A stretch of DNA of 64,000 nucleotides. Source: Gemmataceae bacterium (lineage in GTDB: Bacteria; Planctomycetota; Planctomycetia; Gemmatales; Gemmataceae). The stretch covers positions 4,990 through 68,989 of the forward strand of contig DASRBG010000052.1 in NCBI GenBank assembly GCA_035653735.1, given 5' to 3'. Positions 1 to 64,000 of the stretch are shown piece after piece. Made by a program: the position numbers and the translations under genes. Below the pieces are notes generated by a model, which was given only the letters and a program-made list of their open reading frames with translations, was not told where the DNA came from and did no database searches. How positions within the stretch are numbered: position 1 is the stretch's first letter; each line of letters opens with the position of its first letter.

Positions 1-100
1 GCTTCTGGCTCATTCGGGTTTTTCCGAGGCCCCTTGAATCACCTCATCTCCATCGTTATCGTGACCACATCTCGCTTCGTCTCCCTCCTGAGGTTCCGCC

Positions 101-2407
101 ATGATCGCACACCGTCTATTGATCGCTCTCGCTGTTTCCGCCTTCGCATCCTCCGCCTTCGCGGACGAACTGCCGAAAGTGAAGGTCGAGCGGCAGCCGC
201 TCGCATCCCAGGCACGGCGGGTGAGCGACGCGCTGGCGCTCCTCGGCGAACCGCTGGCAGATAATGAGCGGAAGGTCATCCTCGATGCTACCACGGCCGC
301 GGAGGAAGCCAAGGCAGTCGATACAATCCAGACCATCCTCGACAAACGCTGTCTGGCCGGCGTCCACATCACGAGCGACAAGAAGCTGGAGACGCAAGCG
401 GGGCCAGCTAGACTACAGCTCGCCGAACAGGGGTGGCGCATCTTTCTCGTCAAGGTCCACAACGAGCCTGCGCTGTCCAATATCGAACTGACCGCGAGCA
501 GTCCCAACGCACTGCCGCTGACCAAACGCTCTACGAGCAAACCCGATCCGCAAGTCGTCTCCGTCGGCGAGGTCGGCAAGCGTTTTCTCGATGTGATGAT
601 GTTCAATGGCCAACCGCTCGTCCGCGAGCTGTCCGGCCTGGAGCTGGAGTATCGCATCGTGCAGATTTACTGCCGCGATTCTGGCCGCAAGGAAGCGACG
701 CTGCAATTCAATCTCAGCGAGGGCAAAAGGATGATCGCATCCGGGCAGCCGCTGCGGATCGACTTCGAGTCTGCTCCGGCCGTGCTGGTGCGGCTGCGCG
801 TGATCGATGACGACGGCCAATCGAAGCGCGATGGCCGGCCGATCGTTGCGGCGTTCACCTTCCGCGATCATCTCGGCCGCGTTTATCCATCACCGAGCCG
901 CCGCCTTGCTCCCGACTTCAATTTCCATTTCCAGGTTTATCGCGCCGACGGAGAGACCATCGCCTTGCAGCCGGGTAAATACACGGTCAGCTACTTGCGA
1001 GGTCCGGAATACCGGACATTGGAAAAGAAAATCACGGTACCGCCCGGCGCCACACATACCGAGGAGTTCCGCCTCCAGCGCTGGATTCATCCCGCGGCAA
1101 AGGGTTGGTACTCCGGCGATCACCACATCCATGCGGCCGGCTGCTCGCATTACGAAAGTCCGACCGAGGGCGTCACACCGGAGGACATGATGCGCCACGT
1201 TCTCGGCGAGGACCTCAACGTCGGTTGCTGTCTCAGTTGGGGACCGTGCTGGTATCACCAGAAACGCTATTTCGAGGGCAAAGTCAATCCGCTGTCCACC
1301 TCCGCCCATCTTCTCCGCTATGATGTGGAGGTATCCGGCTTTCCGTCGAGCCACTGCGGACACATCTGTTTGCTGCGGTTGCACGAGCAGGATTATCCGG
1401 GGACGAAGCTCATCGGCGATTGGCCGAGCTGGGATCTGCCGATCTTCCAGTGGGCCAAATCGCAAGGCGCCGTCGTCGGTTTCGCGCATAGCGGCTGGGG
1501 GCTTCAGCCGTCAAAACCACGCGATCCGTCCGCGGAGAAACTCCCGAATTATGTTCTCCCTCTCATGGATGGCATTGGCGCCAATGAATACATTGTGGAT
1601 GTCACACATGATATGTGCGATTTCATCTCCACGGTGGACACGCCGTCCGTGTATGAGCTGAATATCTGGTATCACACGCTGAATTGCGGCTATCGCACGC
1701 GGATTAGCGGTGAGACGGACTTTCCGTGCATCTACGGCGAGCGCGTCGGCCTGGGCCGCAGTTATGTCCATCTCGACGGCAAACTCGATTTCGACGCCTG
1801 GACCGAGGGCATCAAGCGCGGCCGTTCTTACGTCAGCGACGGCAAAAGCCACCTGATGGACTTCACGGTCAATGGTCTGGGTGTCGGCGAGAAGAACAGC
1901 GAAATCAAGCTGACAGAGCCGAGTGAGGTCGAGATCAAGGCGAAGGTCGCCGCGCTTCTGGAACCAAAGCCGACTCCGGGTACTGAGAAGATCCGTAAGA
2001 CGCCGCTGAATCAGCAACCCTATTGGGACATCGAACGCGCCCGCATCGGCGATACGCGTACGGTGCCGGTCGAAGTCGTGGTCAACGGCCAATCGGTCGC
2101 GCGCAAGGAGATCGTCGCCGACGGCTCGGAACAGGAAGTGACGTTCCGCGTGCCGATCCAGGCGAGTAGTTGGGTTGCTCTGCGCATCTTTCCATCGAGT
2201 CATACCAATCCGGTGTTCGTGCTGGTTGGTGACAAGCCAATCCATGCGAGCAAACGTTCGGCGGAGTGGTGCTTGAAGGCGGTGGATCAGTGTTGGACGA
2301 AGAAGAAGCCGCAGATCCGCAAGGAAGAGCAAGCCGCGGCCGAGAAGGCATACGATCACGCACGGGATGCGTACAAGAAGATCTTGGCCGAAACCACGCA
2401 GGATTGA
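101..2407 (+). CDS. secreted metallohydrolase, PHP / CehA-McbA-like
   Basis: 768-aa ORF with a signal-peptide-like N-terminus (MIAHRLLIALAVSAFASSAFA). The GDHHIHAAGCSHYESPTEG segment resembles the His-cluster metal site of CehA/McbA (PHP-fold) hydrolases. Third codon positions are G/C-rich. Overlapping antisense ORFs (10..657, 413..871, 1511..2359) look like Arg/Ala-rich shadows. Confidence 0.8.
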   Translation: MIAHRLLIALAVSAFASSAFADELPKVKVERQPLASQARRVSDALALLGEPLADNERKVILDATTAAEEAKAVDTIQTILDKRCLAGVHITSDKKLETQAGPARLQLAEQGWRIFLVKVHNEPALSNIELTASSPNALPLTKRSTSKPDPQVVSVGEVGKRFLDVMMFNGQPLVRELSGLELEYRIVQIYCRDSGRKEATLQFNLSEGKRMIASGQPLRIDFESAPAVLVRLRVIDDDGQSKRDGRPIVAAFTFRDHLGRVYPSPSRRLAPDFNFHFQVYRADGETIALQPGKYTVSYLRGPEYRTLEKKITVPPGATHTEEFRLQRWIHPAAKGWYSGDHHIHAAGCSHYESPTEGVTPEDMMRHVLGEDLNVGCCLSWGPCWYHQKRYFEGKVNPLSTSAHLLRYDVEVSGFPSSHCGHICLLRLHEQDYPGTKLIGDWPSWDLPIFQWAKSQGAVVGFAHSGWGLQPSKPRDPSAEKLPNYVLPLMDGIGANEYIVDVTHDMCDFISTVDTPSVYELNIWYHTLNCGYRTRISGETDFPCIYGERVGLGRSYVHLDGKLDFDAWTEGIKRGRSYVSDGKSHLMDFTVNGLGVGEKNSEIKLTEPSEVEIKAKVAALLEPKPTPGTEKIRKTPLNQQPYWDIERARIGDTRTVPVEVVVNGQSVARKEIVADGSEQEVTFRVPIQASSWVALRIFPSSHTNPVFVLVGDKPIHASKRSAEWCLKAVDQCWTKKKPQIRKEEQAAAEKAYDHARDAYKKILAETTQD

Positions 2408-2411
2408 TCCC

Positions 2412-2487
2412 GGCGAGCGGGGTCGCGTTAGCGCCCCGAGTATGTCTCTCGGGACGCTAACGCGACCCCGCTCGCCTACCGCTTTTT
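2412..2487 (+). terminator. palindromic element family A, copy 1; probable intrinsic terminator
   Basis: Arms 2412..2440 and 2448..2476 pair over 29 bp with one mismatch (core GGCGAGCGGGGTCGCGTTAGCG) around a 7-nt loop. TTTTT follows at 2483..2487. The element starts 5 nt after the stop codon of 101..2407. Confidence 0.6.
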
Positions 2488-2502
2488 CGGGGGACGCCCG
2501 CC

Positions 2503-3411
2503 ATGTTGATTCTGCGCGGTCATCAGGGGCCGGTGCGGTGTCTGGCGTATTCCCCGGATGGTGGGATTCTTGCTTCTGGTAGCGATGACAAGACAGTCAA
2601 GCTCTGGCGCTTAGACAGTGGATGCGAATATCGCACGCTTACCGGACATGAGGATTGGGTGCGAGCAGTGGCCTTCTCCGCCGATGGCAGGACACTGGCC
2701 TCGGGGAGTTGGGATGACACGGTTCGACTATGGGGCTTACGTAGAGAAAGCCAGCTCCTGCGCGATGCACGGTGCAAACGCATTAAGCGTCCTCACCGCT
2801 TTCAGGATCACGGAGGAATATGGGCCCTGGCATTCTCTCCCGATAAAACTTCGCTCGCGGTAGGCCATACCGATGGCCGGGTGTCGCTATACTGGATACG
2901 GGATCTCGACAACCCTCGCGACCTGGAAATGGTACACACGGGGCCGGTCAATGCGGTGGCCTTTTCGCCGAACGGCATGTTTCTGGCGACCGGCAGTCAC
3001 GATCGAACCGTGCGGCTTTGGAGCGGCGACTGGGGCAAGGGGTTCGGAAGGCTCATCACGCATAAGGATTGGGTCCGCTGTCTGGCGTTTTCTCCCAACA
3101 ACGAGCTAGCGGCTTCGGCCGGCGATGACACGATTATCAGAATCAATGAAGTCGGTAGCCGCAAGGAACGGATTAGGTTGGAAGGCCATGCCGCTTCCGT
3201 GCGACAGCTTGTCTTTTCCTCGGATGGTCGCACGCTTTTCTCTGCCGGCTGGGACGAGACAGTGCGCGTTTGGGATGTGACAACGAGCTGTCAGCGAGTC
3301 GCATTCAACTGGCAGATCGGCCGCGTTCACTGCATGGCGCTGGCGCCCGACGGCATGACTGCCGCAGCCGGCGGACATGATGGGTCCATTGTTATCTGGG
3401 ACGTGGAATGA
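2503..3411 (+). CDS. WD40 repeat protein (single seven-bladed propeller)
   Basis: 302-aa ORF made almost entirely of seven WD40 units, e.g. GHQGPVRCLAYSPDGGILASGSDDKTVKLW and GHEDWVRAVAFSADGRTLASGSWDDTVRLW. Confidence 0.85.
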   Translation: MLILRGHQGPVRCLAYSPDGGILASGSDDKTVKLWRLDSGCEYRTLTGHEDWVRAVAFSADGRTLASGSWDDTVRLWGLRRESQLLRDARCKRIKRPHRFQDHGGIWALAFSPDKTSLAVGHTDGRVSLYWIRDLDNPRDLEMVHTGPVNAVAFSPNGMFLATGSHDRTVRLWSGDWGKGFGRLITHKDWVRCLAFSPNNELAASAGDDTIIRINEVGSRKERIRLEGHAASVRQLVFSSDGRTLFSAGWDETVRVWDVTTSCQRVAFNWQIGRVHCMALAPDGMTAAAGGHDGSIVIWDVE

Positions 3412-3429
3412 CACCGCTCGCCTGCGTTC

Positions 3430-5010
3430 TCATTCCTGGAGTTCCAGGTTCCGCAGAATTTCAAGCGCGCGGGAAAGACTTTCCTGCGGACTTCCCTCCG
3501 TGGAGATGGTGTGACAAAATCGTTGGATGAGCTCGCCCGGTTCCTCCCAACTCGCGGCAAGATGCAAATAGATGGACCAGTCGGCATCGGAGGCGTCGCC
3601 CTTCCGCTGCTCCAATCGCCGGCGCACCGTGTCCGGCTCAGCATGGCACAGCAGGATGGCTCCCTGAACGCCGCGGCGGACGGCCGCATCCAAGAAAGTC
3701 CGGCGCTGCTCGTCCTCGCGGAATGTAGCATCCACGATGACCCGCTTTCCCTCAAATAGGAGCTGCTCGGCCCTATGGAGGCACTCGGCATAGGTGCGTG
3801 CGGTCCACTCCGAAGTATAGATCACTTGCTGACGCTGCGGGCTGGCCGAGTCTTGTGCGGCTAATTCCTTGCGAACAACATCGGAGCGAATCAGGTCAAA
3901 ACCGGCTTTTTCTGCCAACGCCTGGGCCAGCATCGACTTCCCCGTGCCGGGAAGGCCCGCCATCAACAACAGACACGGCTTCTTCCTCGGTTCCTCCAGT
4001 TCGCTCAGGGCCAGAAGCCAATGGGCTTGCGCTCGCTGTCCGGCGGCGGCGCGTTCGGCCTCGGGCACTTCCTTCTCCGCTGTCAACATTCCCTCTACTT
4101 CGCCGCGCACCGTCGCCCGGTATGCCGTGTACAACGGTAGAAGCTCCCACCCTTCCGCATCGCCGGCTGAATGGAAGTAGGCATCGGCGAAGGCGTGGGC
4201 CAAATCCCGCCGGCCGTAAAAACTCAGATCCATGACGGTAAATGCCATGTCGGCCACTGGGTCGATGAAGCGAAAGCGCTCGTTGAACTCGATGCAATCG
4301 ATGATGACGAGGTCGCCGGGCGGCCTTTCGTCGGGAAAGTAATAGATGTGGTCCAGGTGCAAATCGCCATGCGTGTCGCGCGGCACGCCTCGGCCGGCAC
4401 GCGCTTCGATCAAAGGGCGGAGCCGCGACAGGGTTTCTTCCGTCCGTTCTCGTATCCGCTCGAAGACGATCCGGCTGACCGTGTTCCCCACTTGAGGCGC
4501 CGAATGGGCCAGAACGTCTCGGATGATGCGAGCCACTCCATCAAATCGGCCAAAGGCGGCGATCCGTTCGTTCGTATCGGCCGTGCGGTGAAAGGACGCG
4601 ATCTCGCGCGCCAGCGATTCGATCAACTCGACGCCGACCTCGCCGCGGCGCAGACGCTCTTGGAGAGTGGCCTCTGCCGGAAGGCGCTGCATCTTTACCG
4701 CCCATTCGACGACCTCGCCCTCGCCTTCCCATCTCACGCCGATCTTCGTGCGGACGACCGGCACCACGCCCAAATACACATCCGGAGCCAGCCGGCGGTT
4801 CAGGCGCACCTCCTCCTGGCAAAAGTGGAGCCGCTTCTCCAAGGTGCTGAAATCGAGAAAGTCGGGTTTGACCGGCTTCTTGATCTTGTAAACATATGTT
4901 CCCGTCAGAAAAACCACCGAGATGTGGGTTTGACGGATTTCTACAGCCTCTACAGGCTCAGGATAAGCGGTGGGAGCGGAAAGCGCCTCGATGAGTTCAG
5001 CGAGATTCAT
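3430..5010 (-). CDS. bifunctional phosphotransferase-like / P-loop ATPase protein
   Basis: 526-aa ORF. The N-terminal part carries aminoglycoside/choline-kinase-type catalytic segments (HGDLHLDHIYY ... VIIDCIEF). The C-terminal part has a Walker A loop (GLPGTGKS). Confidence 0.8.
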   Translation of the reverse strand: MNLAELIEALSAPTAYPEPVEAVEIRQTHISVVFLTGTYVYKIKKPVKPDFLDFSTLEKRLHFCQEEVRLNRRLAPDVYLGVVPVVRTKIGVRWEGEGEVVEWAVKMQRLPAEATLQERLRRGEVGVELIESLAREIASFHRTADTNERIAAFGRFDGVARIIRDVLAHSAPQVGNTVSRIVFERIRERTEETLSRLRPLIEARAGRGVPRDTHGDLHLDHIYYFPDERPPGDLVIIDCIEFNERFRFIDPVADMAFTVMDLSFYGRRDLAHAFADAYFHSAGDAEGWELLPLYTAYRATVRGEVEGMLTAEKEVPEAERAAAGQRAQAHWLLALSELEEPRKKPCLLLMAGLPGTGKSMLAQALAEKAGFDLIRSDVVRKELAAQDSASPQRQQVIYTSEWTARTYAECLHRAEQLLFEGKRVIVDATFREDEQRRTFLDAAVRRGVQGAILLCHAEPDTVRRRLEQRKGDASDADWSIYLHLAASWEEPGELIQRFCHTISTEGSPQESLSRALEILRNLELQE

Positions 5011-5039
5011 GGCAGCTCCCTTCCGGACAGAAGAAGACC

Positions 5040-5170
5040 AACCACAGAGTCACAGAGAACGCAGAGAAAGACACAGAAATCGAACAAAAACAAGGCTCTC
5101 AGATTCTGACTAATTCCATTTTGATTTTCCTCTGTGTTTTTTCTCTGTGTTCTCTGTGACCCTGTGGTTA
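5040..5170. repeat. palindromic element family B, copy 1 (MITE-like, long A/T-rich loop)
   Basis: Left arm is AACCACAGAGTCACAGAGAACGCAGAGAAAGACACAGAAA (5040..5079). A near-complementary right arm ends in CTCTGTGACCCTGTGGTTA (to 5170). The loop is about 48 nt and A/T-rich. The terminal TTA of the right arm is the stop codon (reverse strand) of 5168..6787. Confidence 0.85.
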
Positions 5171-6787
5171 GTGCTTTTTATCCTCCAGTGGTGCGTATCT
5201 GGCGATGATGGCCTTTGCCGACCGTAGGCCATCGACGGCGGCACTGACAATGCCGCCCGCGTAGCCGGCGCCTTCGCCAACCGGATACAGTCCTTCCAAT
5301 CCCGGCGTCTCGCGCGTGATCTCATCGCGGAGGATGCGCACCGGGGCGCTACCGCGTGCCTCCGGGCCAACCAGCGTCGAGTCCGGGACGAACCGGCCAC
5401 GCCACTGATGGTCCATGATCGGCAGGCCGTGCCGCAGCGCCTCGACGATCAACGGCGGCACCAGTTCGGCGATGCGTCCCGGTACGGCGCCGCGCGGATA
5501 GCTATTGTCCGGAACATCGCTTGCATCGCGGCTATCCAGAAAATCGCGGACGCGCTGGATCGGGCAGAGATAATCGCGCCGGCCCATCTCGAAAGCGCGT
5601 TGTTCATAAATCTGTTGCAAACGCATGCCGGCGAGGACATCCGTGCCGCCGAAATGCTCGGGCGGCACCGTCACCACCAGGCCGCTGTTCGCAAACGGCG
5701 AATCGTGTTTCGACAGACTCATGCCGTTGGTGCAGAAGGAGCCCGGCTCTGACACACTCGGCATAATGTAACCGCCGGCGCACATGCAGAACGTGAAGAG
5801 ATCGTGCGGGCCGTTGGCGATCAACGTATAGTTTGCCGCCCCCAAGCGCTGCTCCAGCGGTGAGGGGCCATATTGGACGCGATTGACGATCTCTTGCGGA
5901 TGCTCGATCCGCACGCCCATCTGAAACGGCTTCTGCACCATCGGCACGCCGCGCTCCAGCAACATGCGATACGTATCGCGAGCGCTGTGGCCAATGGCCA
6001 GAACGGCCACCGTCGCTGGAATGTAACCCGACGAGGTAGCTAATCCGCGCAATTGGCCGCCGGAGAGATCGAGATCCTCAACGCGGCAGGAGAAGCGCAC
6101 TTCGCCGCCGAGACTTTCGATGCGACGGCGAAGTGCCTTGACGACGGCCGGCAAGCGATTGCTGCCCAGGTGCGGCCGGGCGTCGTAGAGGATCGAAGGT
6201 TTGCCCTTGCACTCGGCGAACAGTTGCAGCACCCGGCGAACGTCGGGGCCGGAATTGCGATAGGTCAATTTGCCGTCGCTGAACGTGCCGGCCCCGCCCT
6301 CGCCGAACAGGTAATTGCTTTCCGGATCGAGCGGGCCGCCGGCATCGAAAGTGCGAACATCGTGGATGCGCTGGCGCACGGGCCGGCCGCGCTCCAACAT
6401 GAGCGGGCGATAGCCCTGTTCGGCGAGAAAGTAAGCCGCCGCCAATCCGCCCGGACCCGAACCGACCACAACGGGCCGATTCGTCAACGGATACGTGCCG
6501 GGTTTGGGCGGGACGAACGGCTCCTCCGTATAGAGATCGATCCTTACCGGCGGGCGCACAGCCCTCCGGGCGTGGGCGATGATCCGTTGCTCATCACCGG
6601 GAAGGGTGACCTCGGCATTGTAGACGAAGCGAAGCGCGTCTTTGCTGCGTGCGTCGAGCGACTTGCGAAGAATGCGCCAATTCAAGGGCGCGGTCGGGCT
6701 TAGGCCAAGAATGCGGGCCAGATGCTCTGGCAGCATCGCTTCCGGCTCGTCGATGCCGAGACGCAGGTTGGCGATGCGGATGGACAT
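5168..6787 (-). CDS. FAD/NAD(P)-binding oxidoreductase (COG2509-like)
   Basis: 539-aa ORF with the Rossmann dinucleotide motif VVVGSGPGGLAAAYFLAEQG. The N-terminus MSIRIANLRLGIDEPE is typical of this uncharacterised FAD-dependent dehydrogenase family (recognised from memory). Confidence 0.85.
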   Translation of the reverse strand: MSIRIANLRLGIDEPEAMLPEHLARILGLSPTAPLNWRILRKSLDARSKDALRFVYNAEVTLPGDEQRIIAHARRAVRPPVRIDLYTEEPFVPPKPGTYPLTNRPVVVGSGPGGLAAAYFLAEQGYRPLMLERGRPVRQRIHDVRTFDAGGPLDPESNYLFGEGGAGTFSDGKLTYRNSGPDVRRVLQLFAECKGKPSILYDARPHLGSNRLPAVVKALRRRIESLGGEVRFSCRVEDLDLSGGQLRGLATSSGYIPATVAVLAIGHSARDTYRMLLERGVPMVQKPFQMGVRIEHPQEIVNRVQYGPSPLEQRLGAANYTLIANGPHDLFTFCMCAGGYIMPSVSEPGSFCTNGMSLSKHDSPFANSGLVVTVPPEHFGGTDVLAGMRLQQIYEQRAFEMGRRDYLCPIQRVRDFLDSRDASDVPDNSYPRGAVPGRIAELVPPLIVEALRHGLPIMDHQWRGRFVPDSTLVGPEARGSAPVRILRDEITRETPGLEGLYPVGEGAGYAGGIVSAAVDGLRSAKAIIARYAPLEDKKH

Positions 6788-6791
6788 GCAC

Positions 6792-6869
<78 letters not shown>

Positions 6870-7322
6870 TTACTTGCTGCGGTTGACTAAATCGGAAATC
6901 CTCACCTTTTCCAGAGCTTTGCGCATCTGCTCGGCGGTTTGGCCGCAGACTTGCTCCAGCTTGGGATGAAGGCTGTTCCAGGTCTGGTTGAATTTCTTGA
7001 TCTGCGAGGGCGAGAATTCATCATCCTTATCGGTCGGGCGATCCGGCGCATAACCACGGAGAGTGCCATCCACTGCTTCGATGATGTCGAGCATGGTGAT
7101 GTCCGACGGGGTACGAGCCAACCGGTAGCCGCCGTGAGGCCCCTTGACCGAAAGCAAAATGCGGTGGGTGACGAGCGGCTTGAGTACCTTGAGCAAGAAA
7201 CGCATGGGGATACCGCGTTCATTGGCGATGTCGTGCGACGCCACCGGAACGTTTGTCGCTTTCTGTTGGGCCATGTGGACGACAGCATGCAAGGCGTAAC
7301 TGGATGCGCGTGTCAGTTTCAT
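6870..7322 (-). CDS. Rrf2 family transcriptional regulator
   Basis: MKLTRASSYALHAVVHMAQQ... is the canonical Rrf2 winged-helix N-terminus. The ORF extends upstream to 7406, but the family-typical start is the ATG at 7322. There is only one Cys, so it is probably not an Fe-S cluster type. Confidence 0.8.
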   Translation of the reverse strand: MKLTRASSYALHAVVHMAQQKATNVPVASHDIANERGIPMRFLLKVLKPLVTHRILLSVKGPHGGYRLARTPSDITMLDIIEAVDGTLRGYAPDRPTDKDDEFSPSQIKKFNQTWNSLHPKLEQVCGQTAEQMRKALEKVRISDLVNRSK

Positions 7323-7693
7323 GGAATCATCACGGCCGTCCGTTTCCGGACAGCTCTCGCTCCTGTACGTGAATGGGACGAACGGGGAACGCGGATCGAT
7401 GTTCAATGCCTCTCGGCATTAAGGTATGGCTGCATGATGCCGCTCCCTCGGCGTTGAGAGGCGGGGTAGGCGAAGAAAACGCTCAGCAGGAAGAGGCCGA
7501 GTAATCATTGCTTAACATCGATCCGTAAAGTTTGAATATAGTCTTGGTCGAACGGCTTGGCAATCCCTCTTTCTACCCCTAATATCAGCCATCCTCTGCC
7601 AAGATAGGAGGCTTCTCCCTCCAAGGCCAGATCTACGAACGTATTTTCTATATTGGATACGAAAATGCAAGCGGACCGGAAGAAAAGGCGGAC

Positions 7694-9127
7694 TTATTGA
7701 GCTTGGGGAGCGGCTTGGAGAATGTCCTCGTCGGTGAAGCGGACGCCGATGACAGCCGTCGCGGGGTAATTTTTGTCCTGGAAGGACACCAGTCCGCGGC
7801 GAACGCGAACCCGCCAGAGAAGCCAGCCATGATACTCTTCGCCCGGCTTTGAACCGAACAAGAGGGAGGCGGCCTTGGCATCATCGCCATCGGTGCAGAC
7901 GAACGACTCCTTCTCCTCTCCCGGTTGGAGCAAATCGGCCTGATCGTGCCGTCCCTCGATCCACTGGCGCGAACTGTTGGAGCGGTCGCCGCGCGGAGAC
8001 CAATGGGCCGGCCCACCGTAGCAGCGATATCTGTCGCCGATTTCCAGCTGCGTCAGCGGCGGGACCATGTCCACGCCGGGACGCCAGTAGCGGTCGAAGT
8101 AATTATCCAGCGGAGCAAAGGCATACTCAGCGGAGAGGTTTTTCAATTCCATGTACAGCACAAGCGAATCGTTTGAGCAAGATTCGGGCCGCGATGTTCT
8201 TCCATTCGAGGTTCCTACGAGCACCGCGACGCGCTTGCGCTCAACGCGGTTGGGAGTGATTTGCAGGTCGCCGACGCGGATAGGATTGCCCAGTGTGGTA
8301 CAGAGGTGCTCCGGCAATGGCCAGGTGGCCAGCTCCGGTTTGTATCGGTCCGTCAGACTTACCTTCTTGACCTTATGCACTCCCGGATCATCGCCCACAT
8401 CCGGCATGGACTCGAAGGGATTGCGGCGCTGCTCTTGAAGAAGTTGATAATCCCGATAGAGAAAGAAGGCAAATATGCTGATGACGATGGCGTAGAGCAG
8501 CAGCGGGCAAAACACCAGAAGCAGAAACCAAGGCGCTTTCTGTTCCGTTCGCTTCCCCGTTCGCGTTCCGGCGAAATGCGGCTCGCTGTCCAGATCGTGT
8601 GCCGGTTCGCTAGGAAACGGCAATTCGCTAGGGGGCGGCGCCAGTGTCTCGGTAATGGGATCCGATGGCCAGGGCGGTGCGCCATCCGGAGGTGGTGCGG
8701 CCGTACTTTCGCTTGGCGCGAATGGGCCAACGGAGGTGGGCAGTGCCCCGGCGGATTCCGGAGGCGATGTCGAGAACGCAGCCGCCGGCATCTCCGGCGG
8801 AGAAATGACATCGCTGATGGGCATTATGGGGACGAGCGATTCGCCCGCTAACTCGACGCGCGGTGCTTCACCGCGGTCGAACAGATCATCCGTCGCGTCG
8901 GCCGGTGAGAAAATATCCTCGACATCCCCAACGGGCGCGCGGAATATCGTCCCGACCAAGGTCGATGGCGGCCCCTCCGCCGCGCCGGACGCTGGTGTAG
9001 CCGCGGCAGGGGGAGGAGCGATCACAACGTGCTGGCAATGCGGACAACGTACCTGTTGACCGAGATGCTCGCGGCTAACTCCCATGAGTTTGCCGCAATT
9101 CCCACACTGAAATTGAACTGGCTCCAT
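7694..9127 (-). CDS. zinc-ribbon / Pro-rich single-pass membrane protein, unknown function
   Basis: 477-aa ORF. The N-terminal CGNCG...CPHCQ zinc-ribbon pattern is followed by a long Pro/Ala/Ser-rich linker and a hydrophobic helix (WFLLLVFCPLLLYAIVISIFAFFLY). A roughly 230-aa C-terminal domain has no motif I recognise. Confidence 0.7.
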   Translation of the reverse strand: MEPVQFQCGNCGKLMGVSREHLGQQVRCPHCQHVVIAPPPAAATPASGAAEGPPSTLVGTIFRAPVGDVEDIFSPADATDDLFDRGEAPRVELAGESLVPIMPISDVISPPEMPAAAFSTSPPESAGALPTSVGPFAPSESTAAPPPDGAPPWPSDPITETLAPPPSELPFPSEPAHDLDSEPHFAGTRTGKRTEQKAPWFLLLVFCPLLLYAIVISIFAFFLYRDYQLLQEQRRNPFESMPDVGDDPGVHKVKKVSLTDRYKPELATWPLPEHLCTTLGNPIRVGDLQITPNRVERKRVAVLVGTSNGRTSRPESCSNDSLVLYMELKNLSAEYAFAPLDNYFDRYWRPGVDMVPPLTQLEIGDRYRCYGGPAHWSPRGDRSNSSRQWIEGRHDQADLLQPGEEKESFVCTDGDDAKAASLLFGSKPGEEYHGWLLWRVRVRRGLVSFQDKNYPATAVIGVRFTDEDILQAAPQAQ

Positions 9128-9405
9128 AAGGGTTCCCCGCGCGGCCGGGCGGCTAGTGGTCTCCGCCTCCTCTTTGATGTTAGTATATCATCCGCGATGC
9201 CCCGACCGTTGCAATGCCGCTTTGGTTTCTTGCGTCTGTCATTTCGATTTTTGACACTTATTGCCTCCGTAATATGGTTTTTCGAGAAAAGATTACGAAA
9301 AAGTAACCAAGCAGCGGCTTAACATGAGCGTCTCGATTTGATATTCTCATGTGAAGCGTTATTCCTACCTTCTTCTCACATCGAGTCCTCATCGGAGGCG
9401 GCCCA

Positions 9406-10008
9406 GTGAGCGCATGGAGTGAAGACGCTTCTCGAGATGCGGGCAATCAAGCGAGGATTGATCAACGAATAGCCGAGTTTGTTGCATTCTATCAGAATGC
9501 GGCCAAGGAGATCGTCGGCTACGCTCTGCGGATGGGATTGCGGCCAGGGCAGGCGGAGGAGGTCGCGCAGACCGTCTGGATGAAATTCTTCGAGATTGGG
9601 CCGGATCTTGCGGAAAAAACGGCGGCGCAGTGCCATGCCTGGCTGTTCCAGGTTGCGCGGAACGAGATGATGAACCTTTTCCGCGAATTACGCCGCCGGC
9701 CCAAACAATGGCCGGACTATCCAGATAGGGAGCCTCTCCCATACCGCCAAGCCGATCCCGCAAGTCGCGAACTCCTATTCCAGTGGAGCGAACTGTTCCG
9801 TCGCTGGCTGGAGGAGCTGCGCCACCGGCATCCGCTCCGCTACGAACTCGTCTTCGCCCGCCACATCGAGGGCGAGCGTCCAGCAGACTTGGCCAAGAAG
9901 CATGGGAAATCAACACATTGGATTTCCGTGCAAATCAACCGCGCCCTCACCGATTTCCGCGCCTGGTTGGCTAAACATCGCGTCGGAGACGAGGAAGATC
10001 ACGATTGA
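9406..10008 (+). CDS. ECF-type sigma-70 family RNA polymerase sigma factor
   Basis: 200-aa ORF with a GTG start 7 nt after GGAGG. Region 2-like segment: AEEVAQTVWMKFFE ... WLFQVARNEMMNLFRE. Region 4-like HTH: ADLAKKHGKSTHWISVQINRALTDFRAWL. Confidence 0.85.
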   Translation: MSAWSEDASRDAGNQARIDQRIAEFVAFYQNAAKEIVGYALRMGLRPGQAEEVAQTVWMKFFEIGPDLAEKTAAQCHAWLFQVARNEMMNLFRELRRRPKQWPDYPDREPLPYRQADPASRELLFQWSELFRRWLEELRHRHPLRYELVFARHIEGERPADLAKKHGKSTHWISVQINRALTDFRAWLAKHRVGDEEDHD

Positions 10009-10184
10009 TCCGCGTAGAGATCTCATTCTCATTTTTTGAGATTTTTTCACGCGATTTCGTTTATTCTAATAGAGGGCAAGGGCAATGTGAAAGAGAAACG
10101 CCCTTGTGCTCCAGGCTTCGTCCGCCCAGCGCAGCGGCGCTTGTGCGGACCTCTTTGGGGAAGAGGAGGAGGAGGCCATGAGCG

Positions 10185-10664
10185 ATGTTCAAGAACGCAG
10201 CGGGCAAGAAAACAGCAGGCCCCATTCTATTGGCCGTGCTGTTGGTTGGCGTATTGGCGGCAGCGCGATCCTACCTGACAGCCTCCATCAACCGTCGACG
10301 CCGCGATGAACCGGTGATTGAGGTGCCTTTGAGTTATGAGACGGCCCATGCCCGGCTACGGCGCTGCCCTCGCTGGCACGTCGTCGATTCCCGTCCCGGA
10401 GCGCCCTGCTTCTGGGTAACACGGGAGCAGCGGCAAGCCAAGGAGTTGGCACATACGCTCCTCTTCGAGGACCGCACCCGCTGTTCGTGGGCCGACCGCC
10501 GCGGTGTTGTCCGCATCGAGCCGGTGGAGGCTCCCACCGCATCGATTTGCGTGGATGAATACGACACGAGTTATTGGCGCGTGGTTGGCGACGTGTACCT
10601 GGCCGGCGACCCGAAATTTGTCCGCGAAGTCGCCGAGTATCTGCTGGACGATGCCGGCCGTTAA
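10185..10664 (+). CDS. membrane-anchored hypothetical protein
   Basis: 159-aa ORF directly downstream of the ECF sigma gene with G/C-rich third positions. It has an N-terminal anchor (GPILLAVLLVGVLAAA). No recognisable motif. Confidence 0.5.
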   Translation: MFKNAAGKKTAGPILLAVLLVGVLAAARSYLTASINRRRRDEPVIEVPLSYETAHARLRRCPRWHVVDSRPGAPCFWVTREQRQAKELAHTLLFEDRTRCSWADRRGVVRIEPVEAPTASICVDEYDTSYWRVVGDVYLAGDPKFVREVAEYLLDDAGR

Positions 10665-10744
10665 CAAGGCAAGCGCCGCTGCCCGATGCCGAGAATATCG
10701 TTCGGGCAGCGGCGACCGGAAAGTTCAAGCACGAGGATCTCTCC

Positions 10745-12274
10745 ATGATGGCAAGACACTCCGCTGGCCGCTGGCTCATCTGCTGGTTCCCCAGTTGCCT
10801 GCTTCTGCTAGCGTTCGTAGGCGCGGCCGCTGCCGATCCGAAACCGCTGTCGAAGGAAGAGCAGGCTAAAGTCGATAAGGCGATTGAGAAAGGCATTGCC
10901 TACCTCAAGCGCGAGCAGACGAAGGAGGGAAACTGGCCGACTCATTGGGGAAAGCGGTTCTTGGTTGGCGAGTGCGCCTTGCCAGCTTACGCGCTGCTAG
11001 AAGCTGGCGTGCCGGGCAACGATCCGGTCATCCAAAAAGCGGCTGCCTTCATCCGCCCGAAGGTTGCCAACACGGATGACACGTATCAGCTATCGCTGGC
11101 CGTGTTGTTCTTTGATCGCCTCGGTGATCCGAAGGACGAGAAACTGATCCAAACGTGCGCTTTGCGGTTGATCGCTGGACAATTTTACTCGGGCGGATGG
11201 AGCTATGTCTGCCCGCGTTTTAAGGTGGGCCAAGATCTGGCGTTGCTCAAGGTTCTGGAGGCATTGAGCGAGCAAAGACAAGAGAAGAAAAGCCTGAAAG
11301 CAGCGTTCAAAGCGCTGGCAAACCCTGCTAGTGTTCTCATTTGGCCGTTACAGGCTCCTTGCTCCGTTCCGTGGTCGGGTGAGGTTCTGGAAGATTACAA
11401 AGACTACCGGCGTGGTACGAGAGAGCACAAGTTGCCGCCCTCGCTAAAAGGCTTCAAAGGGCTGGCAGTCTTTCAGGATCCAGAAATGCTCACTTGGCGC
11501 GAGGTAGGGTTCGACGCGAAAAACATGAATAATCCGGACAGTGTACCCCTTGTGGGATTGACGGATAATTCCAATACACAGTTCGCCATGCTCGCGTTGT
11601 GGGTGGCCCAGCGCCACGGCATACCAACCAAAGCCACATTTCGCCTGTTAGCGGCACGCTTCGACAGGGCCGAAGTGGGGATGTACCGGCTATCCAAGAA
11701 AGATCTGGGTTGGAGCAATGGTTCCATGATTTGTGTGGACTTACTTGGATTAGCCATTGGCCAAGGTCTGAAGTTTTCAGGCTCTGGTTCTTCGATACCG
11801 AGGGGAGATCTTCGCGTTATCGCGCGATTGGCGGCATTGTATGCAACAATTGGTTCACCAAGAGGACAGATGGACAAACCCCTTCCGCCAGAGGATGTTT
11901 ACTTCCTCTGGTCCTTGGAGCGTGTGGGAATGCTCTTCAATTTGCCTACCCTCGGTGATAAGGAATGGTATCGCTGGGGAGCAGAAATTCTTGTGGCGAA
12001 TCAACTCGATAGCGGAGAGTTTAGCGCTGTTAATTGGTGGAAGAAACTTGGCTTTGCATTACCGCGCAAAGAGCAATTAACTTATGGGCCATGCGTCAGT
12101 TCAGCGTTCGCACTATTGTTCCTCAAACACTCTCATCCAATGAAGGAGTTAACGCCCAACTTACCTTTTACCGCAAGGGAACTAAACGAAGGGATCACTC
12201 GCTTGCGATCCGGTAGCAGTCAACTGCAGGGATCGACAACAATTCCAAGCCGTAGCACGAAGCCTGGTCCCTGA
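10745..12274 (+). CDS. secreted prenyltransferase / terpene-cyclase-repeat-like (alpha-alpha toroid) protein
   Basis: The ORF opens at 10574, but the signal peptide starts at MMARHSAGRWLICWFPSCLLLLAFVGAAAA (ATG 10745). Repeats of the type KGIAYLKREQTKEGNW, LIAGQFYSGGWSY and ANQLDSGEFS are typical of squalene-oxidase/prenyltransferase repeats. Confidence 0.7.
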   Translation: MMARHSAGRWLICWFPSCLLLLAFVGAAAADPKPLSKEEQAKVDKAIEKGIAYLKREQTKEGNWPTHWGKRFLVGECALPAYALLEAGVPGNDPVIQKAAAFIRPKVANTDDTYQLSLAVLFFDRLGDPKDEKLIQTCALRLIAGQFYSGGWSYVCPRFKVGQDLALLKVLEALSEQRQEKKSLKAAFKALANPASVLIWPLQAPCSVPWSGEVLEDYKDYRRGTREHKLPPSLKGFKGLAVFQDPEMLTWREVGFDAKNMNNPDSVPLVGLTDNSNTQFAMLALWVAQRHGIPTKATFRLLAARFDRAEVGMYRLSKKDLGWSNGSMICVDLLGLAIGQGLKFSGSGSSIPRGDLRVIARLAALYATIGSPRGQMDKPLPPEDVYFLWSLERVGMLFNLPTLGDKEWYRWGAEILVANQLDSGEFSAVNWWKKLGFALPRKEQLTYGPCVSSAFALLFLKHSHPMKELTPNLPFTARELNEGITRLRSGSSQLQGSTTIPSRSTKPGP

Positions 12275-12444
12275 AGCGTCCGACAGGTTTTCCGTCTTTA
12301 GCATTGTCATCGCAGTGCCGATCACCTCGCGGCAACGGAGATGCTCTGCGCTGATTACAGGCGTATGACGGGGATCGGTATATTATCGTAGCCATCCCCG
12401 TTCGTATAGGTCCGTCTCACTTTTTCCCCATAAGGAGGTCTGTT

Positions 12445-14703
12445 ATGTTCTCTTTACGGTCACGTTTGTTCGGAGGATTGTTCCCACTCCTCACGGAATG
12501 TATGGCGCGTCGACGAGCAGCAAGGGCGGTCTATCGACAAACTCGACATCGTCAAGTCCGCCATTTCCGCCCTCGCCTCGAAGGGCTGGAAGAGCGAATG
12601 CTTCTCGATGCCGATGTTTTTCAACACTTGGTAAACGGAGTACTCCAACCCAGCACCGGAAGTTGGTCGCAGACCAATCTATGGTGGGATTTGAATCTCA
12701 ATAATGGGAATGGTGGTCCGGCGCTCGCACCACCCGGCGCCGGGGACACTGCCACTATCCCGGTGGGGGGAAGCTGCACGGTGACGAGTGGCGCGTCAGC
12801 GGAGGCCGTGACCGTTCAAGGCTCGATGCTCGTGGAGTCGACGTTATCCATCGACGGCAACCCTAATATGGGTCTCGGCTTTTTTTCCGTCAACGGCGGC
12901 TCCGCAACCGTTGGTGGTCCCGGCGGTACCAGCGGCGGCACCATTGATACCATCAGCCTGGGTATTAGCACCAACCCACAAACTGGGAGTCTCGGCTCGC
13001 TTGCCATCGGCGACCCTCGGGACGGGATGAGCGGTGTCGTGGATGTTTCTCAAGGCATGACCAACGCCGGCACGCTCACCGTCGGCGGCGCCGGTGGAAG
13101 CAGCGGCGTTCTCGATGTGTATTCGCTAACCGCCGGCGGACCAACTATCAATGCCAACGGCACCATCGAGGTCAAACACGATGCGAACTTCATGGGCACC
13201 ACCACGATAGCCGGCGGCGTCATCAAGGCCGACAACATCGACGCCAATGACGGTGCCAGCGTCACCATAGGCGGTGGCGGCGCTACCGTCACCAGCGGGC
13301 CGTTGAGCGGCAACCTCACTGCTGAGATCAATGCCTCCTTCACCCTTACCGGTCCCGTTACCCTCGGGACGGGCGCTACACTGGGCGACGGCAAGTTCTT
13401 TATTGACGGCCCGCTGACCGTCGATGAACCGCTCACGGTCGAGAACGCGGAATTCGACCTCCAAGATGACGGCAGCACGACCTTCGGTTCCATCGGTGGC
13501 TCTGGCTCGATCGATTTTTCCAACCATGAGTTCGATTGGGAGGGCGGCACCATCGGCGGACTGACCGGCGGCGGCTTCACGATTGAAGGCCAAGCCGATT
13601 TCAGTACTTCCGGCAGCAACCCGAAGACCCTCGCCACGACCCTGACCAACATTGGCCCGAGCACGGTTGATTTCGAGGGGCCGGGGTCGCTGACGATCGC
13701 TGGACCCGGTTCACCCGCGGGCACCGGAGCGCTGATCAACGAGGCATCGGCAGTAATTCCGATGGAGCTATCGGAGGATCTCAGCGGCGGAGGGACGTTC
13801 ACCAACGCCGGCTACCTCAACATCGTCATGACCAGCGGCGGACCCAGCAGCGTAATCATCACCGCTCCCCTGGACAATACCCCTGCCGGCGTCATCGACG
13901 ACGAACTCGGGGCCGGGACGCTAACCCTTGACGATACTAGCGCCGGAAGCATTCTCGATGGCAGCATCGACCTTCACTCCAACGGTCTCGCTATCCTCGG
14001 CCTGTATACGACCGATTCCTCGCTCTCGGTGGATGACAGCGGCGCGACGACCGTGTCCGGCACGCTAACCATCGCTTCGGAGGCTAGTGCCGACATTGAT
14101 GCCCTGAGCTTATCAAGCGGCGGCACCATCACCGGAGCAGGTGATCTAACCATCGACGGCGACTGTTACTGGACGAGCGGCACCATCAGCGGCAGCGGCA
14201 GCTTCACGGTCGGCGGGGCAGGGACGTTGTATGTGACCGGGTCCGGTACGTTGAGCCGCAATCTTGACGTGGAAGGCACGGTGGAATGGGAATCCAGCGG
14301 CGTCAGTATCGCCTCCGGCGCAGTAATCGATATCGAGGAGAGCGGCTATTTCAATTACGAGATTAGCCATGATTCGATGCCAACGTTGAACAACGACGGC
14401 ACCCTGGAAATCGGCGCGGGCGACGTGCTGATGCCTACTACATTCACGCAGTCCAGCTCCGGGAAGTTACAAATCGATATTGCTAGCGATAACCCCTACG
14501 GCTATGGCTTCCTCGACGTGTCGGGTTCGGCGACCTTGGACGGCACGTTGGACGGAAACTTGGAGAACGGCTACCAGCCAACATCGGGTACGGCTTTCGA
14601 CGTCCTGAACTTCGGTTCGAGCAGCGGCCAGTTCGCCACGGTTGATCCGCAAGGCTGGACAGCGGATTATAACCCGACCAGCGTCGACTTGGTTGCCGGC
14701 TGA
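12445..14703 (+). CDS. secreted Gly/Thr/Ser-rich repeat protein (predicted beta-helix)
   Basis: 752-aa ORF with a strong RBS (AAGGAGG 6 nt upstream of the ATG). The N-terminus is Arg-rich and followed by LEGLEERMLLDA. Most of the protein is degenerate G/T/S/D-rich repeats such as GSGSIDF and GAGTLYVTGSGTLS. Confidence 0.75.
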   Translation: MFSLRSRLFGGLFPLLTECMARRRAARAVYRQTRHRQVRHFRPRLEGLEERMLLDADVFQHLVNGVLQPSTGSWSQTNLWWDLNLNNGNGGPALAPPGAGDTATIPVGGSCTVTSGASAEAVTVQGSMLVESTLSIDGNPNMGLGFFSVNGGSATVGGPGGTSGGTIDTISLGISTNPQTGSLGSLAIGDPRDGMSGVVDVSQGMTNAGTLTVGGAGGSSGVLDVYSLTAGGPTINANGTIEVKHDANFMGTTTIAGGVIKADNIDANDGASVTIGGGGATVTSGPLSGNLTAEINASFTLTGPVTLGTGATLGDGKFFIDGPLTVDEPLTVENAEFDLQDDGSTTFGSIGGSGSIDFSNHEFDWEGGTIGGLTGGGFTIEGQADFSTSGSNPKTLATTLTNIGPSTVDFEGPGSLTIAGPGSPAGTGALINEASAVIPMELSEDLSGGGTFTNAGYLNIVMTSGGPSSVIITAPLDNTPAGVIDDELGAGTLTLDDTSAGSILDGSIDLHSNGLAILGLYTTDSSLSVDDSGATTVSGTLTIASEASADIDALSLSSGGTITGAGDLTIDGDCYWTSGTISGSGSFTVGGAGTLYVTGSGTLSRNLDVEGTVEWESSGVSIASGAVIDIEESGYFNYEISHDSMPTLNNDGTLEIGAGDVLMPTTFTQSSSGKLQIDIASDNPYGYGFLDVSGSATLDGTLDGNLENGYQPTSGTAFDVLNFGSSSGQFATVDPQGWTADYNPTSVDLVAG

Positions 14704-14795
14704 TCGCAATACTCTCCGCCTGAGCGCGCACAGGCTGAGAGAATCACATTGGTGTTCCCTCGAAATTACTTCCGCTTCCCACTCGTTACCTGTCG

Positions 14796-15905
14796 TTAGC
14801 GCTGATAAATCGGCAGCGCGGCGTTATCCAATTGGAGAATGGTCAAATACGCTGGCGTGGTGAAATGGGCATCAACCATGATGCCGCCGGAGCCGGTCCA
14901 ACTGCCGTCGGCGGACTGCGAACGGATGATGCCGTCGAAATTCTCCTTTTTGTATCCACTCCAGGTTATTCGGTCACTGGGCTTGGAATCGGGGAATAGC
15001 CGGGCGTAGCCGTCGTCGCCCAGGACGTAGACGGCCTGGGCATAGTAGTAGTTGCTGTATTCCTCGAATCCCTGGCGCGTGCCGCCGCCCAGACCGTGCA
15101 GGTTTTGCTGGCAGAATTTGAACCATTTCTTGACCAAAGGCGAATTGTAATCGCCGAAGCCGAAACCGCAGGAGATGGCCGCCGCCGTGAGAGCGGGCCG
15201 GCCGCCGCCGCCGGCGTGGCCGGCGCCCAGGCTGTACACCACGCCACCCTGGCTGTTGGTCGAATCGGCCAGGTATTTCTGGGCCATTTTGATCGCTTGC
15301 TGCGGGACGGCGATGCCGGCGTTGCGGGCGGCGCGCAGGGCTTGCACTTGCGTGATCGTCACCGAGCCTTCGTCAAAGTTGTTGCCCTCCCGCGCGGAAA
15401 CGTAGCCCCAGCCGCCGCGGTCGGTTTGCGCCGAGGCCGAAAACTTGCAGGCGCGTTCGAGAATGTCCACTAATCGGCGGCGGCGGTCGCCCTCTTCTTC
15501 TTCGCCGACGACGCAGGACAAAAAGAGCGTGCCGAAACCGTGGCCGTACATGTAGCGGCCCGACTCGCCGGGCATGTTCGGATTGCCGATCATGCCGTTG
15601 GGGTGGGAATGGGACATCAGCCAATCCGCGGCTCGACGGATGTTATCCTTGTACTTGCCTTCGCGGATGGTGCTGCCTTCCATCAGCATGGCCATGCCGG
15701 AAATGCCCGTCATGGCCACGGGGAATTGACCGCCGAACGCCTCCCAATGGCCGTCCTTGTGCTGGTTTTTGGCCAGCCACTCCAGCCCTTTTTGGACGGC
15801 CTTGCGTTGCTCCGGCGACATGCCGTCAGCCCGCGCCGCCGGCGCAGATAATACGGCGAACAGGATCACACCGCAGGGGAGAGAACGTACGTACATGACG
15901 ATCAA
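14796..15905 (-). CDS. secreted prenyltransferase / terpene-cyclase-repeat-like protein
   Basis: 369-aa ORF with a signal peptide (LPCGVILFAVLSAPAARA). Repeats: GLEWLAKNQHKDGHW, SAQTDRGGWGY, RSQSADGSWTG. Confidence 0.75.
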   Translation of the reverse strand: MIVMYVRSLPCGVILFAVLSAPAARADGMSPEQRKAVQKGLEWLAKNQHKDGHWEAFGGQFPVAMTGISGMAMLMEGSTIREGKYKDNIRRAADWLMSHSHPNGMIGNPNMPGESGRYMYGHGFGTLFLSCVVGEEEEGDRRRRLVDILERACKFSASAQTDRGGWGYVSAREGNNFDEGSVTITQVQALRAARNAGIAVPQQAIKMAQKYLADSTNSQGGVVYSLGAGHAGGGGRPALTAAAISCGFGFGDYNSPLVKKWFKFCQQNLHGLGGGTRQGFEEYSNYYYAQAVYVLGDDGYARLFPDSKPSDRITWSGYKKENFDGIIRSQSADGSWTGSGGIMVDAHFTTPAYLTILQLDNAALPIYQR

Positions 15906-16063
15906 CTCCTACAAGCCCGAAGCGCCAGCGACGGGCGCCTTCTTTCATGACGATTGTAGCAACGAATTCTGACCGCCGCATCCTCCTTTGGACGGTGACG
16001 CGAGCCGGCTCGCCGGCTTGTCGCCTTGCGGCGTTGCCGCGGGGCGGGCTACAATACGCTCCC

Positions 16064-17266
16064 ATGAATGCCAGCCGCGCTAAATCTTCGCGCCGCCGTC
16101 TCGTCGTTCTCGGCTCCACCGGCTCGATCGGCACCAATTGCCTCGATGTCGTGGACCATCTGAGCGACCGTCTGGAGGTGCATGGACTCAGCGCCCATTC
16201 GAGCGGCGACACCCTTCTCCAGCAGGCGGAGCGCTATCGGCCGCGCTGGGTGGCGCTGACCGATGCCGAGGCGGCGAAACAATTCGATGCGTCGCGGCTG
16301 CCGCCCGGATGCCGGCTGCTTCACGGACCCGACGCCGTGGCCGAGATGGTGCAAGATCCCGAGGTGGACATTGTTGTCACCGCCATCGTGGGCGCCGCGG
16401 GTTTATTGGGCACCTGGGCCGCCCTGGAAGCCGGCAAAACCGTTGCGGTTGCCAACAAGGAAACGCTGGTCCTTGCCGGGGCGCTCGTCACCGATCTGGC
16501 CGCTCGCCGCGGCGGGCGGCTCTTGCCGGTCGATAGCGAGCATAGCGCCATTTTCCAGGCCATGCAAGGCAGTCCGCCCGGCGCGGTCGAACGCATCGTA
16601 CTAACCGGCAGTGGCGGGCCGTTTCGCGGCCGAACACGGGTCGAATTGGCGGAGGTCACGGTCGAGGAAGCCCTCAATCATCCGACCTGGCGCATGGGTC
16701 CGAAAATCACCATCGACTCGGCCACGCTTATGAACAAGGCGCTGGAGGTCATTGAGGCCCGCTGGTTGTTTGGCCTGTCCCCCGAGCGCATCGATGTCAT
16801 TATCCACCCGGAATCAGTCATTCATTCATTCGTCGAATTCAAGGACGGTTCGGTCCTGGCCCAGCTATCCCCGCCGGACATGCGCTTGCCGATCCAGTAC
16901 GCGCTGATGTATCCGGAACGGGTGGCGGGTCCGGCTCGACGGCTGAACTGGCGCGAATTGTCGGCGTGGCATTTTGAGCAACCCGATCACGAGACATTTC
17001 CCGCCCTACAATTAGGGTATGAGGTCGCGCGTCGCGGCGGAACTTGTGGCGCGGTGCTCAATGCCGCCAACGAAGCGGCCGTCGAGCGCTTCTTGCGGGG
17101 CGATCTGGATTTTCTCGATATTTCCCGCGCGTGCCGTGCGGCTTTAGATCATCATCATTACAGCCCAACGCCGACGCTCGCCGAATTGAGCGCCTGCGAT
17201 CGTTGGGCGCGACAGGAGGTAGGCCGTTGGACCAGTCCCCGAACCCGAACCGCCCCGATCCCATAA
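16064..17266 (+). CDS. dxr: 1-deoxy-D-xylulose 5-phosphate reductoisomerase
   Basis: RRLVVLGSTGSIGTNCLDV is the NADPH-binding N-terminus. Family-typical segments follow: LPVDSEHSAIFQ, ITLTGSGGPFR, HPTWRMGPKITIDSATLMNKALEVIEA. The ORF opens at 15947, but the family start is the ATG at 16064. Confidence 0.93.
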   Translation: MNASRAKSSRRRLVVLGSTGSIGTNCLDVVDHLSDRLEVHGLSAHSSGDTLLQQAERYRPRWVALTDAEAAKQFDASRLPPGCRLLHGPDAVAEMVQDPEVDIVVTAIVGAAGLLGTWAALEAGKTVAVANKETLVLAGALVTDLAARRGGRLLPVDSEHSAIFQAMQGSPPGAVERIVLTGSGGPFRGRTRVELAEVTVEEALNHPTWRMGPKITIDSATLMNKALEVIEARWLFGLSPERIDVIIHPESVIHSFVEFKDGSVLAQLSPPDMRLPIQYALMYPERVAGPARRLNWRELSAWHFEQPDHETFPALQLGYEVARRGGTCGAVLNAANEAAVERFLRGDLDFLDISRACRAALDHHHYSPTPTLAELSACDRWARQEVGRWTSPRTRTAPIP

Positions 17267-19800
17267 AACCCAATGCTGATGTTCCTGCCGCACCGCCGGT
17301 CGAGGCTGCGCCGCCTCTGACGCCGGCGGCTTGGTTGGCCAACAATGCCATTTATCTTGTCATTGTGGGCGTCGCCGTCGGCCTGCTGTGGTACAAACTC
17401 GGCCTGGAAGGTGTTTGGGCCGCGGCCAAGGTAGTTATCGGCGTCGGCTTCGTCATTTTCATCCACGAGTTGGGACATTTCCTGGCCGCCAAGTGGTGCG
17501 ATGTTCACGTCCAGACCTTCAGCATCGGCTTCGGTCCCGCTCTGCCCGGTTGCAGCTTCCAGCGCGGCGAGACCACCTACAAGCTCGCCGTGCTGCCGTT
17601 GGGCGGTTACGTCAACATGGTCGGCGAAGGGTTGGAAACCGACGAGGACGAGAATTATCCGCGCTCGTTCAAGAACAAGACGGTCGGCCAACGCATGCTC
17701 ATCATTTCGGCCGGCGTCATCATGAACGTGCTTCTTAGCTGCGTCCTGTTCATCGTGGTGTATTACCATGGCGTCCCCAAGCGGCCGGCCGTCGTCGGCC
17801 GCGTCGATGCCGGTGGGGCGATGTGGCAAAAGGGCATCCCGAGCGGCTCCCTCATTACCAACCTGGACGGCATCTCGGACCCCACGTTCGAGAACTTGCG
17901 GCGCAAAGTCATCCTCTCGGCCAAGGGCGAAGAGCTGCCCTTCACCATCCAGGAGTTCGGTCCCAACGGCGAGCCAAAGGACAATCCAAAAACGGTGAAT
18001 CTGTTGCCCCGGCTGGAGTCAAGCGATCAGAACCCGGTGGTCGGTGTGGCGCCGCCCGAACAGCTGCGGCTGCCGCCTAAACCCGAGAAAGATCTCGGTT
18101 TTCTCCCTGTCCTTAAGGGCAGTCCCGCTGCCGCGGCGCGTCCTATCCCAGTGAAAGTGGATGAAGTCATCGTCGCCGCCACTGATCCAGACAAACCCGA
18201 CACCCTGAAGCGGATCGATCATGATCTCAAAGCCGGCACATTCGATTATCAAGAGTTGGCCCGACGCGTTCTCGCGCTCCGCGACAAAAAAATGCTCGTT
18301 CGCGTTTTGCCCAAGGGAGCCGATGAAAAAGAGAAACCCGACGAGCGCGAGGTGAAGGTAGAGGGCTTCCAGTGGAACGATGCCATTATCGGCTGCACCG
18401 AGGTGCAACACGCCGGCTCCTACAATCCCTTCCGCGTCAGCGATTTGCCTCGTGATCCACGCCATCAGCAGGACGCCGACACTACCGACCAGCCCACCGA
18501 TGACCGGCGCGATCCGTTCGTCTTCCACAAGCATCTCGGACGGCTCGCGGGACTGCCAATCGTCATCCAGGTGCGCCGCGGCGATCCGAACAACACGTCC
18601 ATGCGCGAGAACACGGCTTCAGGCCCTCCCGTCAATCTGTTCGTACCGCCTGCTTATCATTACACCTTTGGCATGCGCATGAAGATGGGAAAGGTGGCCG
18701 CCGTCCGCGAGGATTCGTCCGCGGCCCAAGCCGGCGTCAAGAAGGGCGATGAGCTTACCAAGGTCGTCCTGATCGATGAACACGGCAAGGAATTGTTCTC
18801 ACGAGAGGATCTCGATCCCGAACGCTTGCCCTTCGAGCTGGCGCAGGCGGCGGCCAAAGCTCCGGGAAAGAAGAAAGTGATCCTCACGCTGCGCCGCGAA
18901 GCGGAGCATGCTCCCAAGGACATCACCTGCGATCCGGTCGTTTGGGACGATTCGTGGGACAACGACGAGGAATCGCCGATGAGTATTGCCTCTCCCTTGC
19001 CCATTGCTCAGCTCGGCGTCGCCTACTGGGTGCTGAGCCAAATCGTCGAGGTCAAACCGGATTCGCCGGCCGCCCGAGCGGGGCTGAAAAAAGACGATAC
19101 GCTCAAGGAATATCGCATGCGGGAGCAATCGCGGCTGACGCGGCAGCTTGGCTGGTCGGAATGGGGCGAGCTGAAGACCGAGCGGAACGGCAATTCCATC
19201 TACGATCGCTGGGCGGCTCCGTTCTGGTACCTGCAGTTAGGCGAAAATAAGGAAATGCAGGTCAAGGTGGAACGTCCCGGCGGGAGTGTGGAGGAGCCTC
19301 TCACCTTGACCGCCGAGGAGGACCGGACCTGGCCGTTGGTTTCACGCGGCCTTAACCTGCAAGACGATTACAAGATCCAGAAGGCCGACAGCCTCGGCGA
19401 CGCCCTCGTTCTCGGCGGCCGAGAGACGGGCGACATGATCATCCTCATGTATTTACAGCTGCGCAGCTTGGCCACGGGGCGCGTGTCCATCAAGCAGGCG
19501 GGTGGGCCGATCGCCATCGGCGTGCAGGGGTTCTTCGTCGCTCAGGCCGGCAATTTCGAGCTGTTGTTGTTTTTGGGCATCATCAGCATCAATTTGGCGG
19601 TGGTCAACTTCCTGCCCATCCCCATTCTCGATGGCGGACACATGGTTTTCTTGATTTATGAAAAGCTGCGAGGCCGGCCGCCTACGGAAAAAGCCCGCGT
19701 CGTGGCCACCTATATTGGCCTGGCCATGATTGGTTTTCTCATGCTGTTCGTATTTTATCAGGACATCCAGAAATATGTAATCAAGATGTTCGGCAGCTGA
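17227..19800 (+). CDS. rseP: site-2 (M50 family) membrane metalloprotease, RseP-like, with extended PDZ region
   Basis: Has HELGHFLAAK (HExxH) in the first membrane helix and the C-terminal NLAVVNFLPIPILDGGH motif. The ORF opens at a TTG at 17044, deep inside dxr, and has no internal ATG before the HExxH. The in-frame TTG at 17227 sits 6 nt after AGGAGG (17215..17220). Confidence 0.85.
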   Translation: MDQSPNPNRPDPIKPNADVPAAPPVEAAPPLTPAAWLANNAIYLVIVGVAVGLLWYKLGLEGVWAAAKVVIGVGFVIFIHELGHFLAAKWCDVHVQTFSIGFGPALPGCSFQRGETTYKLAVLPLGGYVNMVGEGLETDEDENYPRSFKNKTVGQRMLIISAGVIMNVLLSCVLFIVVYYHGVPKRPAVVGRVDAGGAMWQKGIPSGSLITNLDGISDPTFENLRRKVILSAKGEELPFTIQEFGPNGEPKDNPKTVNLLPRLESSDQNPVVGVAPPEQLRLPPKPEKDLGFLPVLKGSPAAAARPIPVKVDEVIVAATDPDKPDTLKRIDHDLKAGTFDYQELARRVLALRDKKMLVRVLPKGADEKEKPDEREVKVEGFQWNDAIIGCTEVQHAGSYNPFRVSDLPRDPRHQQDADTTDQPTDDRRDPFVFHKHLGRLAGLPIVIQVRRGDPNNTSMRENTASGPPVNLFVPPAYHYTFGMRMKMGKVAAVREDSSAAQAGVKKGDELTKVVLIDEHGKELFSREDLDPERLPFELAQAAAKAPGKKKVILTLRREAEHAPKDITCDPVVWDDSWDNDEESPMSIASPLPIAQLGVAYWVLSQIVEVKPDSPAARAGLKKDDTLKEYRMREQSRLTRQLGWSEWGELKTERNGNSIYDRWAAPFWYLQLGENKEMQVKVERPGGSVEEPLTLTAEEDRTWPLVSRGLNLQDDYKIQKADSLGDALVLGGRETGDMIILMYLQLRSLATGRVSIKQAGGPIAIGVQGFFVAQAGNFELLLFLGIISINLAVVNFLPIPILDGGHMVFLIYEKLRGRPPTEKARVVATYIGLAMIGFLMLFVFYQDIQKYVIKMFGS

Positions 19801-19814
19801 GAAGGAGATGCCTC

Positions 19815-20027
19815 ATGACACGATCTTCTGCTCATCGCCCCAGCGCCGTTCAGGTGGAAAAATCGCCACTGCCGATGCCATCCAACGGCGGCTCCAGCGG
19901 TGCTCCGGCCGCGCCGCCGGCATCGAGTGTGGCGTGGTACTGGCGTCTGGCCCTGTTTTTGTGGGCCACATCGTTCGCATTTCTGCTGCTGTATGAATGG
20001 CTGGCAGGCATCATCAAGGCATGGTAA
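19815..20027 (+). CDS. small hypothetical membrane protein
   Basis: 70-aa ORF whose ATG lies 7 nt after GAAGGAG (19801..19807). It has a C-terminal hydrophobic helix (WYWRLALFLWATSFAFLLLYEWLAGII). No homology recognised. Confidence 0.4.
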   Translation: MTRSSAHRPSAVQVEKSPLPMPSNGGSSGAPAAPPASSVAWYWRLALFLWATSFAFLLLYEWLAGIIKAW

Positions 20028-20030
20028 ACG

Positions 20031-20097
20031 AGGCGAGCGGGGCGTGTTCACGCCTCGTGAGTATCCGCTCGGGGCGCTTACGCGACCCCGCTCGCCT
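20031..20097. repeat. palindromic element family A, copy 2 (degenerate)
   Basis: A 12-bp perfect outer stem (AGGCGAGCGGGG / CCCCGCTCGCCT) encloses a degenerate interior. The right arm GGCGCTTACGCGACCCCGCTCGCC carries the last codons and the stop codon of 20078..20908. Confidence 0.8.
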
Positions 20098-20908
20098 TTG
20101 CTTCGCACTCGCGCATATAACGCAGGCTCTCTCGCGCGATTGTCTCCGGATCGGGAGAGTAATCGAACACTTCGACCGAGACCCAGCCCGCATAGCCGCT
20201 TTCGCGCAGAGCGCGGAAGATAGGCACGAAATCGACTGGCCCAAAGCCGGGTCCGCGGCGATTGGCGTCATTGGCGTGAAAATGGCCGGTGCGGGCAGCG
20301 TGTCGGCGGATCAAATCCGGGACCGGCGTATCTTCCGATGACATCGCCTTGACATCGAGATGCAGCAGGAAGTTCGGATCGGCGAGGCGATCAAGGATCT
20401 TAACGGCCTCGGCGCAGGTGTTGATGAAATCGGCCTCGGCCGGCGCTAATGGCTCCAGGCATAGCTTGACGCCGCTGTCGGTGATGCCCTTCTGAGCACG
20501 GCGAAAAGTATCGACAGCGTAATCGACAGCCTGCGCGCGGCTGGCGCCGGCGGGAATGCGCCTCTGCGCCGGCGAGCCGAAGACGAGGATGTCGCCGCCG
20601 AGATCGGCACAGCAGCGCGCTAGCGCGGCCAGGTAGTCAGCGGTCCTTTGCCGCACGTCTGCATCGGCTGCTGTCAGCTGCAATCCCTCTGTTTTTGCCA
20701 AAAGCCAATGTAATCCCAGCAGCGTCAGACCGTGATCCTCCGCCTGGCGGCGCAGCTCTAGGCGTCGTTCGGCGGACACTTCTTCGATGGAGCGTGCCAG
20801 CGTGAAAGGAGCGATCTCCAACCCCTGATAACCAAGCCCGGCCACGAAGCGACAAACACGCTCGTGTTCCCAACCCTCGAACGTCTCATTGCAAATGGCG
20901 TAACGCAT
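20078..20908 (-). CDS. sugar phosphate isomerase/epimerase (xylose-isomerase-like TIM barrel)
   Basis: 276-aa ORF. MRYAICNETFEGW...GYQGLEIAPF is the typical N-terminus of this family. HLDVKAM and HFHANDANRRGPGFGPVDF are metal-site-like segments. Confidence 0.85.
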   Translation of the reverse strand: MRYAICNETFEGWEHERVCRFVAGLGYQGLEIAPFTLARSIEEVSAERRLELRRQAEDHGLTLLGLHWLLAKTEGLQLTAADADVRQRTADYLAALARCCADLGGDILVFGSPAQRRIPAGASRAQAVDYAVDTFRRAQKGITDSGVKLCLEPLAPAEADFINTCAEAVKILDRLADPNFLLHLDVKAMSSEDTPVPDLIRRHAARTGHFHANDANRRGPGFGPVDFVPIFRALRESGYAGWVSVEVFDYSPDPETIARESLRYMRECEAKASGVA

Positions 20909-20921
20909 AGGATAGAAGAGC

Positions 20922-21070
20922 TAACCACAGAGTCACAGAGAGCACAGAGAAAAACACAGAAAAATCAAAAGAACAATAAAGCAGTTCCCCTTTTAACCTT
21001 TTCCCTCTATTCTTCTCTTCTTTGTTTCTTTTCTGTGTTTCTCTCTGTGTTCTCTGTGACTCTGTGGTTA
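20922..21070. repeat. palindromic element family B, copy 2
   Basis: Left arm is TAACCACAGAGTCACAGAGAGCACAGAGAAAAACACAGAAAA (20922..20963). Right arm is 21029..21070, with two mismatches. The loop is about 65 nt and A/T-rich. It lies between the start of 20078..20908 and the stop of 21083..22690. Confidence 0.85.
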
Positions 21071-21082
21071 GTTTGTTTCTCC

Positions 21083-22690
21083 TCAATTGACCTTGATGGT
21101 GACGCGACTTTCGTTGCCGCCCCGCAAGGTATCGTAGGTGATCTCGACGAGTCCGTTGGCCTTTTCCATCTCACGGTAGAACTCCGCTGGGGTGGAGATC
21201 TCCTGGCCATTGACTTTTTTGATGATCAGATCCGGTCGGAGTCGAGCCTTCTCGGCGGCGCTTCCGGGCAGGACTTCACGGATGACGACGCCTTCGGGGA
21301 TGAATTGCTCCAAGGGCAACACAACGCTGGACCAATCGACGCGCAGTCCGCCGCGCGCCCTCGGCCGATTCGAGGCGATAAGGGGACCGAGGGAAGGAGA
21401 AGGGACGGAGGGAAACTTGGTCAACTTCACCTGGTGGATTTGCCCCTGTCCCGGCCGGACAGGGCTTTGGGATACTTCGACGCGGATGGTGGTGCCAGCC
21501 TGCTGGAGCCCGACGGCGAGAAACAGATCGTCATTGTTGTGGATCGGCGTACCGTTGATGGAAAGAATGTAATCCCCAGGCTCACTGCGAAACCGATTTC
21601 GCATAGGGAAACCACCACGGTAAATCGGCCCGCGGATTCCTCCCTGAACAGCGGGGCCTTTGTCCACCAAGCTGCTGATGCGGACGTAGCCCTCTAGGAT
21701 TTGGTCCGCTCTCTCCAAGTAAACGCCCAGGAAACCGTATTCGACCTCCTCGCCGCGGAGCAGCACGTTGATGATGCGTCGCATGCCGTCGTCGAGCGGC
21801 ACGCCGAAGCCGCCGGGCGTTTCGCCGCCGGCAATGCCGGCCAATGACGAGGTCAAACCAACCAGTTCGCCTTCCAGATTGAGCAAGGCGCCGCCGCTGC
21901 AGCCGAGGTTCATGCGCGTGTCGGTCTGGATCAAGGTATTGAAGCAATAGAGCGGCAGCTTCGCGTTGCGTTCGGTGGTCGAAACGTCGTCGGTCAGCAC
22001 CCCCGTGGCCCGACGGCGCAGATTGCTGACGATGCCCCACGATGAGCTGGGACTGCCGTCGCGAAAGCCGGCCGCGAACGGATTTGACAACGACAGGATG
22101 AAATCACCCTTGCGCAGTTTACTGCCGTCACCGAGTTTGAGCGTCTTGAGATTCGGCTTTCGCTCGATCAAGCGCAGCACGGCGAGGTCACTACGGGGGT
22201 CGGAAGCGTGGATGTCGGCCCAGCTGCCGATTCCGCCCGGCAGACGGACGTAAATCTTCGTGGCGTTGCGAATGACGTGAGCCAGCGTCAGGATCAACCC
22301 TTTTTCGCTGTCGAGAACAATGCCGCTGCCGTAAGCCTCCGGCACGTTATCGGGGTTGCTGAGATCGAGCCGCTGAATCGCCTGGCTTTCGGGACTGTCC
22401 TTGTCCACGGATCGGAGAGCGCTTCGCGCATCGAATCGGCCGAGCTGACCGGGCTGGCGGGGCAGGATCGTATCATACGCGCGGTATTTGTCGCTGCGTG
22501 AGACGAGGATGCAGGCGATGCTCGGCTCGGCCCGCTCGATCGCTTGATGAACCGCCTCTTGCAACGCGAGCACATCGGCAAAGCGATTGCGTTCATCGCC
22601 CAGGGCCGAGGCTGACCCCAGCAAAAGAAGGGTCAGCGGAGTTAGCAAAGCATTACGGCGCATGAGTTGGTTCCTCGTAGCGTCCACCAC
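21083..22690 (-). CDS. HtrA/DegP-family serine protease with two PDZ domains
   Basis: Trypsin-fold triad context: LTLAHVI (His), DLAVLRL (Asp), NLGCSGGALLN (Ser). Two PDZ-like segments follow: GDYILSINGTPI and GVVIREVLPGSAAEKARLRPDLIIKKVNGQEI. Confidence 0.9.
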   Translation of the reverse strand: MVDATRNQLMRRNALLTPLTLLLLGSASALGDERNRFADVLALQEAVHQAIERAEPSIACILVSRSDKYRAYDTILPRQPGQLGRFDARSALRSVDKDSPESQAIQRLDLSNPDNVPEAYGSGIVLDSEKGLILTLAHVIRNATKIYVRLPGGIGSWADIHASDPRSDLAVLRLIERKPNLKTLKLGDGSKLRKGDFILSLSNPFAAGFRDGSPSSSWGIVSNLRRRATGVLTDDVSTTERNAKLPLYCFNTLIQTDTRMNLGCSGGALLNLEGELVGLTSSLAGIAGGETPGGFGVPLDDGMRRIINVLLRGEEVEYGFLGVYLERADQILEGYVRISSLVDKGPAVQGGIRGPIYRGGFPMRNRFRSEPGDYILSINGTPIHNNDDLFLAVGLQQAGTTIRVEVSQSPVRPGQGQIHQVKLTKFPSVPSPSLGPLIASNRPRARGGLRVDWSSVVLPLEQFIPEGVVIREVLPGSAAEKARLRPDLIIKKVNGQEISTPAEFYREMEKANGLVEITYDTLRGGNESRVTIKVN

Positions 22691-22925
22691 CGCGACAGGA
22701 GGAGAAACGAGCCATTCCTGTTTTGTATCGCGTTTCCGGAAGGTTTTCCAGTTTTTCCTGGCACCCCCTTCTCATTCGCAGACGCCTCACGAGAGCGAGG
22801 AGATGAATAGATCATTAAAAGGTCCATTTTCTTCTTGCGGCGCGCGATGCGGCGCGGGATCATCGAACCGCCGGGTTCGCGTTGCGGCCAGATGTCCCGC
22901 AAGCGTCCGGACGCCCGAGGCTCGC

Positions 22926-23510
22926 ATGAACACCACTTCGCTTAGCTTGCTCGATCGACTCAAGCGCGCCAAGCCGGATGCGGCCGAATGGCGCAGGCTC
23001 CAGGACATCTACTCACCGCTGATCCGCTATTGGCTGTCGCGTCTGACCGGCTTGCACGATGAGATCGAGGATCTGACGCAGGAAGTCCTCGTCGTGCTTT
23101 TCCGTGAGTTGCCCGGATTCGAGCGGCAGCGCCACGGAGCGTTCCGCGCCTGGCTTCGGCAAATCGCGGTCAATCGCATGTGGGCATTTTGCAAGGCGCG
23201 GCGCAGGCAGCCGGTCGCGGAGGTCGGCTCCAACATCGAAGAGCTTCTCACGCAGCTTGAAGACCCCAAGAGCGAGTTGGCCCGGCAATGGGACCGGGAC
23301 CACGACAAACACGTTTTCCAGAAACTCCTCGCCCTCGTCCAGCCGGATTTCGCGCCAGCCACCTGGCAGGCGTTTAACCGCTTCGCACTCGACGGCCGGT
23401 CGGCGGCGCGGGTGGCCAAGGAATTGGGCATGTCCGAAAGCGCCGTCGTGCAAGCGAAATCGCGCGTCCTCAAACGTTTGCGCGAGGAAGCCGGCGATTT
23501 GATGGGGTGA
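22926..23510 (+). CDS. ECF-type sigma-70 family sigma factor
   Basis: The ORF opens at 22587, but the family-typical start is MNTTSLSLLDRLK (ATG 22926). Region 2: EDLTQEVLVVLFRELPGF...FRAWLRQIAVNRMWAF. Region 4: ARVAKELGMSESAVVQAKSRVLKRLRE. Confidence 0.85.
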   Translation: MNTTSLSLLDRLKRAKPDAAEWRRLQDIYSPLIRYWLSRLTGLHDEIEDLTQEVLVVLFRELPGFERQRHGAFRAWLRQIAVNRMWAFCKARRRQPVAEVGSNIEELLTQLEDPKSELARQWDRDHDKHVFQKLLALVQPDFAPATWQAFNRFALDGRSAARVAKELGMSESAVVQAKSRVLKRLREEAGDLMG

Positions 23511-23668
23511 GTCGTTCGTGGCGTTAACCTCATTCGTACTCTCTTATGGGGGAATGAGAGAATTTTCGTGAGATGTTTGTTCCGAAAATGGACTTTCTCT
23601 ATCAGAGCGGCTTCCGCAACAGGGTGGTGGCCGGCCGTACCAGGATCCTAAAATAGGAGTTCCTTCCC

Positions 23669-25102
23669 GTGGCAGCTCAACGTGGAGTGCAACCGTCGGC
23701 GGACGTTTTGAAGACGTTCAGCCCAGGCAAAATGCCGGAGGAATTGAGGCTTTGCAAACGATCCGGTCTCGCGCGGCAGCTTGCGGCGCTGATTGCCGTG
23801 GCCGCCGTCATCATCTCGACATGCAGCATTGATCCTTCGCCTCTGGCGGCCAATCCGCCCCACCGACCTCCCGCGGGGCCTTCTCCACAGCAAATACAGC
23901 ACATGCTCCAGGAGCAACAGCGCAAGGAGCAACAGATGCTGCAAGAGTTGCTGAAGCAGCAACAGCGCTGGCGTGAGCAGATGAAGAAACGGCTTGAGGA
24001 ACATCAGAAGCACTTGCAGCAAATGAAGGCGCTGGGCGGGAATCAGAACGCACTGAAACACACCGCGAAACCGAACGCGTCGAAACACAGGGCGAAACCG
24101 ACCCACTCCATCGCACTTGGGCCGAAGCACTTTCCCAACCGAAAGCAAGCCTGCAAGGAGCTGATCCAGGCGTCTCGCCACATTCAAGCAGCGGACGGTT
24201 TTCCCATCGAGCCGAAAGGAGTGGCGCTTGGCAGCATCGGCCAAGCACTGGTCGATTTGGGCGAGGGCCCCCCATCGCCGGCGCCTCCCCTTCAAAGGGG
24301 AAACCACATTCATTGGGCGGAAGAGCACCTTCAAAGCGCTCGCAACGATGTAATGAACGCGAGGCACCTTCCGCATGAGGTAAAAGTGCCCGTACTTGCC
24401 GAGATCCACAGGGCCATGTTCGTTCTTCGCCATCCAGGCATGCCGCATCCCAGGATGGAGCAGGCACGTCGCGAGTTGGTCCTCGCCTTGCACCAAGTCC
24501 ATGCGGCGGATGGATTGCCTCACCGGTCGAAGGAGGAGGCGCTGACGAAGATCGGCGAGGCACTGCTCGTGTTGGGGGAGGCGCCTCCAACTCCGGTCGT
24601 GCCCGACCAGAAAGAAGGCCATGTTCGACGGGCCGAAGCGCACCTTCACCGGGCTTACAGGGACGTATTCGAGGCGAGGCATCTTCCGCACTATCAGCGG
24701 GCGCCCGTGCTCTGGGACATCCATCGAGCTTTGTTTGCCCTCACGCATCCAGACACTCCGCATCCAAACATGAAGCCGGCCATCGATGAATTGGTGCGTG
24801 CGTGGCATCAGGTAGATGCGGCACACGGAATGAGCCACGATCGGAAGGAGTTGGCGCGCGACATCATCGGCGAGGCAATCATCGTGTTGGGAGAGCCCTT
24901 GCCCAGGCCGAGGACGCCCAGCTCGAACGACGATCATATCAAGCGGGCCGAAGAGCATCTCCACAAGGCTCACTCGGACGTAGTTTCCCAGAAACACCTC
25001 CCGCACGAGCTAAAAGAGTCGGTGCTAGGCGAAATCCACCGCGCAACCGTTGTGCTCAAGCACCCGAAGGACGCCGATAAGGGGGAGGCCGCATCGAAGT
25101 AA
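23669..25102 (+). CDS. single-pass His-rich protein with three 105-aa tandem repeats; candidate anti-sigma/sensor
   Basis: 477-aa ORF with a GTG start 9 nt after AGGAG. It has a short N-terminal stub, one hydrophobic helix (LAALIAVAAVIISTCSI), a Gln-rich coiled-coil-like stretch, then three repeats. The equally long antisense ORF 23648..25006 is Arg/Leu-rich and looks like a shadow. Confidence 0.7.
   Translation: MAAQRGVQPSADVLKTFSPGKMPEELRLCKRSGLARQLAALIAVAAVIISTCSIDPSPLAANPPHRPPAGPSPQQIQHMLQEQQRKEQQMLQELLKQQQRWREQMKKRLEEHQKHLQQMKALGGNQNALKHTAKPNASKHRAKPTHSIALGPKHFPNRKQACKELIQASRHIQAADGFPIEPKGVALGSIGQALVDLGEGPPSPAPPLQRGNHIHWAEEHLQSARNDVMNARHLPHEVKVPVLAEIHRAMFVLRHPGMPHPRMEQARRELVLALHQVHAADGLPHRSKEEALTKIGEALLVLGEAPPTPVVPDQKEGHVRRAEAHLHRAYRDVFEARHLPHYQRAPVLWDIHRALFALTHPDTPHPNMKPAIDELVRAWHQVDAAHGMSHDRKELARDIIGEAIIVLGEPLPRPRTPSSNDDHIKRAEEHLHKAHSDVVSQKHLPHELKESVLGEIHRATVVLKHPKDADKGEAASK
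24143..25087 (+). repeat. three tandem 315-nt coding repeats inside 23669..25102
   Basis: Period of 105 aa (ACKEL at aa 161, ARREL at 266, AIDEL at 371). Conserved skeleton: A..EL...H...A.G...K...IG.A..LGE..P.P...H...AE.HL..A..DV....HLPH....VL..IHRA..L.HP. Confidence 0.8.
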
Positions 25103-25132
25103 GGTTATGACTCCCACTTGCGAAGGGATCTC

Positions 25133-25191
25133 GATTCGCGACGCTTCGCAGAAGCGTGCCAGGGCAACGCTTCTGCGAAGCATCGCGAATC
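25133..25191. repeat. palindromic element family G, copy 1
   Basis: Arms GATTCGCGACGCTTCGCAGAAGCGT (25133..25157) and 25167..25191 pair over 25 bp with one mismatch around a 9-nt loop. The element lies 31 nt after the stop of 23669..25102. Confidence 0.85.
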
Positions 25192-25238
25192 TACGATCTT
25201 CCCTCTACGTCTCGTATGTTCCACCGAAGGAGCTTGCG

Positions 25239-25511
25239 ATGGCCGCAAATTCCATCACCCATCCATCCGCCGAGGTTCTCCAGGCATTCGCCCTGGGCAA
25301 GTTGAACGATACATCGGCTTCGGTTGTGCTGAACCATTTGGACAGCTGTCCCGACTGCTGCCAGCAAGTAGCCGCGCTGTCCGGCGGTGAAGTTGCTGGA
25401 CTTCGTGGCTCACGAGGCCATGCTGGAGGCGAGCACCAACCCGTTCGCGCAGGTGGTGTTGGCTCATCTGAAAGCACGGGAAACCCATGGCGATCCAGCG
25501 AATCGGCATAA
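25239..25511 (+). pseudogene. remnant: N-terminal about 49 aa of a planctomycete-type Ser/Thr kinase or anti-sigma-like protein
   Basis: ATG follows GAAGGAG. MAANSITHPSAEVLQAFALGKLNDTSASVVLNHLDSCPDCCQQVAALSG matches the N-terminal Cys-motif module that precedes kinase domains in planctomycete STKs (from memory). After about 25386 the frame encodes Gly/Ser/Arg-rich junk and stops. No kinase domain follows. Confidence 0.4.
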
Positions 25512-25773
25512 TTGGAAAGTTCGGTTGGTCCGCAACATCTGTGATCGCGGCTTCAGCCCCAAGGACGTGCGTGAGTTGTTCCGGCTCATCGATTGGTTGA
25601 TGATATTGCCGCCAGCTTTGGCCGGTGTATTCCGACAAGAACTGGACAAAATACAATCTACTGTTTCACTTGAATGTGTCATGTTTCTGGTTTGGCTGCA
25701 ACAGCGCGGCCAAGGAGACAGCGCCACTGGTTCCGCGAGGCTCCCCTTGTCGCTTCCTGGGCGTGATTTATAA
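25387..25773 (+). pseudogene. remnant: C-terminal part of a putative transposase / Rpn (YhgA)-like protein
   Basis: KLLDFVAHEAMLEASTNPFAQVVLAHLKARETHGDPANRHNWKVRLVRNICDRGFSPKDVRELFRLIDWLMILPPALAGVFRQELDKIQ resembles, from memory, the C-terminal region of proteins annotated as Rpn-family recombination-promoting nuclease/putative transposase. The N-terminal nuclease part is absent. Confidence 0.45.
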
Positions 25774-25825
25774 TGTCCATTTATCCGAAGCAAGGGGTTC
25801 AAGCGACTGTTGAGGGAGAGGATCG

Positions 25826-26110
25826 ATGCCGCACACGCGTAGCGCCAAGAAAAACCTGCGCAAGAGCGAGAAACGACGACTGCACAACCGGTCGGTCAAG
25901 AAGGACATCAAAACGCAGATCAAGAGTTTCCTGGAGGCGCTGAACGGTCCGGCCGATCAGCTCCAGAAGGAATACAATCTGGCCGCGAAGAAGCTGGACA
26001 AGGCAGCGGCCAAACGAATTGTCCATCCCAACTTGGCTGCACGCAAGAAATCGCAACTGGCTCGCCAGCTCCAGAAAAAGACCGCCGCATCAGCAAGCAA
26101 ACCGGCGTAA
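25826..26110 (+). CDS. rpsT: 30S ribosomal protein S20
   Basis: 94 aa. MPHTRSAKKNLRKSEKRRLHNRSVKKDIKTQIK is the canonical S20 N-terminus. The protein is basic throughout. Confidence 0.93.
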   Translation: MPHTRSAKKNLRKSEKRRLHNRSVKKDIKTQIKSFLEALNGPADQLQKEYNLAAKKLDKAAAKRIVHPNLAARKKSQLARQLQKKTAASASKPA

Positions 26111-26190
26111 TTACCACAGCAAGGGCAAGGGCGAGCGGGGTCGCGTTAGCGCCCCCGCTCGCCCTTGCCCTTGCTGTGGTAATTACGCCG
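26103..26190. repeat. 38-bp perfect palindrome (hybrid containing the family A core)
   Basis: 26103..26140 pairs perfectly with 26153..26190 around a 12-nt loop. It contains GGCGAGCGGGGTCGCGTTAGCGCC, identical to the left arm of copy A1. The stop codons of rpsT (26108..26110) and of the MMPL gene (26183..26185, reverse strand) lie in opposite arms. Confidence 0.9.
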
Positions 26191-28708
26191 CGAGATTGCG
26201 GCGCGTCGGCAACCGGCGCGATCCCTGTTTTTTCTTCGGGGCCATCTCTGCACGCCACATCCACAGCGCGAAGGGCGGCACCAAAAACGGCCGAACCACG
26301 AACGTATCGATCAACACGCCAAATGCCAAGGCGAAGCCGATCTGCACCAGCGTGCTCAATCCACCCAGCATCAAGGTAGCAAAGGTGCCGGCCATGATGA
26401 GACCGCACGAGGTGATCGTGCCGCCGGTGCGCGACAGAGCGCGGCGAATACCCTCGACAGGTCCATGGCGCAGGCGCTCCTCCAGGGCGCGTGTGATGAG
26501 CAGGATGTTATAATCCTCACCCACCGCGACGAGGATGGTGAACAAGAAGAAGGGCACGCGCCAATCGACCAGGCCCAGAGGCCGGCCATTCCACCAGTGT
26601 GCCAGCAGCGTCGTCGCCCCCAGGCTGGCGTAGTAACTGAACAATACCGATGCCAGAAGATAGAGGGCAAACCACGGCCGGCGCACCAGAGCAAGCAGGA
26701 TCAGGAAGATGCCGGCCAAGACCAAGGTGTTGATGCGGAGACGATCGCTCTCCGTGACCTGAGCCAAGTCGCGGGCATTCACGGTGATGCCGTGACATTC
26801 GGCCCGTACTTGCTCCGCTCCCGGATACTTTGGCAACTCCTCGCGCAGCCATAACTGAATCAATTCGAGCGTTCGGACGCTTTCCACATCGAAGGGATCG
26901 GAACGCGGCACCACATCCAGGCGCGTGACGAAGCGCGTCGGCCCTTCGGTTTTCGTGGCGGGCAAGCGGGCGACATAAAAATCACCGGCGGCGCGGTTGA
27001 TCTGATCGGTCAAGCCCTGGACGACGCTGCGCCACATGCTTTTGAGCAGAACATTCTCGTTCCCAGGCTCCGCCTGGGAAGCCACGGCACGTGAGGCTCC
27101 GCCTCGCGTCTTCTGCCCGATGGCTGTAAGCCGATCGCTAAACTCCGATACGGGACTGCCCAAGGGCTGAGTCAGGCTGCGCACCTCCGCGACGTTGTCG
27201 AGGTAGCAGAAACCCTGGCTCAAATGGGAGATGATGGCCCGACCTTGCGGCCCTTCCCAGTCGGTGTTCGATTCAAGCAACACGGTAATGGGGCCGACTT
27301 CGCCGGCGGTGAAGTGGCGCTGGATCGCTGCCAGACCGCGAATACTGTCGCTACTGGGTGACAACTCGCTAGTGGCCCGATAGTTTGGCCGCACCCCGAA
27401 CCCGATAAGGGCCAGCGGCATCAACGTGAGTAGGGCGGCCACACCAATGAGCAGAGGATGGGCAACGACATAACGGCTGATCCGTCCCCAGACTCCCTCA
27501 AGCCGCCATTCCCTGCCGGTGTTCAGTGAACTGCGGAGCGCGGGCGTCTCGCCCGCATAGTGTGAGTGAGAAAGTGGAGCGCGATCGGCGGTTGGCGGAC
27601 GGCGCGGCCAAAAGGCGATGGGACCGAGGATGCGGAGCAGCGCCGGGGTCAAAGTCAGTGAGGCGGCGAGAGCAACCGCGAGGCTGATAGCGATGGCAGG
27701 CCCGCCGCAGCGCACCTTGGCGAACTCAGCCAGTCCCATCAGTCCCAGACCGCAGATGACGGTTCCGGCACTGGCGGCCAAGGCGCCGCCGACACCGCCG
27801 ACGCTGCGTGCCAACGCCGCCGGCCAGTCTCGGCCGCGCGTCAGCTCCTCGCGATAACGGCTGATGAGGAACAAGCAATAATCGGTGCCGGCTCCGTAGA
27901 GCATGACCACGGCGAAAACCTGGCTGATGTTGACCATACAGAAACCGGGGATCAGCGTGCAGAGGGCCAACATCTTGAGGGCGACCCAAACGGAGACGGC
28001 GATGGTACACAGCGGAATGAGGGCCATCACCGGAGCGCGGTGGACCAAAAGGAGAATGACAATGACGAGAATAACGGTCGCCAATGTGGTGCTTTCCAGG
28101 CTGTTGGCACTGGCGGCGATGAGGTCGCGGCCGATGCCTGCTGGCCCGGTCAGATGAACACGAAGTTCTGAGTTCTGAGTTCTGGGTTCTGAGTTTTGGT
28201 TGGACTTGCTCGGAAGTCGGAACTCAGAACTCAGAACTCGACTAACGGCGTCCACTGTCGTTCGCGTCTGGACGGCCATGTAAGGCGTATTGAGCGAAAC
28301 CTGAATCAAGGTACATCGGCCGTCGCCGCTGACCAGTCGTTTGCCGAGGACCGGATCGCGATAGGTGCAAATGCGGGAGATTTGCAGGCTCGGATCTTCT
28401 TGGCGTAGTCGTTGCAAATCGGCGGCGAGGCCATCGACCCTGGCGAAGTCGGCCGGCGTCAAGGACGCATCGGCCCGCTCGACGGTCACGATGAGACGGC
28501 TGGCAAATACGTCTTGCGGAAAGGCCTGTTCGAGCAGTTGATGGCCCTTGACGCTGTCGCAGCGGGCGGGCAGGAAGCGAATGTCGTCATCGGCGGCGCG
28601 CTCGTCCCACTTGGGCGCCACGATGCTAACGACCCCGGCGACGATCACCCAGGCAAGACAGACCAACCACGGATGCGTCGCCGTTGCTCGTCCCAGGTAC
28701 TTAAACAT
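26183..28708 (-). CDS. MMPL family (RND superfamily) transporter
   Basis: 841-aa ORF. N-terminus MFKYLGRATATHPWLVCLAWVIVAGVV. It has two blocks of about six hydrophobic helices separated by large loops, with GTDYCLFLISRYREEL and GEDYNILLITRALEE segments typical of MMPL proteins. Confidence 0.9.
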   Translation of the reverse strand: MFKYLGRATATHPWLVCLAWVIVAGVVSIVAPKWDERAADDDIRFLPARCDSVKGHQLLEQAFPQDVFASRLIVTVERADASLTPADFARVDGLAADLQRLRQEDPSLQISRICTYRDPVLGKRLVSGDGRCTLIQVSLNTPYMAVQTRTTVDAVSRVLSSEFRLPSKSNQNSEPRTQNSELRVHLTGPAGIGRDLIAASANSLESTTLATVILVIVILLLVHRAPVMALIPLCTIAVSVWVALKMLALCTLIPGFCMVNISQVFAVVMLYGAGTDYCLFLISRYREELTRGRDWPAALARSVGGVGGALAASAGTVICGLGLMGLAEFAKVRCGGPAIAISLAVALAASLTLTPALLRILGPIAFWPRRPPTADRAPLSHSHYAGETPALRSSLNTGREWRLEGVWGRISRYVVAHPLLIGVAALLTLMPLALIGFGVRPNYRATSELSPSSDSIRGLAAIQRHFTAGEVGPITVLLESNTDWEGPQGRAIISHLSQGFCYLDNVAEVRSLTQPLGSPVSEFSDRLTAIGQKTRGGASRAVASQAEPGNENVLLKSMWRSVVQGLTDQINRAAGDFYVARLPATKTEGPTRFVTRLDVVPRSDPFDVESVRTLELIQLWLREELPKYPGAEQVRAECHGITVNARDLAQVTESDRLRINTLVLAGIFLILLALVRRPWFALYLLASVLFSYYASLGATTLLAHWWNGRPLGLVDWRVPFFLFTILVAVGEDYNILLITRALEERLRHGPVEGIRRALSRTGGTITSCGLIMAGTFATLMLGGLSTLVQIGFALAFGVLIDTFVVRPFLVPPFALWMWRAEMAPKKKQGSRRLPTRRNLAA
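27534..27556. repeat. solo unit of family I inside the MMPL CDS
   Basis: CGGAGCGCGGGCGTCTCGCCCGC is the exact reverse complement of 48166..48188 (an arm of the intergenic hairpin I1). It contains the mini-hairpin GCGGGCG-TCT-CGCCCGC and encodes ...AGETPALRS... in the inter-domain linker. Confidence 0.8.
28161..28240. repeat. palindromic element family D (GTTCTGA heptamer arrays) inside the MMPL CDS
   Basis: Five tandem GTTCTGA-like heptamers lie at 28165..28199. An 18-bp perfect stem joins 28164..28181 and 28221..28238. It is translated in frame as ...SEFRLPSKSNQNSEPRTQNSELR... in the first large loop of the transporter. Confidence 0.85.
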
Positions 28709-28726
28709 GGTCCGTGTTTCTCCGGC

Positions 28727-28749
28727 GGCTCTCGGCTCTCGGTTCTCGG
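28727..28749. repeat. one-armed heptamer array (GGCTCTC x3) in the MMPL 5' leader
   Basis: GGCTCTC GGCTCTC GGTTCTC GG lies 18 nt upstream of the MMPL start codon (28708) and just upstream of its GGAG. I found no complementary arm nearby. Confidence 0.7.
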
Positions 28750-28865
28750 ACGATGTAATCTTCGGCGGAGCAAGGACACGGCCTGTAGGGAAAATGCAGG
28801 GACGACTTGAGAGACGGAGGATGTCCCGACTTCAGCAAGAGGGGAAAGGTGCGGTTGGCAAAGCA

Positions 28866-28952
28866 TATCCGAGCCGCGCACGCAGCGCAGCGGAGTAAGC
28901 GGTTTCTTGGGGCGACCGCTTACTCCGCTGCGCTGCGTGCGCGGCTCGGATA
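28866..28952. repeat. palindromic element family E, copy 1
   Basis: 37-bp perfect stem (28866..28902 / 28916..28952) with core CGAGCCGCGCACGCAGCGCAGCGGAGTAAGCGG and a 13-nt loop. It lies between the MMPL start and the tRNA, and is not downstream of any gene. Confidence 0.9.
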
Positions 28953-28999
28953 AGGCCGTTGCTGTCCATGACGCCGTTTGCTCTAATGGTTGAGAACAC

Positions 29000-29072
29000 G
29001 CCCCCGTAGCATAATGGACAATGCACTCGCCTTCTAAGCGAGCTTATGCAGGTTCGAGTCCTGCCGGGGGTA
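29000..29072 (+). tRNA. tRNA-Arg (anticodon TCT)
   Basis: Manual cloverleaf:
- Acceptor stem GCCCCCG/CGGGGGT (G1-U72 wobble).
- D arm GCAT-AATGGACA-ATGC.
- Anticodon arm CTCGC-CTTCTAA-GCGAG (anticodon TCT).
- Variable loop CTTAT.
- T arm GCAGG-TTCGAGT-CCTGC.
- Discriminator A. CCA is not encoded. Confidence 0.92.
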
Positions 29073-29326
29073 TTTCCTCGCCTGATAAATCGTGGCGAAC
29101 TTGCCGAATTCTCCGACTTGGCCCTCTCTTCACAAAACACCGCGCTTCGCCTTCCTACGATCCCGTCATCCGGCAGATGCGAAACGACCGAAAGAAGGGG
29201 CGATACTTCGGAAAGGAGCGGTAGGTTGAGTATCACCCCCGACGCTTCCCTTCATTGGCGAAGGAGGAAGTAGCGGGACGGCCCGTGATGGGTCCGTTGC
29301 CGTCTCTGGATAACAGATAGGAATGG

Positions 29327-30475
29327 ATGCCTATGAGCGCTTTGTGGAAATGGCTGCCATCGCTGGGCGGTCCCCTGCTGATCGCAGCCAACGCCTTCGC
29401 CTACTCTCCCGTCGCTGACCCCGGCGAGGACGCCCCGCCCGTCCCCGCCGCGGCGGTCGCCGACGAGCAGCAATTGCGTCCTCTGCTGGACAAACTGACC
29501 CAACTGAGCCAGCTTATCGAAAAAAATGCCGAATCGCCCCAAGCCTGGCAATATCATTCCGAGCAAGCCGAAGTGCTGCTGCGGCTGGCCGCCCAGTCTC
29601 AGGAGAAGGAACGCGAGGGTCTTCTGCGCATGGCGGTCGATGCTTCGTACAGCGCGGCCCTGCTCTGCCCCCGCGAGCAACCCACCGCCTTCCAAAGTCT
29701 GCGGCAGCTGCCCCAATTCCTCGCCAAACAATTTCCGGGCAGCCCGGCTATCCTTTACGCGGTCCTGCAAGAGATCCAGGCGGATTGCATCCTCGTGATG
29801 GAGCAGGGGGGCGACCAAGTCAAGAGCGAGAAGCACCGTTGCGCACGCTTGCTGCAATTTGCCCGCGAGCATCCTGAAATGCCGGAAGCTGCGAAAGCTG
29901 TCCTGCAAGCGGCGCAGACCGCCGAGTCGCTTGGCGCAAACGAGGAGTCGGGCCGGTGTTACCGTTACGTGGTCGAGCACTTCCCCAATAGCGCCACGGC
30001 CCGCAAGGCCGCAGGGGCGCTGTGGCGATTGGGACAGGACCATCAGCCGATGTCCCTGGAGCTGCCTCTCCTCTATTCGTCCGGCAATTCCAGCACTTCC
30101 GCCTTCAACCTGGAGGAGCTGCGCGGCCGTCTGGTGATCGTCTATTTCTGGACGAGCACCAGCGAGCATGCGGCGGATGATTTCGATGTGTTGAAAAAGC
30201 TGACGGATCGCTACGCGAGTCGTGGACTGGAGATTGTTTACGTGAACATGGACGCCGATCCGGCCCAGGGACGGGCGTTTCTATCCGGCCGGCTTACCGC
30301 CGGCGTTCATCTGCACCAGCCGGGCGGTCTCGACGGTCCTATTGCCGAGCGCTACGGGCTCCAACATGTGCCGCAAGCGTTTCTTGTCGGCCGGGATGGG
30401 ACGCTGCTCAAGCACTCGCTGCCGGCCTCTCGCCTGGAAGCCGAACTTGGCGGCGACCTGGCGCATGGCCATTAA
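29327..30475 (+). CDS. secreted helical-repeat + thioredoxin-fold (TlpA/redoxin-like) protein lacking CxxC
   Basis: 382-aa ORF with a signal-like N-terminus. The C-terminal 130 aa aligns by eye to TlpA/ResA-type redoxins (LVIVYFWTSTSEHAADDFDVLKKL ... YGLQHVPQAFLVGRDGTL), but WCxxC is replaced by WTSTSEH. The antisense ORF 29252..30169 looks like a shadow. Confidence 0.7.
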   Translation: MPMSALWKWLPSLGGPLLIAANAFAYSPVADPGEDAPPVPAAAVADEQQLRPLLDKLTQLSQLIEKNAESPQAWQYHSEQAEVLLRLAAQSQEKEREGLLRMAVDASYSAALLCPREQPTAFQSLRQLPQFLAKQFPGSPAILYAVLQEIQADCILVMEQGGDQVKSEKHRCARLLQFAREHPEMPEAAKAVLQAAQTAESLGANEESGRCYRYVVEHFPNSATARKAAGALWRLGQDHQPMSLELPLLYSSGNSSTSAFNLEELRGRLVIVYFWTSTSEHAADDFDVLKKLTDRYASRGLEIVYVNMDADPAQGRAFLSGRLTAGVHLHQPGGLDGPIAERYGLQHVPQAFLVGRDGTLLKHSLPASRLEAELGGDLAHGH

Positions 30476-30494
30476 GCGTCTGCTTGCTTGGATC

Positions 30495-30569
30495 CGAGCC
30501 GCGCACGGAGCGTAGCGGAGTAAGCGGAAGCAGTGTCCGCTTACTCCGCTACGCTCCGTGCGCGGCTCG
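30495..30569. repeat. palindromic element family E, copy 2
   Basis: 34-bp perfect stem (30495..30528 / 30536..30569) with a 7-nt loop, between the convergent stops at 30475 and 30604. It differs from E1 at two arm positions, and both differences are mirrored in the other arm. Confidence 0.9.
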
Positions 30570-30603
30570 TACGAAAATGCCACTTCGTGGTGTGGAAAAT
30601 CGA

Positions 30604-31077
30604 TCACGCGCTGATGCGATGACGGCACATGGTCACGCGGTTGCCGGCGTCGTTGAAACGCACCCAGGTCATGTAGCGCTGCATGAGCAGCAGACCGCGG
30701 CCGCAGGGACGTTCGAGGTTTTCCGGAGTAAAGGGGTCGGGGACTCCTTCGGGTTTGAACCCCGGTCCCTGATCCTCGATTTCGATGAGCAAACACTCCG
30801 GCGTGTGGTGATAACGGAGTTGTACTTCCTTGCTGGGGTCGCTCTGGTGGCCGTGCTTGATGGCATTAACCAACGCCTCTTCCAACGCCAATCGAACGGC
30901 GAATGTTTCCTTTTCGCAATAACCGGCGGATTGGAGGTTGCCGAGGAGCCCCTCGATAACGGGGACAATTTCCTCGGCAGTGCGTAACGTTCGCGTCCGC
31001 CAAGGGATGGCTTGATCGTGGCAGTGGGCTACTGCCCACGGGCAAGCATCCTTTTTATGAGAAGGAACCATTAACAA
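30604..31077 (-). CDS. anti-sigma regulatory factor / Ser-protein kinase of the RsbW-SpoIIAB (HATPase_c) type
   Basis: 157 aa. LALEEALVNAIKHG (N-box), IEIEDQGPGF (G1 box) and GRGLLLMQRYM (G2 box). Confidence 0.8.
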   Translation of the reverse strand: MLMVPSHKKDACPWAVAHCHDQAIPWRTRTLRTAEEIVPVIEGLLGNLQSAGYCEKETFAVRLALEEALVNAIKHGHQSDPSKEVQLRYHHTPECLLIEIEDQGPGFKPEGVPDPFTPENLERPCGRGLLLMQRYMTWVRFNDAGNRVTMCRHRISA

Positions 31078-31229
31078 TCTCCTTCGTCCGCGAGCGAACC
31101 AATCTCGGACTCATCCGAACCACACACGGGGAAAACGAGCATTTTCCGTGCCGGATTCCCGCAGCGGCGCTGACAACGGGGCCTTAGGGTGCTAGACTCC
31201 AATAATCGCGGTATGAAACCGCTCCGCCC

Positions 31230-32465
31230 ATGAAGCCGGAACCCGAAGCGACCATGCAAAACGAACCGAACACCTCGCAAACCCCTTTCCAAATCGATGT
31301 CGCCGACCGCGTCAAGCGTCTGCCGCCGTATCTTTTCGGCAAAATCAATGAATTAAAATACCGCAAGCGCCGCGCGGGGGTGGACATCATCGACCTGGGC
31401 ATGGGCAATCCCAGCGATGTGCCCGATCCGCAGGTGATCGACAAGCTGTGCGAAGCGGCCCACGATGAGCGGAACCACCGCTATTCCGTAAGCAACGGTC
31501 TGCACAACCTGCGACGCGAGGCGGCCCTTCGCTATGCCCGGCGCCATGGGGTGCAACTGGATCCGGACAGCGAAGTCCTGGCGGGGTTGGGGTCGAAGGA
31601 AGTGTTCAGCCATATGTGTCTCGCCCTACTCGGTCCCGGCGACACCGCCATTGTACCCGCACCGTCGTTTCCGATCCACGTTTATGCTGTCGCTCTCGCT
31701 TCGGGCAATGTCATCAGCCTCGACTGCACGCATCCCGACCGATTTCTCGCCAACGTCGCCATCGTCGCCGAGCACCTATATCCCCGGCCCAAGGTACTCA
31801 TCCTCAATTACCCACACAATCCGAGTACAACCGTCGTCGAACGCGATTTCTTTGTCGAGGTGGTGGCCCTGGCGCGGCGTTTCGGGTTCATGGTCATCCA
31901 CGATTTCGCGTATGGCGATGTGTGTTTCGATGGCTATCGGGCGCCGAGTTTTTTGAGTGTGCCGGGCGCCAAGGAAGTCGGCGTCGAGACGATTACCATG
32001 AGCAAGGGCTACAACATGGCCGGCTGGCGTCTCGGTTTCTGCGCCGGCAACGCCGAGATGGTGCGCGCCTTGGCGACGATCAAGGGCTATTACGATTACG
32101 GCATCTTTCAGCCCATCCAAATCGCCGGCATTGTCGCTTTGCGCCACGGCGAGGATCTCGTCGAGCGCCAGGCGCTGGAATACCAGAAACGCCGCGATGT
32201 GTTGGTCGAGGGCCTGCGTCGCATCGGCTGGGACGTGGAATCGCCCAAGGCGACGATGTTCGTGTGGGCGCGGTATCCGCAGGCGTGGCGCGAGCGTATG
32301 GGATCGATCGACTTCGCCATGAAGTTGATCGAGGAGGCAGGAGTGGCCGTCAGTCCCGGCCGCGGCTTCGGCGAAGCCGGCGAGGGCTATCTCCGCCTGG
32401 CCTTGGTCGAGAACGAGCATCGGCTCCGCCAGGCTGTGCGCCAGATCGGCCGCTGCGTGCGTTAG
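31230..32465 (+). CDS. class I/II PLP-dependent aminotransferase (alanine/aspartate aminotransferase-like)
   Basis: 411 aa. [14 protein letters not shown]...[10 protein letters not shown]-like N-terminus, YPHNPST, and [13 protein letters not shown] (PLP lysine context). The start could also be the ATG at 31254. Confidence 0.9.
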
Positions 32466-32548
32466 CCGGTTTTCAGTTTTCGGTTTTCGGTTTTCGGAAC
32501 AGCAGCGTGGATCAGTTTTTGTTCCGAAAACCGAAAACTGAAAACCGG
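32466..32548. repeat. palindromic element family C, copy 2 (GGTTTTC heptamer arrays)
   Basis: It starts immediately after the aminotransferase stop codon (32463..32465). Inner stem 32481..32500 / 32521..32540; outer stem 32466..32476 / 32538..32548. The left arm carries one more heptamer than the right, and the loop is 20 nt. The RBS (AAGGAG) of the next gene follows the right arm directly. Confidence 0.9.
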
Positions 32549-32560
32549 AAGGAGTTCGCC

Positions 32561-33121
32561 TTGTTCGACTGGCTTTTTGAAGGCCGCACTGGCGTTTATG
32601 CCGTGCTCGCGGCACTGGTCGTGTTCTTGCTCGTGATCTGGTGGCAGACCCGCAAGCGTTGGCTTCTTCTAGGCGTTGCGGTCGCGGTGGCGCTGATTGG
32701 GTTGTATGCTCTGCTCGATAAAGTGGTCGAAACCGATCGCGAGCAGATTGTCCGGAAGGTCAATGAAATGGCCGCCGCCGTGAATTCGCGCAATCTTGAT
32801 GCACTCTTCGAGAACATCTCCGAGAACTTTCGTTCGCCTTTAGGCAAAGATAAGCAGCAATTCCGCGACTTCGTCGGGCACTATGTCAACGGAGGCATCG
32901 TCCAGAACGTCCGCGTTTGGGACATCGAATTTGACGATAGCCCATCGCGAGAAAATCCACCCGCACGGGTTTTCTTCCGAGCCAGGGCGGAGGAGAATGG
33001 ACGCGGCCTGTTCGCGGATTGCGAGACCATGTGGGGATTTGATTCTCAACACGGCTGGCGTCTGCGAAGCATTCGTCTTTTCAAGCCGCAGACGACCGAA
33101 GAGTGGCCGATTCAGTTGTAA
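32561..33121 (+). CDS. membrane-anchored hypothetical protein (possibly NTF2/SnoaL-like fold)
   Basis: TTG start at 32561, 6 nt after GGAAGGAG. It is in frame with the artefactual ORF 31616..33121, but coding-like codon usage starts only here. Two N-terminal hydrophobic helices are followed by a roughly 120-aa soluble domain. Confidence 0.55.
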   Translation: MFDWLFEGRTGVYAVLAALVVFLLVIWWQTRKRWLLLGVAVAVALIGLYALLDKVVETDREQIVRKVNEMAAAVNSRNLDALFENISENFRSPLGKDKQQFRDFVGHYVNGGIVQNVRVWDIEFDDSPSRENPPARVFFRARAEENGRGLFADCETMWGFDSQHGWRLRSIRLFKPQTTEEWPIQL

Positions 33122-33146
33122 TGACCGGGCCCGTATCTCCTTTCGT

Positions 33147-33169
33147 TTAGCGACGCTTCGCAGAAGCGT
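33147..33169. repeat. solo unit of family G
   Basis: TTAGCGACGCTTCGCAGAAGCGT matches the arms of G1/G2. The unit is itself a small hairpin (ACGCTTC-GCA-GAAGCGT). There is no inverted partner. Confidence 0.75.
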
Positions 33170-33195
33170 TGGGAGCGCGGGATCCGCAGGGCTGT

Positions 33196-33284
33196 GGTCT
33201 CCGGACCGTACCACCCGCGTTGACCGGAGGTCTCCAGAAGTCCGGGAGACCTGCGGTCGGCCGAAGCGGCACGGTCAGGAGACC
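33196..33284. repeat. long imperfect palindrome (family J) with nested GGTCTCC/GGAGACC blocks
   Basis: All pairings share one axis near 33240: outer block 33196..33209 / 33271..33284 and inner block 33222..33235 / 33245..33258. It lies between the convergent stops at 33121 and 33344. Confidence 0.7.
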
Positions 33285-33343
33285 GTGCCATAACACGCGG
33301 AGAGAGCGTGCATGACTTTTGTGACACTCTATAACCGGACGCC

Positions 33344-34609
33344 TTAAGCCGCGCGTTCGACGGCGTGTCGCAAACTAGCGGCCATATCCGTCTTCTCCCA
33401 GCTGAAGCCAGGAAGTTCGCGGCCAAAATGACCATGACGCGCCGTCTCGCGGTAGATCGGCCGGCGCAGGTTGAGCGTTTCGATGATGCCGCGCGGAGTC
33501 AGTTGGAATTGTTTGCGGATGAGTTCGGCAATGTCGGTATCGCGCAGGCCGCGCGCCGCCGTCCCGAACGTGCTGACCCAAATGTTCAGCGGCTCCGGAT
33601 AACCGATGGCGTAGGACAACTGCACTTCGCACTGCGTCGCCAGTCCGGCGGCAACCACGTTCTTGGCGATATAGCGGCCCATGTAGGCGGCCGAGCGATC
33701 GACCTTGGTCGGATCCTTGCCGCTGAAAGCGCCGCCGCCGTGCCGGCCCCGGCCGCCGTATGTGTCCACGATGATCTTGCGTCCTGTCAGCCCGCAATCG
33801 CCGTGCGGGCCGCCTTCCAGGAAGATGCCCGTTGGATTGATGTGGCAATAAATCACTTCGTCATCATGGCGACGCGGCGAACCGCCCGGCGGAATCAGCT
33901 CGATCTGGCTGCGGTCCTTCACGAGTTTCTTGTTCTCCGCTTGCAGGGTCGGAATGATTAGCTTGTTGATGATCTCCTCGCGGGCTTCATCCGAGAACGA
34001 CGAATGGCCGTTGCGATGCACAACCACGCTGTCGTCGTGCTGAGTGGATAGCACCAGCGTATGAATGCGGCGGAATGTGCCGTCCTCGTTGTATTCGACG
34101 GTCACTTGGCTCTTGGCGTCCGGACGGATGAAAGGGAGTTCGCCGCTTTTGCGAAGGCGAGCGTGATTTTCGACCAGGCGATGCGCCAGGTAAATGGGAA
34201 GAGGCATGAAGGTGTGCGTTTCATTGCAAGCGAACCCGAACATCATGCCCTGATCGCCGGCCCCGCCGACATCGACGCCGCAGGCGATGTCGCGCGATTG
34301 GCTGTGCAAATGGCACTGCACCTGGCACGTGTCCGCCGCGAAGCCGATCTTGGGATCGGTATAGCCGATCTCGCGGATGGTGTCGCGCACCAAACGATCA
34401 ACGACAGCCCGGCTCAGATTGGCCTGCGTGGTGATTTCACCGGAGACGATGGCCAAATCGGTCGTCACCATCGTTTCGCAGGCGACGCGGGAAGCTGGAT
34501 CGGCGGCCAAGCAATGATCGAGAATGGCATCGCTAATCTGATCGGCCACTTTATCGGGATGGCCCATGGACACGGATTCACTGGTGAATAAATAATGGTT
34601 CGCACTCAC
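33344..34609 (-). CDS. metK: S-adenosylmethionine synthase
   Basis: Hallmark motifs are [36 protein letters not shown] and [19 protein letters not shown]. The ORF opens at 34831, but the family N-terminus begins at the GTG at 34609 ([13 protein letters not shown]), 9 nt after GAGGA. Confidence 0.93.
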
Positions 34610-34660
34610 GATAGAGATCCTCAAAAAAATAATAAGCCGGCAACATCGGACACTGGGCCG

Positions 34661-34690
34661 ATTATAGTCAACGGGACGGAAGGGAGGCAA
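34661..34690 (-). promoter_or_regulatory. candidate sigma-70-type promoter of metK
   Basis: On the reverse strand: TTGCCT (34690..34685), an 18-nt spacer, then a perfect TATAAT (34666..34661), about 50 nt upstream of the metK start. This is motif evidence only, and the planctomycete promoter consensus is not well established. Confidence 0.35.
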
Positions 34691-34785
34691 TTTCAACTTA
34701 GGTAATTTGGTGGATTGATAAGGGTATCGCCGCTGGCATCTTTGCGAAAAGCCGCAAAACAGAAACGCGGACCCATCGGTGGAGT

Positions 34786-35913
34786 TCACAGCGGAGGAGC
34801 GATCAATTTGCCGGCGACGGGATGTTCCCATAGTTTCTTGCCGGTGGACAAGTCGATCGCCTTGAGGATCTGCGGTTGCTCGTTCGGCTGATCGAGCGGA
34901 CCGCGGAGTGTCCCAGGCACCAGGTAGAAAACGCGCTTACCCAAAACGACGATGGCGTGCATGCCGGCCTCATCCGGGATGCGGCCAAGAGGCTCGCCCG
35001 TCTGCACCGAGTACAAATGCCAAAAGCTCGGCTTTTTCTTGGGCATCAAAGAGCCATGCTCGTCGGGACCGGGGGTAGACTCGTGAAGACAAAGGACGCG
35101 CTCATCCAGGGTTGTCCGGACCTGCAAGCGTTTGCCCCTCAGCAGTTCCTTGGGCTGCTGCTCCTTCTCGCTTTGCCGGTCCCACGTGTGAAGGACGAAG
35201 CGCTGCTGTCCGTTCTCTTCCTCCAGAGCGAGCACTTTCGAGTATTGCCCAACCAGTCCTTGCCAGCGCAAGGCCTTTTTTTCCAAATGCTCCGGAAGCA
35301 TCGGCGGGGGCGGCAGCTGCTTCTTCTGGGCGGGAAGGATCTCGATCTGCCCGGTGCGAAGCTCGATATGGGCTGTGCCGCTGGCGTGCTTGCGCGCGGC
35401 TAATTCCTCTTCCGGCGTGGCTTGAGACCCACCGGCGTACCAGGCGCTCGCCTCCCATTCCAGCACGAGGTGATGCTTGGCCAGATGCCAGTTTGCCACG
35501 AACGAATGGCCGTGCGCCTCACCTGTCACGACCCAAGCCGGGAAGACAATCGGATCGGATTCGAAATCGCATTCGCCGTTGCGTTTCACATCAAGACGAA
35601 GAATGCGCAGACGATTGCGTTTGGTTCCCGCCTGGGCGATCAAGTGATGACCATCCAGAAGCAGCGGCCGTTGCGCCTCGTGCGTTTGCCACAGCACTTT
35701 GCCGTGCGCCAGATCGATGCACTCGATACCGCCCGTCGCGCTGGCGAAAAAGCCGGTACGCCCCTTTTCATCCGCGATCCCCTCGGGCAGGCGAATGGAA
35801 GCCGCGGCCGCATCCGAAATGAGCCAAAGATGAATACAGATAAACACGGAGGAGCGCGAAAAAAAAGGAAGTTTTCGCAATGGCAACGTGAGTTTGGTCT
35901 TAGTCGTTCTCAT
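34786..35913 (-). CDS. secreted hypothetical protein (possible beta-propeller)
   Basis: 375-aa ORF with coding-like codon usage. GKVLWQT and GKKLWEHPV segments recall PQQ/BamB-like blades. The N-terminal hydrophobic stretch [12 protein letters not shown] is encoded by a repeat element (see 35824..35939). Confidence 0.6.
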
Positions 35914-35939
35914 TTGTGTTCATCTGTGTTTATCTGTGG
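35824..35939. repeat. palindromic element, CACAGAT(A/G)AA variant related to family B
   Basis: Arms 35824..35847 and 35916..35939 pair over 24 positions (2 mismatches, 2 G-T). The 68-nt loop contains the start codon (35913..35911) and about 21 codons of 34786..35913. Confidence 0.7.
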
Positions 35940-36021
35940 CTAATTTATTGGAGGCTTATCGCTTTTATCGACCGGCGGATCGAAATTGTGAGCGAAAAAT
36001 CCGGCACGGTGCTAGCGCTCC

Positions 36022-36096
36022 GAGCCGCGCACGCAGCGCAGCGGAGTAAGCGGCACAGGTAGCCCCGCTTACTCCGCATCGCTGCGTGCGCGGCTC
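36022..36096. repeat. palindromic element family E, copy 3
   Basis: 32-bp stem (36022..36053 / 36065..36096) with two adjacent uncompensated mismatches and an 11-nt loop. The right arm overlaps the stop codon (36095..36097) of the Omp85-like gene. Confidence 0.85.
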
Positions 36097-39000
36097 AGAA
36101 AGGATGCTCGATGCCGGCCCAGATTTGCATGGGTGCGGCGCTGTTGACGGTTTTGGCCGCGTCGAGACGGAAGATGGTGCGTTCCACGAAGGTGAACCAA
36201 GCCACGTCCAGGCGCAGACCCGCGCCGACGGCCTCCGTGATGCCGCCGACCGATTGGCCGCTCAGATACACGTCGCCCACATCGCAAAAGGTCGCCGCAT
36301 AAATGCCACGCACATTCAAGGCGTGGTCGAAGCAGCTCCAGTTCAGGTTGCGAATCACGGGGAAACGCCATTCTAAGCTGCCGACCCAGAGCGCGCTTCC
36401 CTGCCGTTGCGCCAGACTGAAGCCGCGGAACAGCTCGCTGCCGCCCAGGGCGAAATACTGAACATAGTTGGGCAAACCAAATGCCCCATAGGCGCGGAAC
36501 GCCAAAACGGTATCCGACAACCAGCCAAGACCGTCGGGCATGGCTTGCACGTAGGTCGCCTGTCCCAGCAATTGATGAGAGCCGCTGAGTCCGAATGTCT
36601 GATTTGGAGGCGTATTCGGCGTCTGCTCCCCCGGCAAAACGAGGCCGGCGGCATAACTGATGTCGGCCGAAAAACCGCCTTCGGGGTTCCAGTAGGGCGT
36701 CAGGTAATTGATGTGGTAGTGGGCGCCGCCGATACCTTGATGGCTAAAGCGCTCCGCCCCCGGCACGCTTTCGATCGCCGTCGGCAGCAGGTTGTCCTGG
36801 ATGGTGACAAAGCTCTCCACGTACTGAAACGGCGGCAGATACAGGCTATCGCCGTAATCGATGACGTAGCGCCCATAGGCGACCCAGCGGTTGGCCGGAG
36901 TCTCTCCGGCGTACGTTCCCGCGATGCGGCGCTCGTAGACGAAGCCGGCCTCCGTGTGCGGCCAGGGGAAATGATCGAAGGTAGCATCGACGCCTTCGAC
37001 GAAATCGCGGTAGTCGGTACGGTAGGCGGAATAAACGCCGCCCTCGAAAGCGGCCGTGCGGTAAGCGCCTGCCCGGACACCAAAGCGGGTCGAGCGCGTG
37101 AACCACGGATTGTCGTAGGTCGGCGCGAAGATCCACGGTCCGAGGATGAAATTCCAGCGGTCGTAAGCGTTGGTCAGGTCCGTCTCATCGAGAAACGTGT
37201 ACAGCGGCGTGGCGCGGAGGCGGAAGCGCGGTTTCCAGTAATTGTTCACCGGATTGCGATCGACCAGGACTTCATCGGGATCGACCGCGATTTGCGTCGG
37301 CCAGCATGGCAGCTCCACTTCGATTTTAACGCGATTTTTTTCCAGCGTCTCGACGCGGCCGGGTGGATCAGTGGTCTCGACCAGGCCGGCCTCCGGTGCG
37401 ACTGGGATGCGCACTTGAAAGCCCTCGCCACCGTCGAGGCAGAAGCCAACGACGGTGGGATCGTTGTAGTCTGCCTTTTGCTTCACGATGACCGTGACCT
37501 TGCAAGGAGTCTTGGGCCGGAACCAGCTGCGAATGGCCGCGCTGTAGCAGTGATAGGTCAATGGGAGCCGGCGCGAGCGACCGCTCGGCAGCGCCTGGAT
37601 GCTGACCTTCTCGATGCACCAGTCCGTCAGGCCCGCGCCATAAACCCAGTGATCGAAAAAGGTCTTCCACGATTTGTGCGTATATTCTTCGAGATCCCGT
37701 TGGAAATCGGCGACGCGCAGGATGCCGAAGGCGTGCCGTCGATAGACGAGGTACATGAAATCGAAGAATGCTTTCTCGCCCAACTCGTGCTCGATCATGC
37801 CGACGATTTTGCTGCCGCGTTCGTAGCACATGCTGTACAGATCGACGATATGTCCAAATTTTGGAATGTCTTGCACGGTCGGCGCCGCCTCCGCGCGAGC
37901 AAGGGTGCCGTATAAGTTGAAATAGCGGTAATCGTTGCGATGTACGTTGGGCAGCCATTTGAGACCTGTCGGGTAGCTTACAAGTGGGTCGTTGGCCCCG
38001 TACTTGGTTTTCATGAGGCGGTAGGCGAAATAGGTGGCCAGCCCCTCGTCCATCCAGGTTTCGCTGTAGCCGTGCGTGCCGACGACGTTGTACCACCATT
38101 GATGGCACGTGGCCTGAGAGACCAGGTAATCGACGAACGCCTTGGCCAGGTGCGGCATGTCGAAGATGCGCGAGTCGATCATGATCAGGCCGGCGCACTC
38201 GTTACTGTTCCAGCCGAAATGCGATTCGACGATGGTAAATTGCTTATACGGATAAGGACCGAACCACTGGCTATAAGCGGTCAGGGCGGCGCGTGCGCTT
38301 TCCACCATGAAACGAGCGTAATGTTCGTTCTTCGGCGCGGCCAGGCAGCGGATTTTGATGTGCCCGCACTGTCCCGTGAACTCTTGAAAGCGATCACTGC
38401 ACACGATGGCGAAGTCGCGAGCGAAACAGGGCGCGAACTCTAACTGCCGCCGTCCGTCAATAAGCGGATCGTCCCGCGCCACCTCGGCAGTGCAGGCGAC
38501 GTGTTGCCCGCGCGGCAAGGTAAGGCGCACCGTGAACAAACCCGCCTCGTTGAAGAATGGCTGATGCCAGCAGACATAGGGCGTCGGCTGCCAGCCCTTG
38601 TCGTCGTAAAATGCCAGTACCGGGAGCCAGTTTGTCAGGAAGGTGATCCCCTGCCAATGGCCCCAACGTCCACATTTCTCCGGTAGTTTCAAAACGAATT
38701 CCAGATCGAGCGTGATCGTCTCGCCTTGACGAACCGGCCGCGGCAGGGGAACGACCAGAGCGGAATCGTTTTTTTCGTCATAGTGGAAAGGCAAGCCCTC
38801 CTCGGCACCCCCAGCCGGCTGACGCCGGCCGTTCGTCGGAGCATCCAATAGCCGAGGCGGAGGCAGCTGCGAATCGATGGATTGATACGCCACTTTTCGC
38901 GGTCGTCCTAACTCTTCCGCATCCTCGACCCGCTCCAGCCTCACCAGACGCACCGTGCGGACATCGAGAGCGTGTCCCTCGAAATCGAGCGATTCGCTGG

Positions 39001-39298
39001 GCATCATGCGCAAGATCTCGAAAATCTTGGCCGTCATGCCCACGTCCTTATCCGGCAGCCGGTAGTGGCTGTGCGCGTTGAAAATCAGCTCGGCTGCCGG
39101 CCGGGCGCAGTTATTCGTCCAGACGATGCGCTGGCGGACCACGGCGGTATGTTCGTCGGTGTCGAGTTGGATGTCCAGGTAATAGCGCGGCAGATTGGGA
39201 GGCACGGCAGCCCATGCCGAGTTGGCGAACAGGGCAAGGGCCGACAGGCTGAGCACAAGGCACAGGCAGGTGCGCAGGTAGAACGTGGATCCAAACAT
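36095..39298 (-). CDS. outer-membrane protein: M1-peptidase-like domain (degenerate zinc site) fused to an Omp85/BamA-TamA-type beta-barrel
   Basis: The signal peptide starts at MFGSTFYLRTCLCLVLSLSALALFANSAWA (ATG 39298; the ORF opens at 39391). The M1 layout is present with QATCH-X18-E in place of HExxH-X18-E (nt 38045..38116). The C-terminal third has Omp85 hallmarks (LGGSELFRGFS ... GSLEWRFPV ... FCDVGDVY ... GAGLRLD ... IWAGIEHPF, with a terminal Phe). Confidence 0.85.
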   Translation of the reverse strand: MFGSTFYLRTCLCLVLSLSALALFANSAWAAVPPNLPRYYLDIQLDTDEHTAVVRQRIVWTNNCARPAAELIFNAHSHYRLPDKDVGMTAKIFEILRMMPSESLDFEGHALDVRTVRLVRLERVEDAEELGRPRKVAYQSIDSQLPPPRLLDAPTNGRRQPAGGAEEGLPFHYDEKNDSALVVPLPRPVRQGETITLDLEFVLKLPEKCGRWGHWQGITFLTNWLPVLAFYDDKGWQPTPYVCWHQPFFNEAGLFTVRLTLPRGQHVACTAEVARDDPLIDGRRQLEFAPCFARDFAIVCSDRFQEFTGQCGHIKIRCLAAPKNEHYARFMVESARAALTAYSQWFGPYPYKQFTIVESHFGWNSNECAGLIMIDSRIFDMPHLAKAFVDYLVSQATCHQWWYNVVGTHGYSETWMDEGLATYFAYRLMKTKYGANDPLVSYPTGLKWLPNVHRNDYRYFNLYGTLARAEAAPTVQDIPKFGHIVDLYSMCYERGSKIVGMIEHELGEKAFFDFMYLVYRRHAFGILRVADFQRDLEEYTHKSWKTFFDHWVYGAGLTDWCIEKVSIQALPSGRSRRLPLTYHCYSAAIRSWFRPKTPCKVTVIVKQKADYNDPTVVGFCLDGGEGFQVRIPVAPEAGLVETTDPPGRVETLEKNRVKIEVELPCWPTQIAVDPDEVLVDRNPVNNYWKPRFRLRATPLYTFLDETDLTNAYDRWNFILGPWIFAPTYDNPWFTRSTRFGVRAGAYRTAAFEGGVYSAYRTDYRDFVEGVDATFDHFPWPHTEAGFVYERRIAGTYAGETPANRWVAYGRYVIDYGDSLYLPPFQYVESFVTIQDNLLPTAIESVPGAERFSHQGIGGAHYHINYLTPYWNPEGGFSADISYAAGLVLPGEQTPNTPPNQTFGLSGSHQLLGQATYVQAMPDGLGWLSDTVLAFRAYGAFGLPNYVQYFALGGSELFRGFSLAQRQGSALWVGSLEWRFPVIRNLNWSCFDHALNVRGIYAATFCDVGDVYLSGQSVGGITEAVGAGLRLDVAWFTFVERTIFRLDAAKTVNSAAPMQIWAGIEHPF

Positions 39299-39398
39299 TG
39301 CCGTCCTGAGATACCGTCCGCAGGACCGAATCACGATAGGGCTAAGCGTGGTGGTCGCATACCATGCCAGCGGAGGATTTGTCCAGGGCAATCTCGGA

Positions 39399-39493
39399 AG
39401 AAAGTGAGGAGTGAGGAGTGAGGAATGAGGGGAAGAAGAGATGCCGGTATTTGTTTTTTCTCCTCACTCCTCACTCCTTACTCCTCACTTTCT
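39399..39493. repeat. palindromic element family F (GTGAGGA heptamer arrays)
   Basis: Stem 39399..39438 / 39454..39493 is 40 positions with one mismatch and a few G-T pairs. The left arm has three GTGAGGA units. It lies in the divergent region between 36095..39298 and 39608..42853. Confidence 0.85.
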
Positions 39494-39577
39494 ACTCCGC
39501 GTTGACGCGACAACGGCCAAACCGTACTATCCGCTCGCTTTTTCTCGTTGTCGCGCGCGGCGCGGCAAGGAGGGCAA

Positions 39578-39607
39578 ACTCAGGATTCAGGACTCAGAAC
39601 TCCGAAC
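39578..39607. repeat. one-armed heptamer array abutting a start codon
   Basis: ACTCAGG ATTCAGG ACTCAGA ACTCCGA AC ends at the nucleotide before the ATG at 39608. The unit is the complement of the family D heptamer. Confidence 0.7.
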
Positions 39608-42600
39608 ATGACCTGGCGGAAATGGCTTGTCCGAAGTCTGGTCTTCTCCGTTTTGGGTCTGGCGATCCTCGTCGCACTGCTCTACGAGGCGTGGACCAAT
39701 CCCGCCGCCGTTCGCCGTCAGGTGCTTGCCAAGCTCCACAAGATCTTCATCGGCGCAACGGTCAATATCGATACCGCCCGGCTGCGCCTGCTCGGCGGCA
39801 TTGGCGTCCGCGATCTACGCATGGCGCGGCGCGACGAACTTGACCGCGGCGATTTCCTCTACGTTCCTTCCGCCGTCATCTATCACGACAAGGAGCACCT
39901 GCTCGATGGCACGCTCGGCGTTCGCAAGATCGAGCTGGATCGGCCGCGCGTCCGCGTCGTGTGCGAACGGGATGGGCGGATCAACCTCTCCGGCCTGCTT
40001 GCCCCCCCCGATCTCAACGAACGAGTGCCAACCCTAATTGTCCGCCGAGGCGTTCTTGTCATTGAGGACCGGCGAGGCCCCTCTCCCACGGTGCTGTTGG
40101 AAATCAAGGATCTCAACCTGACCGTCGTCAACGATCCGCTGTCCACCCTTGTCATCAAAGGGAACGGCCAGAGCGATGCCCTCGGCGCGGTGCGGATTGA
40201 TGCTCGCTTTTATCGTCCTAGCGATGCGGCCAGCGCGGTCGTGGAATTGCCCGAAGTGCCGGTTGGTCCGCCGTTGGTGCAGCGGTTCGTCGGTTTGTGT
40301 CCCGATTGCGCCCGCCACATCCGGGAACTGAGCGGTACCGCTCGCGTTCAGGCGACGTTGGTCTACCGGCCCGGGGCCGGCGCCGCCGAGCCGTTCACCT
40401 ACGATGTCAACTTCGAGTTGAACAAAGGGGAATGGCGACACGAATGTTTGCCCTCGCCGCTTGAGAACATTCACGCCAAGCTGCGCTGCATCAATGGCCG
40501 AATCCCTCACGCCGAGTTGCAGTCGCGGCTCGATGGGGCGAACGTCAAGTTGGATCTGTGGGACGTGGTGTTGCGAGAGCAGGCTCCCAACTGCATCCAG
40601 GACATGGTCGCCAAACTGGAGGCGAAGGTTGAGCATCTCACGGTGACGCCGAGGGTTTTCGAGCACTTGCCGCCGGTGTGCCAGAAGATTCAAAAGACCT
40701 ATAATCCGGCCGGCCCCGTTAGCTTGACCTATCAATTCTATCGCCCTGATGCGGAACGCTGGGAAAAACACTGGACCATAGAACCCGAAGGCATGACGGC
40801 AGAGTTCGAGGACTTTCGCTATCCCATTGAAGGCGTGACCGGCCGCGTCACTCTGGATCAGTCCAGCGGCTGCGACGACTTGATCCAGGTCGATCTGTCC
40901 GGCCGAGGTGCCGATCGTCCCGTCAAGGTAAACGGCTTCATCAAGGGAGACAAGACCAGCGAGGTCGATCTGGTCATCGCCGCGGACGATGTGCCGATCG
41001 ATCACCAGCTGATGAAAGCTTTGCCGGAAAAGAGCCGCGAATTGGCGCGCACGTTCCTACCCTCGGACAGCCGGGAGCTAGGCTTGTCGGAGCAACCCCT
41101 AGGACAGGTGCAGCCGGCGGGACTGGCGAACATCAAGGTGTTCGTTCGCCGCACACGTGGCCAGGAGGCTTTCGCCAACCGTTATCTCATCGCTTTTCAC
41201 GATTCCTCCCTGAAATACGACCTCTTCCCGTATCCGCTGGAGAAGGTGACGGGCGTTCTGGACATTCAACCGGATCACTGGGAATGCCGCGATTTCCATG
41301 GCAGCCATAAGGGGGGCGAAATTTGGGTGGAGGGATCGAACGACGGCCGGAGCGCGGGCGTCCCGCCCGCATCGAGCAGGAGCGCGGCCGAAACGCCCGC
41401 ACCGAGCGGTCGAGACGCCCGCGCTCCGAAGCATGAATGCGTGCAGGTCGCTATCCGCGGCAAGGACATTCTCCTCGATCCGGAGTTCGAGCAAGCATTG
41501 TCGCCGGAGAAGGTGCCGGGGCGGGCCGCGCTGCGCAACGCCTGGGCGATGCTGGCCCTGCGAGGCCGGCTCAGCTTCGAGTCGATCGTCCTCGATCGAC
41601 CGGATCAGCCGCAGGACATTGATGTCGCCGTGGACATCAAAGGCTGCTCCATGCAGCCGGACTTCTTTCGCTACGCCATGACCGACGTCAGCGCGGGCAT
41701 CCGCTATAAGCAGGGGCGCGTCTACGTCAAGGATGTCAGCGCCAAGCACGGCTCCGGCAAGCTGGGATTGAAGGAAGCCACGATCGTCCTCAAACCGTCT
41801 AGTGGTTTCACGGCCTGGTTCACGGACATCACCGGCGAAGATCTGTTGCCCGATGAGGAATTTCTACGAGCCTTGCACCCGGCCTTGAGGCACGGATTGG
41901 AGCCTTTGCAGATCCGCAAACCGCTCCAAGTCAAAACGAAGCTGGTCCTGGATGCGCCGACGGTCCCGGGCGAACCGATGAAAATCTGGTGGGACGGCGG
42001 CGCCGCCTTGCACAAGCAGCTCTTTCAGACAGGCGTGGAAGTGAGCGACGTGGACGGCATCATCTGGTGCGACGGCCATCACAATGGCCGGCAATTCGAT
42101 TACATCAAGGGACATATCGTTCTCGATCGCGCCACGATCCTCGGCCAACCGTTCACCAAATTGCAGGGCCGCATCAAGGTCGCCCCCGAAACGCCGGACA
42201 TTTTGTCGCTATACGATCTCTCGGCCAACGTATTCGGCGGCTTTGTCGGCGGCGAAGCGCGCTTCTTGTTCAGCTCGCCGTTGCGTTACGAGGTAAATCT
42301 CCATGCCCTGAACGTGCAGCTGGAACAGTTCGGCAAACACAATCAGCTCGGCGCCGACGCTCAGCTTCAGGGACCGGCTAGCGCCGGTCTCTACCTGACC
42401 GGCGAAGGCACCGACCTAAGCGGACTCAAGGGCAACGGCCGAGTCGATGTGGCTCGCGGCAAGATGTATCGGCTGCCGTTGCTGCTCGATCTGCTCAAGG
42501 CGTTCGGTCTGCGCATGCCGGACCGAACGGCCTTCGAGCAGGCCCACATGGTTTTCGGCATAGAGGGTCCGCAAATGCGCATTCACAGCCTGGACCTGTA

Positions 42601-42853
42601 CGGCAATGCCATCAGTCTGCGTGGCCAGGGCACCCTCAATATCGTTGATGGCAGCAATCTCAATCTCGATTTCAGTGCCGACCCGGGCCGCATGCCGCAG
42701 TTGCTGCCGCCGGTCATCAGCGATCTCTCACAAGCGGTGAGCGATCAGCTCTTCAAAATCAAGCTGCGCGGCAAACTCAGTTCGCCGCACTTCGAGAAGG
42801 AGTTTGTGCCCGGCGTGGTCGATCCGATTAAGCGGGTGTTTGGGAAATCGTAA
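39608..42853 (+). CDS. AsmA-family / TamB-like large envelope protein
   Basis: MTWRKWLVRSLVFSVLGLAILVALLY is an N-terminal anchor, followed by about 1000 aa of beta-rich sequence. The C-terminus (LDLYGNAISLRGQGTLNI...LNLDFSADP...LFKIKLRGKLSSPHF) is like AsmA/TamB C-terminal regions. The ORF opens at 39548, but the anchor-proximal ATG is at 39608. Confidence 0.75.
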   Translation: MTWRKWLVRSLVFSVLGLAILVALLYEAWTNPAAVRRQVLAKLHKIFIGATVNIDTARLRLLGGIGVRDLRMARRDELDRGDFLYVPSAVIYHDKEHLLDGTLGVRKIELDRPRVRVVCERDGRINLSGLLAPPDLNERVPTLIVRRGVLVIEDRRGPSPTVLLEIKDLNLTVVNDPLSTLVIKGNGQSDALGAVRIDARFYRPSDAASAVVELPEVPVGPPLVQRFVGLCPDCARHIRELSGTARVQATLVYRPGAGAAEPFTYDVNFELNKGEWRHECLPSPLENIHAKLRCINGRIPHAELQSRLDGANVKLDLWDVVLREQAPNCIQDMVAKLEAKVEHLTVTPRVFEHLPPVCQKIQKTYNPAGPVSLTYQFYRPDAERWEKHWTIEPEGMTAEFEDFRYPIEGVTGRVTLDQSSGCDDLIQVDLSGRGADRPVKVNGFIKGDKTSEVDLVIAADDVPIDHQLMKALPEKSRELARTFLPSDSRELGLSEQPLGQVQPAGLANIKVFVRRTRGQEAFANRYLIAFHDSSLKYDLFPYPLEKVTGVLDIQPDHWECRDFHGSHKGGEIWVEGSNDGRSAGVPPASSRSAAETPAPSGRDARAPKHECVQVAIRGKDILLDPEFEQALSPEKVPGRAALRNAWAMLALRGRLSFESIVLDRPDQPQDIDVAVDIKGCSMQPDFFRYAMTDVSAGIRYKQGRVYVKDVSAKHGSGKLGLKEATIVLKPSSGFTAWFTDITGEDLLPDEEFLRALHPALRHGLEPLQIRKPLQVKTKLVLDAPTVPGEPMKIWWDGGAALHKQLFQTGVEVSDVDGIIWCDGHHNGRQFDYIKGHIVLDRATILGQPFTKLQGRIKVAPETPDILSLYDLSANVFGGFVGGEARFLFSSPLRYEVNLHALNVQLEQFGKHNQLGADAQLQGPASAGLYLTGEGTDLSGLKGNGRVDVARGKMYRLPLLLDLLKAFGLRMPDRTAFEQAHMVFGIEGPQMRIHSLDLYGNAISLRGQGTLNIVDGSNLNLDFSADPGRMPQLLPPVISDLSQAVSDQLFKIKLRGKLSSPHFEKEFVPGVVDPIKRVFGKS
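41348..41428. repeat. family I palindromic element inside the TamB-like CDS (exactly 27 codons)
   Basis: 15-bp perfect stem CGGAGCGCGGGCGTC (41348..41362) / GACGCCCGCGCTCCG (41414..41428). Both boundaries fall on codon boundaries of the CDS that starts at 39608. It is translated as RSAGVPPASSRSAAETPAPSGRDARAP. Confidence 0.8.
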
Positions 42854-42936
42854 ATCTCAAAATGGGTCTCAAGTTCTCCTCCTTGACGGGCCGATGATAC
42901 GAAGACGCGCGCTTGCCGCGCGGAACGGAGGTTGGC

Positions 42937-44130
42937 GTGTTTGGCTCGATCCTGCAACGGATGATCCTATGGGAACTCACCAAAGTGTTCCTCATGTCAC
43001 TGGTAGGGATCACCGGCATCCTGCTCATGGCCGGCATCATCGCCGAGGCGTCGCAGCAAGGTCTCGGCCCGGCGCAGATTCTGGCCGCCATCCCCCTTCT
43101 TGTGCCCAGCACGTTGCCTTACACCATCCCAGCTACTACGCTGTTCGCTACCTGCGTCGTCTACGGACGATTGGCCGCCGACAATGAAATCCTTGCGATC
43201 AAATCCGCCGGCATCAACGCCATCCGCGTGGTCCGTCCCGGCATTTTTCTCGGCCTGGCCATGAGCACCGCCACCATGGGTTTGTACTACCGCATCATCC
43301 CCTACACGCACCACCTGCTCCGCGCCATGGTCTTCAATGACGCTCAGGAACTCTTGTATTCCCTGCTGAAAAAACACCATGAAATCAAACAGAACTCTTT
43401 TCCCTACCAGATCTTCGTTAAGGGAGTAAGAGACAGGAAGTTGATCGAACCGATCTTCAAGCGCAAGGACGCGCATGGGGCGATTGACTGGGTGGCTCAT
43501 GCCCGCGAGGCCGAGCTACAAGTGAGGCCCTCCCAGGGCCAGGTGGATGTGCTGGTGAAGCATTGCGTTGTATGGGGCGAAAACGACTCCAGCGGCATCT
43601 TGGAGGACAAACCGCTTACCGTCGAGCTGCCCAAAGATTTTGGCAAATTGAACGAACGCCGGCCGCGCGATCTGACCTGGCAAGAGATTCTCGATCGCCG
43701 CGTCGAGTTAGAAAAGAAGATCGAGGAAATACAAGCAAAGACTTCCGTGGATACGGCACGCTTGCTGCTTATCCAAGCGCCGGAGAACCTTCCTCTCTTT
43801 TTGAAATCCTGCAAGGATCAGATGGACAAAGCTCAACAAGAAATCGTCGCACTGAATGTCGAATTGCAGATGCGCCCGGCGCTTAGCTTGGGCTGTCTGT
43901 TCTTCATTCTGGTTGGCTGTCCGGTCGGCATTTGGTTTAGCCGCAGCGATTACCTCAGCGCCTTCATCACGTGTTTCTTGCCGATCGTGTTCATTTACTA
44001 TCCGTTGATGCTTTGCGGCACCGGCATGGCCAAGGAAGGACGCTACAACATGATCCCGCTCGTCTGGGGCGCGGACGCGGTCGTCGGCGTGATGGGCGTG
44101 GTGTTGTTCTGGCGATTACTGAGGAATTAA
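42937..44130 (+). CDS. LptF/LptG family permease (YjgP/YjgQ)
   Basis: ILQRMILWELTKVFLMSLVGITGILLMAGIIAE... is the typical LptF/G N-terminus. Three N-terminal and three C-terminal helices flank a periplasmic domain. The GTG at 42937 lies 5 nt after GGAGG; the ORF opens at 42913. Confidence 0.85.
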   Translation: MFGSILQRMILWELTKVFLMSLVGITGILLMAGIIAEASQQGLGPAQILAAIPLLVPSTLPYTIPATTLFATCVVYGRLAADNEILAIKSAGINAIRVVRPGIFLGLAMSTATMGLYYRIIPYTHHLLRAMVFNDAQELLYSLLKKHHEIKQNSFPYQIFVKGVRDRKLIEPIFKRKDAHGAIDWVAHAREAELQVRPSQGQVDVLVKHCVVWGENDSSGILEDKPLTVELPKDFGKLNERRPRDLTWQEILDRRVELEKKIEEIQAKTSVDTARLLLIQAPENLPLFLKSCKDQMDKAQQEIVALNVELQMRPALSLGCLFFILVGCPVGIWFSRSDYLSAFITCFLPIVFIYYPLMLCGTGMAKEGRYNMIPLVWGADAVVGVMGVVLFWRLLRN

Positions 44131-44132
44131 CC

Positions 44133-44215
44133 ACGAAAAAGGACAAAAGGGACTAAAAGGACCAAAAAGAATGGTCTTCTTTTTGGTCCTTTTAGTCCCT
44201 TTTGTCCTTTTTCGT
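44133..44215. repeat. 39-bp perfect palindrome (family H)
   Basis: 44133..44171 (ACGAAAAAGGACAAAAGGGACTAAAAGGACCAAAAAGAA) pairs perfectly with 44177..44215 around a 5-nt loop. It lies between the convergent stops of lptF/G (44130) and the sigma factor gene (44224). Confidence 0.9.
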
Positions 44216-44223
44216 CGTTTCTT

Positions 44224-45828
44224 CTATTCCGTCTCGGCGAATTCGGCGAGGCGTTGACTGCGGAGCGGCTGACGCAGCTTGAGCAAACCGCGCGCTTCGA
44301 TCTGGCGGATGCGTTCGCGCGTGATTCCGTATGCTCGTGCCACTTCCTCTAGCGTTCGCGGCTGGCCGTCGCGCAAACCGAAGCGCAACTCGATCACTTC
44401 GCGTTCCCGCGGCGTCAGCGAACGCAATACCTCGGCGATACGCTCGCGCAGCAAATGCTGATCGACCTGCTGGCCGGGATTGGCAGCGTCGGGGTCATCG
44501 AGGAAATCTTCCAAAGCGCGTTCGCCATCGCCGCCGAGCGGTTCGTGCAAGCTAACCGGATGCCGCGATACGACGCGGAGCGATTGCGTCTCTTCGGGCG
44601 TCACGCCGAGGACGGCGGCGATCTCTTCCACGGTCGGCTCGCGGCCCTGCTGGATGGATAGTTCGCCGCGCACCCGCTCGACCGCCGCCAGCGTGCCGAC
44701 TTGATGGCAAGGCACACGGATCGTGCGAGCGTGGTCGGCCAGGGCGCGAGTGATGCCCTGACGAATCCACCAGGTCGCGTAGGTGCCGAACTTGTATCCC
44801 AGTCGATGCTCGTACTTATCCACCGCCCGCATGAGGCCGCGATTGCCTTCCTGAATGAGATCCGAGAACGGCAGGCCGCGGCTGCGATAGCGTTTGGCGA
44901 TCGACACGACCAGACGCAAGTTACCTTCAGCCAATTCGCGTCGCGCTTTTTGATATTCAATCCGGCGATGTTCCAGCACCCGCACCAGCTTGGCGAGATC
45001 CTCGGAGGAGGAACGCACTTCGTGAGTGAGGTCGCGCAGCTGCTTGGCCGCCTTGGTACGGCGTTCGCGGTCGGCGGACGAGCGATGGCCGGCGTCCTTC
45101 TCCCGTTCCAGCTGAGCCATCTGCCGGGAAAAAGCTCGCAGCTCATCGACCCAGCGATCAAGGAGATCGATGCGCGGCGACAATTCCTCCGCCAGACGCA
45201 CGGACTTGCGGAGTCGCCGCCAGAGATCGCGTCGCGTTCGCTGGTGGCTGACCGAAGAGCCCGCCCGTAGATGGCGGAAGTCGGTGTCGGCAGCGTCGAT
45301 GAGTTTTCGCAGCGTTCGCAGGTTGTGGGGCATGCGCTGCAAGATGCGTTCACGGCTTAGCCCCAGGGTCGTCACCACGTCGATGGTGGGATCGAGGGCC
45401 AGCTGGCCGGCGCGAACGCGCTCGAAGGTGTCCACGATGCAGCCCAAGGTGCGCCAGTTCATCATGGCAGCGTGGCGATAACGGCGGCGTTTTAGCTCCA
45501 GCCGTTCGGCCAAGGCCAATTCCTGATCGCGACTCAAGAGTGGGATTGCGCCCATCTGCCGGAGATAGAGTCCGAGGGCGTCATCCGGCGCGTGCGCATC
45601 TTCTTCCTCTAGTTCGTTAGCGGCCGCCGTTTCTTCAGCGGCCGCCTCCTCTAACTCCTCGGCATCTTCCGCGGGGAAGGAATCGTCCGGAAGTTCGCTC
45701 CACGGCGTCTCGCGCCGCGCGGGGATCTCCTCCGCCTCGGCTTCGTGCACAAGGGGTTCGGGTACGGCCAACGCCGGCTCGGAAGCCGCGTTTTTACCTG
45801 TCCGCTTGGTTGTCCGTCTCATGACCAT
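44224..45828 (-). CDS. rpoD: primary-type sigma-70 factor (RpoD/SigA-like)
   Basis: 534 aa with an acidic N-terminal region. [21 protein letters not shown] (region 1.2), [60 protein letters not shown] (region 2), [28 protein letters not shown] (region 4.2). Confidence 0.9.
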
Positions 45829-46765
45829 GACTCTGTCCTGTAGAGGCCATCCCGTTCCTTCCTAGCTCGGGGGATGTTTAAATACGATTGCCGCCGGATC
45901 GACCGCAATCCGGCCCCCGACGGCAGAAGAGAGCATATAGTGTTCCACTCCCGACAATAAGCATGAAGCCGCTGGCGGCTTCGGAGACGCCCCATAGCTG
46001 GGAAAGCGATCCTGCTATGTTATAGATCTACGCCGTCCCACCAAGAGGGCAGTTCGCCACTTTCTCCGCCTCGTCGAGGACCGAACAAATGGATACTCGG
46101 AATAGCGCCGGGAGGGTTGCGACCTGATTGCGGCCAATGCTCCTACAAACCATTCTACGCAAAACAAGTCCGGCGAGTTTCGTTATCAACGAAAAAAAAT
46201 TCACAAAATCCTCAAGAAGACGCCCTGCTCCGTCGTCAAGGTCCGCAACGCCCGCCTGTTTGACGCCCCTCGTGCCTATCCTGTTCCCAGTTCTCGGATT
46301 GAGCGACTCCCCGGAACCCGAACGCCTGTTGATACGTTTATTCTAGCTCAGTTCCAGCCGCTAGTTGCTGTTTTCGTTCCATTATTGTCCGGCATGAACT
46401 TCCCCCTGCCTGAGGGAGGAAGAAGTGGGCGATAATGCACAGGCTGTAGCGGGAAGACCCATAGAGAACAAATTATCACTATTGGAAGATCGCTGATCGT
46501 ATGTACCGCTCGCTGAAGGACCGCGGCACAACATTTGCTCCCCCTCCTTTCGTTCTTTCGCCCTATGGAGCGACGTTCGATTGTTGCGCCAAAGTGTCGG
46601 TATGAATTGCGGATTCGCTCGATTTCACTTGCTCGGTGGGAAGTGAAATGCGATGATACCTTAGGCAAAACACACTACGATATACGTTTGGGTTGAACTC
46701 GTAGAATGGGCGAAGGAAGGGGCCGCACCGATCGACATTCACTCTGACAGCTTGGGGAGGTTGCC

Positions 46766-48109
46766 ATGTACATCCCGCTGCGAAGGTTTCTCGGAATCGT
46801 TTTAGCCGTCGTGGGCCTCTTTGGCCCGCTGACCGCGGAGGGTCAGGCTCAGATTCGGCCTCCCGGCTTGGGCTTGAGCCTTAATCCCTACGTCAACCCG
46901 TTTATGGCCAGCGCGCTGGTTGGACCGCAGAACGTTCTTGCCGCGTCCGGCATGACACATCCTCTCGCTGCTCTGGCGGGGGCTGGTTGGGGATGGAATT
47001 CCGGATTGCGCTTCGGCGGCCTCGCCGGTATGAATAATGGGATCATGGCCGCGAACAATGCGCTGGGTTATGGCAACCTCTGGAATGGAGGCTTTGGACC
47101 CGGGATGGGCGCCTTCGGCGGCGGGCTTGCGAATAACCTGTTGGCCGGCGCCGCTATGGGTGCCGGTTATGGCTACGGCTTTGGTTTGGGAAACACGCAA
47201 TGGATGATGAACCCCTATCAAGGATATCTCCAAGGTGCGGCTGACATCACCCGATCCCAGGCCGAGTATTATCAGACCATCCAACAGGCGAAGCTGACCC
47301 GTCAGGAAGCAATCCGTTCCTCCCTGGAGACGCGGCGGGCCATGATCGAGGAGGCCGAATGGGAACGGGCCCACATGCCTGACCCGGAGAAGATTCGCCA
47401 GGAAGCCATCCAACGCGAACTTACCCGCGCCCGCGTCAGCCCGCCGCTCAACGATGTTTGGTCCGCCCGCGCCCTGAACGCGCTGCTCCGCCATCTCATT
47501 ACGCTGCAAGGTGATGGCGTGCGCGGCCCCCGGATTCCGCTCAACGAGGACATCGTCAATCACGTCAACGTCAAGCCCGGTGATTCCGCCGGCAATGTTG
47601 GCATGCTCAAGAAAGAGGGCGATCTGGAGTGGCCGGAGCCGCTTCTCGGCGGGGCCTTTAAGGAAGGCCGCGAACGCATCAATTCTTTGATGCACACGGC
47701 CCACCGGAGCGTGGCTGCCGGCAAAAATCCTGACGCCGCCACACTGAACGACTTGCAGAGCAAATTCCGCGAACTGCGCGATACGCTCGACAACAACGTG
47801 TCCGAGCTGAAGCCCGATGAATACATCGAGGCGAAGAACTTTTTGCGTCAAATTGGAAACACCATCACGGCGTTGAAGGATCCAAGCATCGGCAAACAAT
47901 TCAACGACGATTTGAAGCCGAAGGCCACGAGCGTCCACGATTTGGTGAAGCACATGCGCGAGAAGGGGCTGATTTTCGCGCCGGCCGTGACGGACCAGGA
48001 TCAGGCGGCGTATGTCTCGCTCTATCACGCCCTCGCCGCTTTCGATGCCGGCATGGAACGGAACGCCAGCGGCAGCCGAGGGAACCTGGAAAACGCCGAC
48101 AACAAGTAA
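46766..48109 (+). CDS. secreted hypothetical protein with Gly/aromatic-rich N-terminal region
   Basis: 447-aa ORF with a signal peptide (FLGIVLAVVGLFGPLTAEGQA). A low-complexity GxGxG/GYGYGFGLG region is followed by a helical, charged C-terminal domain. The antisense ORF 46802..48028 looks like a shadow. Confidence 0.65.
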   Translation: MYIPLRRFLGIVLAVVGLFGPLTAEGQAQIRPPGLGLSLNPYVNPFMASALVGPQNVLAASGMTHPLAALAGAGWGWNSGLRFGGLAGMNNGIMAANNALGYGNLWNGGFGPGMGAFGGGLANNLLAGAAMGAGYGYGFGLGNTQWMMNPYQGYLQGAADITRSQAEYYQTIQQAKLTRQEAIRSSLETRRAMIEEAEWERAHMPDPEKIRQEAIQRELTRARVSPPLNDVWSARALNALLRHLITLQGDGVRGPRIPLNEDIVNHVNVKPGDSAGNVGMLKKEGDLEWPEPLLGGAFKEGRERINSLMHTAHRSVAAGKNPDAATLNDLQSKFRELRDTLDNNVSELKPDEYIEAKNFLRQIGNTITALKDPSIGKQFNDDLKPKATSVHDLVKHMREKGLIFAPAVTDQDQAAYVSLYHALAAFDAGMERNASGSRGNLENADNK

Positions 48110-48126
48110 AAAAGAAGCGAGCTATA

Positions 48127-48197
48127 CCGAAGTGCCGGAGCGCGGGCATCTCGCTCGCAGACCAGGCGGGCGAGACGCCCGCGCTCCGGCACTTCGG
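48127..48197. repeat. palindromic element family I, copy 1
   Basis: 21-bp perfect stem (48127..48147 / 48177..48197) with a 29-nt loop. Each arm carries the 23-24-nt unit CGGAGCGCGGGC(G/A)TCTCGC(C/T)CGC, which is itself a mini-hairpin. It lies between the convergent stops at 48109 and 48218. Confidence 0.9.
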
Positions 48198-48217
48198 GCT
48201 AATCTTGACCTATTGGT

Positions 48218-48991
48218 TCAGCGTTGTCGGTAGCGATCCAACGCGCTCTTGCAGTAAGACAGCAACAAGCCCAGATCGATCAATTCCTCTTCAACGCGGT
48301 CGGCGCTTTCCGGATCGCCAAGATCGATTTGCAAGGACCGCGCTGCCTCAAGCACCAACATCTCACCGAATAGTTCCCGTCCGCGATGGGCCAGCTGGCG
48401 AACGCCGTCTGCCGTGAACGGACGGCCCAATTGTGCGGACAGTAATTCCGCCATTTGTGCCGAGCGCAGGTCTGGATGCTGCTCCTGCAAACGCAGCAAA
48501 CAGGTATAGGGCCGGCCGCTCTTTTTCTCGTTTTCCTCCAACCGCTGCCAGGCCCAGTTAATCAGCTCCTGCCGCCAACACTGCAAAAATCGCGCGTCCT
48601 CCTCGGTCTCTGCCGGATCGATTTTCGCCGCTTCACTGCGCGAGGCCAGAGCTTCGCGTTGCTTGTTTTCGCGCTGTTGCGCACGGTGGTGGTCGGCAAC
48701 CATGTGCCGCAAAACCGTCTTGAGATAATCACGAAACCGGCCGCGCCGCGGGTCGGCCCGTTGGAGAAAGCGATCGACTTCCAGAACGCGCACGGCGAAG
48801 TTGCTGTAGACCTGCCCGGCGGCGTGTTCATCGCGTAGCTCGGCCCGCAGATAGCGCAGCACCGCCTCATGATAGCGCAACAATAGAGCGCTTCGCGCCG
48901 CCGCGGCCACATCGCCCTCCTGCTGCGCGGCGCGAAAAATCACCGACCATTGCGTCGCCATATTAGCCAGATCGATCTCTTCCATACTCAA
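48218..48991 (-). CDS. sigma-70 family (ECF-like) sigma factor
   Basis: 257 aa. MATQWSVIFRAAQQ...LLLRYHEAVLRYLRA...FRDYLKTVLRHMVADHHR resembles the N-terminal/region 2 organisation of ECF sigma factors that are often paired with Ser/Thr kinases in planctomycetes (from memory). The C-terminal region is less clear. Confidence 0.65.
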   Translation of the reverse strand: MSMEEIDLANMATQWSVIFRAAQQEGDVAAAARSALLLRYHEAVLRYLRAELRDEHAAGQVYSNFAVRVLEVDRFLQRADPRRGRFRDYLKTVLRHMVADHHRAQQRENKQREALASRSEAAKIDPAETEEDARFLQCWRQELINWAWQRLEENEKKSGRPYTCLLRLQEQHPDLRSAQMAELLSAQLGRPFTADGVRQLAHRGRELFGEMLVLEAARSLQIDLGDPESADRVEEELIDLGLLLSYCKSALDRYRQR

Positions 48992-49143
48992 CCTTCCCCA
49001 AGATTTTCCAACAATTATACCTACCCCTGTGGAACTCCTGCCTGGGATTTATCTCAAAATTACTCCATGAAATTATTTGACCCCGTCCCCACGAGCCAGG
49101 ATGATGAAGAATCACAACGGTAAAAGCATCGGGAGGGCATGTC

Positions 49144-50274
49144 ATGGCGAAGCAAAAAAGGTGTTGGATGGTGGGGGTCGCGGTCGTCGCAGCCGTCTTG
49201 ATCGCAGGCGTGGGAGCAGCTGCCGATAAAGCACCGCCCGCCAAATCCAAGGCGAAATCTGCTCCAGTGCTCAAGCCCGGCGATCCGACCGCACATGGCC
49301 TCCGCGAAGCCGACCTCGATGCACTGCGAAACATCCTCCAGAAAGCCGTGGACGACAAAACCGTCCCTGGTGTCGCCTTGCTGCTGGCTCACAAGAGCGA
49401 AATCATCTTTAAGGAAGCATTTGGCGACCTCAAGGTCGATCAGCCGGTCAAGTTGGCCTCCGACAGCAAACCCATCTCGGCAACCGTCGTAATGGTGGTC
49501 GTGGACCAGGGGAAGATGCGCCTCGATGATCCGCTGACGAAATTCGTGCCGGAGTTTAAGGGGACGAAAGTCGAAAAGGCGACCGTTCGCCAGTTGCTCT
49601 GTCACGGCGCCGGCATCGGCGACGAATTCTCCGGTGGTTGGCCGCGCGCCAACACGCTGGCCGAGTTCGCCGCCGCCGTGGCCACCCAGGGTTCGCTGCA
49701 AACGCCGGGCAAATACCGCTACAGCACCGTGGGAATCGACCTCGCCTGCCGCTGCGCTGAGAAGGCGGCAGGTCGGCCCTTTGAAGAGTTATTGCATGAA
49801 CGTCTGTGCGATCCTTTGGACATGAAACACACACGCTTCGAGTGGGGCGGCGATGCCAGGGCCGTACCGAAAGAAGCGCGCGACCGCGGCGAGGGCCGCT
49901 ACGTTAGCGGCGGAGGCGGTTTATCGGCCACGCTCGACGATATGGCCGTGTTTTATCAGATGCACCTCAACGGCGGCAGCTATGGCGACAAACAGATCCT
50001 CAGTCGCAAGTCGGCCACCGAAATGCACCGAATTCAATCGGCCGTCTCGCGCGGAGCCAGCTACGGACTGGGCTTCGTCCTGTTCGCCGAACCCACGCGG
50101 AGCGGTGTATCGTGGATTATCCGGCACGGCGGCGCGGCCGGCACATTTTGCTGGGCGGACCCGAACCGTCAACTGGTGGGCATTTTCTTCAGCCAAGCGG
50201 GGATGCCGAAGGCGGGTGCAACGCTGAAGGCGGTGCAGAAGAAGCTGTACGAAATCGTTCCGGCACAGCGTTAA
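49144..50274 (+). CDS. serine hydrolase, beta-lactamase/transpeptidase-like (class C-like)
   Basis: 376 aa with a signal-like N-terminus. The KLASDSKPISA segment carries SxxK. Overall beta-lactamase-family architecture (YSTVGIDL, HGGAAGTFCWADP). Confidence 0.85.
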   Translation: MAKQKRCWMVGVAVVAAVLIAGVGAAADKAPPAKSKAKSAPVLKPGDPTAHGLREADLDALRNILQKAVDDKTVPGVALLLAHKSEIIFKEAFGDLKVDQPVKLASDSKPISATVVMVVVDQGKMRLDDPLTKFVPEFKGTKVEKATVRQLLCHGAGIGDEFSGGWPRANTLAEFAAAVATQGSLQTPGKYRYSTVGIDLACRCAEKAAGRPFEELLHERLCDPLDMKHTRFEWGGDARAVPKEARDRGEGRYVSGGGGLSATLDDMAVFYQMHLNGGSYGDKQILSRKSATEMHRIQSAVSRGASYGLGFVLFAEPTRSGVSWIIRHGGAAGTFCWADPNRQLVGIFFSQAGMPKAGATLKAVQKKLYEIVPAQR

Positions 50275-50334
50275 TCCGACGATACTCCTTCGTGGAATCA
50301 AAGCTTTTCAGAATCAGTCAAGAGAGGCGCGGTC

Positions 50335-50937
50335 ATGCTCACCTGGCGTGTTTTCTTGACGGTCGTCGGAATGGCCTTCGGCGCGATCCTTGGTGTGTTC
50401 ATCGCTGAGCTCACGCAGTGGCTTGACGGCCTGCTTCTCCTCACTCTTGGCGGGGCGCTAGTGGGGGCCGCTTGCAGTTGGTCTATTTCAGCCATCATCT
50501 TGAAGGCAGTCGAAAGCTTCCGAGAAAAGTACCCGCCGGACGTTCCCTTTACCCCTCCACCGCGAAATGTGCTTCGGCTCGGATTGATGTTGGGTGTTGC
50601 GGAAGGAGTCGTCGTCGGCGCCACTTATGGTGGAATCCTAGCGGCTGTCTGCGGCGGGTTCTTGGGTATGAGCTTGGGTATGACGGCCGCGATGCTTTCC
50701 TGGAGACTTCGGCGTAATATGTCCTTGGTTCTGCTCGCACTCTTTTTGGGCTTTCTCATTGAGGTTGCCGCTTGTCTCTTCCTCGTATTTTTCATTAACA
50801 TATTAGCGAATATCCCCTTTTTGATGTACTTTTTCTGCGCAGAAGTCGTCTTTATTTTCTTGCTGCAGCTAGTGCATCGATATCGTCGATTCAGATCCAC
50901 TCGGCAGGACGAGGACTTCCGCACCGACGAAACGTAA
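50335..50937 (+). CDS. polytopic membrane protein, unknown function
   Basis: 200-aa ORF with about five hydrophobic helices and a charged C-terminal tail. Third codon positions are visibly more A/T-ending than in neighbouring genes. Confidence 0.6.
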   Translation: MLTWRVFLTVVGMAFGAILGVFIAELTQWLDGLLLLTLGGALVGAACSWSISAIILKAVESFREKYPPDVPFTPPPRNVLRLGLMLGVAEGVVVGATYGGILAAVCGGFLGMSLGMTAAMLSWRLRRNMSLVLLALFLGFLIEVAACLFLVFFINILANIPFLMYFFCAEVVFIFLLQLVHRYRRFRSTRQDEDFRTDET

Positions 50938-51077
50938 ATCCTTACTTTCGTTACAACTGCCATTGAAGAAAGGACTTAATTCCGTTATTCCTACTCAGAG
51001 GCTACAGGTCTCGTTAAGACTTTTTCGACGCCTTGAACCGTGCCCGTTGCGATGTGTCTTGATGGACGAGATGCGCA

Positions 51078-51431
51078 ATGGCCTCCTCCTCCCAACAACC
51101 CCCGCCGACACCTCAGACGACGATACATCGGGCGGAGAGGGCTTCCGGGCCTGACGGAGCGGTAGAGTGGGGAGACGAATTGACCATTGATGAGGCTATT
51201 CAAGAGCGAAAAAAAGGTTTGGACATCGTCGTGCGCGGGCCTGATCCGAAAAACAACCGCAGGAGAGCGAGGGAAATCGAATCCGGGGTCGGGACGCCGA
51301 TCACAGAAGATGCGCCTCACCCCAAAGCGGGACGAATGGCATTACCTCATTTTCATCAAGTCTCTCGTTCTCCCGACGGCCATTCCTTTTACGAAGGTTG
51401 CGGCCGTTGGGCGAGGAAGAAAAAGTCATGA
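51078..51431 (+). CDS. small hypothetical protein (possible orphan toxin-like module)
   Basis: 117-aa ORF. Its stop overlaps the next gene's start in ATGA (51428..51431). The C-terminal half carries LPHFHQ and GHSFYE segments. Codon usage is atypical and A/T-ending, and the N-terminal 30 aa are low complexity, so the start is uncertain. Confidence 0.4.
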   Translation: MASSSQQPPPTPQTTIHRAERASGPDGAVEWGDELTIDEAIQERKKGLDIVVRGPDPKNNRRRAREIESGVGTPITEDAPHPKAGRMALPHFHQVSRSPDGHSFYEGCGRWARKKKS

Positions 51432-51982
51432 AATACTTTACCCCCGATCTGCTCGCCCGTTTTCGATCGCTCGACGACGCGGTAGCTGAGGCCGCGAGCG
51501 TGGAATGGCAACATCAGTGCGAGGCGTACACCAAGCACTTGAAAGAAATCCGCCTGGATCTTTCTTCGGGAGCGCGGCGAGTGTTGCGGCGGTATCAATT
51601 TCATGACGCGAAAGTGCTAACGATAGCTTCGGATGATGTCCCGCACTTCTCCTTTTTCCTTGAAATCGATGCCCCAACAGCACAAGAGGGTAAGAATCGC
51701 CTTGAATTGAGGTATCGGCTAGTCGGCGGAGTTGGCAAAGGTTATGAGATGATAGAACACAATGAGTTAGCTGCTGACGGAAAGCCCTATGGATGGTGGC
51801 TATACGACGAGTTTGATGTCAGCAAAGGCGACGTTCCAGCGATGACGCATTCCATCCTTTTCACTGGCGGCAGGGAAATTCGACTGACGTTCTTTAGCGT
51901 CAGTTGCAGGCGATTAGACTTTTTCTCTCTCCCCGCCGATCGGCCCCCTTTGCTGGAATTGAATCCTAGCGCGGCAGGTTAA
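51428..51982 (+). CDS. MKYFT-start hypothetical protein (DUF4085-like, from memory)
   Basis: The ATG at 51428 gives MKYFTPDLLARFRSLDDAVAEAASVEWQHQCEAYTKHLKEI... This N-terminus resembles a widespread uncharacterised family I recall as DUF4085. The ORF opens 30 nt upstream at 51398. Confidence 0.6.
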   Translation: MKYFTPDLLARFRSLDDAVAEAASVEWQHQCEAYTKHLKEIRLDLSSGARRVLRRYQFHDAKVLTIASDDVPHFSFFLEIDAPTAQEGKNRLELRYRLVGGVGKGYEMIEHNELAADGKPYGWWLYDEFDVSKGDVPAMTHSILFTGGREIRLTFFSVSCRRLDFFSLPADRPPLLELNPSAAG

Positions 51983-52081
51983 TGCTTGCTTTTGCCTGCC
52001 GACGCCGCGATTCCGCCATTGATAGCTGCCAAAGCTTGGCGGCAGGGGGTTCGACGGGGTAGCGCAATCGATGAACTCCCG

Positions 52082-55000
52082 TCAGAGCAAATTCTTCTGC
52101 TTCCTCAGCAGCCATTCCGTCGTCAGCAACCCCAGCGCGAGAGCGAACAATGCGAAGTGGTTCCACACCACATACGGCGGACCCGGCGCGTTGACCGTTA
52201 CGCGCGTGCCCGTGGGGAGATCGTCGAGGAGGCGGTCGGCGTCGGCGATGGTGTAGAAGCGGCCGTGGGATTCCTCGGCGGCGCGTTCCATGTCGGCCTG
52301 GTTCATGCGCAGGCGCTCCATCTCGCCGGGCGGACGCACTACCTTGCACTCAGCTCGCGGCTTGGGCGTTGCAGACGGCGACGCCAGCCAGAATTTGTAT
52401 TCACCTTCCGGCGTCTGGGTTAGAAGCGTTTCGTAAGTGGCTCGGCTGCCTTCCATCTTCGATAATTGCACCGTCCGCACCTCGGAATCGCCGGGCTTGG
52501 CGGAGTTGCGACGCTCCACTGTAACTTTGACTTGGACATCCGGCGAGGGCGGCGGCGCATCGTCGGGGAAACGCACTGTCATCTTGATTGGCTCGCCGCG
52601 CTTGTAAGCGGTCTGCCGATCCAGGCGCAGATCGATGCGGCCCAGGCGTGTGCGCGCCAGGTAGCGCACCGTCTCGATCCAGAAGCGATTGTAATACGCC
52701 TGGTCCTCACGGTAGTTCCAGCGCCACGTCTCGCAAAAGCCCAGGAACATGCTCCGGCCGGCGCCGGCGAATTGCTGCACGACCAGCGGAAAACCGTCCG
52801 CGCCGCCGGCGTTCTTGTTGTCGGCGCCCTTCTTCGGCAACACGGCCAACACTTCCGCGGCGCGTTTGATCTGGTAGCCGCCGGCATGCCAGTACATCTC
52901 GCGCAGGCGGTTCCATATTGTCTCATTCTCGCGGTCATCGCCGGGGTTGAATTGGAATATCTGATGCGTCCGTCCCATCGGCGTCAAAAGCGGACGATAC
53001 GGTTCGTCTGTTGTTTCATCGTCGGGCGCCTTGTCTGTGGTCACATCGATGGGCAGCACATCCTTAAGCGGCGAATCTTTGTAAGCACTCGGCGCGAAGC
53101 GTTCGCCGGCGATCATGAGCAACCCGCCGCCGCGCTCGCGAACGAAATCGGCCAGATCCTTCAAATGCTCCGCCATCTTCGGATCGTGCTGCGATTGCGG
53201 ATCGACATCGCCGAGGATGACCACGTCGAAATTGTTCAATTCCACCTTGGTGGGGAACGCCGAGATAGCGCTGCGATCCTCCGAAGCGAAGTCCGAATCC
53301 GAATCGAGCAACAGGATCTTCAAATCGATGCTTTTGTTGCCCTTGATGCGGTTGCTCTCGCGCTCCAGAAGCGTCTTGAGGTAGTGATACTCCCAGCGGC
53401 GATAGCCCTCGACATAGAGGACTTTGATCTGCCGCGATTCGTGAACGAAGACGGCGCGTTGCAGGCGATTATTATCTGTCGCCGACTCGTCTTCCTGACC
53501 GGGCACATCGATAACGTAGAGCTTCTCTCCCGGTTCGGTCGGCTGGTGCGTGAGGATCACCTTGACGGTCTTGTTCGTGCCGTCGAACTGAACGGTTTTC
53601 TTGTCGAGCACTTTGTCCTTGCCCTTCTCACGCAGCGTGACGGGCACCGAGAGACGGTTAAACCCCTGAGCGGTAACGTTGACCGTGAAGACGAGACGAT
53701 CGTTGACATAGGCACTATCCGGGCCAGTCATATCGTGCAGGTAGAGATCCTGAACTTCCTGCGCATCGCCGATACCGACGAAAAACAGTGGGACGCCCAT
53801 TTGCTGTGCATATTTCGAAACCTTGACGAGATCCTCGCCCTCAGTCGTGACACCGTCGGTGAGCATGATGACGGCAGCCAGCGAGGAGCCGCGGAAATCG
53901 TTGAGCGCCTGGCGCACGGCCGTGCCAAGCTGGCTGGAATCATTCTTCGGCTCGGCCCGTAAGTCGTTGATGGCTTTCAGAGCCGGGGAAACTTCGTCGA
54001 GAGCAGTCACGTCCACGAGGCGGTGAGCGCGGCTGGAGCAGTGGTAGACGTGGACGCGCACGCGGCGGCGCGTCAGCATGTCCGTGAGCCAATCGGTGTC
54101 GCCGCGCGTGATGAGCGCCTGGGCCAGCGACAAACGCTGGGCGTCCGTCATCCCGTCATGCTTGGCCAGCCGGTCGGCGACTTGCTTGATGCGCGTGTCC
54201 TTGTATTGATCGACGCTCGACATGCTTTGCGAATCATCGAGAATAATCACCATGTCGGGCCAACTTTGCCGCTCGAACCAAACGCGATCGCGCGGCAGCA
54301 ACACGGCGAGCATGAGAAACAGCAAACCCATGCGCAGACCGATGCGGAGCAAGCGCCCAGCAGCATCTTGACGGCGCAGGGTTTGGCTACCCTCGCGGGA
54401 GTAAATGCCATAGGCCAGGACAGCGGCGCCGAGAGCGAGCGTGACGGCCAGCCAGGGATCGGCCCGGTTGTCCCAGAGATACGGCAGATATTCCAAGTGC
54501 CAATGACTGCTTTCGCCGGGGGCCGGGGCCTCAATGCCCGTGACACCTTCTAAGAAGCGCCTCCCGGAATCGGGGAGGAACGCGAGGAAATCACCGGTGA
54601 CGGCGTCATGCACGAGAACCCCAGCAATGCCGAGGACGCAGGCGAGCATCAGCCACGGCAAAACGACGAGCACCCATCGCACCTTGGTCCGTGACTGTGG
54701 CTGACCAGCCTCTTCCAGAGGCGTAACGGCGGCGCTGTAATGACCGAAATGCCAGGCGAGAACAATCTCGGCCACCAGCAGCGCGAACACGACCAAGAGC
54801 AGCCAACGGGCCACGATATCGCCCAAGGGCATCAGCACTCGTTCCGGCTCGCCCTCGGCGGGCGGCGCGTGCTTCACCTGGCCGAGGTCGGTGACAACCT
54901 GTATTTCCCATTCGGGATAGGTTTTCTGTAAATCTTCGCGCGTCGTTCGAGCCAAATCACTCTCGCTGATCTGCTGCGCTTCGTTGAGGGCCGGCACGTT

Positions 55001-57121
55001 GACAGCGAACAGATGTTGCTGTGGATGGCTGCCGATCGTGGCTCTGTAGAAGCCGCTGATGTCGGTGTCGGTCCAGCGCAGCACCGCGGCCTCATCCTGG
55101 GCCTGCAAGCGCGTCGTCTCCGTGCGGCCATCGGGCGTATCGATGGTTGCCTCGGCACCGCTGACGGCGTTGGGCAAATAAAGTTCGATTGGATCCCCGA
55201 CCTGGAAAATCTGCTCGCGCAATCGTGCTGCCGAGGCATAATACAGCAATTCCTGCATCAACGGGGCGAAACTCGGCGATGTTGGCCAGTTGTTCCAGTC
55301 GGCGTTGACAGTCGTGGTGATAAGCACGACTCGGCCGCGCAAACGGCCGCTTCCTGCCTGATTGCCACGTTCGGCGTTCGGACTGGCTGGCGGCCGCCAA
55401 TCGAGGATCGCGGGACCGCCCGACAGCGGAGACGCCTTCGGTTTGCCCGGTATGGGGACGGGCGCGAACGATAGAATGCGACGAGGTCCGGCGCGAGGGG
55501 CCGGCTCAGTCTGGATGAACTGCCGAAAACGCGAAGCGAGCAGATACTCGCGCGCCGATTCGCTGCGAAACGGCTTGAGCGGATCGTCGCGGTCGGCATC
55601 CGGGTCGATCGACAACTGGAAGTCGTAACCACTATTGGCCTTGGCGTAGTCGATCAGCCGGGCCGGCAGCAATCCTTTGCCGTCGCGGTAGAGCATGTCG
55701 TTATAGGCGGAAAAGTCCACGTTCGGTCCGAGACAGAAGACGGCACTGCCTCCGCGGCGGACATGGTTCTCCAGACGGCGCACCTCAGCCAAACTGAGGC
55801 GCGGCACATCGCACAAGAAGACGCAATCGTAGGGCGTCAGGTCGCCCAGTCCCTCATCGGAGAATTGGGACAGCGACAGCACTTTCGGCCGGGCCGCCAC
55901 GGTGGACGGCGCGGTCCGCTCATCATAAGGGTTAAGGGCCAGGCGCAGCCATTCACTGGCGCGGTCGAACGCCTCCACCGCCGGCTTGCCGTTGACGAGC
56001 ATGACCGGAACGGTGTTCTTGACCGTGACCACGGCGCTGCGAAGGTCGTCGAGTTCCAGGTCATCGTTAGCCGTCCGCACGACCAGCACGTAATCGCCGG
56101 GTGCGGGGAACTTATAGGTGAAGGTGACGGGCGCGGCCTCGCCGCGCTTGATCTGCTTGACGGTGGTTTCCTTGACTTCGTGGAGATCAAACCCTTTGTC
56201 CGCTCCGGCGCCGCGGGCCTTGCCGACCGACAGGCTCACGCGGACATCGGTGCGTGTCTCGCCGTAATTGGTAAGCGTGGCAACGATGGGCGTCAAATGG
56301 CCGGTGGAGGCCATCAAATCGTCGAGAGCAAGGTTCGTGACGGCCAGGTTGCCCGCGCCCTCGCGGCCGACATCGACGAAAATGGTTTGTGCTCGTTCCT
56401 TGATTTTTTGCAACGTGGCCGACAACGCCCCCGGCTGGCGCGCGATCCAGGTGGATTGTTGCAAATCGGTTAGGAAATACACTTCGCGCGCCGGATACTT
56501 GCCGGGCGAGGCCCGCACCAGGCTGTCGACGGTATTGAGCGTGGCGGCAAGGTCGGCGTTTCCGTGTGTCAGGCGCAGGTTATCAATTTCGGTGATGACT
56601 TTGCGGGCGTCCTCCGACGGTTCCGGCACGATGCGCCGCGGCGGCGAAGCCATGAGGACGACGCTAAAACCGTCACCGCCGCTCGATGCGCGGACAATTT
56701 GAGCGGCCAAGGCGCGAGCGCGGTCGAAGCAGGTTCCCCCTTCAATCTTCAATCCCATGCTGAACGAGCTATCGACCACAAGAATCTTGTGGGTGCGTTG
56801 ACTGCCGGCGGCCAGGCCGTTGGCCCCGTTGGGTGCGAACCAGCGCCACATAGCCTCGGCCCAGGGCGTGACGCTGGCCATCGCCAAGACGAGCAAAAGA
56901 ACGACCAGGCAGCGGAGGGCCAGTAGTACGATCTGCTCCAACCGCATGCGCCGCGAGTTCTTTTTCTGGGCCGCCAGCAGAAAGCGCATAGCAGCCCAGG
57001 TGACGACCTTGAAACGGCGGCGGTTGAGCAAGTGGATGATGATGGGAATGGAAACCGCGCCACCGGCCACGGCGGCGACTGCCAAGGGCGCTTCCACGAA
57101 AGCAAGCGGGAGCCAGTTCAC
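52082..57121 (-). CDS. giant BatA-N-terminal / double-VWA membrane protein
   Basis: 1679 aa. The N-terminus PLAVAAVAGGAVSIPIIIHLLNRRRFKVVTWAAMRFL is an aerotolerance BatA-type membrane anchor. There are two VWA-like MIDAS contexts (KILVVDSSFSMG and MVIILDDSQSMS), internal helices, and a C-terminal region typical of planctomycete BatA-like giants. Confidence 0.9.
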   Translation of the reverse strand: MNWLPLAFVEAPLAVAAVAGGAVSIPIIIHLLNRRRFKVVTWAAMRFLLAAQKKNSRRMRLEQIVLLALRCLVVLLLVLAMASVTPWAEAMWRWFAPNGANGLAAGSQRTHKILVVDSSFSMGLKIEGGTCFDRARALAAQIVRASSGGDGFSVVLMASPPRRIVPEPSEDARKVITEIDNLRLTHGNADLAATLNTVDSLVRASPGKYPAREVYFLTDLQQSTWIARQPGALSATLQKIKERAQTIFVDVGREGAGNLAVTNLALDDLMASTGHLTPIVATLTNYGETRTDVRVSLSVGKARGAGADKGFDLHEVKETTVKQIKRGEAAPVTFTYKFPAPGDYVLVVRTANDDLELDDLRSAVVTVKNTVPVMLVNGKPAVEAFDRASEWLRLALNPYDERTAPSTVAARPKVLSLSQFSDEGLGDLTPYDCVFLCDVPRLSLAEVRRLENHVRRGGSAVFCLGPNVDFSAYNDMLYRDGKGLLPARLIDYAKANSGYDFQLSIDPDADRDDPLKPFRSESAREYLLASRFRQFIQTEPAPRAGPRRILSFAPVPIPGKPKASPLSGGPAILDWRPPASPNAERGNQAGSGRLRGRVVLITTTVNADWNNWPTSPSFAPLMQELLYYASAARLREQIFQVGDPIELYLPNAVSGAEATIDTPDGRTETTRLQAQDEAAVLRWTDTDISGFYRATIGSHPQQHLFAVNVPALNEAQQISESDLARTTREDLQKTYPEWEIQVVTDLGQVKHAPPAEGEPERVLMPLGDIVARWLLLVVFALLVAEIVLAWHFGHYSAAVTPLEEAGQPQSRTKVRWVLVVLPWLMLACVLGIAGVLVHDAVTGDFLAFLPDSGRRFLEGVTGIEAPAPGESSHWHLEYLPYLWDNRADPWLAVTLALGAAVLAYGIYSREGSQTLRRQDAAGRLLRIGLRMGLLFLMLAVLLPRDRVWFERQSWPDMVIILDDSQSMSSVDQYKDTRIKQVADRLAKHDGMTDAQRLSLAQALITRGDTDWLTDMLTRRRVRVHVYHCSSRAHRLVDVTALDEVSPALKAINDLRAEPKNDSSQLGTAVRQALNDFRGSSLAAVIMLTDGVTTEGEDLVKVSKYAQQMGVPLFFVGIGDAQEVQDLYLHDMTGPDSAYVNDRLVFTVNVTAQGFNRLSVPVTLREKGKDKVLDKKTVQFDGTNKTVKVILTHQPTEPGEKLYVIDVPGQEDESATDNNRLQRAVFVHESRQIKVLYVEGYRRWEYHYLKTLLERESNRIKGNKSIDLKILLLDSDSDFASEDRSAISAFPTKVELNNFDVVILGDVDPQSQHDPKMAEHLKDLADFVRERGGGLLMIAGERFAPSAYKDSPLKDVLPIDVTTDKAPDDETTDEPYRPLLTPMGRTHQIFQFNPGDDRENETIWNRLREMYWHAGGYQIKRAAEVLAVLPKKGADNKNAGGADGFPLVVQQFAGAGRSMFLGFCETWRWNYREDQAYYNRFWIETVRYLARTRLGRIDLRLDRQTAYKRGEPIKMTVRFPDDAPPPSPDVQVKVTVERRNSAKPGDSEVRTVQLSKMEGSRATYETLLTQTPEGEYKFWLASPSATPKPRAECKVVRPPGEMERLRMNQADMERAAEESHGRFYTIADADRLLDDLPTGTRVTVNAPGPPYVVWNHFALFALALGLLTTEWLLRKQKNLL

Positions 57122-57146
57122 GAGCGCGATCTCCTCTATCGGCAGC

Positions 57147-57196
57147 GTTTTCGTTTTAGCCGAAGCGCGGGCGTCCCGCCCGCTAAAACGAAAGCG
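57147..57196. repeat. family I unit embedded in a short hairpin
   Basis: AGCGCGGGCGTCCCGCCCGC (57164..57183) is flanked by TTCGTTTTAGC / GCTAAAACGAA. It lies in the 77-nt gap between the DUF58 stop (57199) and the BatA-like start (57121). Confidence 0.75.
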
Positions 57197-57198
57197 AC

Positions 57199-58128
57199 TT
57201 ATGAATGATGGCTGCTGCGCGCCAGTCGGTGCGCCAAATAACTCGACAGCACAATGCCCAGCTGCATATCGGTACGCATCGTCACGTAATCGATGTTCTG
57301 CGCCAGGCAGCCGCGCTGCAATTCCAACAGAAAACCCTCAATCTGCTCCAGATAGCCATCGCGCAGCGAACGCGGATCGGTCAGCATCTCCGGATATTGT
57401 TCCAGGCCGCGAAACAAGGTCGCCTCCTGAAACGGAAACTCCAGTTCGGCGCGATCGAGAACGTGCATGACGATGACTTCGTGCCGCTTGTGCCGCAAAT
57501 GCTTCAACCCATTGAGAACGTCCGGCAAATCGTCGAAGAAATCGCTGAACACGACGATAATGCCGCGGCGCGGGATGCGCTCGGCCAGGTCATGGAAGAT
57601 GGGCGCCAGACTAGTGCGCTCGCGGCCTGCCCCCTTGTTCAGACAAGAAATCATCTGCTTGAGGTGCGACGGCTGACTGACCGGTTTGAGCAACTGGCGC
57701 ACCTGATTGTCATAGGTGACGAGTCCGGCGGCGTCCTGCTGATGCAAGATCAAGTAGGCCAGCGCCGCCGCACCCATGCAGGCATAATCATATTTGCTGA
57801 CAAGAGGTTTACCGTCGTCGCCGAAAGGTCCGGAGCCATACTGCATCGATTCGCTGGCATCCACGAGCAGCCAGCAGGCCAGGTTTGTTTCTTCTTCGTA
57901 TTGCTTGAGATAAAAGCGCCCGGTACGGCTGTAGACCTTCCAATCGAGGTGTTTCAAATCGTCTCCGGGGACGTATTCGCGGTGCTGGGCGAACTCGACG
58001 GAGAAGCCGTGATAGGGACTTTTGTGCATGCCGGACAGATAACCCTCGACGATGAGCCGCGCTTGCATTTCCAGATTGCGAACTTTGGCCAGCGCGATGG
58101 GGTCGAGATATTGGTGGGTGTCTTGCAT
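57199..58128 (-). CDS. DUF58 domain protein
   Basis: 309 aa. GMHKSPYHGFSVEFAQHREYVPGDDLKHLDWKVYSRTGRFYLKQYEEETNL is the DUF58 signature region, followed by a VWA-like segment (LLVDASESM). Confidence 0.9.
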   Translation of the reverse strand: MQDTHQYLDPIALAKVRNLEMQARLIVEGYLSGMHKSPYHGFSVEFAQHREYVPGDDLKHLDWKVYSRTGRFYLKQYEEETNLACWLLVDASESMQYGSGPFGDDGKPLVSKYDYACMGAAALAYLILHQQDAAGLVTYDNQVRQLLKPVSQPSHLKQMISCLNKGAGRERTSLAPIFHDLAERIPRRGIIVVFSDFFDDLPDVLNGLKHLRHKRHEVIVMHVLDRAELEFPFQEATLFRGLEQYPEMLTDPRSLRDGYLEQIEGFLLELQRGCLAQNIDYVTMRTDMQLGIVLSSYLAHRLARSSHHS

Positions 58129-58257
58129 GAGTTTTCCTGATCGCCGCGTCCGCGGAAATTCTCCTCCTCCGGTTTCAATGTATCATACCAATCCAGCGTC
58201 CCGAACTCGAGTCGGGCCGACCGGAATTACGGGAACGTTACTGGCGAAAACAATTGG

Positions 58258-58315
58258 TTAGCGACGCTTCGTAGAAGCGTCGAGCGGCGACGACGCTTCT
58301 ACGAAGCGTCGCTAA
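58258..58315. repeat. palindromic element family G, copy 2
   Basis: 25-bp perfect stem TTAGCGACGCTTCGTAGAAGCGTCG (58258..58282) / 58291..58315 with an 8-nt loop. It lies between the stop of 58335..59927 and the start of 57199..58128. Confidence 0.9.
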
Positions 58316-58334
58316 TCGAAACTAGCGGCCTTCC

Positions 58335-59927
58335 TTAATGATTAAGGCTGAATTCCGCGCTGTTTAAGAGCGCCCAGAACACGTCGGCCAGGGCTAACTT
58401 CGCGTCCTTGTTCGGGCTGCCTTCGTTCACGTATTTCACGAACACTCTCGCTTCCCGCGGCGTGGGCTTGCGCGACAGCGTGGCCAGGTACAGCGCCTCG
58501 ACTTTGCCGGTCGTGTCCAGTGAACGATCATTCACGATGCTCGCGAGTACGGTGCCACTGGTGACGCGAGTGGCATCCGCGATGAATCGGCCATTCATCA
58601 GCATTAGCGCTTGCGGAATCGAACGCTGCATTTCCGTGCGCGGCTGGCCGCCCGCGAAGCGAGCCAGGAATTCCGCGCGGGCGTCAATGGGAGGCGTGGG
58701 CGACTGTTTCGGACTCGCCGGTTGCCGATAGCCGGTCGCGACAACCAAGCTATCGAATAGTTGCTCGGGAGTAAGGCCCTTGATGGCCATATGCGTGAAC
58801 TGACGCGGGGATGTGGAAGTCAAGGCGGGCGCGGAGCTCGTGAGCTGGTAGCCGCGGCTGGCCGTGATGCTCCGCATGAGATAGCGCAAGTCAAATCGAT
58901 GGGCGACGAATTGGCGAGCTAGCTCGTCGAGCAATTCGGGATGGCTCGGCGGATTATCGGGGCGAAAATCATCTTCCGGTTCGACCAACCCCACACCGAA
59001 GAAGTGTGCCCACAGCCGGTTCACTGTGGCGCGGGCGAAGTATGGATTCTCGGCGGCCGTCAGCCACTCGGCAAGTGTGGTTCGAGCGCCGACATTGTAC
59101 TTCCAGCGTGGCTGGGTCGCATCGAGGAAGCGGGCCTCGGCGCTGACGAGGCTGCCGGGAATCTTGATGTCGCGGCGATCGAACACTTCGCGGATAGCGC
59201 CGGCGTTATCGGATTCGCGTTGCAGTCCGGCGAAGAAAGCAGCGAAGCTCCAGAATTGCTCCCGCGTCCAAGAGGCAAATGGGTGGTTATGACATTGGGC
59301 GCACTCGATCCGCACCCCCAGGAACAAGCGGGCCGTGCTGGCGGCCAGTTCCTCCGGTTTTGCGCCCTTGGCCAGGTAAAATGCCCGCGGCGACGGTCCA
59401 GTTGTATCGTTTGGCTCTTTCCGAGTCATCTTGCGCTGCCGAACGCGTTCGCCACCGAAAGAAACGGTAAGCAGCTCGCTAACCATGCGGTCATAGCGAA
59501 CGTTCTCCAAAAACTGTCTGCGCAGCCAATCGTTGAAGCTGTTAAGCTGTCCCTGCACATCGCCGTTGTTGGTCTCCGGGATCAACAGATCGCGCCAGAC
59601 ATGGACGAAGTGATCGACGTGCGCGCCTTTGTCCAGCAAGCGCCGCACGAGCAGAACTCGCTTGTCCGGAATCCGGTCGTCTAGAAATGTCTGCGCTTCC
59701 GCCCGCGATGGAATGCGGCCAACCAAGTCGAGATAGAGGCGGCGCAAATACTCGGCATCATCGGCCAAGGAAGCCGGCTCGACTTTCTCCGCCTTCCAAC
59801 GCGCGGCGAGGTATTCATCGATCTTCCTCGCCAAATCCTGCTCGCTCAGCGGCTCGGCCGCAGTTAGCGGCAGCTTTGCGAGTACAAACACGATTGGAAT
59901 CAAGATACCCATCGCCTCGCTACGCAT
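58335..59927 (-). CDS. DUF1549 + DUF1553 domain protein (planctomycete PSCyt2/PSD1 type)
   Basis: 530 aa with a signal peptide. RRLYLDLVGRIPSRAEAQTFLDD is DUF1549-like and RIECAQCHNHPFASWTREQFWSFAAFFAG is DUF1553-like. No cytochrome c CxxCH module is seen. Confidence 0.9.
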   Translation of the reverse strand: MRSEAMGILIPIVFVLAKLPLTAAEPLSEQDLARKIDEYLAARWKAEKVEPASLADDAEYLRRLYLDLVGRIPSRAEAQTFLDDRIPDKRVLLVRRLLDKGAHVDHFVHVWRDLLIPETNNGDVQGQLNSFNDWLRRQFLENVRYDRMVSELLTVSFGGERVRQRKMTRKEPNDTTGPSPRAFYLAKGAKPEELAASTARLFLGVRIECAQCHNHPFASWTREQFWSFAAFFAGLQRESDNAGAIREVFDRRDIKIPGSLVSAEARFLDATQPRWKYNVGARTTLAEWLTAAENPYFARATVNRLWAHFFGVGLVEPEDDFRPDNPPSHPELLDELARQFVAHRFDLRYLMRSITASRGYQLTSSAPALTSTSPRQFTHMAIKGLTPEQLFDSLVVATGYRQPASPKQSPTPPIDARAEFLARFAGGQPRTEMQRSIPQALMLMNGRFIADATRVTSGTVLASIVNDRSLDTTGKVEALYLATLSRKPTPREARVFVKYVNEGSPNKDAKLALADVFWALLNSAEFSLNH

Positions 59928-59992
59928 GGTCGATTCCTCTCCTCGGTTAATCCTCTATACCACGTAGTGCATGGGAACGAGAGGGATGATCC

Positions 59993-62842
59993 CTATTGAG
60001 TCAGATCCCACCGGCAAACGATACCATCCGCGCCGCCGGAGATGGCCCGCTTGCCGTCGAGCGATAGTCCCACACTCAACACCGGCTTGTCGTGCAGCTC
60101 GAAACTGTCTCGGCATTCTCCTGTTTTTACGTCCCACCAACGAACCGTATGATCGTAGCTTCCGGTCAGAATATGCCGGCCATCGGCGGCGAACTGCACC
60201 GAGCGAACATAGCCGGCGTGTCCTTCCAATCGGCAGACCTCTTTCTTCGTCGCCACATCCCACAGTCGTACCGTGCGGTCGGTGTCGCCGGTGAGCAGCT
60301 GGCGACCATCGGGTGAGAAGGCGATCGCCAGAATCGGACCGCTATGCCCTTCGAGAAAACCGTGCTTCTTGTTGGCGAACGGATCCCACAAGACGCAGGC
60401 AAAGTCCTCAGTTCCTCCGGCGGCTACCATCTTGCCATCCGGCGAGAAGGCGACGGCGTACAGAGCATCGGTTAGCCCTTTGAGCTTCCGCAGTTCGTGG
60501 CCGGTTTGCACGTCCCATAAACGAACTGTGCCGTCGCGACTGCCGGTGACGGCATGCTGGCCGTCGGGACTGAAGGCAACACACGTCACCTCTCTCTTAT
60601 GTCCCTTGAATTGCCGAATCTCCTTGCCATCGGCAACGTCCCACAACCGCACAGTGCGATCGCTGCCGGCCGACAGGGCGAACCGTCCGTCCGTGCTGAG
60701 GGCCACGGCTTGCACTTTATCGGTGTGGCCCTCCCAGACGGCGATCTCTTTGCCATTGCTGGCCTCCCAGAGACGAAGCGTCCCGTCCCAGCTGCCGGAG
60801 AGTATACGCCGTCCATCCGGCAGCCAGACGGCAGCCGTCACCCAACCGTCATGGCCGTTGCAGTGCACCACCGGCAGCCGCCGCGGTTCCAAGCTCCACT
60901 GTTTGAGCATCTCATCCTGGCCGATGCTGACAAGGAAGCGACCGCCGGGAGCGAAGGCAAGAGAACCGATGGAACCATGATGTCCGGCCAACAGCGCTTT
61001 TTCTCGCCAGTCCTCGGTGTCCCAAAGCACCAGGCCGGAACCCGCATGTCCGCTTACGAATTGTTTGCTGTCGGGAGCGAAAGCCAGCGAGCGAACGGCG
61101 CTGCGCTGTTTGCGGGTAAGCACCAATTTCACGTCGATTATTCCCGCTCTCCGCGCCGGAATTTGCCAGAGCTTCAAGGCTGAGTCGCTGCCGCCCGTCA
61201 TCAACATCGGAGCGTGCGGGGCGAAGGTCAGTGCGGTTACATCCCCGGTATGAGCAGACCAACGTGCCGTCTCCTTGCCGCTGGGCACGTCCCATAATTT
61301 GACGATGCCGGTTCCTTTGCCGTCCTTGTCGCATCCACTGGCCAGCAGTTGCCCATCAAGCGAGAATGCCAGACACGCTATGCTAGAATCGCTCGGGGTC
61401 AATACGGCTCGTTCGCGCAGCGGATCGGGCACGGCCGAAGGATCAGGCACATCCCACAGCAAAATGGCGCGATCGGATCCGGCCGTGGCCAGCGTCTTGC
61501 CGTCGGGCGAAAAAGCGATGGCACGGACGGCACCGCGATGCCCACCGAGCGAAGCGATCGACCGGCCACCGCCTACCGACCACAATCGCGCCGTGCGATC
61601 GCGGCTGGCACTGGCCAGCAATTTGCCGTCCGGCGAAAACGCCAGGCCGACCACCGCAGCCCGATGTCCGCGCAGAGTCGCCTTGATTTGCCAGGTTTTC
61701 ACGTCGTACAGCCGGATCGTTCGATCATCGCCAGCCGTGGCCACCGTGCTGCCATCGGGCGAGAGGACGGCGACGGCGTGCGGCCCGTGGCTGCACTGCT
61801 GCGTATGTCGCGCTTGCAAACGCGGCAAGCTGGCATCCCATAAATAGACGGTGCGGTCGGCGGCAGCGCTGGCGAGTTGCCGGCCGCTCGGCGCGAAGGC
61901 CAGACACGTCACGCCCTCCGTGTGTCCTTCGAGGGTCGCCAACTCGGCACCGTTGTTCGCGTCCCACAGTTTGATAGTGCGGTCAAAACTACCCGTGGCC
62001 AACAGCTGGCCGCGCGGCGAGAACGCTACAGAGAAAATACCATCGCTGTGCCCCTCCAGTGAAAGCGTTTCCGCGCCCTTGGCGATGTCCCATAGCTTGA
62101 TGGCCCGGTCTTCGCCGACGCTGGCCAACCGTTTGCCGTCCGGCGAAAACGCCAGGCCGCGGACGGTCCCGTCGTGCCCCAATAGGGCCGCCTTCTCCTC
62201 GAACGTGCCTGTGTCCCATAAGCGGATGCGCCGATCGGCGCCGCCGGAAGCTAGTAATCTGCCATCCGGCGAGAAGGCCACGGCGCGAACGGTCCCCTTG
62301 TGGCGTTTCAGAGTCGCCCGCTCCGCGCCGCTGGCCACGTCCCAGACTTTGACCGTGCGATCGTAGCTCGCCGAGGCCAAGGTTTTGCCATCCGGAGAGA
62401 AAGCTATTCCGTAAATCCAGTTCTTGTGGCCCGTCAGAGTGCGCAACTCCTTGCGGGCAGCGACGTCCCACAGTCTGATCGTCTGATCGTAGGAGGCTGA
62501 GGCCAGGATCTTGCCTTCCGGCGAAAACACCAGTGCGGCGACCGCGTCGCCGTGCCCCGAAAGCGATGCAAGGCGTTTGCCGCTGGCGGCGTCCCAAAGC
62601 TTGACCAGTTTGTCGGCGCCGCCGGTCGCCAGGATCTCGCGGTCGGGCGAATAGACCACGGCGAGCATTTCCGCGGAGTCGTCGCCCAGCGCCGTCGGCT
62701 TCGGATCGAACTTTGTCGGCTCAGGGAACGCCCGTGGCGCGGCCGGCTTGGCTGCGGGTCGTTGCGCGCGAGCGCTTCCGCTGAGGCCCACCGCAACCGC
62801 GATGGTCAGGACCGCTCCGCCGATATGGGAATATCGCTGCAT
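59993..62842 (-). CDS. secreted WD40 protein with 21 repeats (three propellers)
   Basis: 949 aa with a signal peptide (GGAVLTIAVAVGLSGSARA). I count 21 consecutive WD40 units by their terminal (L/V/W)W(D/E/Q/S) dipeptides. Confidence 0.9.
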   Translation of the reverse strand: MQRYSHIGGAVLTIAVAVGLSGSARAQRPAAKPAAPRAFPEPTKFDPKPTALGDDSAEMLAVVYSPDREILATGGADKLVKLWDAASGKRLASLSGHGDAVAALVFSPEGKILASASYDQTIRLWDVAARKELRTLTGHKNWIYGIAFSPDGKTLASASYDRTVKVWDVASGAERATLKRHKGTVRAVAFSPDGRLLASGGADRRIRLWDTGTFEEKAALLGHDGTVRGLAFSPDGKRLASVGEDRAIKLWDIAKGAETLSLEGHSDGIFSVAFSPRGQLLATGSFDRTIKLWDANNGAELATLEGHTEGVTCLAFAPSGRQLASAAADRTVYLWDASLPRLQARHTQQCSHGPHAVAVLSPDGSTVATAGDDRTIRLYDVKTWQIKATLRGHRAAVVGLAFSPDGKLLASASRDRTARLWSVGGGRSIASLGGHRGAVRAIAFSPDGKTLATAGSDRAILLWDVPDPSAVPDPLRERAVLTPSDSSIACLAFSLDGQLLASGCDKDGKGTGIVKLWDVPSGKETARWSAHTGDVTALTFAPHAPMLMTGGSDSALKLWQIPARRAGIIDVKLVLTRKQRSAVRSLAFAPDSKQFVSGHAGSGLVLWDTEDWREKALLAGHHGSIGSLAFAPGGRFLVSIGQDEMLKQWSLEPRRLPVVHCNGHDGWVTAAVWLPDGRRILSGSWDGTLRLWEASNGKEIAVWEGHTDKVQAVALSTDGRFALSAGSDRTVRLWDVADGKEIRQFKGHKREVTCVAFSPDGQHAVTGSRDGTVRLWDVQTGHELRKLKGLTDALYAVAFSPDGKMVAAGGTEDFACVLWDPFANKKHGFLEGHSGPILAIAFSPDGRQLLTGDTDRTVRLWDVATKKEVCRLEGHAGYVRSVQFAADGRHILTGSYDHTVRWWDVKTGECRDSFELHDKPVLSVGLSLDGKRAISGGADGIVCRWDLTQ

Positions 62843-62860
62843 GGCTTCTCCCCTATCGCC

Positions 62861-64000
62861 TTATTTGCTCGTCTTTCTGGCCGCCCATACTTCGTCCGTA
62901 TCCGGCAACCGGCGCGGCCACTGCCCGCGATACGTTACGTTTCGGACGCGAACTGAGGTGTCGTCGGCGTAGTGAAAAAGGCCGAACGTCCGCTGGTTTG
63001 TCGATTCCAATGGGCACTGGTAGATGGACGTGCCGTTTAATTCCAGCTTAACTGTGTCGCCAGATAGAGATAATTTCACGTGATTCCATTTTTTCGGTTT
63101 CAAAGGCAGCACGGCCGGCCCACGGCGATTCTTCGGCTCTGTGACGGCGTTATCCGGTGTTATGCCGGTGCGGTCGTGAATGCCGTCGGTCAGCCAGTGG
63201 ATACGCACGCCCTCCGGATCGAGAAGCAAGACGAGACGATCCAGGGCCGGATGAGCGAGGACTTTTCCCGGCTCGTAGTAAAAGTCGTATTCGATCTCGC
63301 CGTCTTCCAAGAGCGGACGATGATAGTGCAGGGCTTTTTCCTGCCAGCTTCGCGGCTGAGGGGGTTGATCCGGATCTTGAACGGGCCGAGCGCCATGGTC
63401 GGTGATTTCCTCTCCGCGCTTCTGCCAATCGCTCTCATCGTAGGACAGCCAACCGGCCAGATCGGGAGAAGCCGACAACGATAAGGATTCCGGCACTTGC
63501 GGCGTTCCCGCGATCCTCAGATTGCGAATGCCCGCCGTATTGGAATGATTGGCGTGCAACATCAGCCACGGGTCCGTCTGGAAGGGCAGCGGTTCCTCTA
63601 ACGTTTTGCGATCGTTAATGTAGACTGTATAGGTATCGCCGTGAACGCTAAGCCGGAACTTGTACCAAGGCCCCACGTTAGTCAGCGGCGGATCGATGTC
63701 CATGGACCGGATGGAGTGAGCAAAGCTGAACAAGTTGTAGCGCTTGAGCGATTGCGACAGTTCAAAACGCAGCCCGCCGTAGGCCAGCCGAGCTTCGCGA
63801 TAACCCGAGGAAGTCAGCTCGCAGGAAACCTCGAAATCGCCTCGCAGCGGAGTACGAAGATACAAATAGTCCTGAGAACGTCCGGGGTAGTGCTGGACAT
63901 TGCCGTCCCGGATCGTCCAATGCGCTCGCGGTGCACCAATCCCGCGTACCTGGGCCTGTATGTGCGAAACCACATCCCAGAATTGCAGACCAGGCTCATC
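62861..64000 (-). CDS. DUF1583 domain protein, 5'-truncated by the window edge
   Basis: The reading frame stays open from 63973 to the window end (no stop in ...DEPGLQFWDV-VSHIQ...). The sequence resembles the C-terminal laminin-G/jelly-roll-like part of planctomycete DUF1583 proteins (from memory). There is an 18-nt gap to the WD40 gene. Confidence 0.8.
   Translation of the reverse strand, partial: DEPGLQFWDVVSHIQAQVRGIGAPRAHWTIRDGNVQHYPGRSQDYLYLRTPLRGDFEVSCELTSSGYREARLAYGGLRFELSQSLKRYNLFSFAHSIRSMDIDPPLTNVGPWYKFRLSVHGDTYTVYINDRKTLEEPLPFQTDPWLMLHANHSNTAGIRNLRIAGTPQVPESLSLSASPDLAGWLSYDESDWQKRGEEITDHGARPVQDPDQPPQPRSWQEKALHYHRPLLEDGEIEYDFYYEPGKVLAHPALDRLVLLLDPEGVRIHWLTDGIHDRTGITPDNAVTEPKNRRGPAVLPLKPKKWNHVKLSLSGDTVKLELNGTSIYQCPLESTNQRTFGLFHYADDTSVRVRNVTYRGQWPRRLPDTDEVWAARKTSK

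Follow-up and report, generated by a model that had tools for sequence, protein, structure and literature searches.

The window analysed here, the whole 64-kb stretch of DNA under study, comes from the MAG of a soil planctomycete (Gemmataceae); its Dxr shares 90-92% identity with proteins of Gemmataceae MAGs and its MMPL protein is 100% identical to one of a 'MAG TPA Gemmataceae bacterium'. Long hairpin-forming palindromes occur along it at a density of one element per 2.8 kb, and the listed hairpin elements account for 2.9% of its length and 18.6% of the non-coding part. All 23 listed elements were located, give or take a few nucleotides, by a repeat search and by our own inverted-repeat finder, and the sequence of each was inspected directly. 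At a stem of at least 16, a mismatch of at most 12% and a span of at most 220 nt, 18 inverted repeats were observed, compared with a mean of 0.9 in 40 dinucleotide-preserving shuffles; 15 of the observed repeats have at least 21 matched bp (maximum 42), and the shuffles never exceeded 17. The full elements have an MFE of -30.9 to -91.4 kcal/mol, with z = -5 to -14 in the eight folds compared with shuffles. Within families the arms are 85-91% identical, whereas loops and 30-nt flanks are at the alignment background of ~50%. These results bear out an earlier, sequence-only reading of about two dozen long palindromes in some ten families, with loops unrelated among copies. Arms conserved no better than flanking DNA would, according to that reading, have refuted it, and the arms are in fact far better conserved.

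Other parts of that reading have to be revised. Most families are multi-copy, as proposed, but F, H and J are each represented by one copy within the window. To call the families unrelated in sequence was an overstatement, as a TTAG tag is common to G, I4 and the inner part of A1, and TTAACCAC ends are common to B and H. Nor is there a single architecture. At least three are present: GC-rich hairpins that are REP-like and tagged, long hairpins that have purine/pyrimidine asymmetry and TTAACCAC or TTAGCCAC ends, and hairpins of pure heptamer arrays.

Family G is a REP/REPIN. Its unit is asymmetric, with a 5´ (G)(G/T)TTAG tag and, after it, a stem of 9 bp and a loop of 3 nt; the tag reads TTAG in 163 of 224 units and TTCG in 20, and the 3´ side is without conservation. 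Units are seen both solo and as inverted doublets. The arms co-vary in doublets with outward tags (n=63), and doublet loops, of 2 to 51 nt, are mutually unrelated. In the window, G1 (25131..25193) is a doublet with the tag variant TTCG, 30 nt past the stop of gene 23669-25102, G2 (58254..58319) is a doublet with outward tags (TTAGCGACGCTTCGTAGAAGCGTCG) and perfect 25-bp arms, and G3 (33147..33169, + strand) is a solo unit consisting of TTAG and CGACGCTTC-GCA-GAAGCGT. The tagged units within the window are the two of G2, G3, I4 and the two of inner A1. A1 (2412..2476), 4 nt past the stop of gene 101-2407, has 29-bp arms (97%), the inner part of which is a TTAG-tagged hairpin pair, GTTAGCGCCCCGAG...CTCGGGACGCTAAC. 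I4, previously taken for a solo unit, is instead the centre of a 51-bp palindrome (57146..57196) in which an I-type hairpin lies between TTAGC-tagged CGTTTTCGTTTTAGC ends, which makes the element a TTAG-tagged REP. I4 and the inner A1 hairpin probably belong to the same TTAG-tagged system as G. Of the other A copies, A2 (20031..20097) lies between a small conserved ORF (19814-20029, +) and an AP_endonuc_2 gene (20078-20908, -), the last six codons of which (ASGVA*) are encoded by its right arm. A3 (26103..26190) has 42-bp arms (98%) and a single A unit in the middle, and the stop codons of the convergent rpsT and MMPL genes fall within its outer 8 nt on either side.

A tagged REP-like hairpin is absent from E, I1-3, J, B, H, C, D and F. 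Among these, E1 (28864..28954) is a perfect 38-40 bp palindrome in a divergent region, 47 nt upstream of tRNA-Arg, and E2 (30493..30571) is a perfect 34-36 bp palindrome between convergent genes. Pairing is preserved in E2 because its two differences from E1 are each compensated in the opposite arm. E3 (36019..36099) overlaps the stop codon of an M1 peptidase gene. I1 (48127..48197), also between convergent genes, is a doublet of I units (GGAGCGCGGGCGTCTCGCCCGC); I2 (41348..41428) is a doublet with a degenerate third unit in its loop and forms 27 in-frame codons in a hypervariable loop of a DUF748 protein. The solo unit I3 (27534..27556) encodes AGETPALR, in frame, in a second hypervariable loop of the MMPL protein. 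J1 (33196..33284) is a single-copy, imperfect 89-nt palindrome (MFE -59 kcal/mol, z -6.9).

The hairpins of B and H are longer. B1 (5037..5172) contains the stop codon of gene 5168-6787 (-), and its TAACCACAGAGTCACAGAGAAC(A/G)CAGAGAAA arms enclose an AT-rich centre of 65-70 nt. B2 (20909..21083), of the same family, lies between the AP_endonuc_2 gene and a trypsin-PDZ gene and has an A-rich 5´ and a T-rich 3´ flank. The imperfect hairpin B3 (35824..35939), of the type TTAGCCACAGAT(A/G)AACACAGATGAAC, is related to B, as had been suggested, but forms a separate subfamily (TTAGCCACAGATRAACACAGATG). H1 (44124..44224), with 48-bp arms of 8-9 nt periodicity and TTAACCAC ends, spans the whole interval that separates the convergent lptF/G and sigma-70 genes; the stop codon of lptF/G is the TAA in its TTAACC end.

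The arms of C, D and F are tandem heptamers. C1 (6785..6876), (GGTTTTC)5 / (GAAAACC)4-5, abuts the stop of gene 6870-7406 (-), and C2 (32466..32550) is a hairpin of the same heptamer, preceded by TTAGCC, the TAG of which is the stop codon of an aminotransferase gene. The (GAGTTCT)n hairpin D1 (28161..28240) is in frame inside the MMPL CDS, where the protein has a hypervariable loop (residues 157-183). D2 (39577..39607) is a single array arm of ACTCAGG-type heptamers directly upstream of the probable DUF748 ATG (39608), and F1 (39397..39495), (GTGAGGA)4 / (TCCTCAC)4, lies between the divergent M1 peptidase and DUF748 genes. The original list lacked one more solo heptamer array (28726..28749, CGGCTCT x3.4), which is located 5´ of the MMPL gene. 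The TTA[AG]C tag was found in 0 of 18 heptamer-array hairpins.

The positions first described for these elements, at stop codons, at convergent junctions, in a divergent region, in 5´ leaders and inside CDSs, were all recovered, and most elements are at stop codons. Palindromes are present at six of nine convergent, eight of 20 tandem and two of nine divergent junctions, and 12 of 37 gene 3´ ends have a hairpin with z < -2.5. The three in-frame copies inside CDSs (D1, I2 and I3) are all in hypervariable protein loops. A terminator role, considered plausible in the sequence-only reading, agrees with the location at stop codons but not with the frequency of canonical hairpin plus T-tract sites, which are not enriched (19 found vs 20.4 expected); U-tracts are absent from the hairpin elements. 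The E. coli element REP325 is a partial Rho-dependent terminator and a stabiliser of mRNA (bioRxiv 10.64898/2026.03.23.713779), and by analogy the hairpins may act as terminators or mRNA stabilisers. When transcribed, the long hairpins without U-tracts would, by comparison with E. coli REPs, most likely be 3´-UTR elements that stop 3´ exonucleases and dampen read-through.

The arms also recur beyond the window. Family G is found in at least 116 stretches, spread over more than 15 MAGs of the Gemmataceae/Gemmatales. Copies of G, B, B3, E, A and I also turn up, in unrelated sequence contexts, in metagenome contigs and in Gemmataceae MAGs other than this one. B, B3 and E have 100% identical arms in other MAG loci, and IMG/VR contigs with matches number 2 for E, 33 for I and 4 for A. 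Identical arms of 23-33 nt were seen at loci that are otherwise unrelated, and across species with genes only ~82% identical. Between loci L002 and L003, the same orthologous intergenic slots hold different hairpin families. No insertion polymorphism was seen between near-identical strain assemblies, the only differences of which are assembly gaps.

A Pfam search agrees with the earlier statement that no Y1/RAYT transposase gene is present inside the window. Beyond it, related genomes contain a RAYT-type gene, encoding a 199-aa Y1 HUH transposase, with family G doublets on both sides. The ORF at L098:1996-2595 has the motifs HVH and YVWNNPIKEG and is flanked by G doublets; it matches NCBIfam REP_Tyr_transpos (E=1.7e-13) with a score of 50.7, below the curated cut-off of 80, and Pfam Y1_Tnp with 22.9 bits, below the curated cut-off of 23. 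The RAYT-type protein has 260 homologues, most of them named RayT by JGI. The sole match in a PDB sequence search was 4ER8, E. coli TnpA-REP, which is also the best fold match of its AlphaFold model (pLDDT 90.9), followed only by IS200/IS605 TnpA structures. The G unit is the RAYT flank in L124-L126, L131 and L174, and 80 metagenome RAYT loci have TTAGC-tagged hairpin doublets on both sides of the gene, with stems that vary by RAYT lineage. Next to RAYTs, no hairpins were seen but those of G and, in relatives, further types with a TTAGC tag.

We favour, at a probability of roughly 60%, the explanation that these are dispersed Gemmataceae hairpin repeats, with G copied by RAYT and copies kept at tolerant sites. 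On the model of E. coli TnpA-REP, a RAYT encoded elsewhere in the genome would cleave and rejoin single-stranded G-type hairpins at the tag and thereby produce copies. The other GC-rich palindromes (E, I1-3, J and the outer arms of A) probably serve as substrates for additional Y1-type enzymes, and the hairpins of B/H and of the heptamer-array type (C, D and F) are taken simply as dispersed hairpins. Copies would survive where insertion is tolerated, that is, overlapping a stop codon or immediately after one, in the space separating convergent genes and, if in frame, within hypervariable loops of proteins. The palindrome centres may decay over time, which would explain the unrelated loops within one family.

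Could the hairpins instead be ordinary terminators, factor-independent or Rho-assisting, that evolved in place and resemble each other through convergent selection for stable GC-rich stems? Their high stability, their location at stop codons and convergent junctions, the compensated differences of E2 and the B-type flanks, A-rich 5´ and T-rich 3´ as in bidirectional terminators, would be expected of such elements. The identical arms at unrelated loci of such divergent species would not, nor would the G units flanking a transposase, the copies in CDSs and divergent promoter regions or the lack of enrichment of hairpin plus T-tract sites, and we regard this origin as very unlikely. It is also unlikely, though slightly less so, that some families, especially B/B3/H with their TTAACC...GGTTAA ends, are MITEs of a TA-targeting DDE transposon (IS630/Tc1-like), copied whole by a transposase whose gene lies elsewhere. 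Their ends read TA + ACCACAGAG ... CTCTGTGGT + TA, and copies are dispersed with arms identical across species; however, the interior is unconserved among copies, the apparent TA belongs to an inverted flank of greater length (AAAGAACTAACC / GGTTAGTTCTTT) and is no direct duplication, a DDE transposase was seen beside none of the copies, and the conserved tag of G solo units is confined to one side.

A more serious, if still tentative, alternative concerns C, D, F and the solo arrays, which may never have transposed. Replication slippage of short tandem repeats, followed by template-switch or hairpin-templated copying, would make and homogenise the inverted arm, and families would exist because a few heptamers are favoured. 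Consistent with this, the arms consist of perfect tandem copies of a heptamer, there are solo arrays (28726-28749 and 39577-39607), the tag is missing from the array hairpins, contigs that are unrelated and differ widely in GC content carry inverted arrays of these heptamers, and the preferred heptamers differ from one related genome to another. On the other hand, C1 and C2 have the same heptamer and the same variant (GGTTTTCAG), which suggests copying, and D1 is conserved, as part of the coding sequence, in an ortholog that is 80% identical. Least likely of all, the arms could be binding sites of host proteins (nucleoid-associated, gyrase/IHF-like as in BIMEs, or an RNA-binding regulator), selected rather than transposed. 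This would fit arms that are 100% identical across species with loops left free, an I unit conserved in contigs of GC 0.52-0.69, and CACAGAG motifs in B that, with their 8-9 nt period, resemble iterated sites. Yet ten sequences would require ten binders, there is no known candidate protein, and the conservation of G is already explained by RAYT recognition.

Several known systems are reminiscent of parts of this repertoire. Rickettsia palindromic elements (RPE), reportedly described by Ogata et al. in 2000 as in-frame inserts that add a peptide in a tolerant region of protein-coding genes, are 100-150 bp, AT-rich and, to our knowledge, restricted to Rickettsia. D1, I2 and I3 are likewise in-frame inserts in genes, but the elements here are mostly extragenic, shorter, and GC-rich or heptameric. 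In Neisseria, Correia elements are TA-duplicating MITEs with conserved interiors and the DUS is an uptake signal; at gene 3´ ends, inverted DUS pairs and Correia elements can terminate transcription or affect mRNA stability. These too are dispersed inverted repeats, or inverted pairs of a short conserved unit, at 3´ ends, but neither a TA-duplicating MITE with a conserved interior nor an uptake signal was found here. Cyanobacterial STRR are short tandemly repeated heptamers, and Beggiatoaceae have intergenic heptamer direct repeats such as TAACTGA (PMC4679880). Intergenic arrays of 3-6 tandem heptamers and a heptamer preference by lineage are common features, but the arrays there are mainly direct, whereas here inverted pairs form 25-40 bp hairpins at gene ends.

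The closest relationship is to the REP/BIME/REPIN elements and RAYT (TnpA-REP) of E. coli, Pseudomonas and Stenotrophomonas (PMC3116915, PMC2817692, PMC3733652, PMC6006769), a precedent named correctly in the sequence-only reading. Shared features are a short GC-rich hairpin unit with an unpaired 5´ tetranucleotide tag, solo units and inverted doublets that form long hairpins, hundreds of extragenic copies close to gene 3´ ends, several families coexisting per genome and, as in REPtrons, a single Y1 HUH transposase gene flanked by repeats. The tag here is TTAG(C) rather than the canonical GTAG or CGTC, the RAYT clade is divergent and scores under curated family cut-offs, and the spacers of G doublets are short, variable and unrelated, in contrast to the fixed spacers of Pseudomonas REPINs. 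Density and family number in 64 kb are high, some copies are in frame within genes, and only a minority of the window's families are associated with RAYT. Class 3 TnpA-Y1 systems of Planctomycetes and Acidobacteria have atypical hairpins with a 5´ CnGA foot, with ~600 hairpins in Solibacter usitatus (PMC6006769). The phylum is the same and the copy number there is likewise high, and E arms start CCGA-GCCGCG and I units CGGA-GCGCGGGCG, a tentative resemblance to the CnGA foot over four nucleotides; no class 3 TnpA-Y1 protein was present in any locus examined. The coexistence of several REP families in a single genome is on record (PMC6006769, PMC3733652), which qualifies the remark of the sequence-only reading that so many families in a short window are unusual.

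In conclusion, REP/REPIN is a known kind of element that is extended here with unusual diversity and with some hairpin types that may not fall under that scheme. The window is a sample of a dispersed hairpin-repeat population typical of Gemmataceae genomes.

The long palindromes that a sequence-only reading had described in the window are confirmed as reported, and the interpretation given to them is supported in part. A repeat search recovered them where that reading had placed them, and all 23 sequences were read directly. Our own finder returned 18 inverted repeats. Dinucleotide-preserving shuffles (n = 40) averaged 0.9 and had no match longer than 17 bp; 15 of the observed repeats had 21–42 matched bp. 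The eight folds that were run gave z-scores of −5 to −14 relative to shuffles. Arms of the hairpin-repeat families (A–J, with a digit for the copy) are 85–91% identical between copies, compared with a background of ~50% in the 30-nt flanks, and the two positions at which E2 differs from E1 are both compensated in the opposite arm. The loops of same-family copies are at the ~50% background as well, and are thus unrelated, as had been claimed. The tips of long perfect palindromes are known to be unstable, and the simplest explanation is that palindrome centres would decay, leaving unrelated loops within families. Families A, B, C, E, G, and I have 2–4 copies each in the window, and the elements make up 2.9% of the window and 18.6% of its non-coding DNA.

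The surrounding DNA has a uniform GC content of ~0.60 and encodes housekeeping functions (dxr, an M50 protease, rpsT, metK, lptF/G, sigma factors, and an MMPL transporter), several planctomycete-style prenyltransferase-like and PSCyt/PSD proteins, and one tRNA-Arg. Its Dxr is 90–92% identical to proteins from Gemmataceae MAGs, and its MMPL protein is 100% identical to one from a Gemmataceae MAG. The window matches ENA contig k141_311054 at positions 625–64624. A Pfam search of the window revealed no transposase, and Rfam at gathering thresholds matched the tRNA-Arg only, so the hairpins belong to no RNA family catalogued there. Elements are found in 6 of 9 convergent, 8 of 20 tandem, and 2 of 9 divergent gene junctions. 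Their proximity to stop codons holds up: A2 (20031..20097), A3 (26103..26190), B1, C1, C2, E3, and H1 contain or abut the stop codon of a neighbour, and A3 involves those of both convergent genes. Three elements (D1, I2, and I3) are intragenic, each in frame with the gene that contains it. The A unit of A2 supplies the final six codons of the AP_endonuc_2 gene (ASGVA*; gene 20078–20908). Its orthologs in the related loci L002 and L003 end similarly (KASEVA* and KANTL*), in DNA similar to the 5´ portion of A-like units (GGCGA[GA]C). Either a repeat was captured long ago as the 3´ end of the gene, or the likeness is a coincidence. Between the M50 protease gene and A2 lies a small conserved ORF of ~72 aa (...YEWLAGIIKAW*; 19814–20029, + strand), the counterpart of which is called as a gene of 73–77 aa in L002 and L003. 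Two gene-free gaps, at 45829–46765 (0.9 kb) and 50938–52081 (1.1 kb), contain neither a long palindrome nor an Rfam match.

Family G is, with high probability, a REP associated with a RAYT (TnpA-REP transposase). The G unit is asymmetric, with the consensus cG.TTAGCGACGCTTCGCAGAAGCGT and no conservation on the 3´ side. It consists of (G)(G/T)TTAG followed by a 9-bp stem and a 3-nt loop, the core hairpin being CGACGCTTC-GCA-GAAGCGTCG; among 224 units, the tag is TTAG in 163 and TTCG in 20. Units are found solo and as inverted doublets with the tags outward and spacers of 2–51 nt. G1 (25131..25193) and G2 (58254..58319) are doublets within the window, and related loci hold 63 with tags outward, in which the arms co-vary; identical arms occur in 60% of G doublets vs 39% of random arm pairs. 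A weak phmmer match of E. coli RayT pointed to an ORF in a related locus (L098:1996-2595) with G doublets directly on both sides. Its product of 199 aa carries the motifs HVHMVI and YVWNNPIKEG and matches NCBIfam REP_Tyr_transpos at E=1.7e-13 (50.7 bits, below the cut-off of 80) and Pfam Y1_Tnp at 22.9 bits (cut-off 23). There are 260 homologues, which JGI mostly names RayT, and the only PDB match of the family profile is 4ER8, E. coli TnpA-REP. The same structure is the top fold match of the AlphaFold model (pLDDT 90.9), followed by 29 that are all IS200/IS605 TnpA. In 80 metagenome loci with RAYT relatives, tagged hairpin doublets flank the gene in most of those that retain flanks, usually on both sides, with (G)TTTAGC or GGTTAGC tags and stems that vary between loci; the G unit itself flanks the RAYT gene in L124–L126, L131, and L174. 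Doublets adjoining RAYTs occur both tags-out and tags-in. The cognate RAYT flanked by G repeats is present in relatives and absent from the window, and a search of all retrieved loci for further Y1 or class 3 proteins returned L098 only. By analogy, the RAYT would cleave and rejoin its REP. A general rule by which the TTAG tag is simply the upstream gene's stop codon, so that target choice would account for the position, was dropped, the enrichment being weak: the TAG of the G unit closes an open frame of at least 100 codons in 42/165 cases, and shifted control frames gave 34/224 and 40/224. Individual elements (C2, H1, B1, A3, and E3) do follow it.

How far the tagged type extends in the window was gauged by searching strictly for hairpins preceded by TTAG. 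The search matched both arms of G2, the solo unit G3 (33147..33169, + strand), inner hairpins of A1 (2412..2476), I4 (57146..57196), and one site in a sigma-70 coding sequence. I4 is the centre of a 51-bp palindrome, the ends of which (CGTTTTCGTTTTAGC) agree with the extended tag that G doublets have in L121, and its hairpin resembles the REPs that flank RAYTs in L135, L137, and L142. The sigma-70 site (45617, + strand, within the gene at 44224–45828) has TTAG and a hairpin with a 9-bp stem, CGGCCGCCG-TTTCTT-CAGCGGCCG, and could represent a degenerate tagged REP or have arisen by chance. E, I1–3, J, B, H, C, D, and F do not fit the tagged type. The E arms (CCGA-GCCGCG...) and the I units (CGGA-GCGCGGGCG...) fit a CnGA foot, as reported for the hairpins on either side of class 3 TnpA-Y1 genes, most of which are from Planctomycetes and Acidobacteria (PMC6006769). 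Class 3 Y1 proteins are marked by the motifs NHVH, W[TA], and Y....Q; no class 3-like ORF was present in the ~2 Mb of retrieved loci, so a class 3 origin of E and I remains a lead.

Other origins have to be weighed for the untagged elements. B, its separate subfamily B3, and H are long hairpins with TTA(A/G)CCAC ends, purine-rich 5´ arms of 8–10 nt periodicity, and variable, AT-rich centres; the outer flanks of B are A-rich/T-rich. A TTA[AG]C end is found in 22/131 of the non-array, non-G inverted repeats of related loci, compared with a background of 0.6%. Such shared ends could suggest MITEs of a DDE transposon, a candidate that is unlikely on account of the unrelated interiors and the asymmetry of the G units. 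No direct target-site duplication flanks the E or B copies, and in L076 the DNA from one B copy to the next encodes no transposase. C, D, and F are built from inverted pairs of exact heptamer arrays. None of 18 heptamer-array hairpins has the tag, and the favoured heptamers differ from one related genome to the next; solo arrays are found at 28726–28749 and 39577–39607. A reasonable rival to transposition is that these hairpins arose by slippage and hairpin-templated copying. GTGAGGA arrays also form inverted pairs around ~100-nt AT-rich spacers in IMG/VR contigs with a GC content of 0.24–0.47. In L272, L273, L283, L285, L287, L289–L291, and L294, inverted (GTGAGGA)3–4 arrays enclose spacers of ~90–140 nt with poly-A/T runs, and in L272 two oppositely oriented copies are separated by 2.7 kb. 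These low-GC 'viral' contigs include giant-virus MAGs; the heptamer is that of F1 and the hosts are clearly unrelated.

Recurrence beyond the window was examined with a scan for the G unit that covered one genome per species; the window's own genome is absent from the matches listed. The unit is found in at least 116 stretches from more than 15 MAGs, nearly all Gemmataceae, Gemmatales, or Planctomycetota. The 0.9 Mb of G-bearing stretches listed contain 199 inverted repeats of at least 20 bp, about half of them non-G and belonging to many further families, such as TTTAGCCGCGACCCGAAGGGGAGCGCG, the A-like GGCGAACCGGCAGCGTTAGCTGCCGGG, canonical GTAG REPs, and many heptamer-array hairpins. Among these stretches, B and B3 arms are each found in seven loci, with identity up to 100%, and E in one. 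Of the other arms, H and J had no match in the retrieved related loci, and H none in viral contigs. In IMG/VR contigs, E is found in 2, the I unit in 33 (GC 0.52–0.69), and A in 4; A and E share one contig, L213, and in the contigs with A or E that were examined, the match to the window is limited to the palindrome. The 22-nt I unit GGAGCGCGGGCGTCYCGCCCGC is exact in the 33 'viral' contigs (L214–L246), a spread that reaches well beyond Gemmataceae. Some copies seem to sit in coding-like sequence that is rich in GC, and the same context recurs in several contigs. In the dxr-M50-AP_endonuc-trypsin region of two relatives, different families fill equivalent intergenic slots. The arms thus recur elsewhere, and the outcomes that would have refuted the sequence-only reading did not arise; together with the unlike families in orthologous slots, this marks the repeats as lineage-wide and turning over. 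The slot of A2 is occupied in L003 (14122–14284) by five small hairpins in tandem (CCCTCCCCCACAGGGGGGGAGGG, 35-nt period). L301 (9 kb, GC 0.63) and L278 (11 kb, GC 0.60) have 12 and 8 inverted repeats, respectively, from many families, including GGCGTGG and ACCAATG arrays, a GTAG REP, and B-like elements. In the near-identical strain assemblies L204–L211 (99.9–100% identical to the window), the differences at palindromes are assembly gaps or breaks only. One apparent 38-nt indel in A1 was rejected as a strain-level insertion polymorphism, being a poly-G/N scaffold gap (L206:7397-7440), and the contigs L208 and L209 end inside G2; the assemblies concerned are GCA_037025105.1 and GCA_037025085.1. 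As a practical consequence, short-read assemblies of these MAGs are left with breaks or gaps at the palindromes.

The intragenic copies lie in variable parts of the proteins. MMPL and DUF748 orthologs are missing from the retrieved loci and were therefore taken from protein searches. In the alignment, D1 (28161..28240) adds 16–21 codons relative to 7/13 MMPL orthologs, in a hypervariable loop; the related protein P0253 (80% identity) has the stretch encoded by the heptamers of D1, and other orthologs have different inserts or none. I3 (27534..27556) is in a second hypervariable MMPL loop, where other orthologs carry other repeat-like inserts, and I2 (41348..41428) is in a hypervariable loop of the DUF748 protein. 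At MMPL residues ~545–565 (27000–27100), an 11-residue insert (the GGASRAVASQAEPGNEN region) is common to the window protein and P0242 and missing from other orthologs. D1, I2, and I3 are reminiscent of RPE in being in-frame coding insertions, a likeness in behaviour only.

A terminator role had seemed plausible from the positions of the hairpins, and in the ordinary U-tract form it is not borne out. Canonical hairpin and T-tract terminators are not enriched in the window (19 vs 20.4 ± 4.4 in shuffles), and T-tracts are missing from the long palindromes, apart from T-rich flanks in the B elements and a TTTTT 8 nt after A1. A long hairpin is nevertheless found at about a third to half of gene 3´ ends. 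Since canonical terminators are not evident, the lineage is suited to a test of REP-like hairpins as main 3´-end elements. In E. coli, a model REP is a partly Rho-dependent terminator and an mRNA stabilizer (bioRxiv 10.64898/2026.03.23.713779), and by analogy we infer that the hairpins of the window would act likewise. A more far-reaching possibility, which we consider unlikely, is that Gemmataceae do without classical U-tract terminators and draw on a large, rapidly changing set of interchangeable hairpin cassettes to serve as general transcript 3´-end modules. These would comprise TTAG-tagged REPINs (inverted REP doublets) multiplied by domesticated RAYTs, CnGA-type palindromes, and multi-register heptamer-array 'zipper' hairpins, a class not described before. 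Many would bring their own stops (TTAG, TTAA, or the GTAATTAC of A3), capping ORFs, and some would be exapted as peptide inserts in loops.

To our knowledge, work on REP/REPIN-RAYT systems has been confined almost entirely to Proteobacteria. The core of the system described here belongs to this kind. The high copy number, the dispersal, the mostly extragenic placement, and the inverted doublets are alike. The G unit agrees in architecture, having an unpaired 5´ tag at the foot of the hairpin, but differs in the tag itself, which is TTAG rather than GTAG or CGTC; the spacers of G doublets are variable, unlike those of Pseudomonas REPINs. REPs with GTAG and CGTC are reported from more than 80 species, Planctomycetes included (PMC3733652), and one genome is known to be able to hold several REP families and RAYTs (PMC2817692; PMC6006769). 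The G/RAYT loci match the arrangement of the REPtron, a RAYT gene with flanking repeats, the tag of which is GT[AG]G (PMC6006769) as against TTAG here. What is new is the different tag, the unusually many co-resident families, and the in-frame copies; in our literature search, neither the Gemmataceae repertoire nor a RAYT clade with a TTAG tag nor hairpins made of heptamer arrays turned out to have been described. As an overall explanation of the hairpin repeats of the window, we give this reading a probability of roughly 0.6; E-type palindromes, B/H hairpins, and heptamer-array hairpins, a substantial part, fall outside it.

In conclusion, a planctomycete lineage shows REP/REPIN-RAYT in a different form. 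One RAYT clade uses a TTAG tag and is associated with many co-diversified hairpin types, and the tagged REPs coexist with other hairpin classes at about one element per 3 kb. The in-frame copies show repeats feeding the variation of protein loops.

Follow-up and report, generated by a model that had tools for sequence, protein, structure and literature searches.

The window, by which we mean the whole 64,000-nucleotide (nt) stretch of Gemmataceae DNA analyzed here, contains long hairpins that carry the same substitutions in both arms, raising the question of how the two arms of a repeated element come to change together. A sequence-only reading had offered two answers, namely, selection on a folded nucleic acid or a mechanism that copies one arm from the other. 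Our data support the copying of arm from arm, and they do not support selection on a long folded hairpin as the main cause.

The hairpin E1 forms a perfect 38-bp stem (28866-28903 paired with 28915-28952, with an 11-nt loop), perfect as described before, although the length then given was 37 bp. It comprises two 35-nt arms that follow the family E consensus, i.e., a left REP arm on the plus strand (28868..28902), with an initial T, a CnGA foot, a CCGC/GCGG lower stem, an internal loop, and apical G-N-A motifs, and a right REP arm on the minus strand (28916..28950), separated by a 13-nt spacer (28903..28915) that is one substitution away from the commonest spacer of the family. The G-N-A motifs would act through GNA-loop chemistry and sheared G-A pairing. 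E1 is placed between a divergent minus-strand gene (start at 28708), which we take from its protein sequence to be MMPL-like, and a plus-strand tRNA-Arg(TCT) gene (29000..29072), a neighbor outside the element; we found no promoter- or terminator-like site around E1, and an Rfam search of the window returned tRNA only. The doublet E2 (30493..30571; arms 30493-30527 and 30537-30571) lies 18 nt past a stop codon and contains a perfect 34-bp stem (30495-30528 and 30536-30569), in which the two mirrored changes reported earlier (C16G and C21T, in both arms) were confirmed, but C2A is present besides in one arm only. In E3 (36019..36099; arms 36019-36053 and 36065-36099), every change is of the one-arm kind; these include the two adjacent mismatches already recognized and a third change, C3T, that had been missed. 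The latter creates a CTGA variant of the foot in the right arm and overlaps the TGA stop codon (36095-36097) of the minus-strand gene at 36095-39298, such that the right-arm foot (36095-36099) provides the stop of the neighboring gene; the apparent mismatch at the foot may therefore be a host-derived junction rather than the decay proposed for this copy. Fold z-scores were -14.7 (E1), -16.5 (E2), and -10.8 (E3). Measured between the 35-nt arm boundaries of the family itself, the loops are 13, 9, and 11 nt, respectively, so that of the earlier values (13, 7, and 11 nt) only that for E2 needed changing, and the loops of E2 and E3 are at least 4 edits from any relative. Given the stems and mirrored changes seen in the window, the earlier local description was right save for small boundary errors.

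Two further doublets belong to family G and have 23-nt arms. G1 (25135..25189, 9-nt spacer) carries a mirrored A3C and a one-arm C8T, and in G2 (58258..58315, 12-nt spacer), C15T is mirrored and occupies the N position of the GNA loop in the arm's own hairpin. Thus, the claim of a change present in both G2 arms stands, but the G1 stem, described as perfect, contains one one-arm mismatch. That the G arm is an imperfect palindrome is evident from its sequence. The window also contains long inverted repeats of 7- to 9-nt tandem units (5029-5176, 20909-21083, 6785-6876, 39399-39493, and 44124-44224), several families of which occur genome-wide, some as perfect stems with private unit patterns. One heptamer-repeat hairpin (~28165-28240) lies in frame within the MMPL-like gene, where the encoded protein stretch is unrelated to, and ~7 residues longer than, that of the orthologue in the congener G038.

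Family E is a REPIN, an identity not recognized in the earlier reading: two REP arms, inverted relative to each other, enclose a variable spacer. More specifically, its arms are paired in inverted orientation, form a long hairpin, and occur in many extragenic copies, and its spacer is more variable than its arms. In the related genome G072, four exact E arms, arranged as doublets, lie on both sides of a 180-amino-acid (aa) PF01797 gene (locus L043, the one locus with exact doublets of the 33 PF01797 loci examined). E-type arms also flank homologues at loci L040, L044, L049, and L050, with a shorter E variant beside the PF01797 gene of L040, and the homologues bearing such further arms share 64 to 76% identity. 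At L043 (1354-1400) and L049, the 3' end of the gene enters the flanking E arm, where its last residues are encoded. The L043 protein contains NHVH, WT, and YVLNEQ, with L in place of V/I. The relevant sections of Quentin et al. (2018, PMC6006769) describe class 3 TnpA-Y1 proteins of ~178 aa with NHVH, W[TA], and YVxxEQ (YV[VI]xEQ) motifs in Planctomycetes, Acidobacteria, and Proteobacteria, with CnGA-footed hairpins flanking their genes; judged by motif rather than by those authors' profile, the L043 protein matches this class. As a canonical GTAG RAYT (NF047646; groups 2/3), it scored 30.6 bits against a cut-off of 80, and there is no GTAG foot; as an IS200/IS605 transposase (NF033573), it scored 31.6 bits against a cut-off of 55. 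Both assignments were rejected.

The arms themselves point the same way. E arms begin with T-CCGA, and the variants CTGA, CAGA, and CGGA together make up the class 3 CnGA foot. The flanks of 37 of 82 loci, counted with a search pattern that favored complementary matches, share a grammar consisting of a CnGAG foot, a four-base lower stem, a two-base internal loop, a covarying two-base pair (in the states CC/GG, AC/GT, GC/GC, CT/AG, and GT/AC), and a G...A loop. From its sequence, E appears to be a version of this grammar with an enlarged apical part. The proposed fold of the single E arm draws on this comparison across genomes and on GNA-loop chemistry, and ViennaRNA did not predict it (z 0.55). 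G arms begin with TTAG and not with the CnGA foot of class 3, and no G arm was found beside a Y1 HUH gene in 144 fetched loci or beside the 33 PF01797 genes; we class G as a REPIN, and its build suggests that it, too, would be spread by a class 3 TnpA-Y1. Neither E nor G borders any of the three PF01797 genes in the present genome. A single class 3 gene is present (L003:1270-2060, on contig C225; 37% identical); the REPs on its flanks belong to family I and are arranged in tandem, four per side, rather than as doublets, with the stop codon of the gene inside a REP. A transposase gene specific to E was not detected in the assembly, which is 64% complete. Separately, clusters of composite palindromes (L001:1030-1390 and 1890-2020, on contig C28) flank an IS200-like Y1 gene that scores above the NF033573 cut-off.

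The elements are mobile. Of 121 genomes from the bacterial family, 14 contain the E-arm pattern, which occurs 421 times in G072 and is missing from both congeners. All three E sites of the window lack E in the congeners G038 and G107. More specifically, G038 carries an empty E1 site; in G107, the corresponding intergenic stretch holds a doublet of family K; the E2 site holds a K doublet in G107 and another palindrome in G038; and K-family doublets occupy all three corresponding intergenic stretches of G107. Such turnover of REPINs has been reported (10.1101/2024.10.14.618302). Among 68 E doublets, no consistent target-site duplication was detected, and 53 lack any flanking direct repeat of at least 2 nt.

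To place the window hairpins in their genomic context, we counted E arms, defined as matches within 8 mismatches of the consensus, throughout the 5.6-Mb assembly (264 contigs). There are 168, of which 148 are joined in 74 inverted pairs; setting aside 6 composite or degenerate pairs and the 20 unpaired arms left 68 simple doublets. In these doublets, 29 substitutions are mirrored, 117 are one-arm changes, and 3 are both-different; in a stricter set, only 19 of 64 doublets have identical arms. The earlier reading had named, as the outcome that would refute it, unmirrored changes being as common as mirrored ones genome-wide, and it is the one-arm changes that prevail (117 versus 29). Mirroring is nonetheless ~10-fold in excess of chance, with 27 mirrored changes observed compared to 2.8 ± 1.5 upon random re-pairing of the arms of 64 doublets, and none of 2000 permutations reached the observed value. 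Likewise, the earlier view that the loops are unrelated could not be sustained genome-wide, because 20 of 68 spacers have a neighbor within one edit (shuffled mean 1.5, maximum 2); 59 distinct spacers were counted among 64 doublets, and spacer shortness showed no significant link to mirroring within E (p 0.29). By our own gene calls, 60 of 64 doublets lie between genes, 2 inside genes, and 2 at contig edges. At position 33 (C33), the most mutated position of the stem, 14 changes affect one arm and none is mirrored, possibly because it is a hot spot of methylation or deamination. Nested composites also occur, in which E arms surround a J-family or other doublet (C107:5698, C114:7624, C12:4091, and C25:17785); with ~8 partial copies besides, they recur as a unit.

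The excess is not peculiar to E. With family labels other than E and G assigned in this analysis, mirrored changes exceeded all 2000 permutations in each of the seven short-spacer families (E, H, I, J, K, M, and G), which together comprise 480 doublets with 277 mirrored and 458 one-arm changes. The long-spacer families F and O showed no mirroring, and hairpins built of heptamer arrays showed at most ~2-fold mirroring. Within E, mirrored changes fall on few positions: sites 3, 12, 16, and 21, which were picked post hoc, hold 20 of 29 mirrored compared to 20 of 117 one-arm changes (p 1.5e-7). Site 3 corresponds to the n in the foot, and sites 12, 16, and 21 to the N in the three G-N-A motifs. 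Similarly, mirroring in the other families peaks at the loop N, where the arms disagree in 6 to 27% of doublets as against 23 to 65% if they varied independently. The three substitutions quoted from the window (C16G and C21T in E, and C15T in G) all occupy the N position of G-N-A motifs and are polymorphic family-wide, a feature that the earlier reading did not mention. In G072, which is assembled in megabase contigs, the two arms agreed at the loop N in 45 of 50 doublets of related families, and four alleles occurred there, as counted by eye on 50 of the 51 doublets shown, families mixed. The J-type pattern, sought in five other genomes, yielded only three doublets; in G090, 3 of 3 J-type doublets (C1:1519592, C7:254204, and C13:603769) have C in one arm and T in the other at the loop N, heterodimers whose asymmetry is inherited. 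We considered whether discordance arises from mixing of arms between elements and rejected this source: transitions are as frequent at discordant N sites as in the background (42:24 versus 237:94, p 0.24), and new mutation is thus enough to explain them.

Several observations favor the view that arms are copied from one another in elements already in place: (i) one H-family spacer occurs with three fully mirrored two-site haplotypes (CA/CA, GT/GT, and TT/TT); (ii) among private alleles, 18 of 134 are mirrored, compared to 2.1 expected by two hits; (iii) one E copy combines a mirrored deletion with two mirrored substitutions, and another has a mirrored dinucleotide change in the REP stem; (iv) a private perfect stem reaches 47 bp; and (v) complementarity extends into the outer flanks, scoring at least 8 in 27 of 480 doublets compared to ~2 expected, although many of these stretches are relics of other repeats and could be explained by insertion into existing hairpins. 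By our own gene calls, mirroring is no lower between divergent genes than downstream of genes (p 0.79), which points to a process at the DNA level.

The clearest individual example of post-insertion copying is the hairpin at 26103..26190, between convergent genes, one the MMPL-like gene and the other presumably rpsT from its protein sequence. Both of its arms consist of the same 11-nt-deleted K-type arm plus an H-type core, and this arm is private, occurring nowhere else in the genome. The symmetry reaches 8 nt into the ends of both genes, both stop codons included, and G107 carries an intact K doublet in its place. Compared with the G038 orthologue, the MMPL-like gene has two synonymous changes that match the inverted rpsT end, a single case that is weak alone.

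We consider that the excess of mirrored changes is probably the product of DNA-level copying between arms combined with a filter on which copies serve as donors. E would owe its spread to an enzyme of the class 3 TnpA-Y1 type (RAYT-like HUH). Once inserted, the arms mutate independently, as is shown by the one-arm changes that make up the majority. Now and then, a resident arm would be re-synthesized on its partner, a step for which the evidence is strong and whose simplest form would be template switching by the replication machinery at the long hairpin; such an event would either erase or mirror a change and could extend into the flank. Only copies with an intact REP hairpin would then act as donors, and mirrored variants at the foot n, the internal-loop N, and the GNA-loop N would multiply into common alleles, with those at essential sites staying private. 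Under such a filter, the selected structure would be the small single-stranded DNA hairpin of each arm and not pairing along the long stem. A toy Moran model (single seed, equilibrium assumed) gave 65% discordance without copying, a diversity of 0.02-0.15 under selection for perfect pairing (0.65 observed), and, when copying occurred only at duplication, mirroring of just 0.3-0.4% of changes at the essential, or other, sites (45/355, i.e., 13%, observed); high diversity, low discordance, and the 13% mirrored share were reproduced together only by resident copying at ~0.15-0.4 events per element lifetime together with the donor filter. Some findings run counter to copying. Private indels are mirrored in 1 of 23 cases compared to 19 of 130 private substitutions, mirroring is lacking in F and O and weak in heptamer arrays, and J doublets in G090 are heterodimers. 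The families, the arrays, and the heterodimers imply that the arm-symmetrizing process is not universal.

An alternative that we hold to be credible, if improbable, is that the transposase itself symmetrizes the element, with a new copy, or an in-place rewrite after a REP nick, being built from one donor arm. The relevant parts of PMC3116915 proposed an asymmetric intermediate in need of re-symmetrization, and RAYTs have been suggested to be able to modify or replace REPINs in place (10.1101/2024.10.14.618302). Such a role would fit the contrast between class 3-type doublets, in which mirroring is strong, and hairpins of heptamer arrays, in which it is weak, and a duplication model with a 5-fold mutable N site fits both the diversity and the discordance at N. 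Nevertheless, duplication-only copying falls far short of the mirrored share observed at essential sites, REP-breaking mirrored changes (the stem dinucleotide and the 11-nt deletion) are unexpected from competent donors, and the inherited C/T heterodimers of G090 count against symmetrization by the transposase. The in-place, nick-triggered form is compatible with all three of these points. A stronger version of it, which we regard as rather unlikely, is that the class 3 TnpA-Y1 actively rewrites resident doublets, with the REP nick priming fold-back synthesis on the other arm and so homogenizing the two, and with neighboring host DNA, gene ends included, occasionally overwritten by an inverted copy. 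If this were true, the enzyme would be a targeted palindrome-making editor, and its activity would account for the lasting symmetry of symmetric REPINs amid the divergence of their populations.

Copying between resident arms with a donor filter also accounts for the data better than selection on the long hairpin, folded as RNA or single-stranded DNA and serving as terminator, RNA stabilizer, or transposition substrate, in which independent compensatory mutations would be fixed. The placement of E would suit such a role, with 49 of 68 element-to-stop distances at or below 30 nt and an enrichment between convergent genes (19 of 60 versus 300 of 2309 in the background). In addition, sense-strand mismatches in the seven families favor G-U over A-C (92:60, p 0.012), which hints at some RNA-level selection, but the excess relative to singlets is not significant (60:43 versus 26:33, p 0.10). 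Against this explanation, mismatches outnumber compensations 4:1 in E, the mirrored share is equal between divergent genes, and the model with perfect pairing yields far less diversity than was observed. A conserved structured RNA was likewise rejected: nothing bar tRNA matched Rfam, no RNA data set was listed as holding the stretch, the window sites are not conserved in the congeners, and the mirrored changes bunch at few arm positions instead of being spread along the stem. Compensatory selection on the long hairpin as the main cause is largely refuted, and we judge it very unlikely. That mirroring is an artifact of assembly or error correction collapsing inverted repeats is hardly credible, even though the assembly is fragmented and public contigs break within arms, since contigs from run X1 (which may be the source sample) connect each E2 variant arm with its unique flank and show no differences, the right arm of E2 is connected in the same way in run X2, which comes from another study, G072 shows the same arm concordance, and most doublets retain mismatches.

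Parts of this picture are in print. REPINs were defined in PMC3116915, the relevant parts of which call compensatory changes common; diverse REPIN spacers are described in sections of PMC3337134 and PMC8049555, and symmetric and asymmetric REPINs in those of 10.1101/2022.05.22.493013; the loop is considered to be probably strongly affected by recombination in the part of 10.1101/119743 that concerns it; and loop positions are unequal in importance for other TnpA-REP enzymes according to the pertinent part of PMC8266576. Compared with the REPIN/RAYT system as described in the corresponding parts of Bertels and Rainey (2011, PMC3116915) and PMC3337134, E has a CnGA instead of a GTAG foot, the spacers here are short (mostly 8-14 nt), and arm copying fits better than the hairpin selection to which the pattern was ascribed there. 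E shares its foot and lower stem with the class 3 REPs shown in the pertinent parts of PMC6006769, whose supplement (file 2) lists a consensus identical to family J of this genome. E departs from those REPs in its upper pair (AC/GT) and in its apical part, which is enlarged to 13 nt; E is absent from the 16 supplement matches to the word searched, and doublet arms are not analyzed in the sections concerned. The REP dimers of Di Nocera et al. (2013, PMC3733652) resemble the elements studied here in forming homo- and heterodimers, in their variable spacers, in insertion into palindromes, and in REP-end stop codons, but they belong to GTAG and CGTC families, and the parts of that paper concerned contain no arm-by-arm count of mutations.

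The closest precedent for the mechanism is homogenization of inverted repeats by template switching, for which the relevant sections of Lavi et al. (2018, PMC5941160) and Abraham and Hazkani-Covo (2021, PMC8604942) report, as here, copying of arm onto arm, conversion of imperfect to perfect repeats, and multi-base mirrored changes; those repeats are short and single-copy, whereas ours are 23- to 35-bp arms of a mobile family subject to a donor filter. A literature search of openly accessible main texts found no paper that applies template-switch homogenization to REPIN arms and, within the same scope, no published quantification of mirrored versus one-arm changes in REPINs. As compensatory changes in REPINs and template-switch homogenization of inverted repeats are both already in print, and neither this class of element nor the mechanism of copying is new, the gain lies in the quantification and not in a new system.

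The printed accounts considered here of how REPIN arms keep matching amid the drift of their family invoke either hairpin selection or an unspecified re-symmetrizing step. In this genome, the seven short-spacer families offer several hundred doublets and marker positions with four alleles, which make the question of arm matching countable. They also urge caution, in that covariation in such hairpins is no evidence for a functional RNA. The counts favor copying within resident elements over compensatory selection.

Follow-up and report, generated by a model that had tools for sequence, protein, structure and literature searches.

What kind of protein results when an M1 aminopeptidase-like module with a disabled zinc site is joined to an Omp85-type barrel, and what could such a protein do? 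Both the biogenesis of outer membranes and two-partner secretion depend centrally on Omp85 proteins, whose handling of substrates is ascribed to POTRA domains. The question is raised by a gene in a 64,000-nucleotide stretch of DNA from a Gemmataceae bacterium (the window). A first-pass annotation made from the sequence alone had read its product as a pseudo-peptidase that takes the place of POTRA domains on an Omp85 barrel.

Architecture of the protein

The gene encodes a complete protein of 1067 amino acids, followed by a stop codon (36095..39298, minus strand; all features of the protein given below are on this strand). The open reading frame as listed is longer (36095..39391) and opens at a TTG that lies within a sequence block conserved in the two closest relatives, loci L005 and L006. 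When translated from the ATG at 39298, the protein opens with a typical Sec signal peptide, MFGSTFYLRTCLCLVLSLSALALFANSAWA↓AVPP, and is 1067 amino acids long, a length shared by close homologs. By inspection, the signal peptide comprises residues 1-30 (39209..39298) and ends in an AWA↓A cleavage motif; it was modeled as an N-terminal helix (residues 2-24) by AlphaFold2 (AF2). A scan for the sigma-70 consensus upstream of the gene on the minus strand found no promoter.

The N-terminal part of the protein has the layout of an M1 aminopeptidase, as the first-pass annotation had stated. Residues 332-551 matched the Pfam family Peptidase_M1 (PF01433) with an E-value of 5e-15 (56 bits versus a cut-off of 27.7), and Foldseek aligned the module with IRAP, ERAP1 and ERAP2 over approximately 680 columns (best E=6e-24). 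An N-terminal beta domain corresponding to M1 domain I (residues 31-320; 38339..39208; AF2 and Foldseek to IRAP, ERAP1 and ERAP2), with a variable insert of low model confidence at residues 129-163, precedes a thermolysin-like, catalytic-type domain II (residues 321-555; 37634..38338; Pfam, phmmer, AF2 and Foldseek) that appears to be catalytically disabled. This order, seen with both Pfam and Foldseek, is the one required of peptidase family M1.

There was no sign of POTRA domains between the two modules, also as claimed previously. Profile searches found no POTRA family at E<=1 over the whole protein and none at E<=10 over the inter-domain region (residues 556-720). Instead, AF2 and Foldseek indicate that residues 556-672 (37283..37633) form a beta-sandwich domain like M1 domain III, with residues 560-672 modeled as an all-beta sandwich. 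Omp85 subfamilies without POTRA domains have been recognized before (PMC4104836). The sandwich is followed by a conserved 40-residue linker (residues 673-714; 37157..37282), defined by alignment as VDPDxVLVDRxPxNNYWKP..., which is common to family members from Gemmatales and Omnitrophota and served as a search pattern.

The C-terminal part of the protein is predicted to be a 16-stranded Omp85-type beta-barrel (residues 715-1067; 36098..37156), in agreement with the BamA/TamA-like barrel ending in Phe that had been proposed. The AF2 model had a pLDDT of 86.5 and a pTM of 0.85, and DSSP assigned 16 strands to the predicted models between residues 715 and 1064. In Foldseek, the C-terminal model matched the barrels of BamA and TamA with a probability of 1.00 and a best E-value of 7e-9; TM values to barrel-only chains were 0.52-0.57. 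Omp85 proteins carry a (V/I)RG(Y/F) motif in loop L6 and an (F/G)xDxG motif in strand 13. The model and alignment place the counterparts at FRGF (residues 957-960; 36419..36430), in L6 between strands 11 and 12, and at FCDVG (residues 1004-1008; 36275..36289), in strand 13, both nearly invariant across the aligned family. The protein ends in ...HPF, and the alignment puts Phe1067 (36098..36100) at a beta-signal-type C-terminus.

The sequence of the barrel is very divergent. The window protein matched Pfam Omp85 (PF01103) below threshold (17-20 bits versus a cut-off of 24, E=0.004) and NCBIfam Omp85_fam with an E-value of 2e-5. Relatives passed the Pfam cut-off (P0231 with 58 bits, P0228 with 49 bits, and many more with precomputed matches), and phmmer aligned the window barrel with P0231 (E=3e-15). 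A phmmer search with the barrel against 1.84 billion representatives returned no more than 235 proteins at E<=0.001. Of these, the best 150 were family-length proteins or fragments, and Peptidase_M1 was present in seven of ten distant matches that were scanned. Based on the sequence matches and predicted structures, we conclude that the gene product is indeed a chimera, with an M1-like module joined to an Omp85-type barrel.

The M1 module probably faces the periplasm. It meets the barrel at strand 1, the same point as POTRA5 in BamA, and in the model the pattern of loop lengths and the position of L6 indicate that strand 1 begins at the periplasmic face, given the topology of BamA as generally understood. 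Type V passengers, likewise N-terminal, also start on that side, yet they reach the surface.

The zinc site and the M1-Omp85 family

The window copy lacks the HExxH-X18-E motif of M1 enzymes. Nucleotides 38045..38116 translate to QATCHQWWYNVVGTHGYSETWMDE, that is, Q395-A396-x-x-H399-X18-E418, in which the first His is replaced by Gln and the catalytic Glu by Ala while the spacing and distal Glu are retained. Alignments made with phmmer to puromycin-sensitive aminopeptidase (PSA) and aminopeptidase A placed QATCH over HELAH/HELVH, NSNEC over GAMEN, and WMDEG over WLNEG, and the reading of this site in the first-pass annotation stands. The degenerate exopeptidase motif that had been noted, GWNSNEC in place of GxMEN (38195..38215), is also real: Glu367, which is kept, is the only residue that aligns. 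It is not a mark of the disabled copy, however, since active members read GWNGNEC and the divergence (GW[N]GNEC) is family-wide; only the change G365S tracks the disabled clade. Tyr492 (37823..37825) aligns with the Tyr of the M1 motif SYSKG in PSA and is invariant throughout the family; we take it to be the Tyr that stabilizes the transition state.

The window protein is a member of a large uncharacterized M1-Omp85 family found in Gemmatales (Planctomycetota) and Candidatus Omnitrophota. We found 536 loci in species-representative genomes, and 310 proteins of the Omnitrophota type with HETGH, LRGY/F and FxDxG. Of 121 aligned sequences (the query and its 120 best homologs), 75 have an unaltered HExxH-X18-E, as do nearly all Omnitrophota members. 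An intact family member is also present in Limnoglobus roseus PX52 (L080). Because most members have the intact motif, the fusion appears to have been ancestrally a barrel-linked aminopeptidase and not a POTRA substitute, and the rest of the family seem to be functional aminopeptidases anchored to a barrel. The disabled site is no property of the M1-Omp85 architecture, and the window copy is a derived pseudo-enzyme paralog. Of the idea of a pseudo-peptidase in the place of POTRA domains, the chimera, the absence of POTRA and the junction at strand 1 hold and the disabled site as part of the architecture does not. Public annotation labels members of the disabled clade 'M1 family aminopeptidase', which as a statement of activity is probably wrong. 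Literature searches on the pairing of M1 with Omp85, on Omp85 variants in planctomycetes and on the envelope proteome of Gemmata turned up no description of the architecture. The survey by Heinz and Lithgow (2014) has only the PF00149 'Metallo' subfamily and mentions neither peptidase M1 nor Planctomycetes (PMC4104836).

In the aligned disabled group, position 395 was Gln in 42 of 42 sequences and position 396 was Ala, Gly, Val or Ser, compared with His and Glu in 75 of 75 intact sequences. E367, C368 and Y492 were kept in all 42, and H399 and E418 in 40; the remaining two (P0051 and P0053) have lost H399 and E418 as well, yet are not shortened and retain their barrel motifs. Fixed differences separate the disabled from the intact group at only about six positions.

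Disabled and intact copies coexist as paralogs. Five metagenome-assembled genomes (MAGs) encode a QATCH copy together with an HE[IV]CH copy (L005/L054, L006/L058, L009/L038, L010/L047 and L012/L052). Of the intact copies, L054 and L058 are of the '...GVPF' type. These pairs come from relatives and not from the genome of the window itself, and the remaining MAGs with a disabled copy had no partner among the loci kept. We built a neighbor-joining tree from the alignment with active-site columns removed and 200 bootstrap replicates. The lineage formed a clade in 200 of 200 replicates, and monophyly of all disabled sequences was recovered in none (0/200). Disabled P0036 (QG) grouped with intact P0038 (HE) in 187 replicates, and the QA core grouped with P0042 and the intact P0034 (HE) in 199. 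The separate losses carry different residues (SG, HA, QG, QA). Apparently, catalytic residues were lost several times independently within one paralogous lineage, to which the window copy belongs.

The disabled domain is under strong purifying selection. Within the disabled clade, dN/dS for residues 321-555 was 0.06-0.11, figures that are approximate because dS (0.7-1.5) is near saturation. Among the four domains, domain II ranked lowest in dN/dS in seven of eight comparisons within this clade, and second lowest in the other (L007/L008).

Gene neighborhood and possible functions

The neighbors of the window gene are not conserved across the family. A divergent gene (39548..42853, plus strand) encodes a protein with an AsmA-like/DUF748 N-terminus, followed by LptF/G. 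Profile searches of the AsmA-like protein turned up no DUF490/TamB C-terminal domain, and a search with it against PDB sequences gave no match. When the neighbors were searched with tblastn against 84 related loci, the arrangement was present only in L005 and L006 (82% identity) and absent from L003/L007, L004, L008, L009, L010 and more distant members; the gene contexts of P0088, P0040, P0024 and P0033 also differ from that of the window. We therefore rejected the AsmA-like/LptFG neighborhood as a general functional link, and the conserved partner pairing of the TamA-TamB type is not seen in this family. We found no evidence for the tie to outer-membrane biogenesis that the first-pass annotation had suggested.

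All-against-all clustering of flanking open reading frames from approximately 80 loci found no conserved partner gene in Gemmatales. The clusters consisted of antisense shadow frames and of PSCyt/PSD1 and DUF1501-like families at varying positions. The latter families are highly multi-copy in planctomycetes, and we attached no significance to these clusters. Downstream of the window gene, a 375-amino-acid protein (34786..35913, minus strand) has a weak PQQ_2/BamB-like match below the cut-off (E=2e-4) and no PDB match, and is conserved in part of the disabled clade only. In Omnitrophota, the genes directly ahead of the M1-Omp85 gene include a small TPR gene in four of four loci and an M48 gene in three of the four; the M48 protein has a membrane-embedded, Ste24-type N-domain.

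Taken together, we believe that the window protein is probably a pseudo-peptidase that is carried on an Omp85 barrel, likely faces the periplasm and binds peptides without hydrolyzing them. Exported by Sec, it would become an outer-membrane protein in which M1-like domains I-III, without the helical domain IV, are joined through the conserved linker to strand 1 of the barrel. Replacement of the first zinc ligand, a His, by Gln and of the general-base Glu by Ala or Gly would have cost this lineage its hydrolytic activity, judging from the known mechanisms of M1 and thermolysin-type enzymes, and the Gln/His/Glu site could still bind metal. The Glu for the free N-terminus of the substrate, two metal ligands and the active-site Tyr are retained, and since the module also shows the strongest constraint in the protein, binding without cleavage seems most likely. 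The disabled module would bind the N-termini of peptides or proteins and leave them uncleaved, as a substrate trap, receptor or regulator attached to the barrel. We prefer this substrate-binding role as a plausible reading of the sequences.

Other explanations were weighed against these data. It is possible, if doubtful, that the barrel exports its own M1 module to the cell surface in a type V-like manner, active paralogs scavenging extracellular peptides and the disabled copy serving as a surface peptide binder or adhesin. Type V passengers have the same order of an enzyme followed by a barrel, the linker ahead of strand 1 could in principle span the lumen, an autotransporter aminopeptidase, AaaA, is known (PMC3426542), and this alternative was also put forward by Heinz and Lithgow for Omp85-'Metallo' proteins (PMC4104836). 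Against such display, type Vd proteins have a POTRA domain that the window protein lacks, a three-domain module of approximately 640 residues would have to cross unfolded, and the M48 protease gene directly preceding in three of four Omnitrophota loci fits a role inside the envelope. In addition, the conservation of the lock motifs (FRGF in L6, and FxDxG) matches that in BamA and TamA, in which L6 fills the barrel lumen. We consider it improbable that the disabled module replaces POTRA domains and docks a client or partner of an Omp85 protein working with the divergent AsmA-like/DUF748 protein, TamA-TamB style, in outer-membrane biogenesis. The module does occupy the POTRA5 position, and the AsmA-like and LptF/G neighbors recur in L005 and L006, but this synteny ends with those two relatives, the neighbor has no detected TamB-type C-terminal domain, the family is ancestrally an active peptidase, and Gemmata is reported to have a canonical BamA (PMC3422733).

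The disabled site itself might be a new active site, with Gln395, His399 and Glu418 binding a metal and catalyzing another reaction, or a slow hydrolysis by way of Glu367 or Tyr492. The uniformity of Gln395 in the disabled group, the retention of the other site residues and the very strong constraint on the domain speak for such an enzyme. We nonetheless regard it as quite improbable: position 396 varies among small residues, P0051 and P0053 persist at full length without H399 and E418, and the independent losses differ from each other. With such varied residues at the disabled sites, the pattern resembles a relaxed need for chemistry and not a newly designed site. There is next to no chance that a sequencing error or a decaying pseudogene lies behind the motif. 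Nothing except its unusual sequence speaks for this, and it is refuted by the recurrence of QATCH in dozens of independent assemblies, the intact reading frame and a dN/dS of about 0.1.

Our preferred reading of binding without cleavage can be extended. A peptidase cleft, and not a POTRA domain, would capture free N-termini of clients where the barrel opens to the periplasm. Active paralogs would trim or degrade them, and the disabled lineage would act solely as a receptor for N-termini, retaining clients that await translocation, insertion or quality control. These proteins would then be a previously unrecognized class of Omp85 machine. We think this extended version rather unlikely; if true, it would represent a new mode of substrate recognition by Omp85 proteins. 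The family, with hundreds of Gemmatales species-representative genomes and hundreds of Omnitrophota proteins, puts an aminopeptidase in the place of POTRA domains in two phyla, which shows that quite different modules, periplasmic or on the surface, can be attached to the barrel. The apparent repeated loss of catalysis within one lineage under strong purifying selection amounts to a natural experiment separating peptide binding from cleavage, and the disabled and intact variants are a ready-made set for probing what the module recognizes.

Comparison with known systems

The protein shares features with several known systems. Like BamA and TamA, it has a predicted 16-stranded barrel, an xRG(F/Y) motif in L6, FxDxG on strand 13, a C-terminal aromatic residue and an N-terminal module at strand 1; unlike them, it has the M1-like module of about 640 residues instead of POTRA domains, and a very divergent barrel sequence. 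The patatin-Omp85 proteins of type Vd, PlpD and FplA, also have an enzyme domain N-terminal to an Omp85-like 16-stranded barrel. Their passenger is a patatin lipase that is secreted, and they have one POTRA domain (PMC4104836), whereas the window protein is M1-type and, of the type Vd combination of passenger, POTRA and barrel, has no POTRA. It resembles the Omp85 'Metallo' (PF00149) and 'noNterm' subfamilies, whose barrel is preceded by an enzyme domain, and not by POTRA, or by no domain at all, which are of unknown function, and which raised the same question of periplasm versus surface (PMC4104836); the enzyme domain differs, being PF00149 in 'Metallo' and PF01433 here.

The module has the folds and order of domains I-III of M1 aminopeptidases (ERAP1/2, IRAP, PSA, PepN and tricorn-interacting factor F3), and intact family members also match them in HExxH-X18-E, the Glu at the GxMEN position and the Tyr. 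In contrast to these enzymes, a membrane barrel replaces the helical domain IV, and the window copy lacks the first His and the catalytic Glu. Non-peptidase M1 homologs such as TAF2, and pseudo-enzymes generally, have kept the fold and lost catalytic residues, and are selected beside active paralogs. The window copy appears similar in keeping its fold under selection after losing catalytic residues, and we know of no TAF2-type homolog that is fused to a membrane barrel. Finally, BepA (M48 and TPR), which acts with BAM, is likewise a zinc protease linked to an envelope Omp85 protein, and the Omnitrophota loci have TPR and M48 neighbors; unlike the case of BepA, the window has no M48 or TPR neighbors, and the protease of this family is M1-type and covalently fused to its barrel.

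Gene limits and domain architecture

The only long open reading frame in the ORF listing for this region is on the minus strand and extends from 36095 to a TTG codon at 39391. We took the gene to be 36095..39298, the limits also chosen in the first-pass annotation, because translation from the ATG at 39298 yields 1067 aa headed by a signal peptide typical of Sec export (…LALFANSAWA followed by AVPP), this length is shared by close homologues from independent assemblies, and the TTG lies within an upstream block conserved with loci L005 and L006 of two relatives.

The protein combines an N-terminal region of M1 layout with a C-terminal Omp85-type barrel, as had been proposed from the sequence alone. 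Pfam Peptidase_M1 passed its cut-off over residues 332-551 (E=5e-15), the Pfam Omp85 match at 871-1031 was below threshold (E=0.004), and NCBIfam Omp85_fam matched residues 949-1067 (E=2e-5). An AlphaFold2 model of the whole protein, built from 96 family sequences, was confident (mean pLDDT 86.5, pTM 0.85) and contains an N-terminal signal helix, a beta domain (residues 38-320), a helical thermolysin-like domain (322-551), an all-beta sandwich (560-672), a linker (673-714) and 16 beta strands (715-1064), bearing out the proposed 16-stranded barrel. The model matched IRAP, ERAP1, ERAP2 and PSA in Foldseek (E about 1e-23 to 1e-20) over ~680 aligned columns, indicating that the alignment covers M1 domains I-III. 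M1 domain IV is absent and the barrel is in its place. A variable insert in domain I (residues 129-163; window 38810-38914, minus strand), rich in Pro, Gly and charged residues, had pLDDT<50 and is poorly conserved among homologues.

A second model, of residues 556-1067 only (pLDDT 86.1), matched the BamA and TamA barrels in Foldseek (best E 7e-9, probability 1.00), with TM of 0.52-0.57 normalised to barrel-only chains. FRGF (957-960) is on the long loop that joins strand 11 to strand 12, and FCDVG (1004-1008) is on strand 13. From BamA, TamA and FhaC structures, we take FRGF to be the L6 motif (V/I)RG(Y/F) and FCDVG to be (F/G)xDxG, the pair that locks L6 within the barrel in Omp85 proteins. 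Across the family these two motifs are nearly invariant, and so is the terminal Phe, which had already been pointed out. POTRA families had no match to the whole protein at E<=1 or to residues 556-720 at E<=10, in agreement with the earlier view that no POTRA domain separates the two parts.

Loss of catalytic residues and selective constraint

The zinc motif of the window copy is altered. The segment 38045..38116 (minus strand) translates as QATCHQWWYNVVGTHGYSETWMDE and 38195..38215 (minus strand) as GWNSNEC. In phmmer alignments with solved M1 enzymes, QATCH aligned on HELAH/HELVH, WMDEG on WLNEG, and NSNEC on GAMEN. Gln395 therefore replaces the first zinc-ligand His and Ala396 the general-base Glu, and the distal Glu418 is kept, all as the first-pass annotation had read them; His399, Glu367 (the GxMEN Glu) and Tyr492 (the Tyr of the SYxKG region) are also retained. 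On either side of the active site are two cysteines, Cys368 (38195-38197) and Cys398 (38105-38107, both minus strand). In the Gemmatales family both are nearly invariant (GNEC, HExCH), and Omnitrophota members have no counterparts (GGEQ, HETGH). A disulfide may link the two and would be consistent with an extracytoplasmic location.

The dead site is a derived and recurrent state. In an alignment of the query and its 120 best homologues (n=121), positions 395/396 are H-E in 75 sequences and Q plus a small residue in 42 (Ala in 34, Gly in 6, Val in 1, Ser in 1); P0046 has HA, P0049 has SG, and two fragments lack the region. Very few differences between dead and intact sequences are fixed: H395Q, E396A, G365S, D493E, Y522H and two conservative changes. 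Within the dead group, E367, Y492 and C368 are each present in 42 of 42 and H399 and E418 each in 40 of 42; P0051 and P0053, which additionally lack H399 and E418, are still full length with intact barrel motifs. An NJ tree of the genomic loci placed the QATCH sequences in one clade with an HETCH sequence as sister. In a second NJ analysis, with denser sampling, active-site columns excluded and 200 bootstraps, the wider lineage ending in ...EHPF was recovered in 200/200 replicates, the QA core in 183/200, the QA core with P0042 (QG) and P0034 (HE) in 199/200, P0036 (QG) with P0038 (HE) in 187/200, P0040 (HE) with P0046 (HA) in 154/200, and monophyly of all dead sequences in 0/200. These groupings indicate that catalytic residues were lost several times inside the ...EHPF lineage.

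Five MAGs with a QATCH copy also have a paralogue at about 45% identity whose HE[IV]CH is intact: Centralia_MAG_388 (QATCH copy L005, intact copy L054), SMAG_U3862 (L006, L058), BP6.bin110 (L009, L038), SMAG_U11228 (L010, L047) and Centralia_MAG_199 (L012, L052).

The dead copies are under purifying selection. Comparison of the window gene with six relatives from the dead clade gave an overall dN/dS (Nei-Gojobori) of 0.10-0.13, and that of the catalytic-like domain was 0.06-0.09 against the window gene and up to 0.11 among other clade members, values that are approximate because dS was 0.7-1.5. This domain had the lowest dN/dS of the four in 7 of 8 dead-clade pairs and the second lowest in L007/L008. 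Dead-clade values were equal to or below those of the intact paralogue ending in ...GVPF (0.05-0.16). Approximate as they are, these values exclude gene decay.

Family distribution and gene neighbourhood

A whole-protein search found 651 relatives at E<=0.001. The best 120 were 48-96% identical; the named ones come from MAGs of Gemmataceae or Gemmatales under the name 'M1 family aminopeptidase', and PF01433+PF01103 matches are precomputed for many of the 120. A genome scan gave 536 confirmed loci in species-representative genomes, the best 80 of which are overwhelmingly from Gemmataceae/Gemmatales, including Limnoglobus roseus PX52, Fimbriiglobus and Zavarzinella. Some genomes have two intact (HETCH) paralogues, such as L036 and L042, both on OY970367.1, which indicates that duplication in the family is common outside the dead lineage as well.

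The barrel alone matched just 235 proteins among 1.84 billion representatives (phmmer, E<=0.001), and the best 150 of these are family-length proteins or fragments with no canonical BamA evident among them, indicating a very divergent barrel sequence. Seven of ten distant barrel matches scanned with Pfam have Peptidase_M1, and five of the seven (P0161, P0182, P0228, P0231 and P0246) also have Omp85 above the cut-off; the shorter P0167 and P0214 have a weak Omp85 match only, and P0251 has no Omp85 match. P0231 as query found 310 further proteins, among them Candidatus Omnitrophota entries that NCBI names 'BamA/TamA family outer membrane protein' or 'M1 family aminopeptidase'. The Omnitrophota proteins have HETGH, LRGY/LRGF, FxDxG, a terminal Phe and the linker VxDPxxxVLDxDRxNNxWP found in Gemmatales. 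These common motifs and linker indicate that the fusion is homologous across the two phyla.

The divergent neighbour (39548..42853, plus strand) encodes a membrane-anchored protein of 1101 aa with a DUF748/AsmA-like N-terminus and no PDB sequence match, and is directly followed by a gene for an LptF/LptG-family permease (pair spanning 39548-44130, plus strand). The two genes resemble an operon for outer-membrane lipid/LPS transport. Of the relatives, only the closest, L005 and L006, share this arrangement; neighbours are unrelated in other family members, and clustering of flanking ORFs gave no general partner gene. The divergent intergenic region contains a very strong hairpin (39395-39500; dG -62 kcal/mol, z-score -10 versus shuffles) of GTGAGGA heptad repeats with arms of ~40 nt; the repeat occurs at no other place in the window, and the hairpin is missing at the corresponding place in L005 and L006.

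A 375-aa secreted protein is encoded 181 bp downstream of the M1-Omp85 gene (34786-35913, minus strand), followed by MetK. It has no PDB match and a weak PQQ_2 ('BamB') match below the cut-off (E=2e-4). In the dead clade it is conserved at this downstream position in L003/L007, L005, L006, L012 and L039, and not in L008-L010. Other envelope-related genes of the window encode an M50/RseP-like site-2 protease, unusually long at 918 aa and with PDZ-family matches (17044-19800, plus strand), a DegP/HtrA-like protease with PDZ domains (21083-22690, minus strand) and a 1679-aa BatA/VWA protein (52082-57121, minus strand).

Probable orientation, possible role and related systems

Barrel connections in the models alternate between long and short along the chain, and this alternation and the position of L6 suggest that strand 1 begins at the periplasmic face. 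With strand 1 beginning there, the M1 module would be joined where POTRA5 is attached in BamA, judging from the models and known BamA topology. This topology and the L6 lock motifs make it probable that the M1 module faces the periplasm; type V-like display of the module on the cell surface is the less probable arrangement. The barrel may be a mere anchor, a conduit or an insertase. BamA was reported in every planctomycete genome examined by Speth et al. 2012 (PMC3422733), including Gemmata obscuriglobus, so the M1-Omp85 protein is likely an extra Omp85 and not the main insertase.

By the established M1/thermolysin mechanism, a module that has lost its general-base Glu and its first zinc ligand would not hydrolyse peptides. 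Its cleft would probably still bind something, most simply peptide N-termini, given the retained Glu367, Tyr492, His399 and Glu418 and the constraint on the domain.

A survey of the Omp85/TpsB superfamily recognised ten subfamilies, including PF00149 'Metallo' and 'noNterm' groups, and mentions neither M1 peptidase nor Planctomycetes (Heinz and Lithgow, PMC4104836). Full-text literature searching found no paper on the M1-Omp85 combination, which appears to be undescribed in the literature, although it is not unseen, since it is visible in database annotation. The family would be classed among Omp85 proteins that carry a non-POTRA enzyme module, and the window copy as a pseudo-enzyme member of the family.

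The Omnitrophota gene is part of a conserved housekeeping block with the order AsnC, aminotransferase, small TPR protein, Peptidase_M48, M1-Omp85, YjbQ, PfkB and Era (L085 6438-10838, L086 4461-10835, L087 4609-7841 and L088 3475-7847). The small TPR gene precedes M1-Omp85 in 4 of 4 loci, and Peptidase_M48, with a membrane N-domain, in 3 of 4; in L086, a 666-aa unannotated gene separates the two. The M1-Omp85 start overlaps or abuts the preceding gene in L085, L087 and L088, which suggests co-transcription. This block hints that the family role may be proteolytic and envelope-internal, and such a role would be loosely parallel to that of BepA with BAM.
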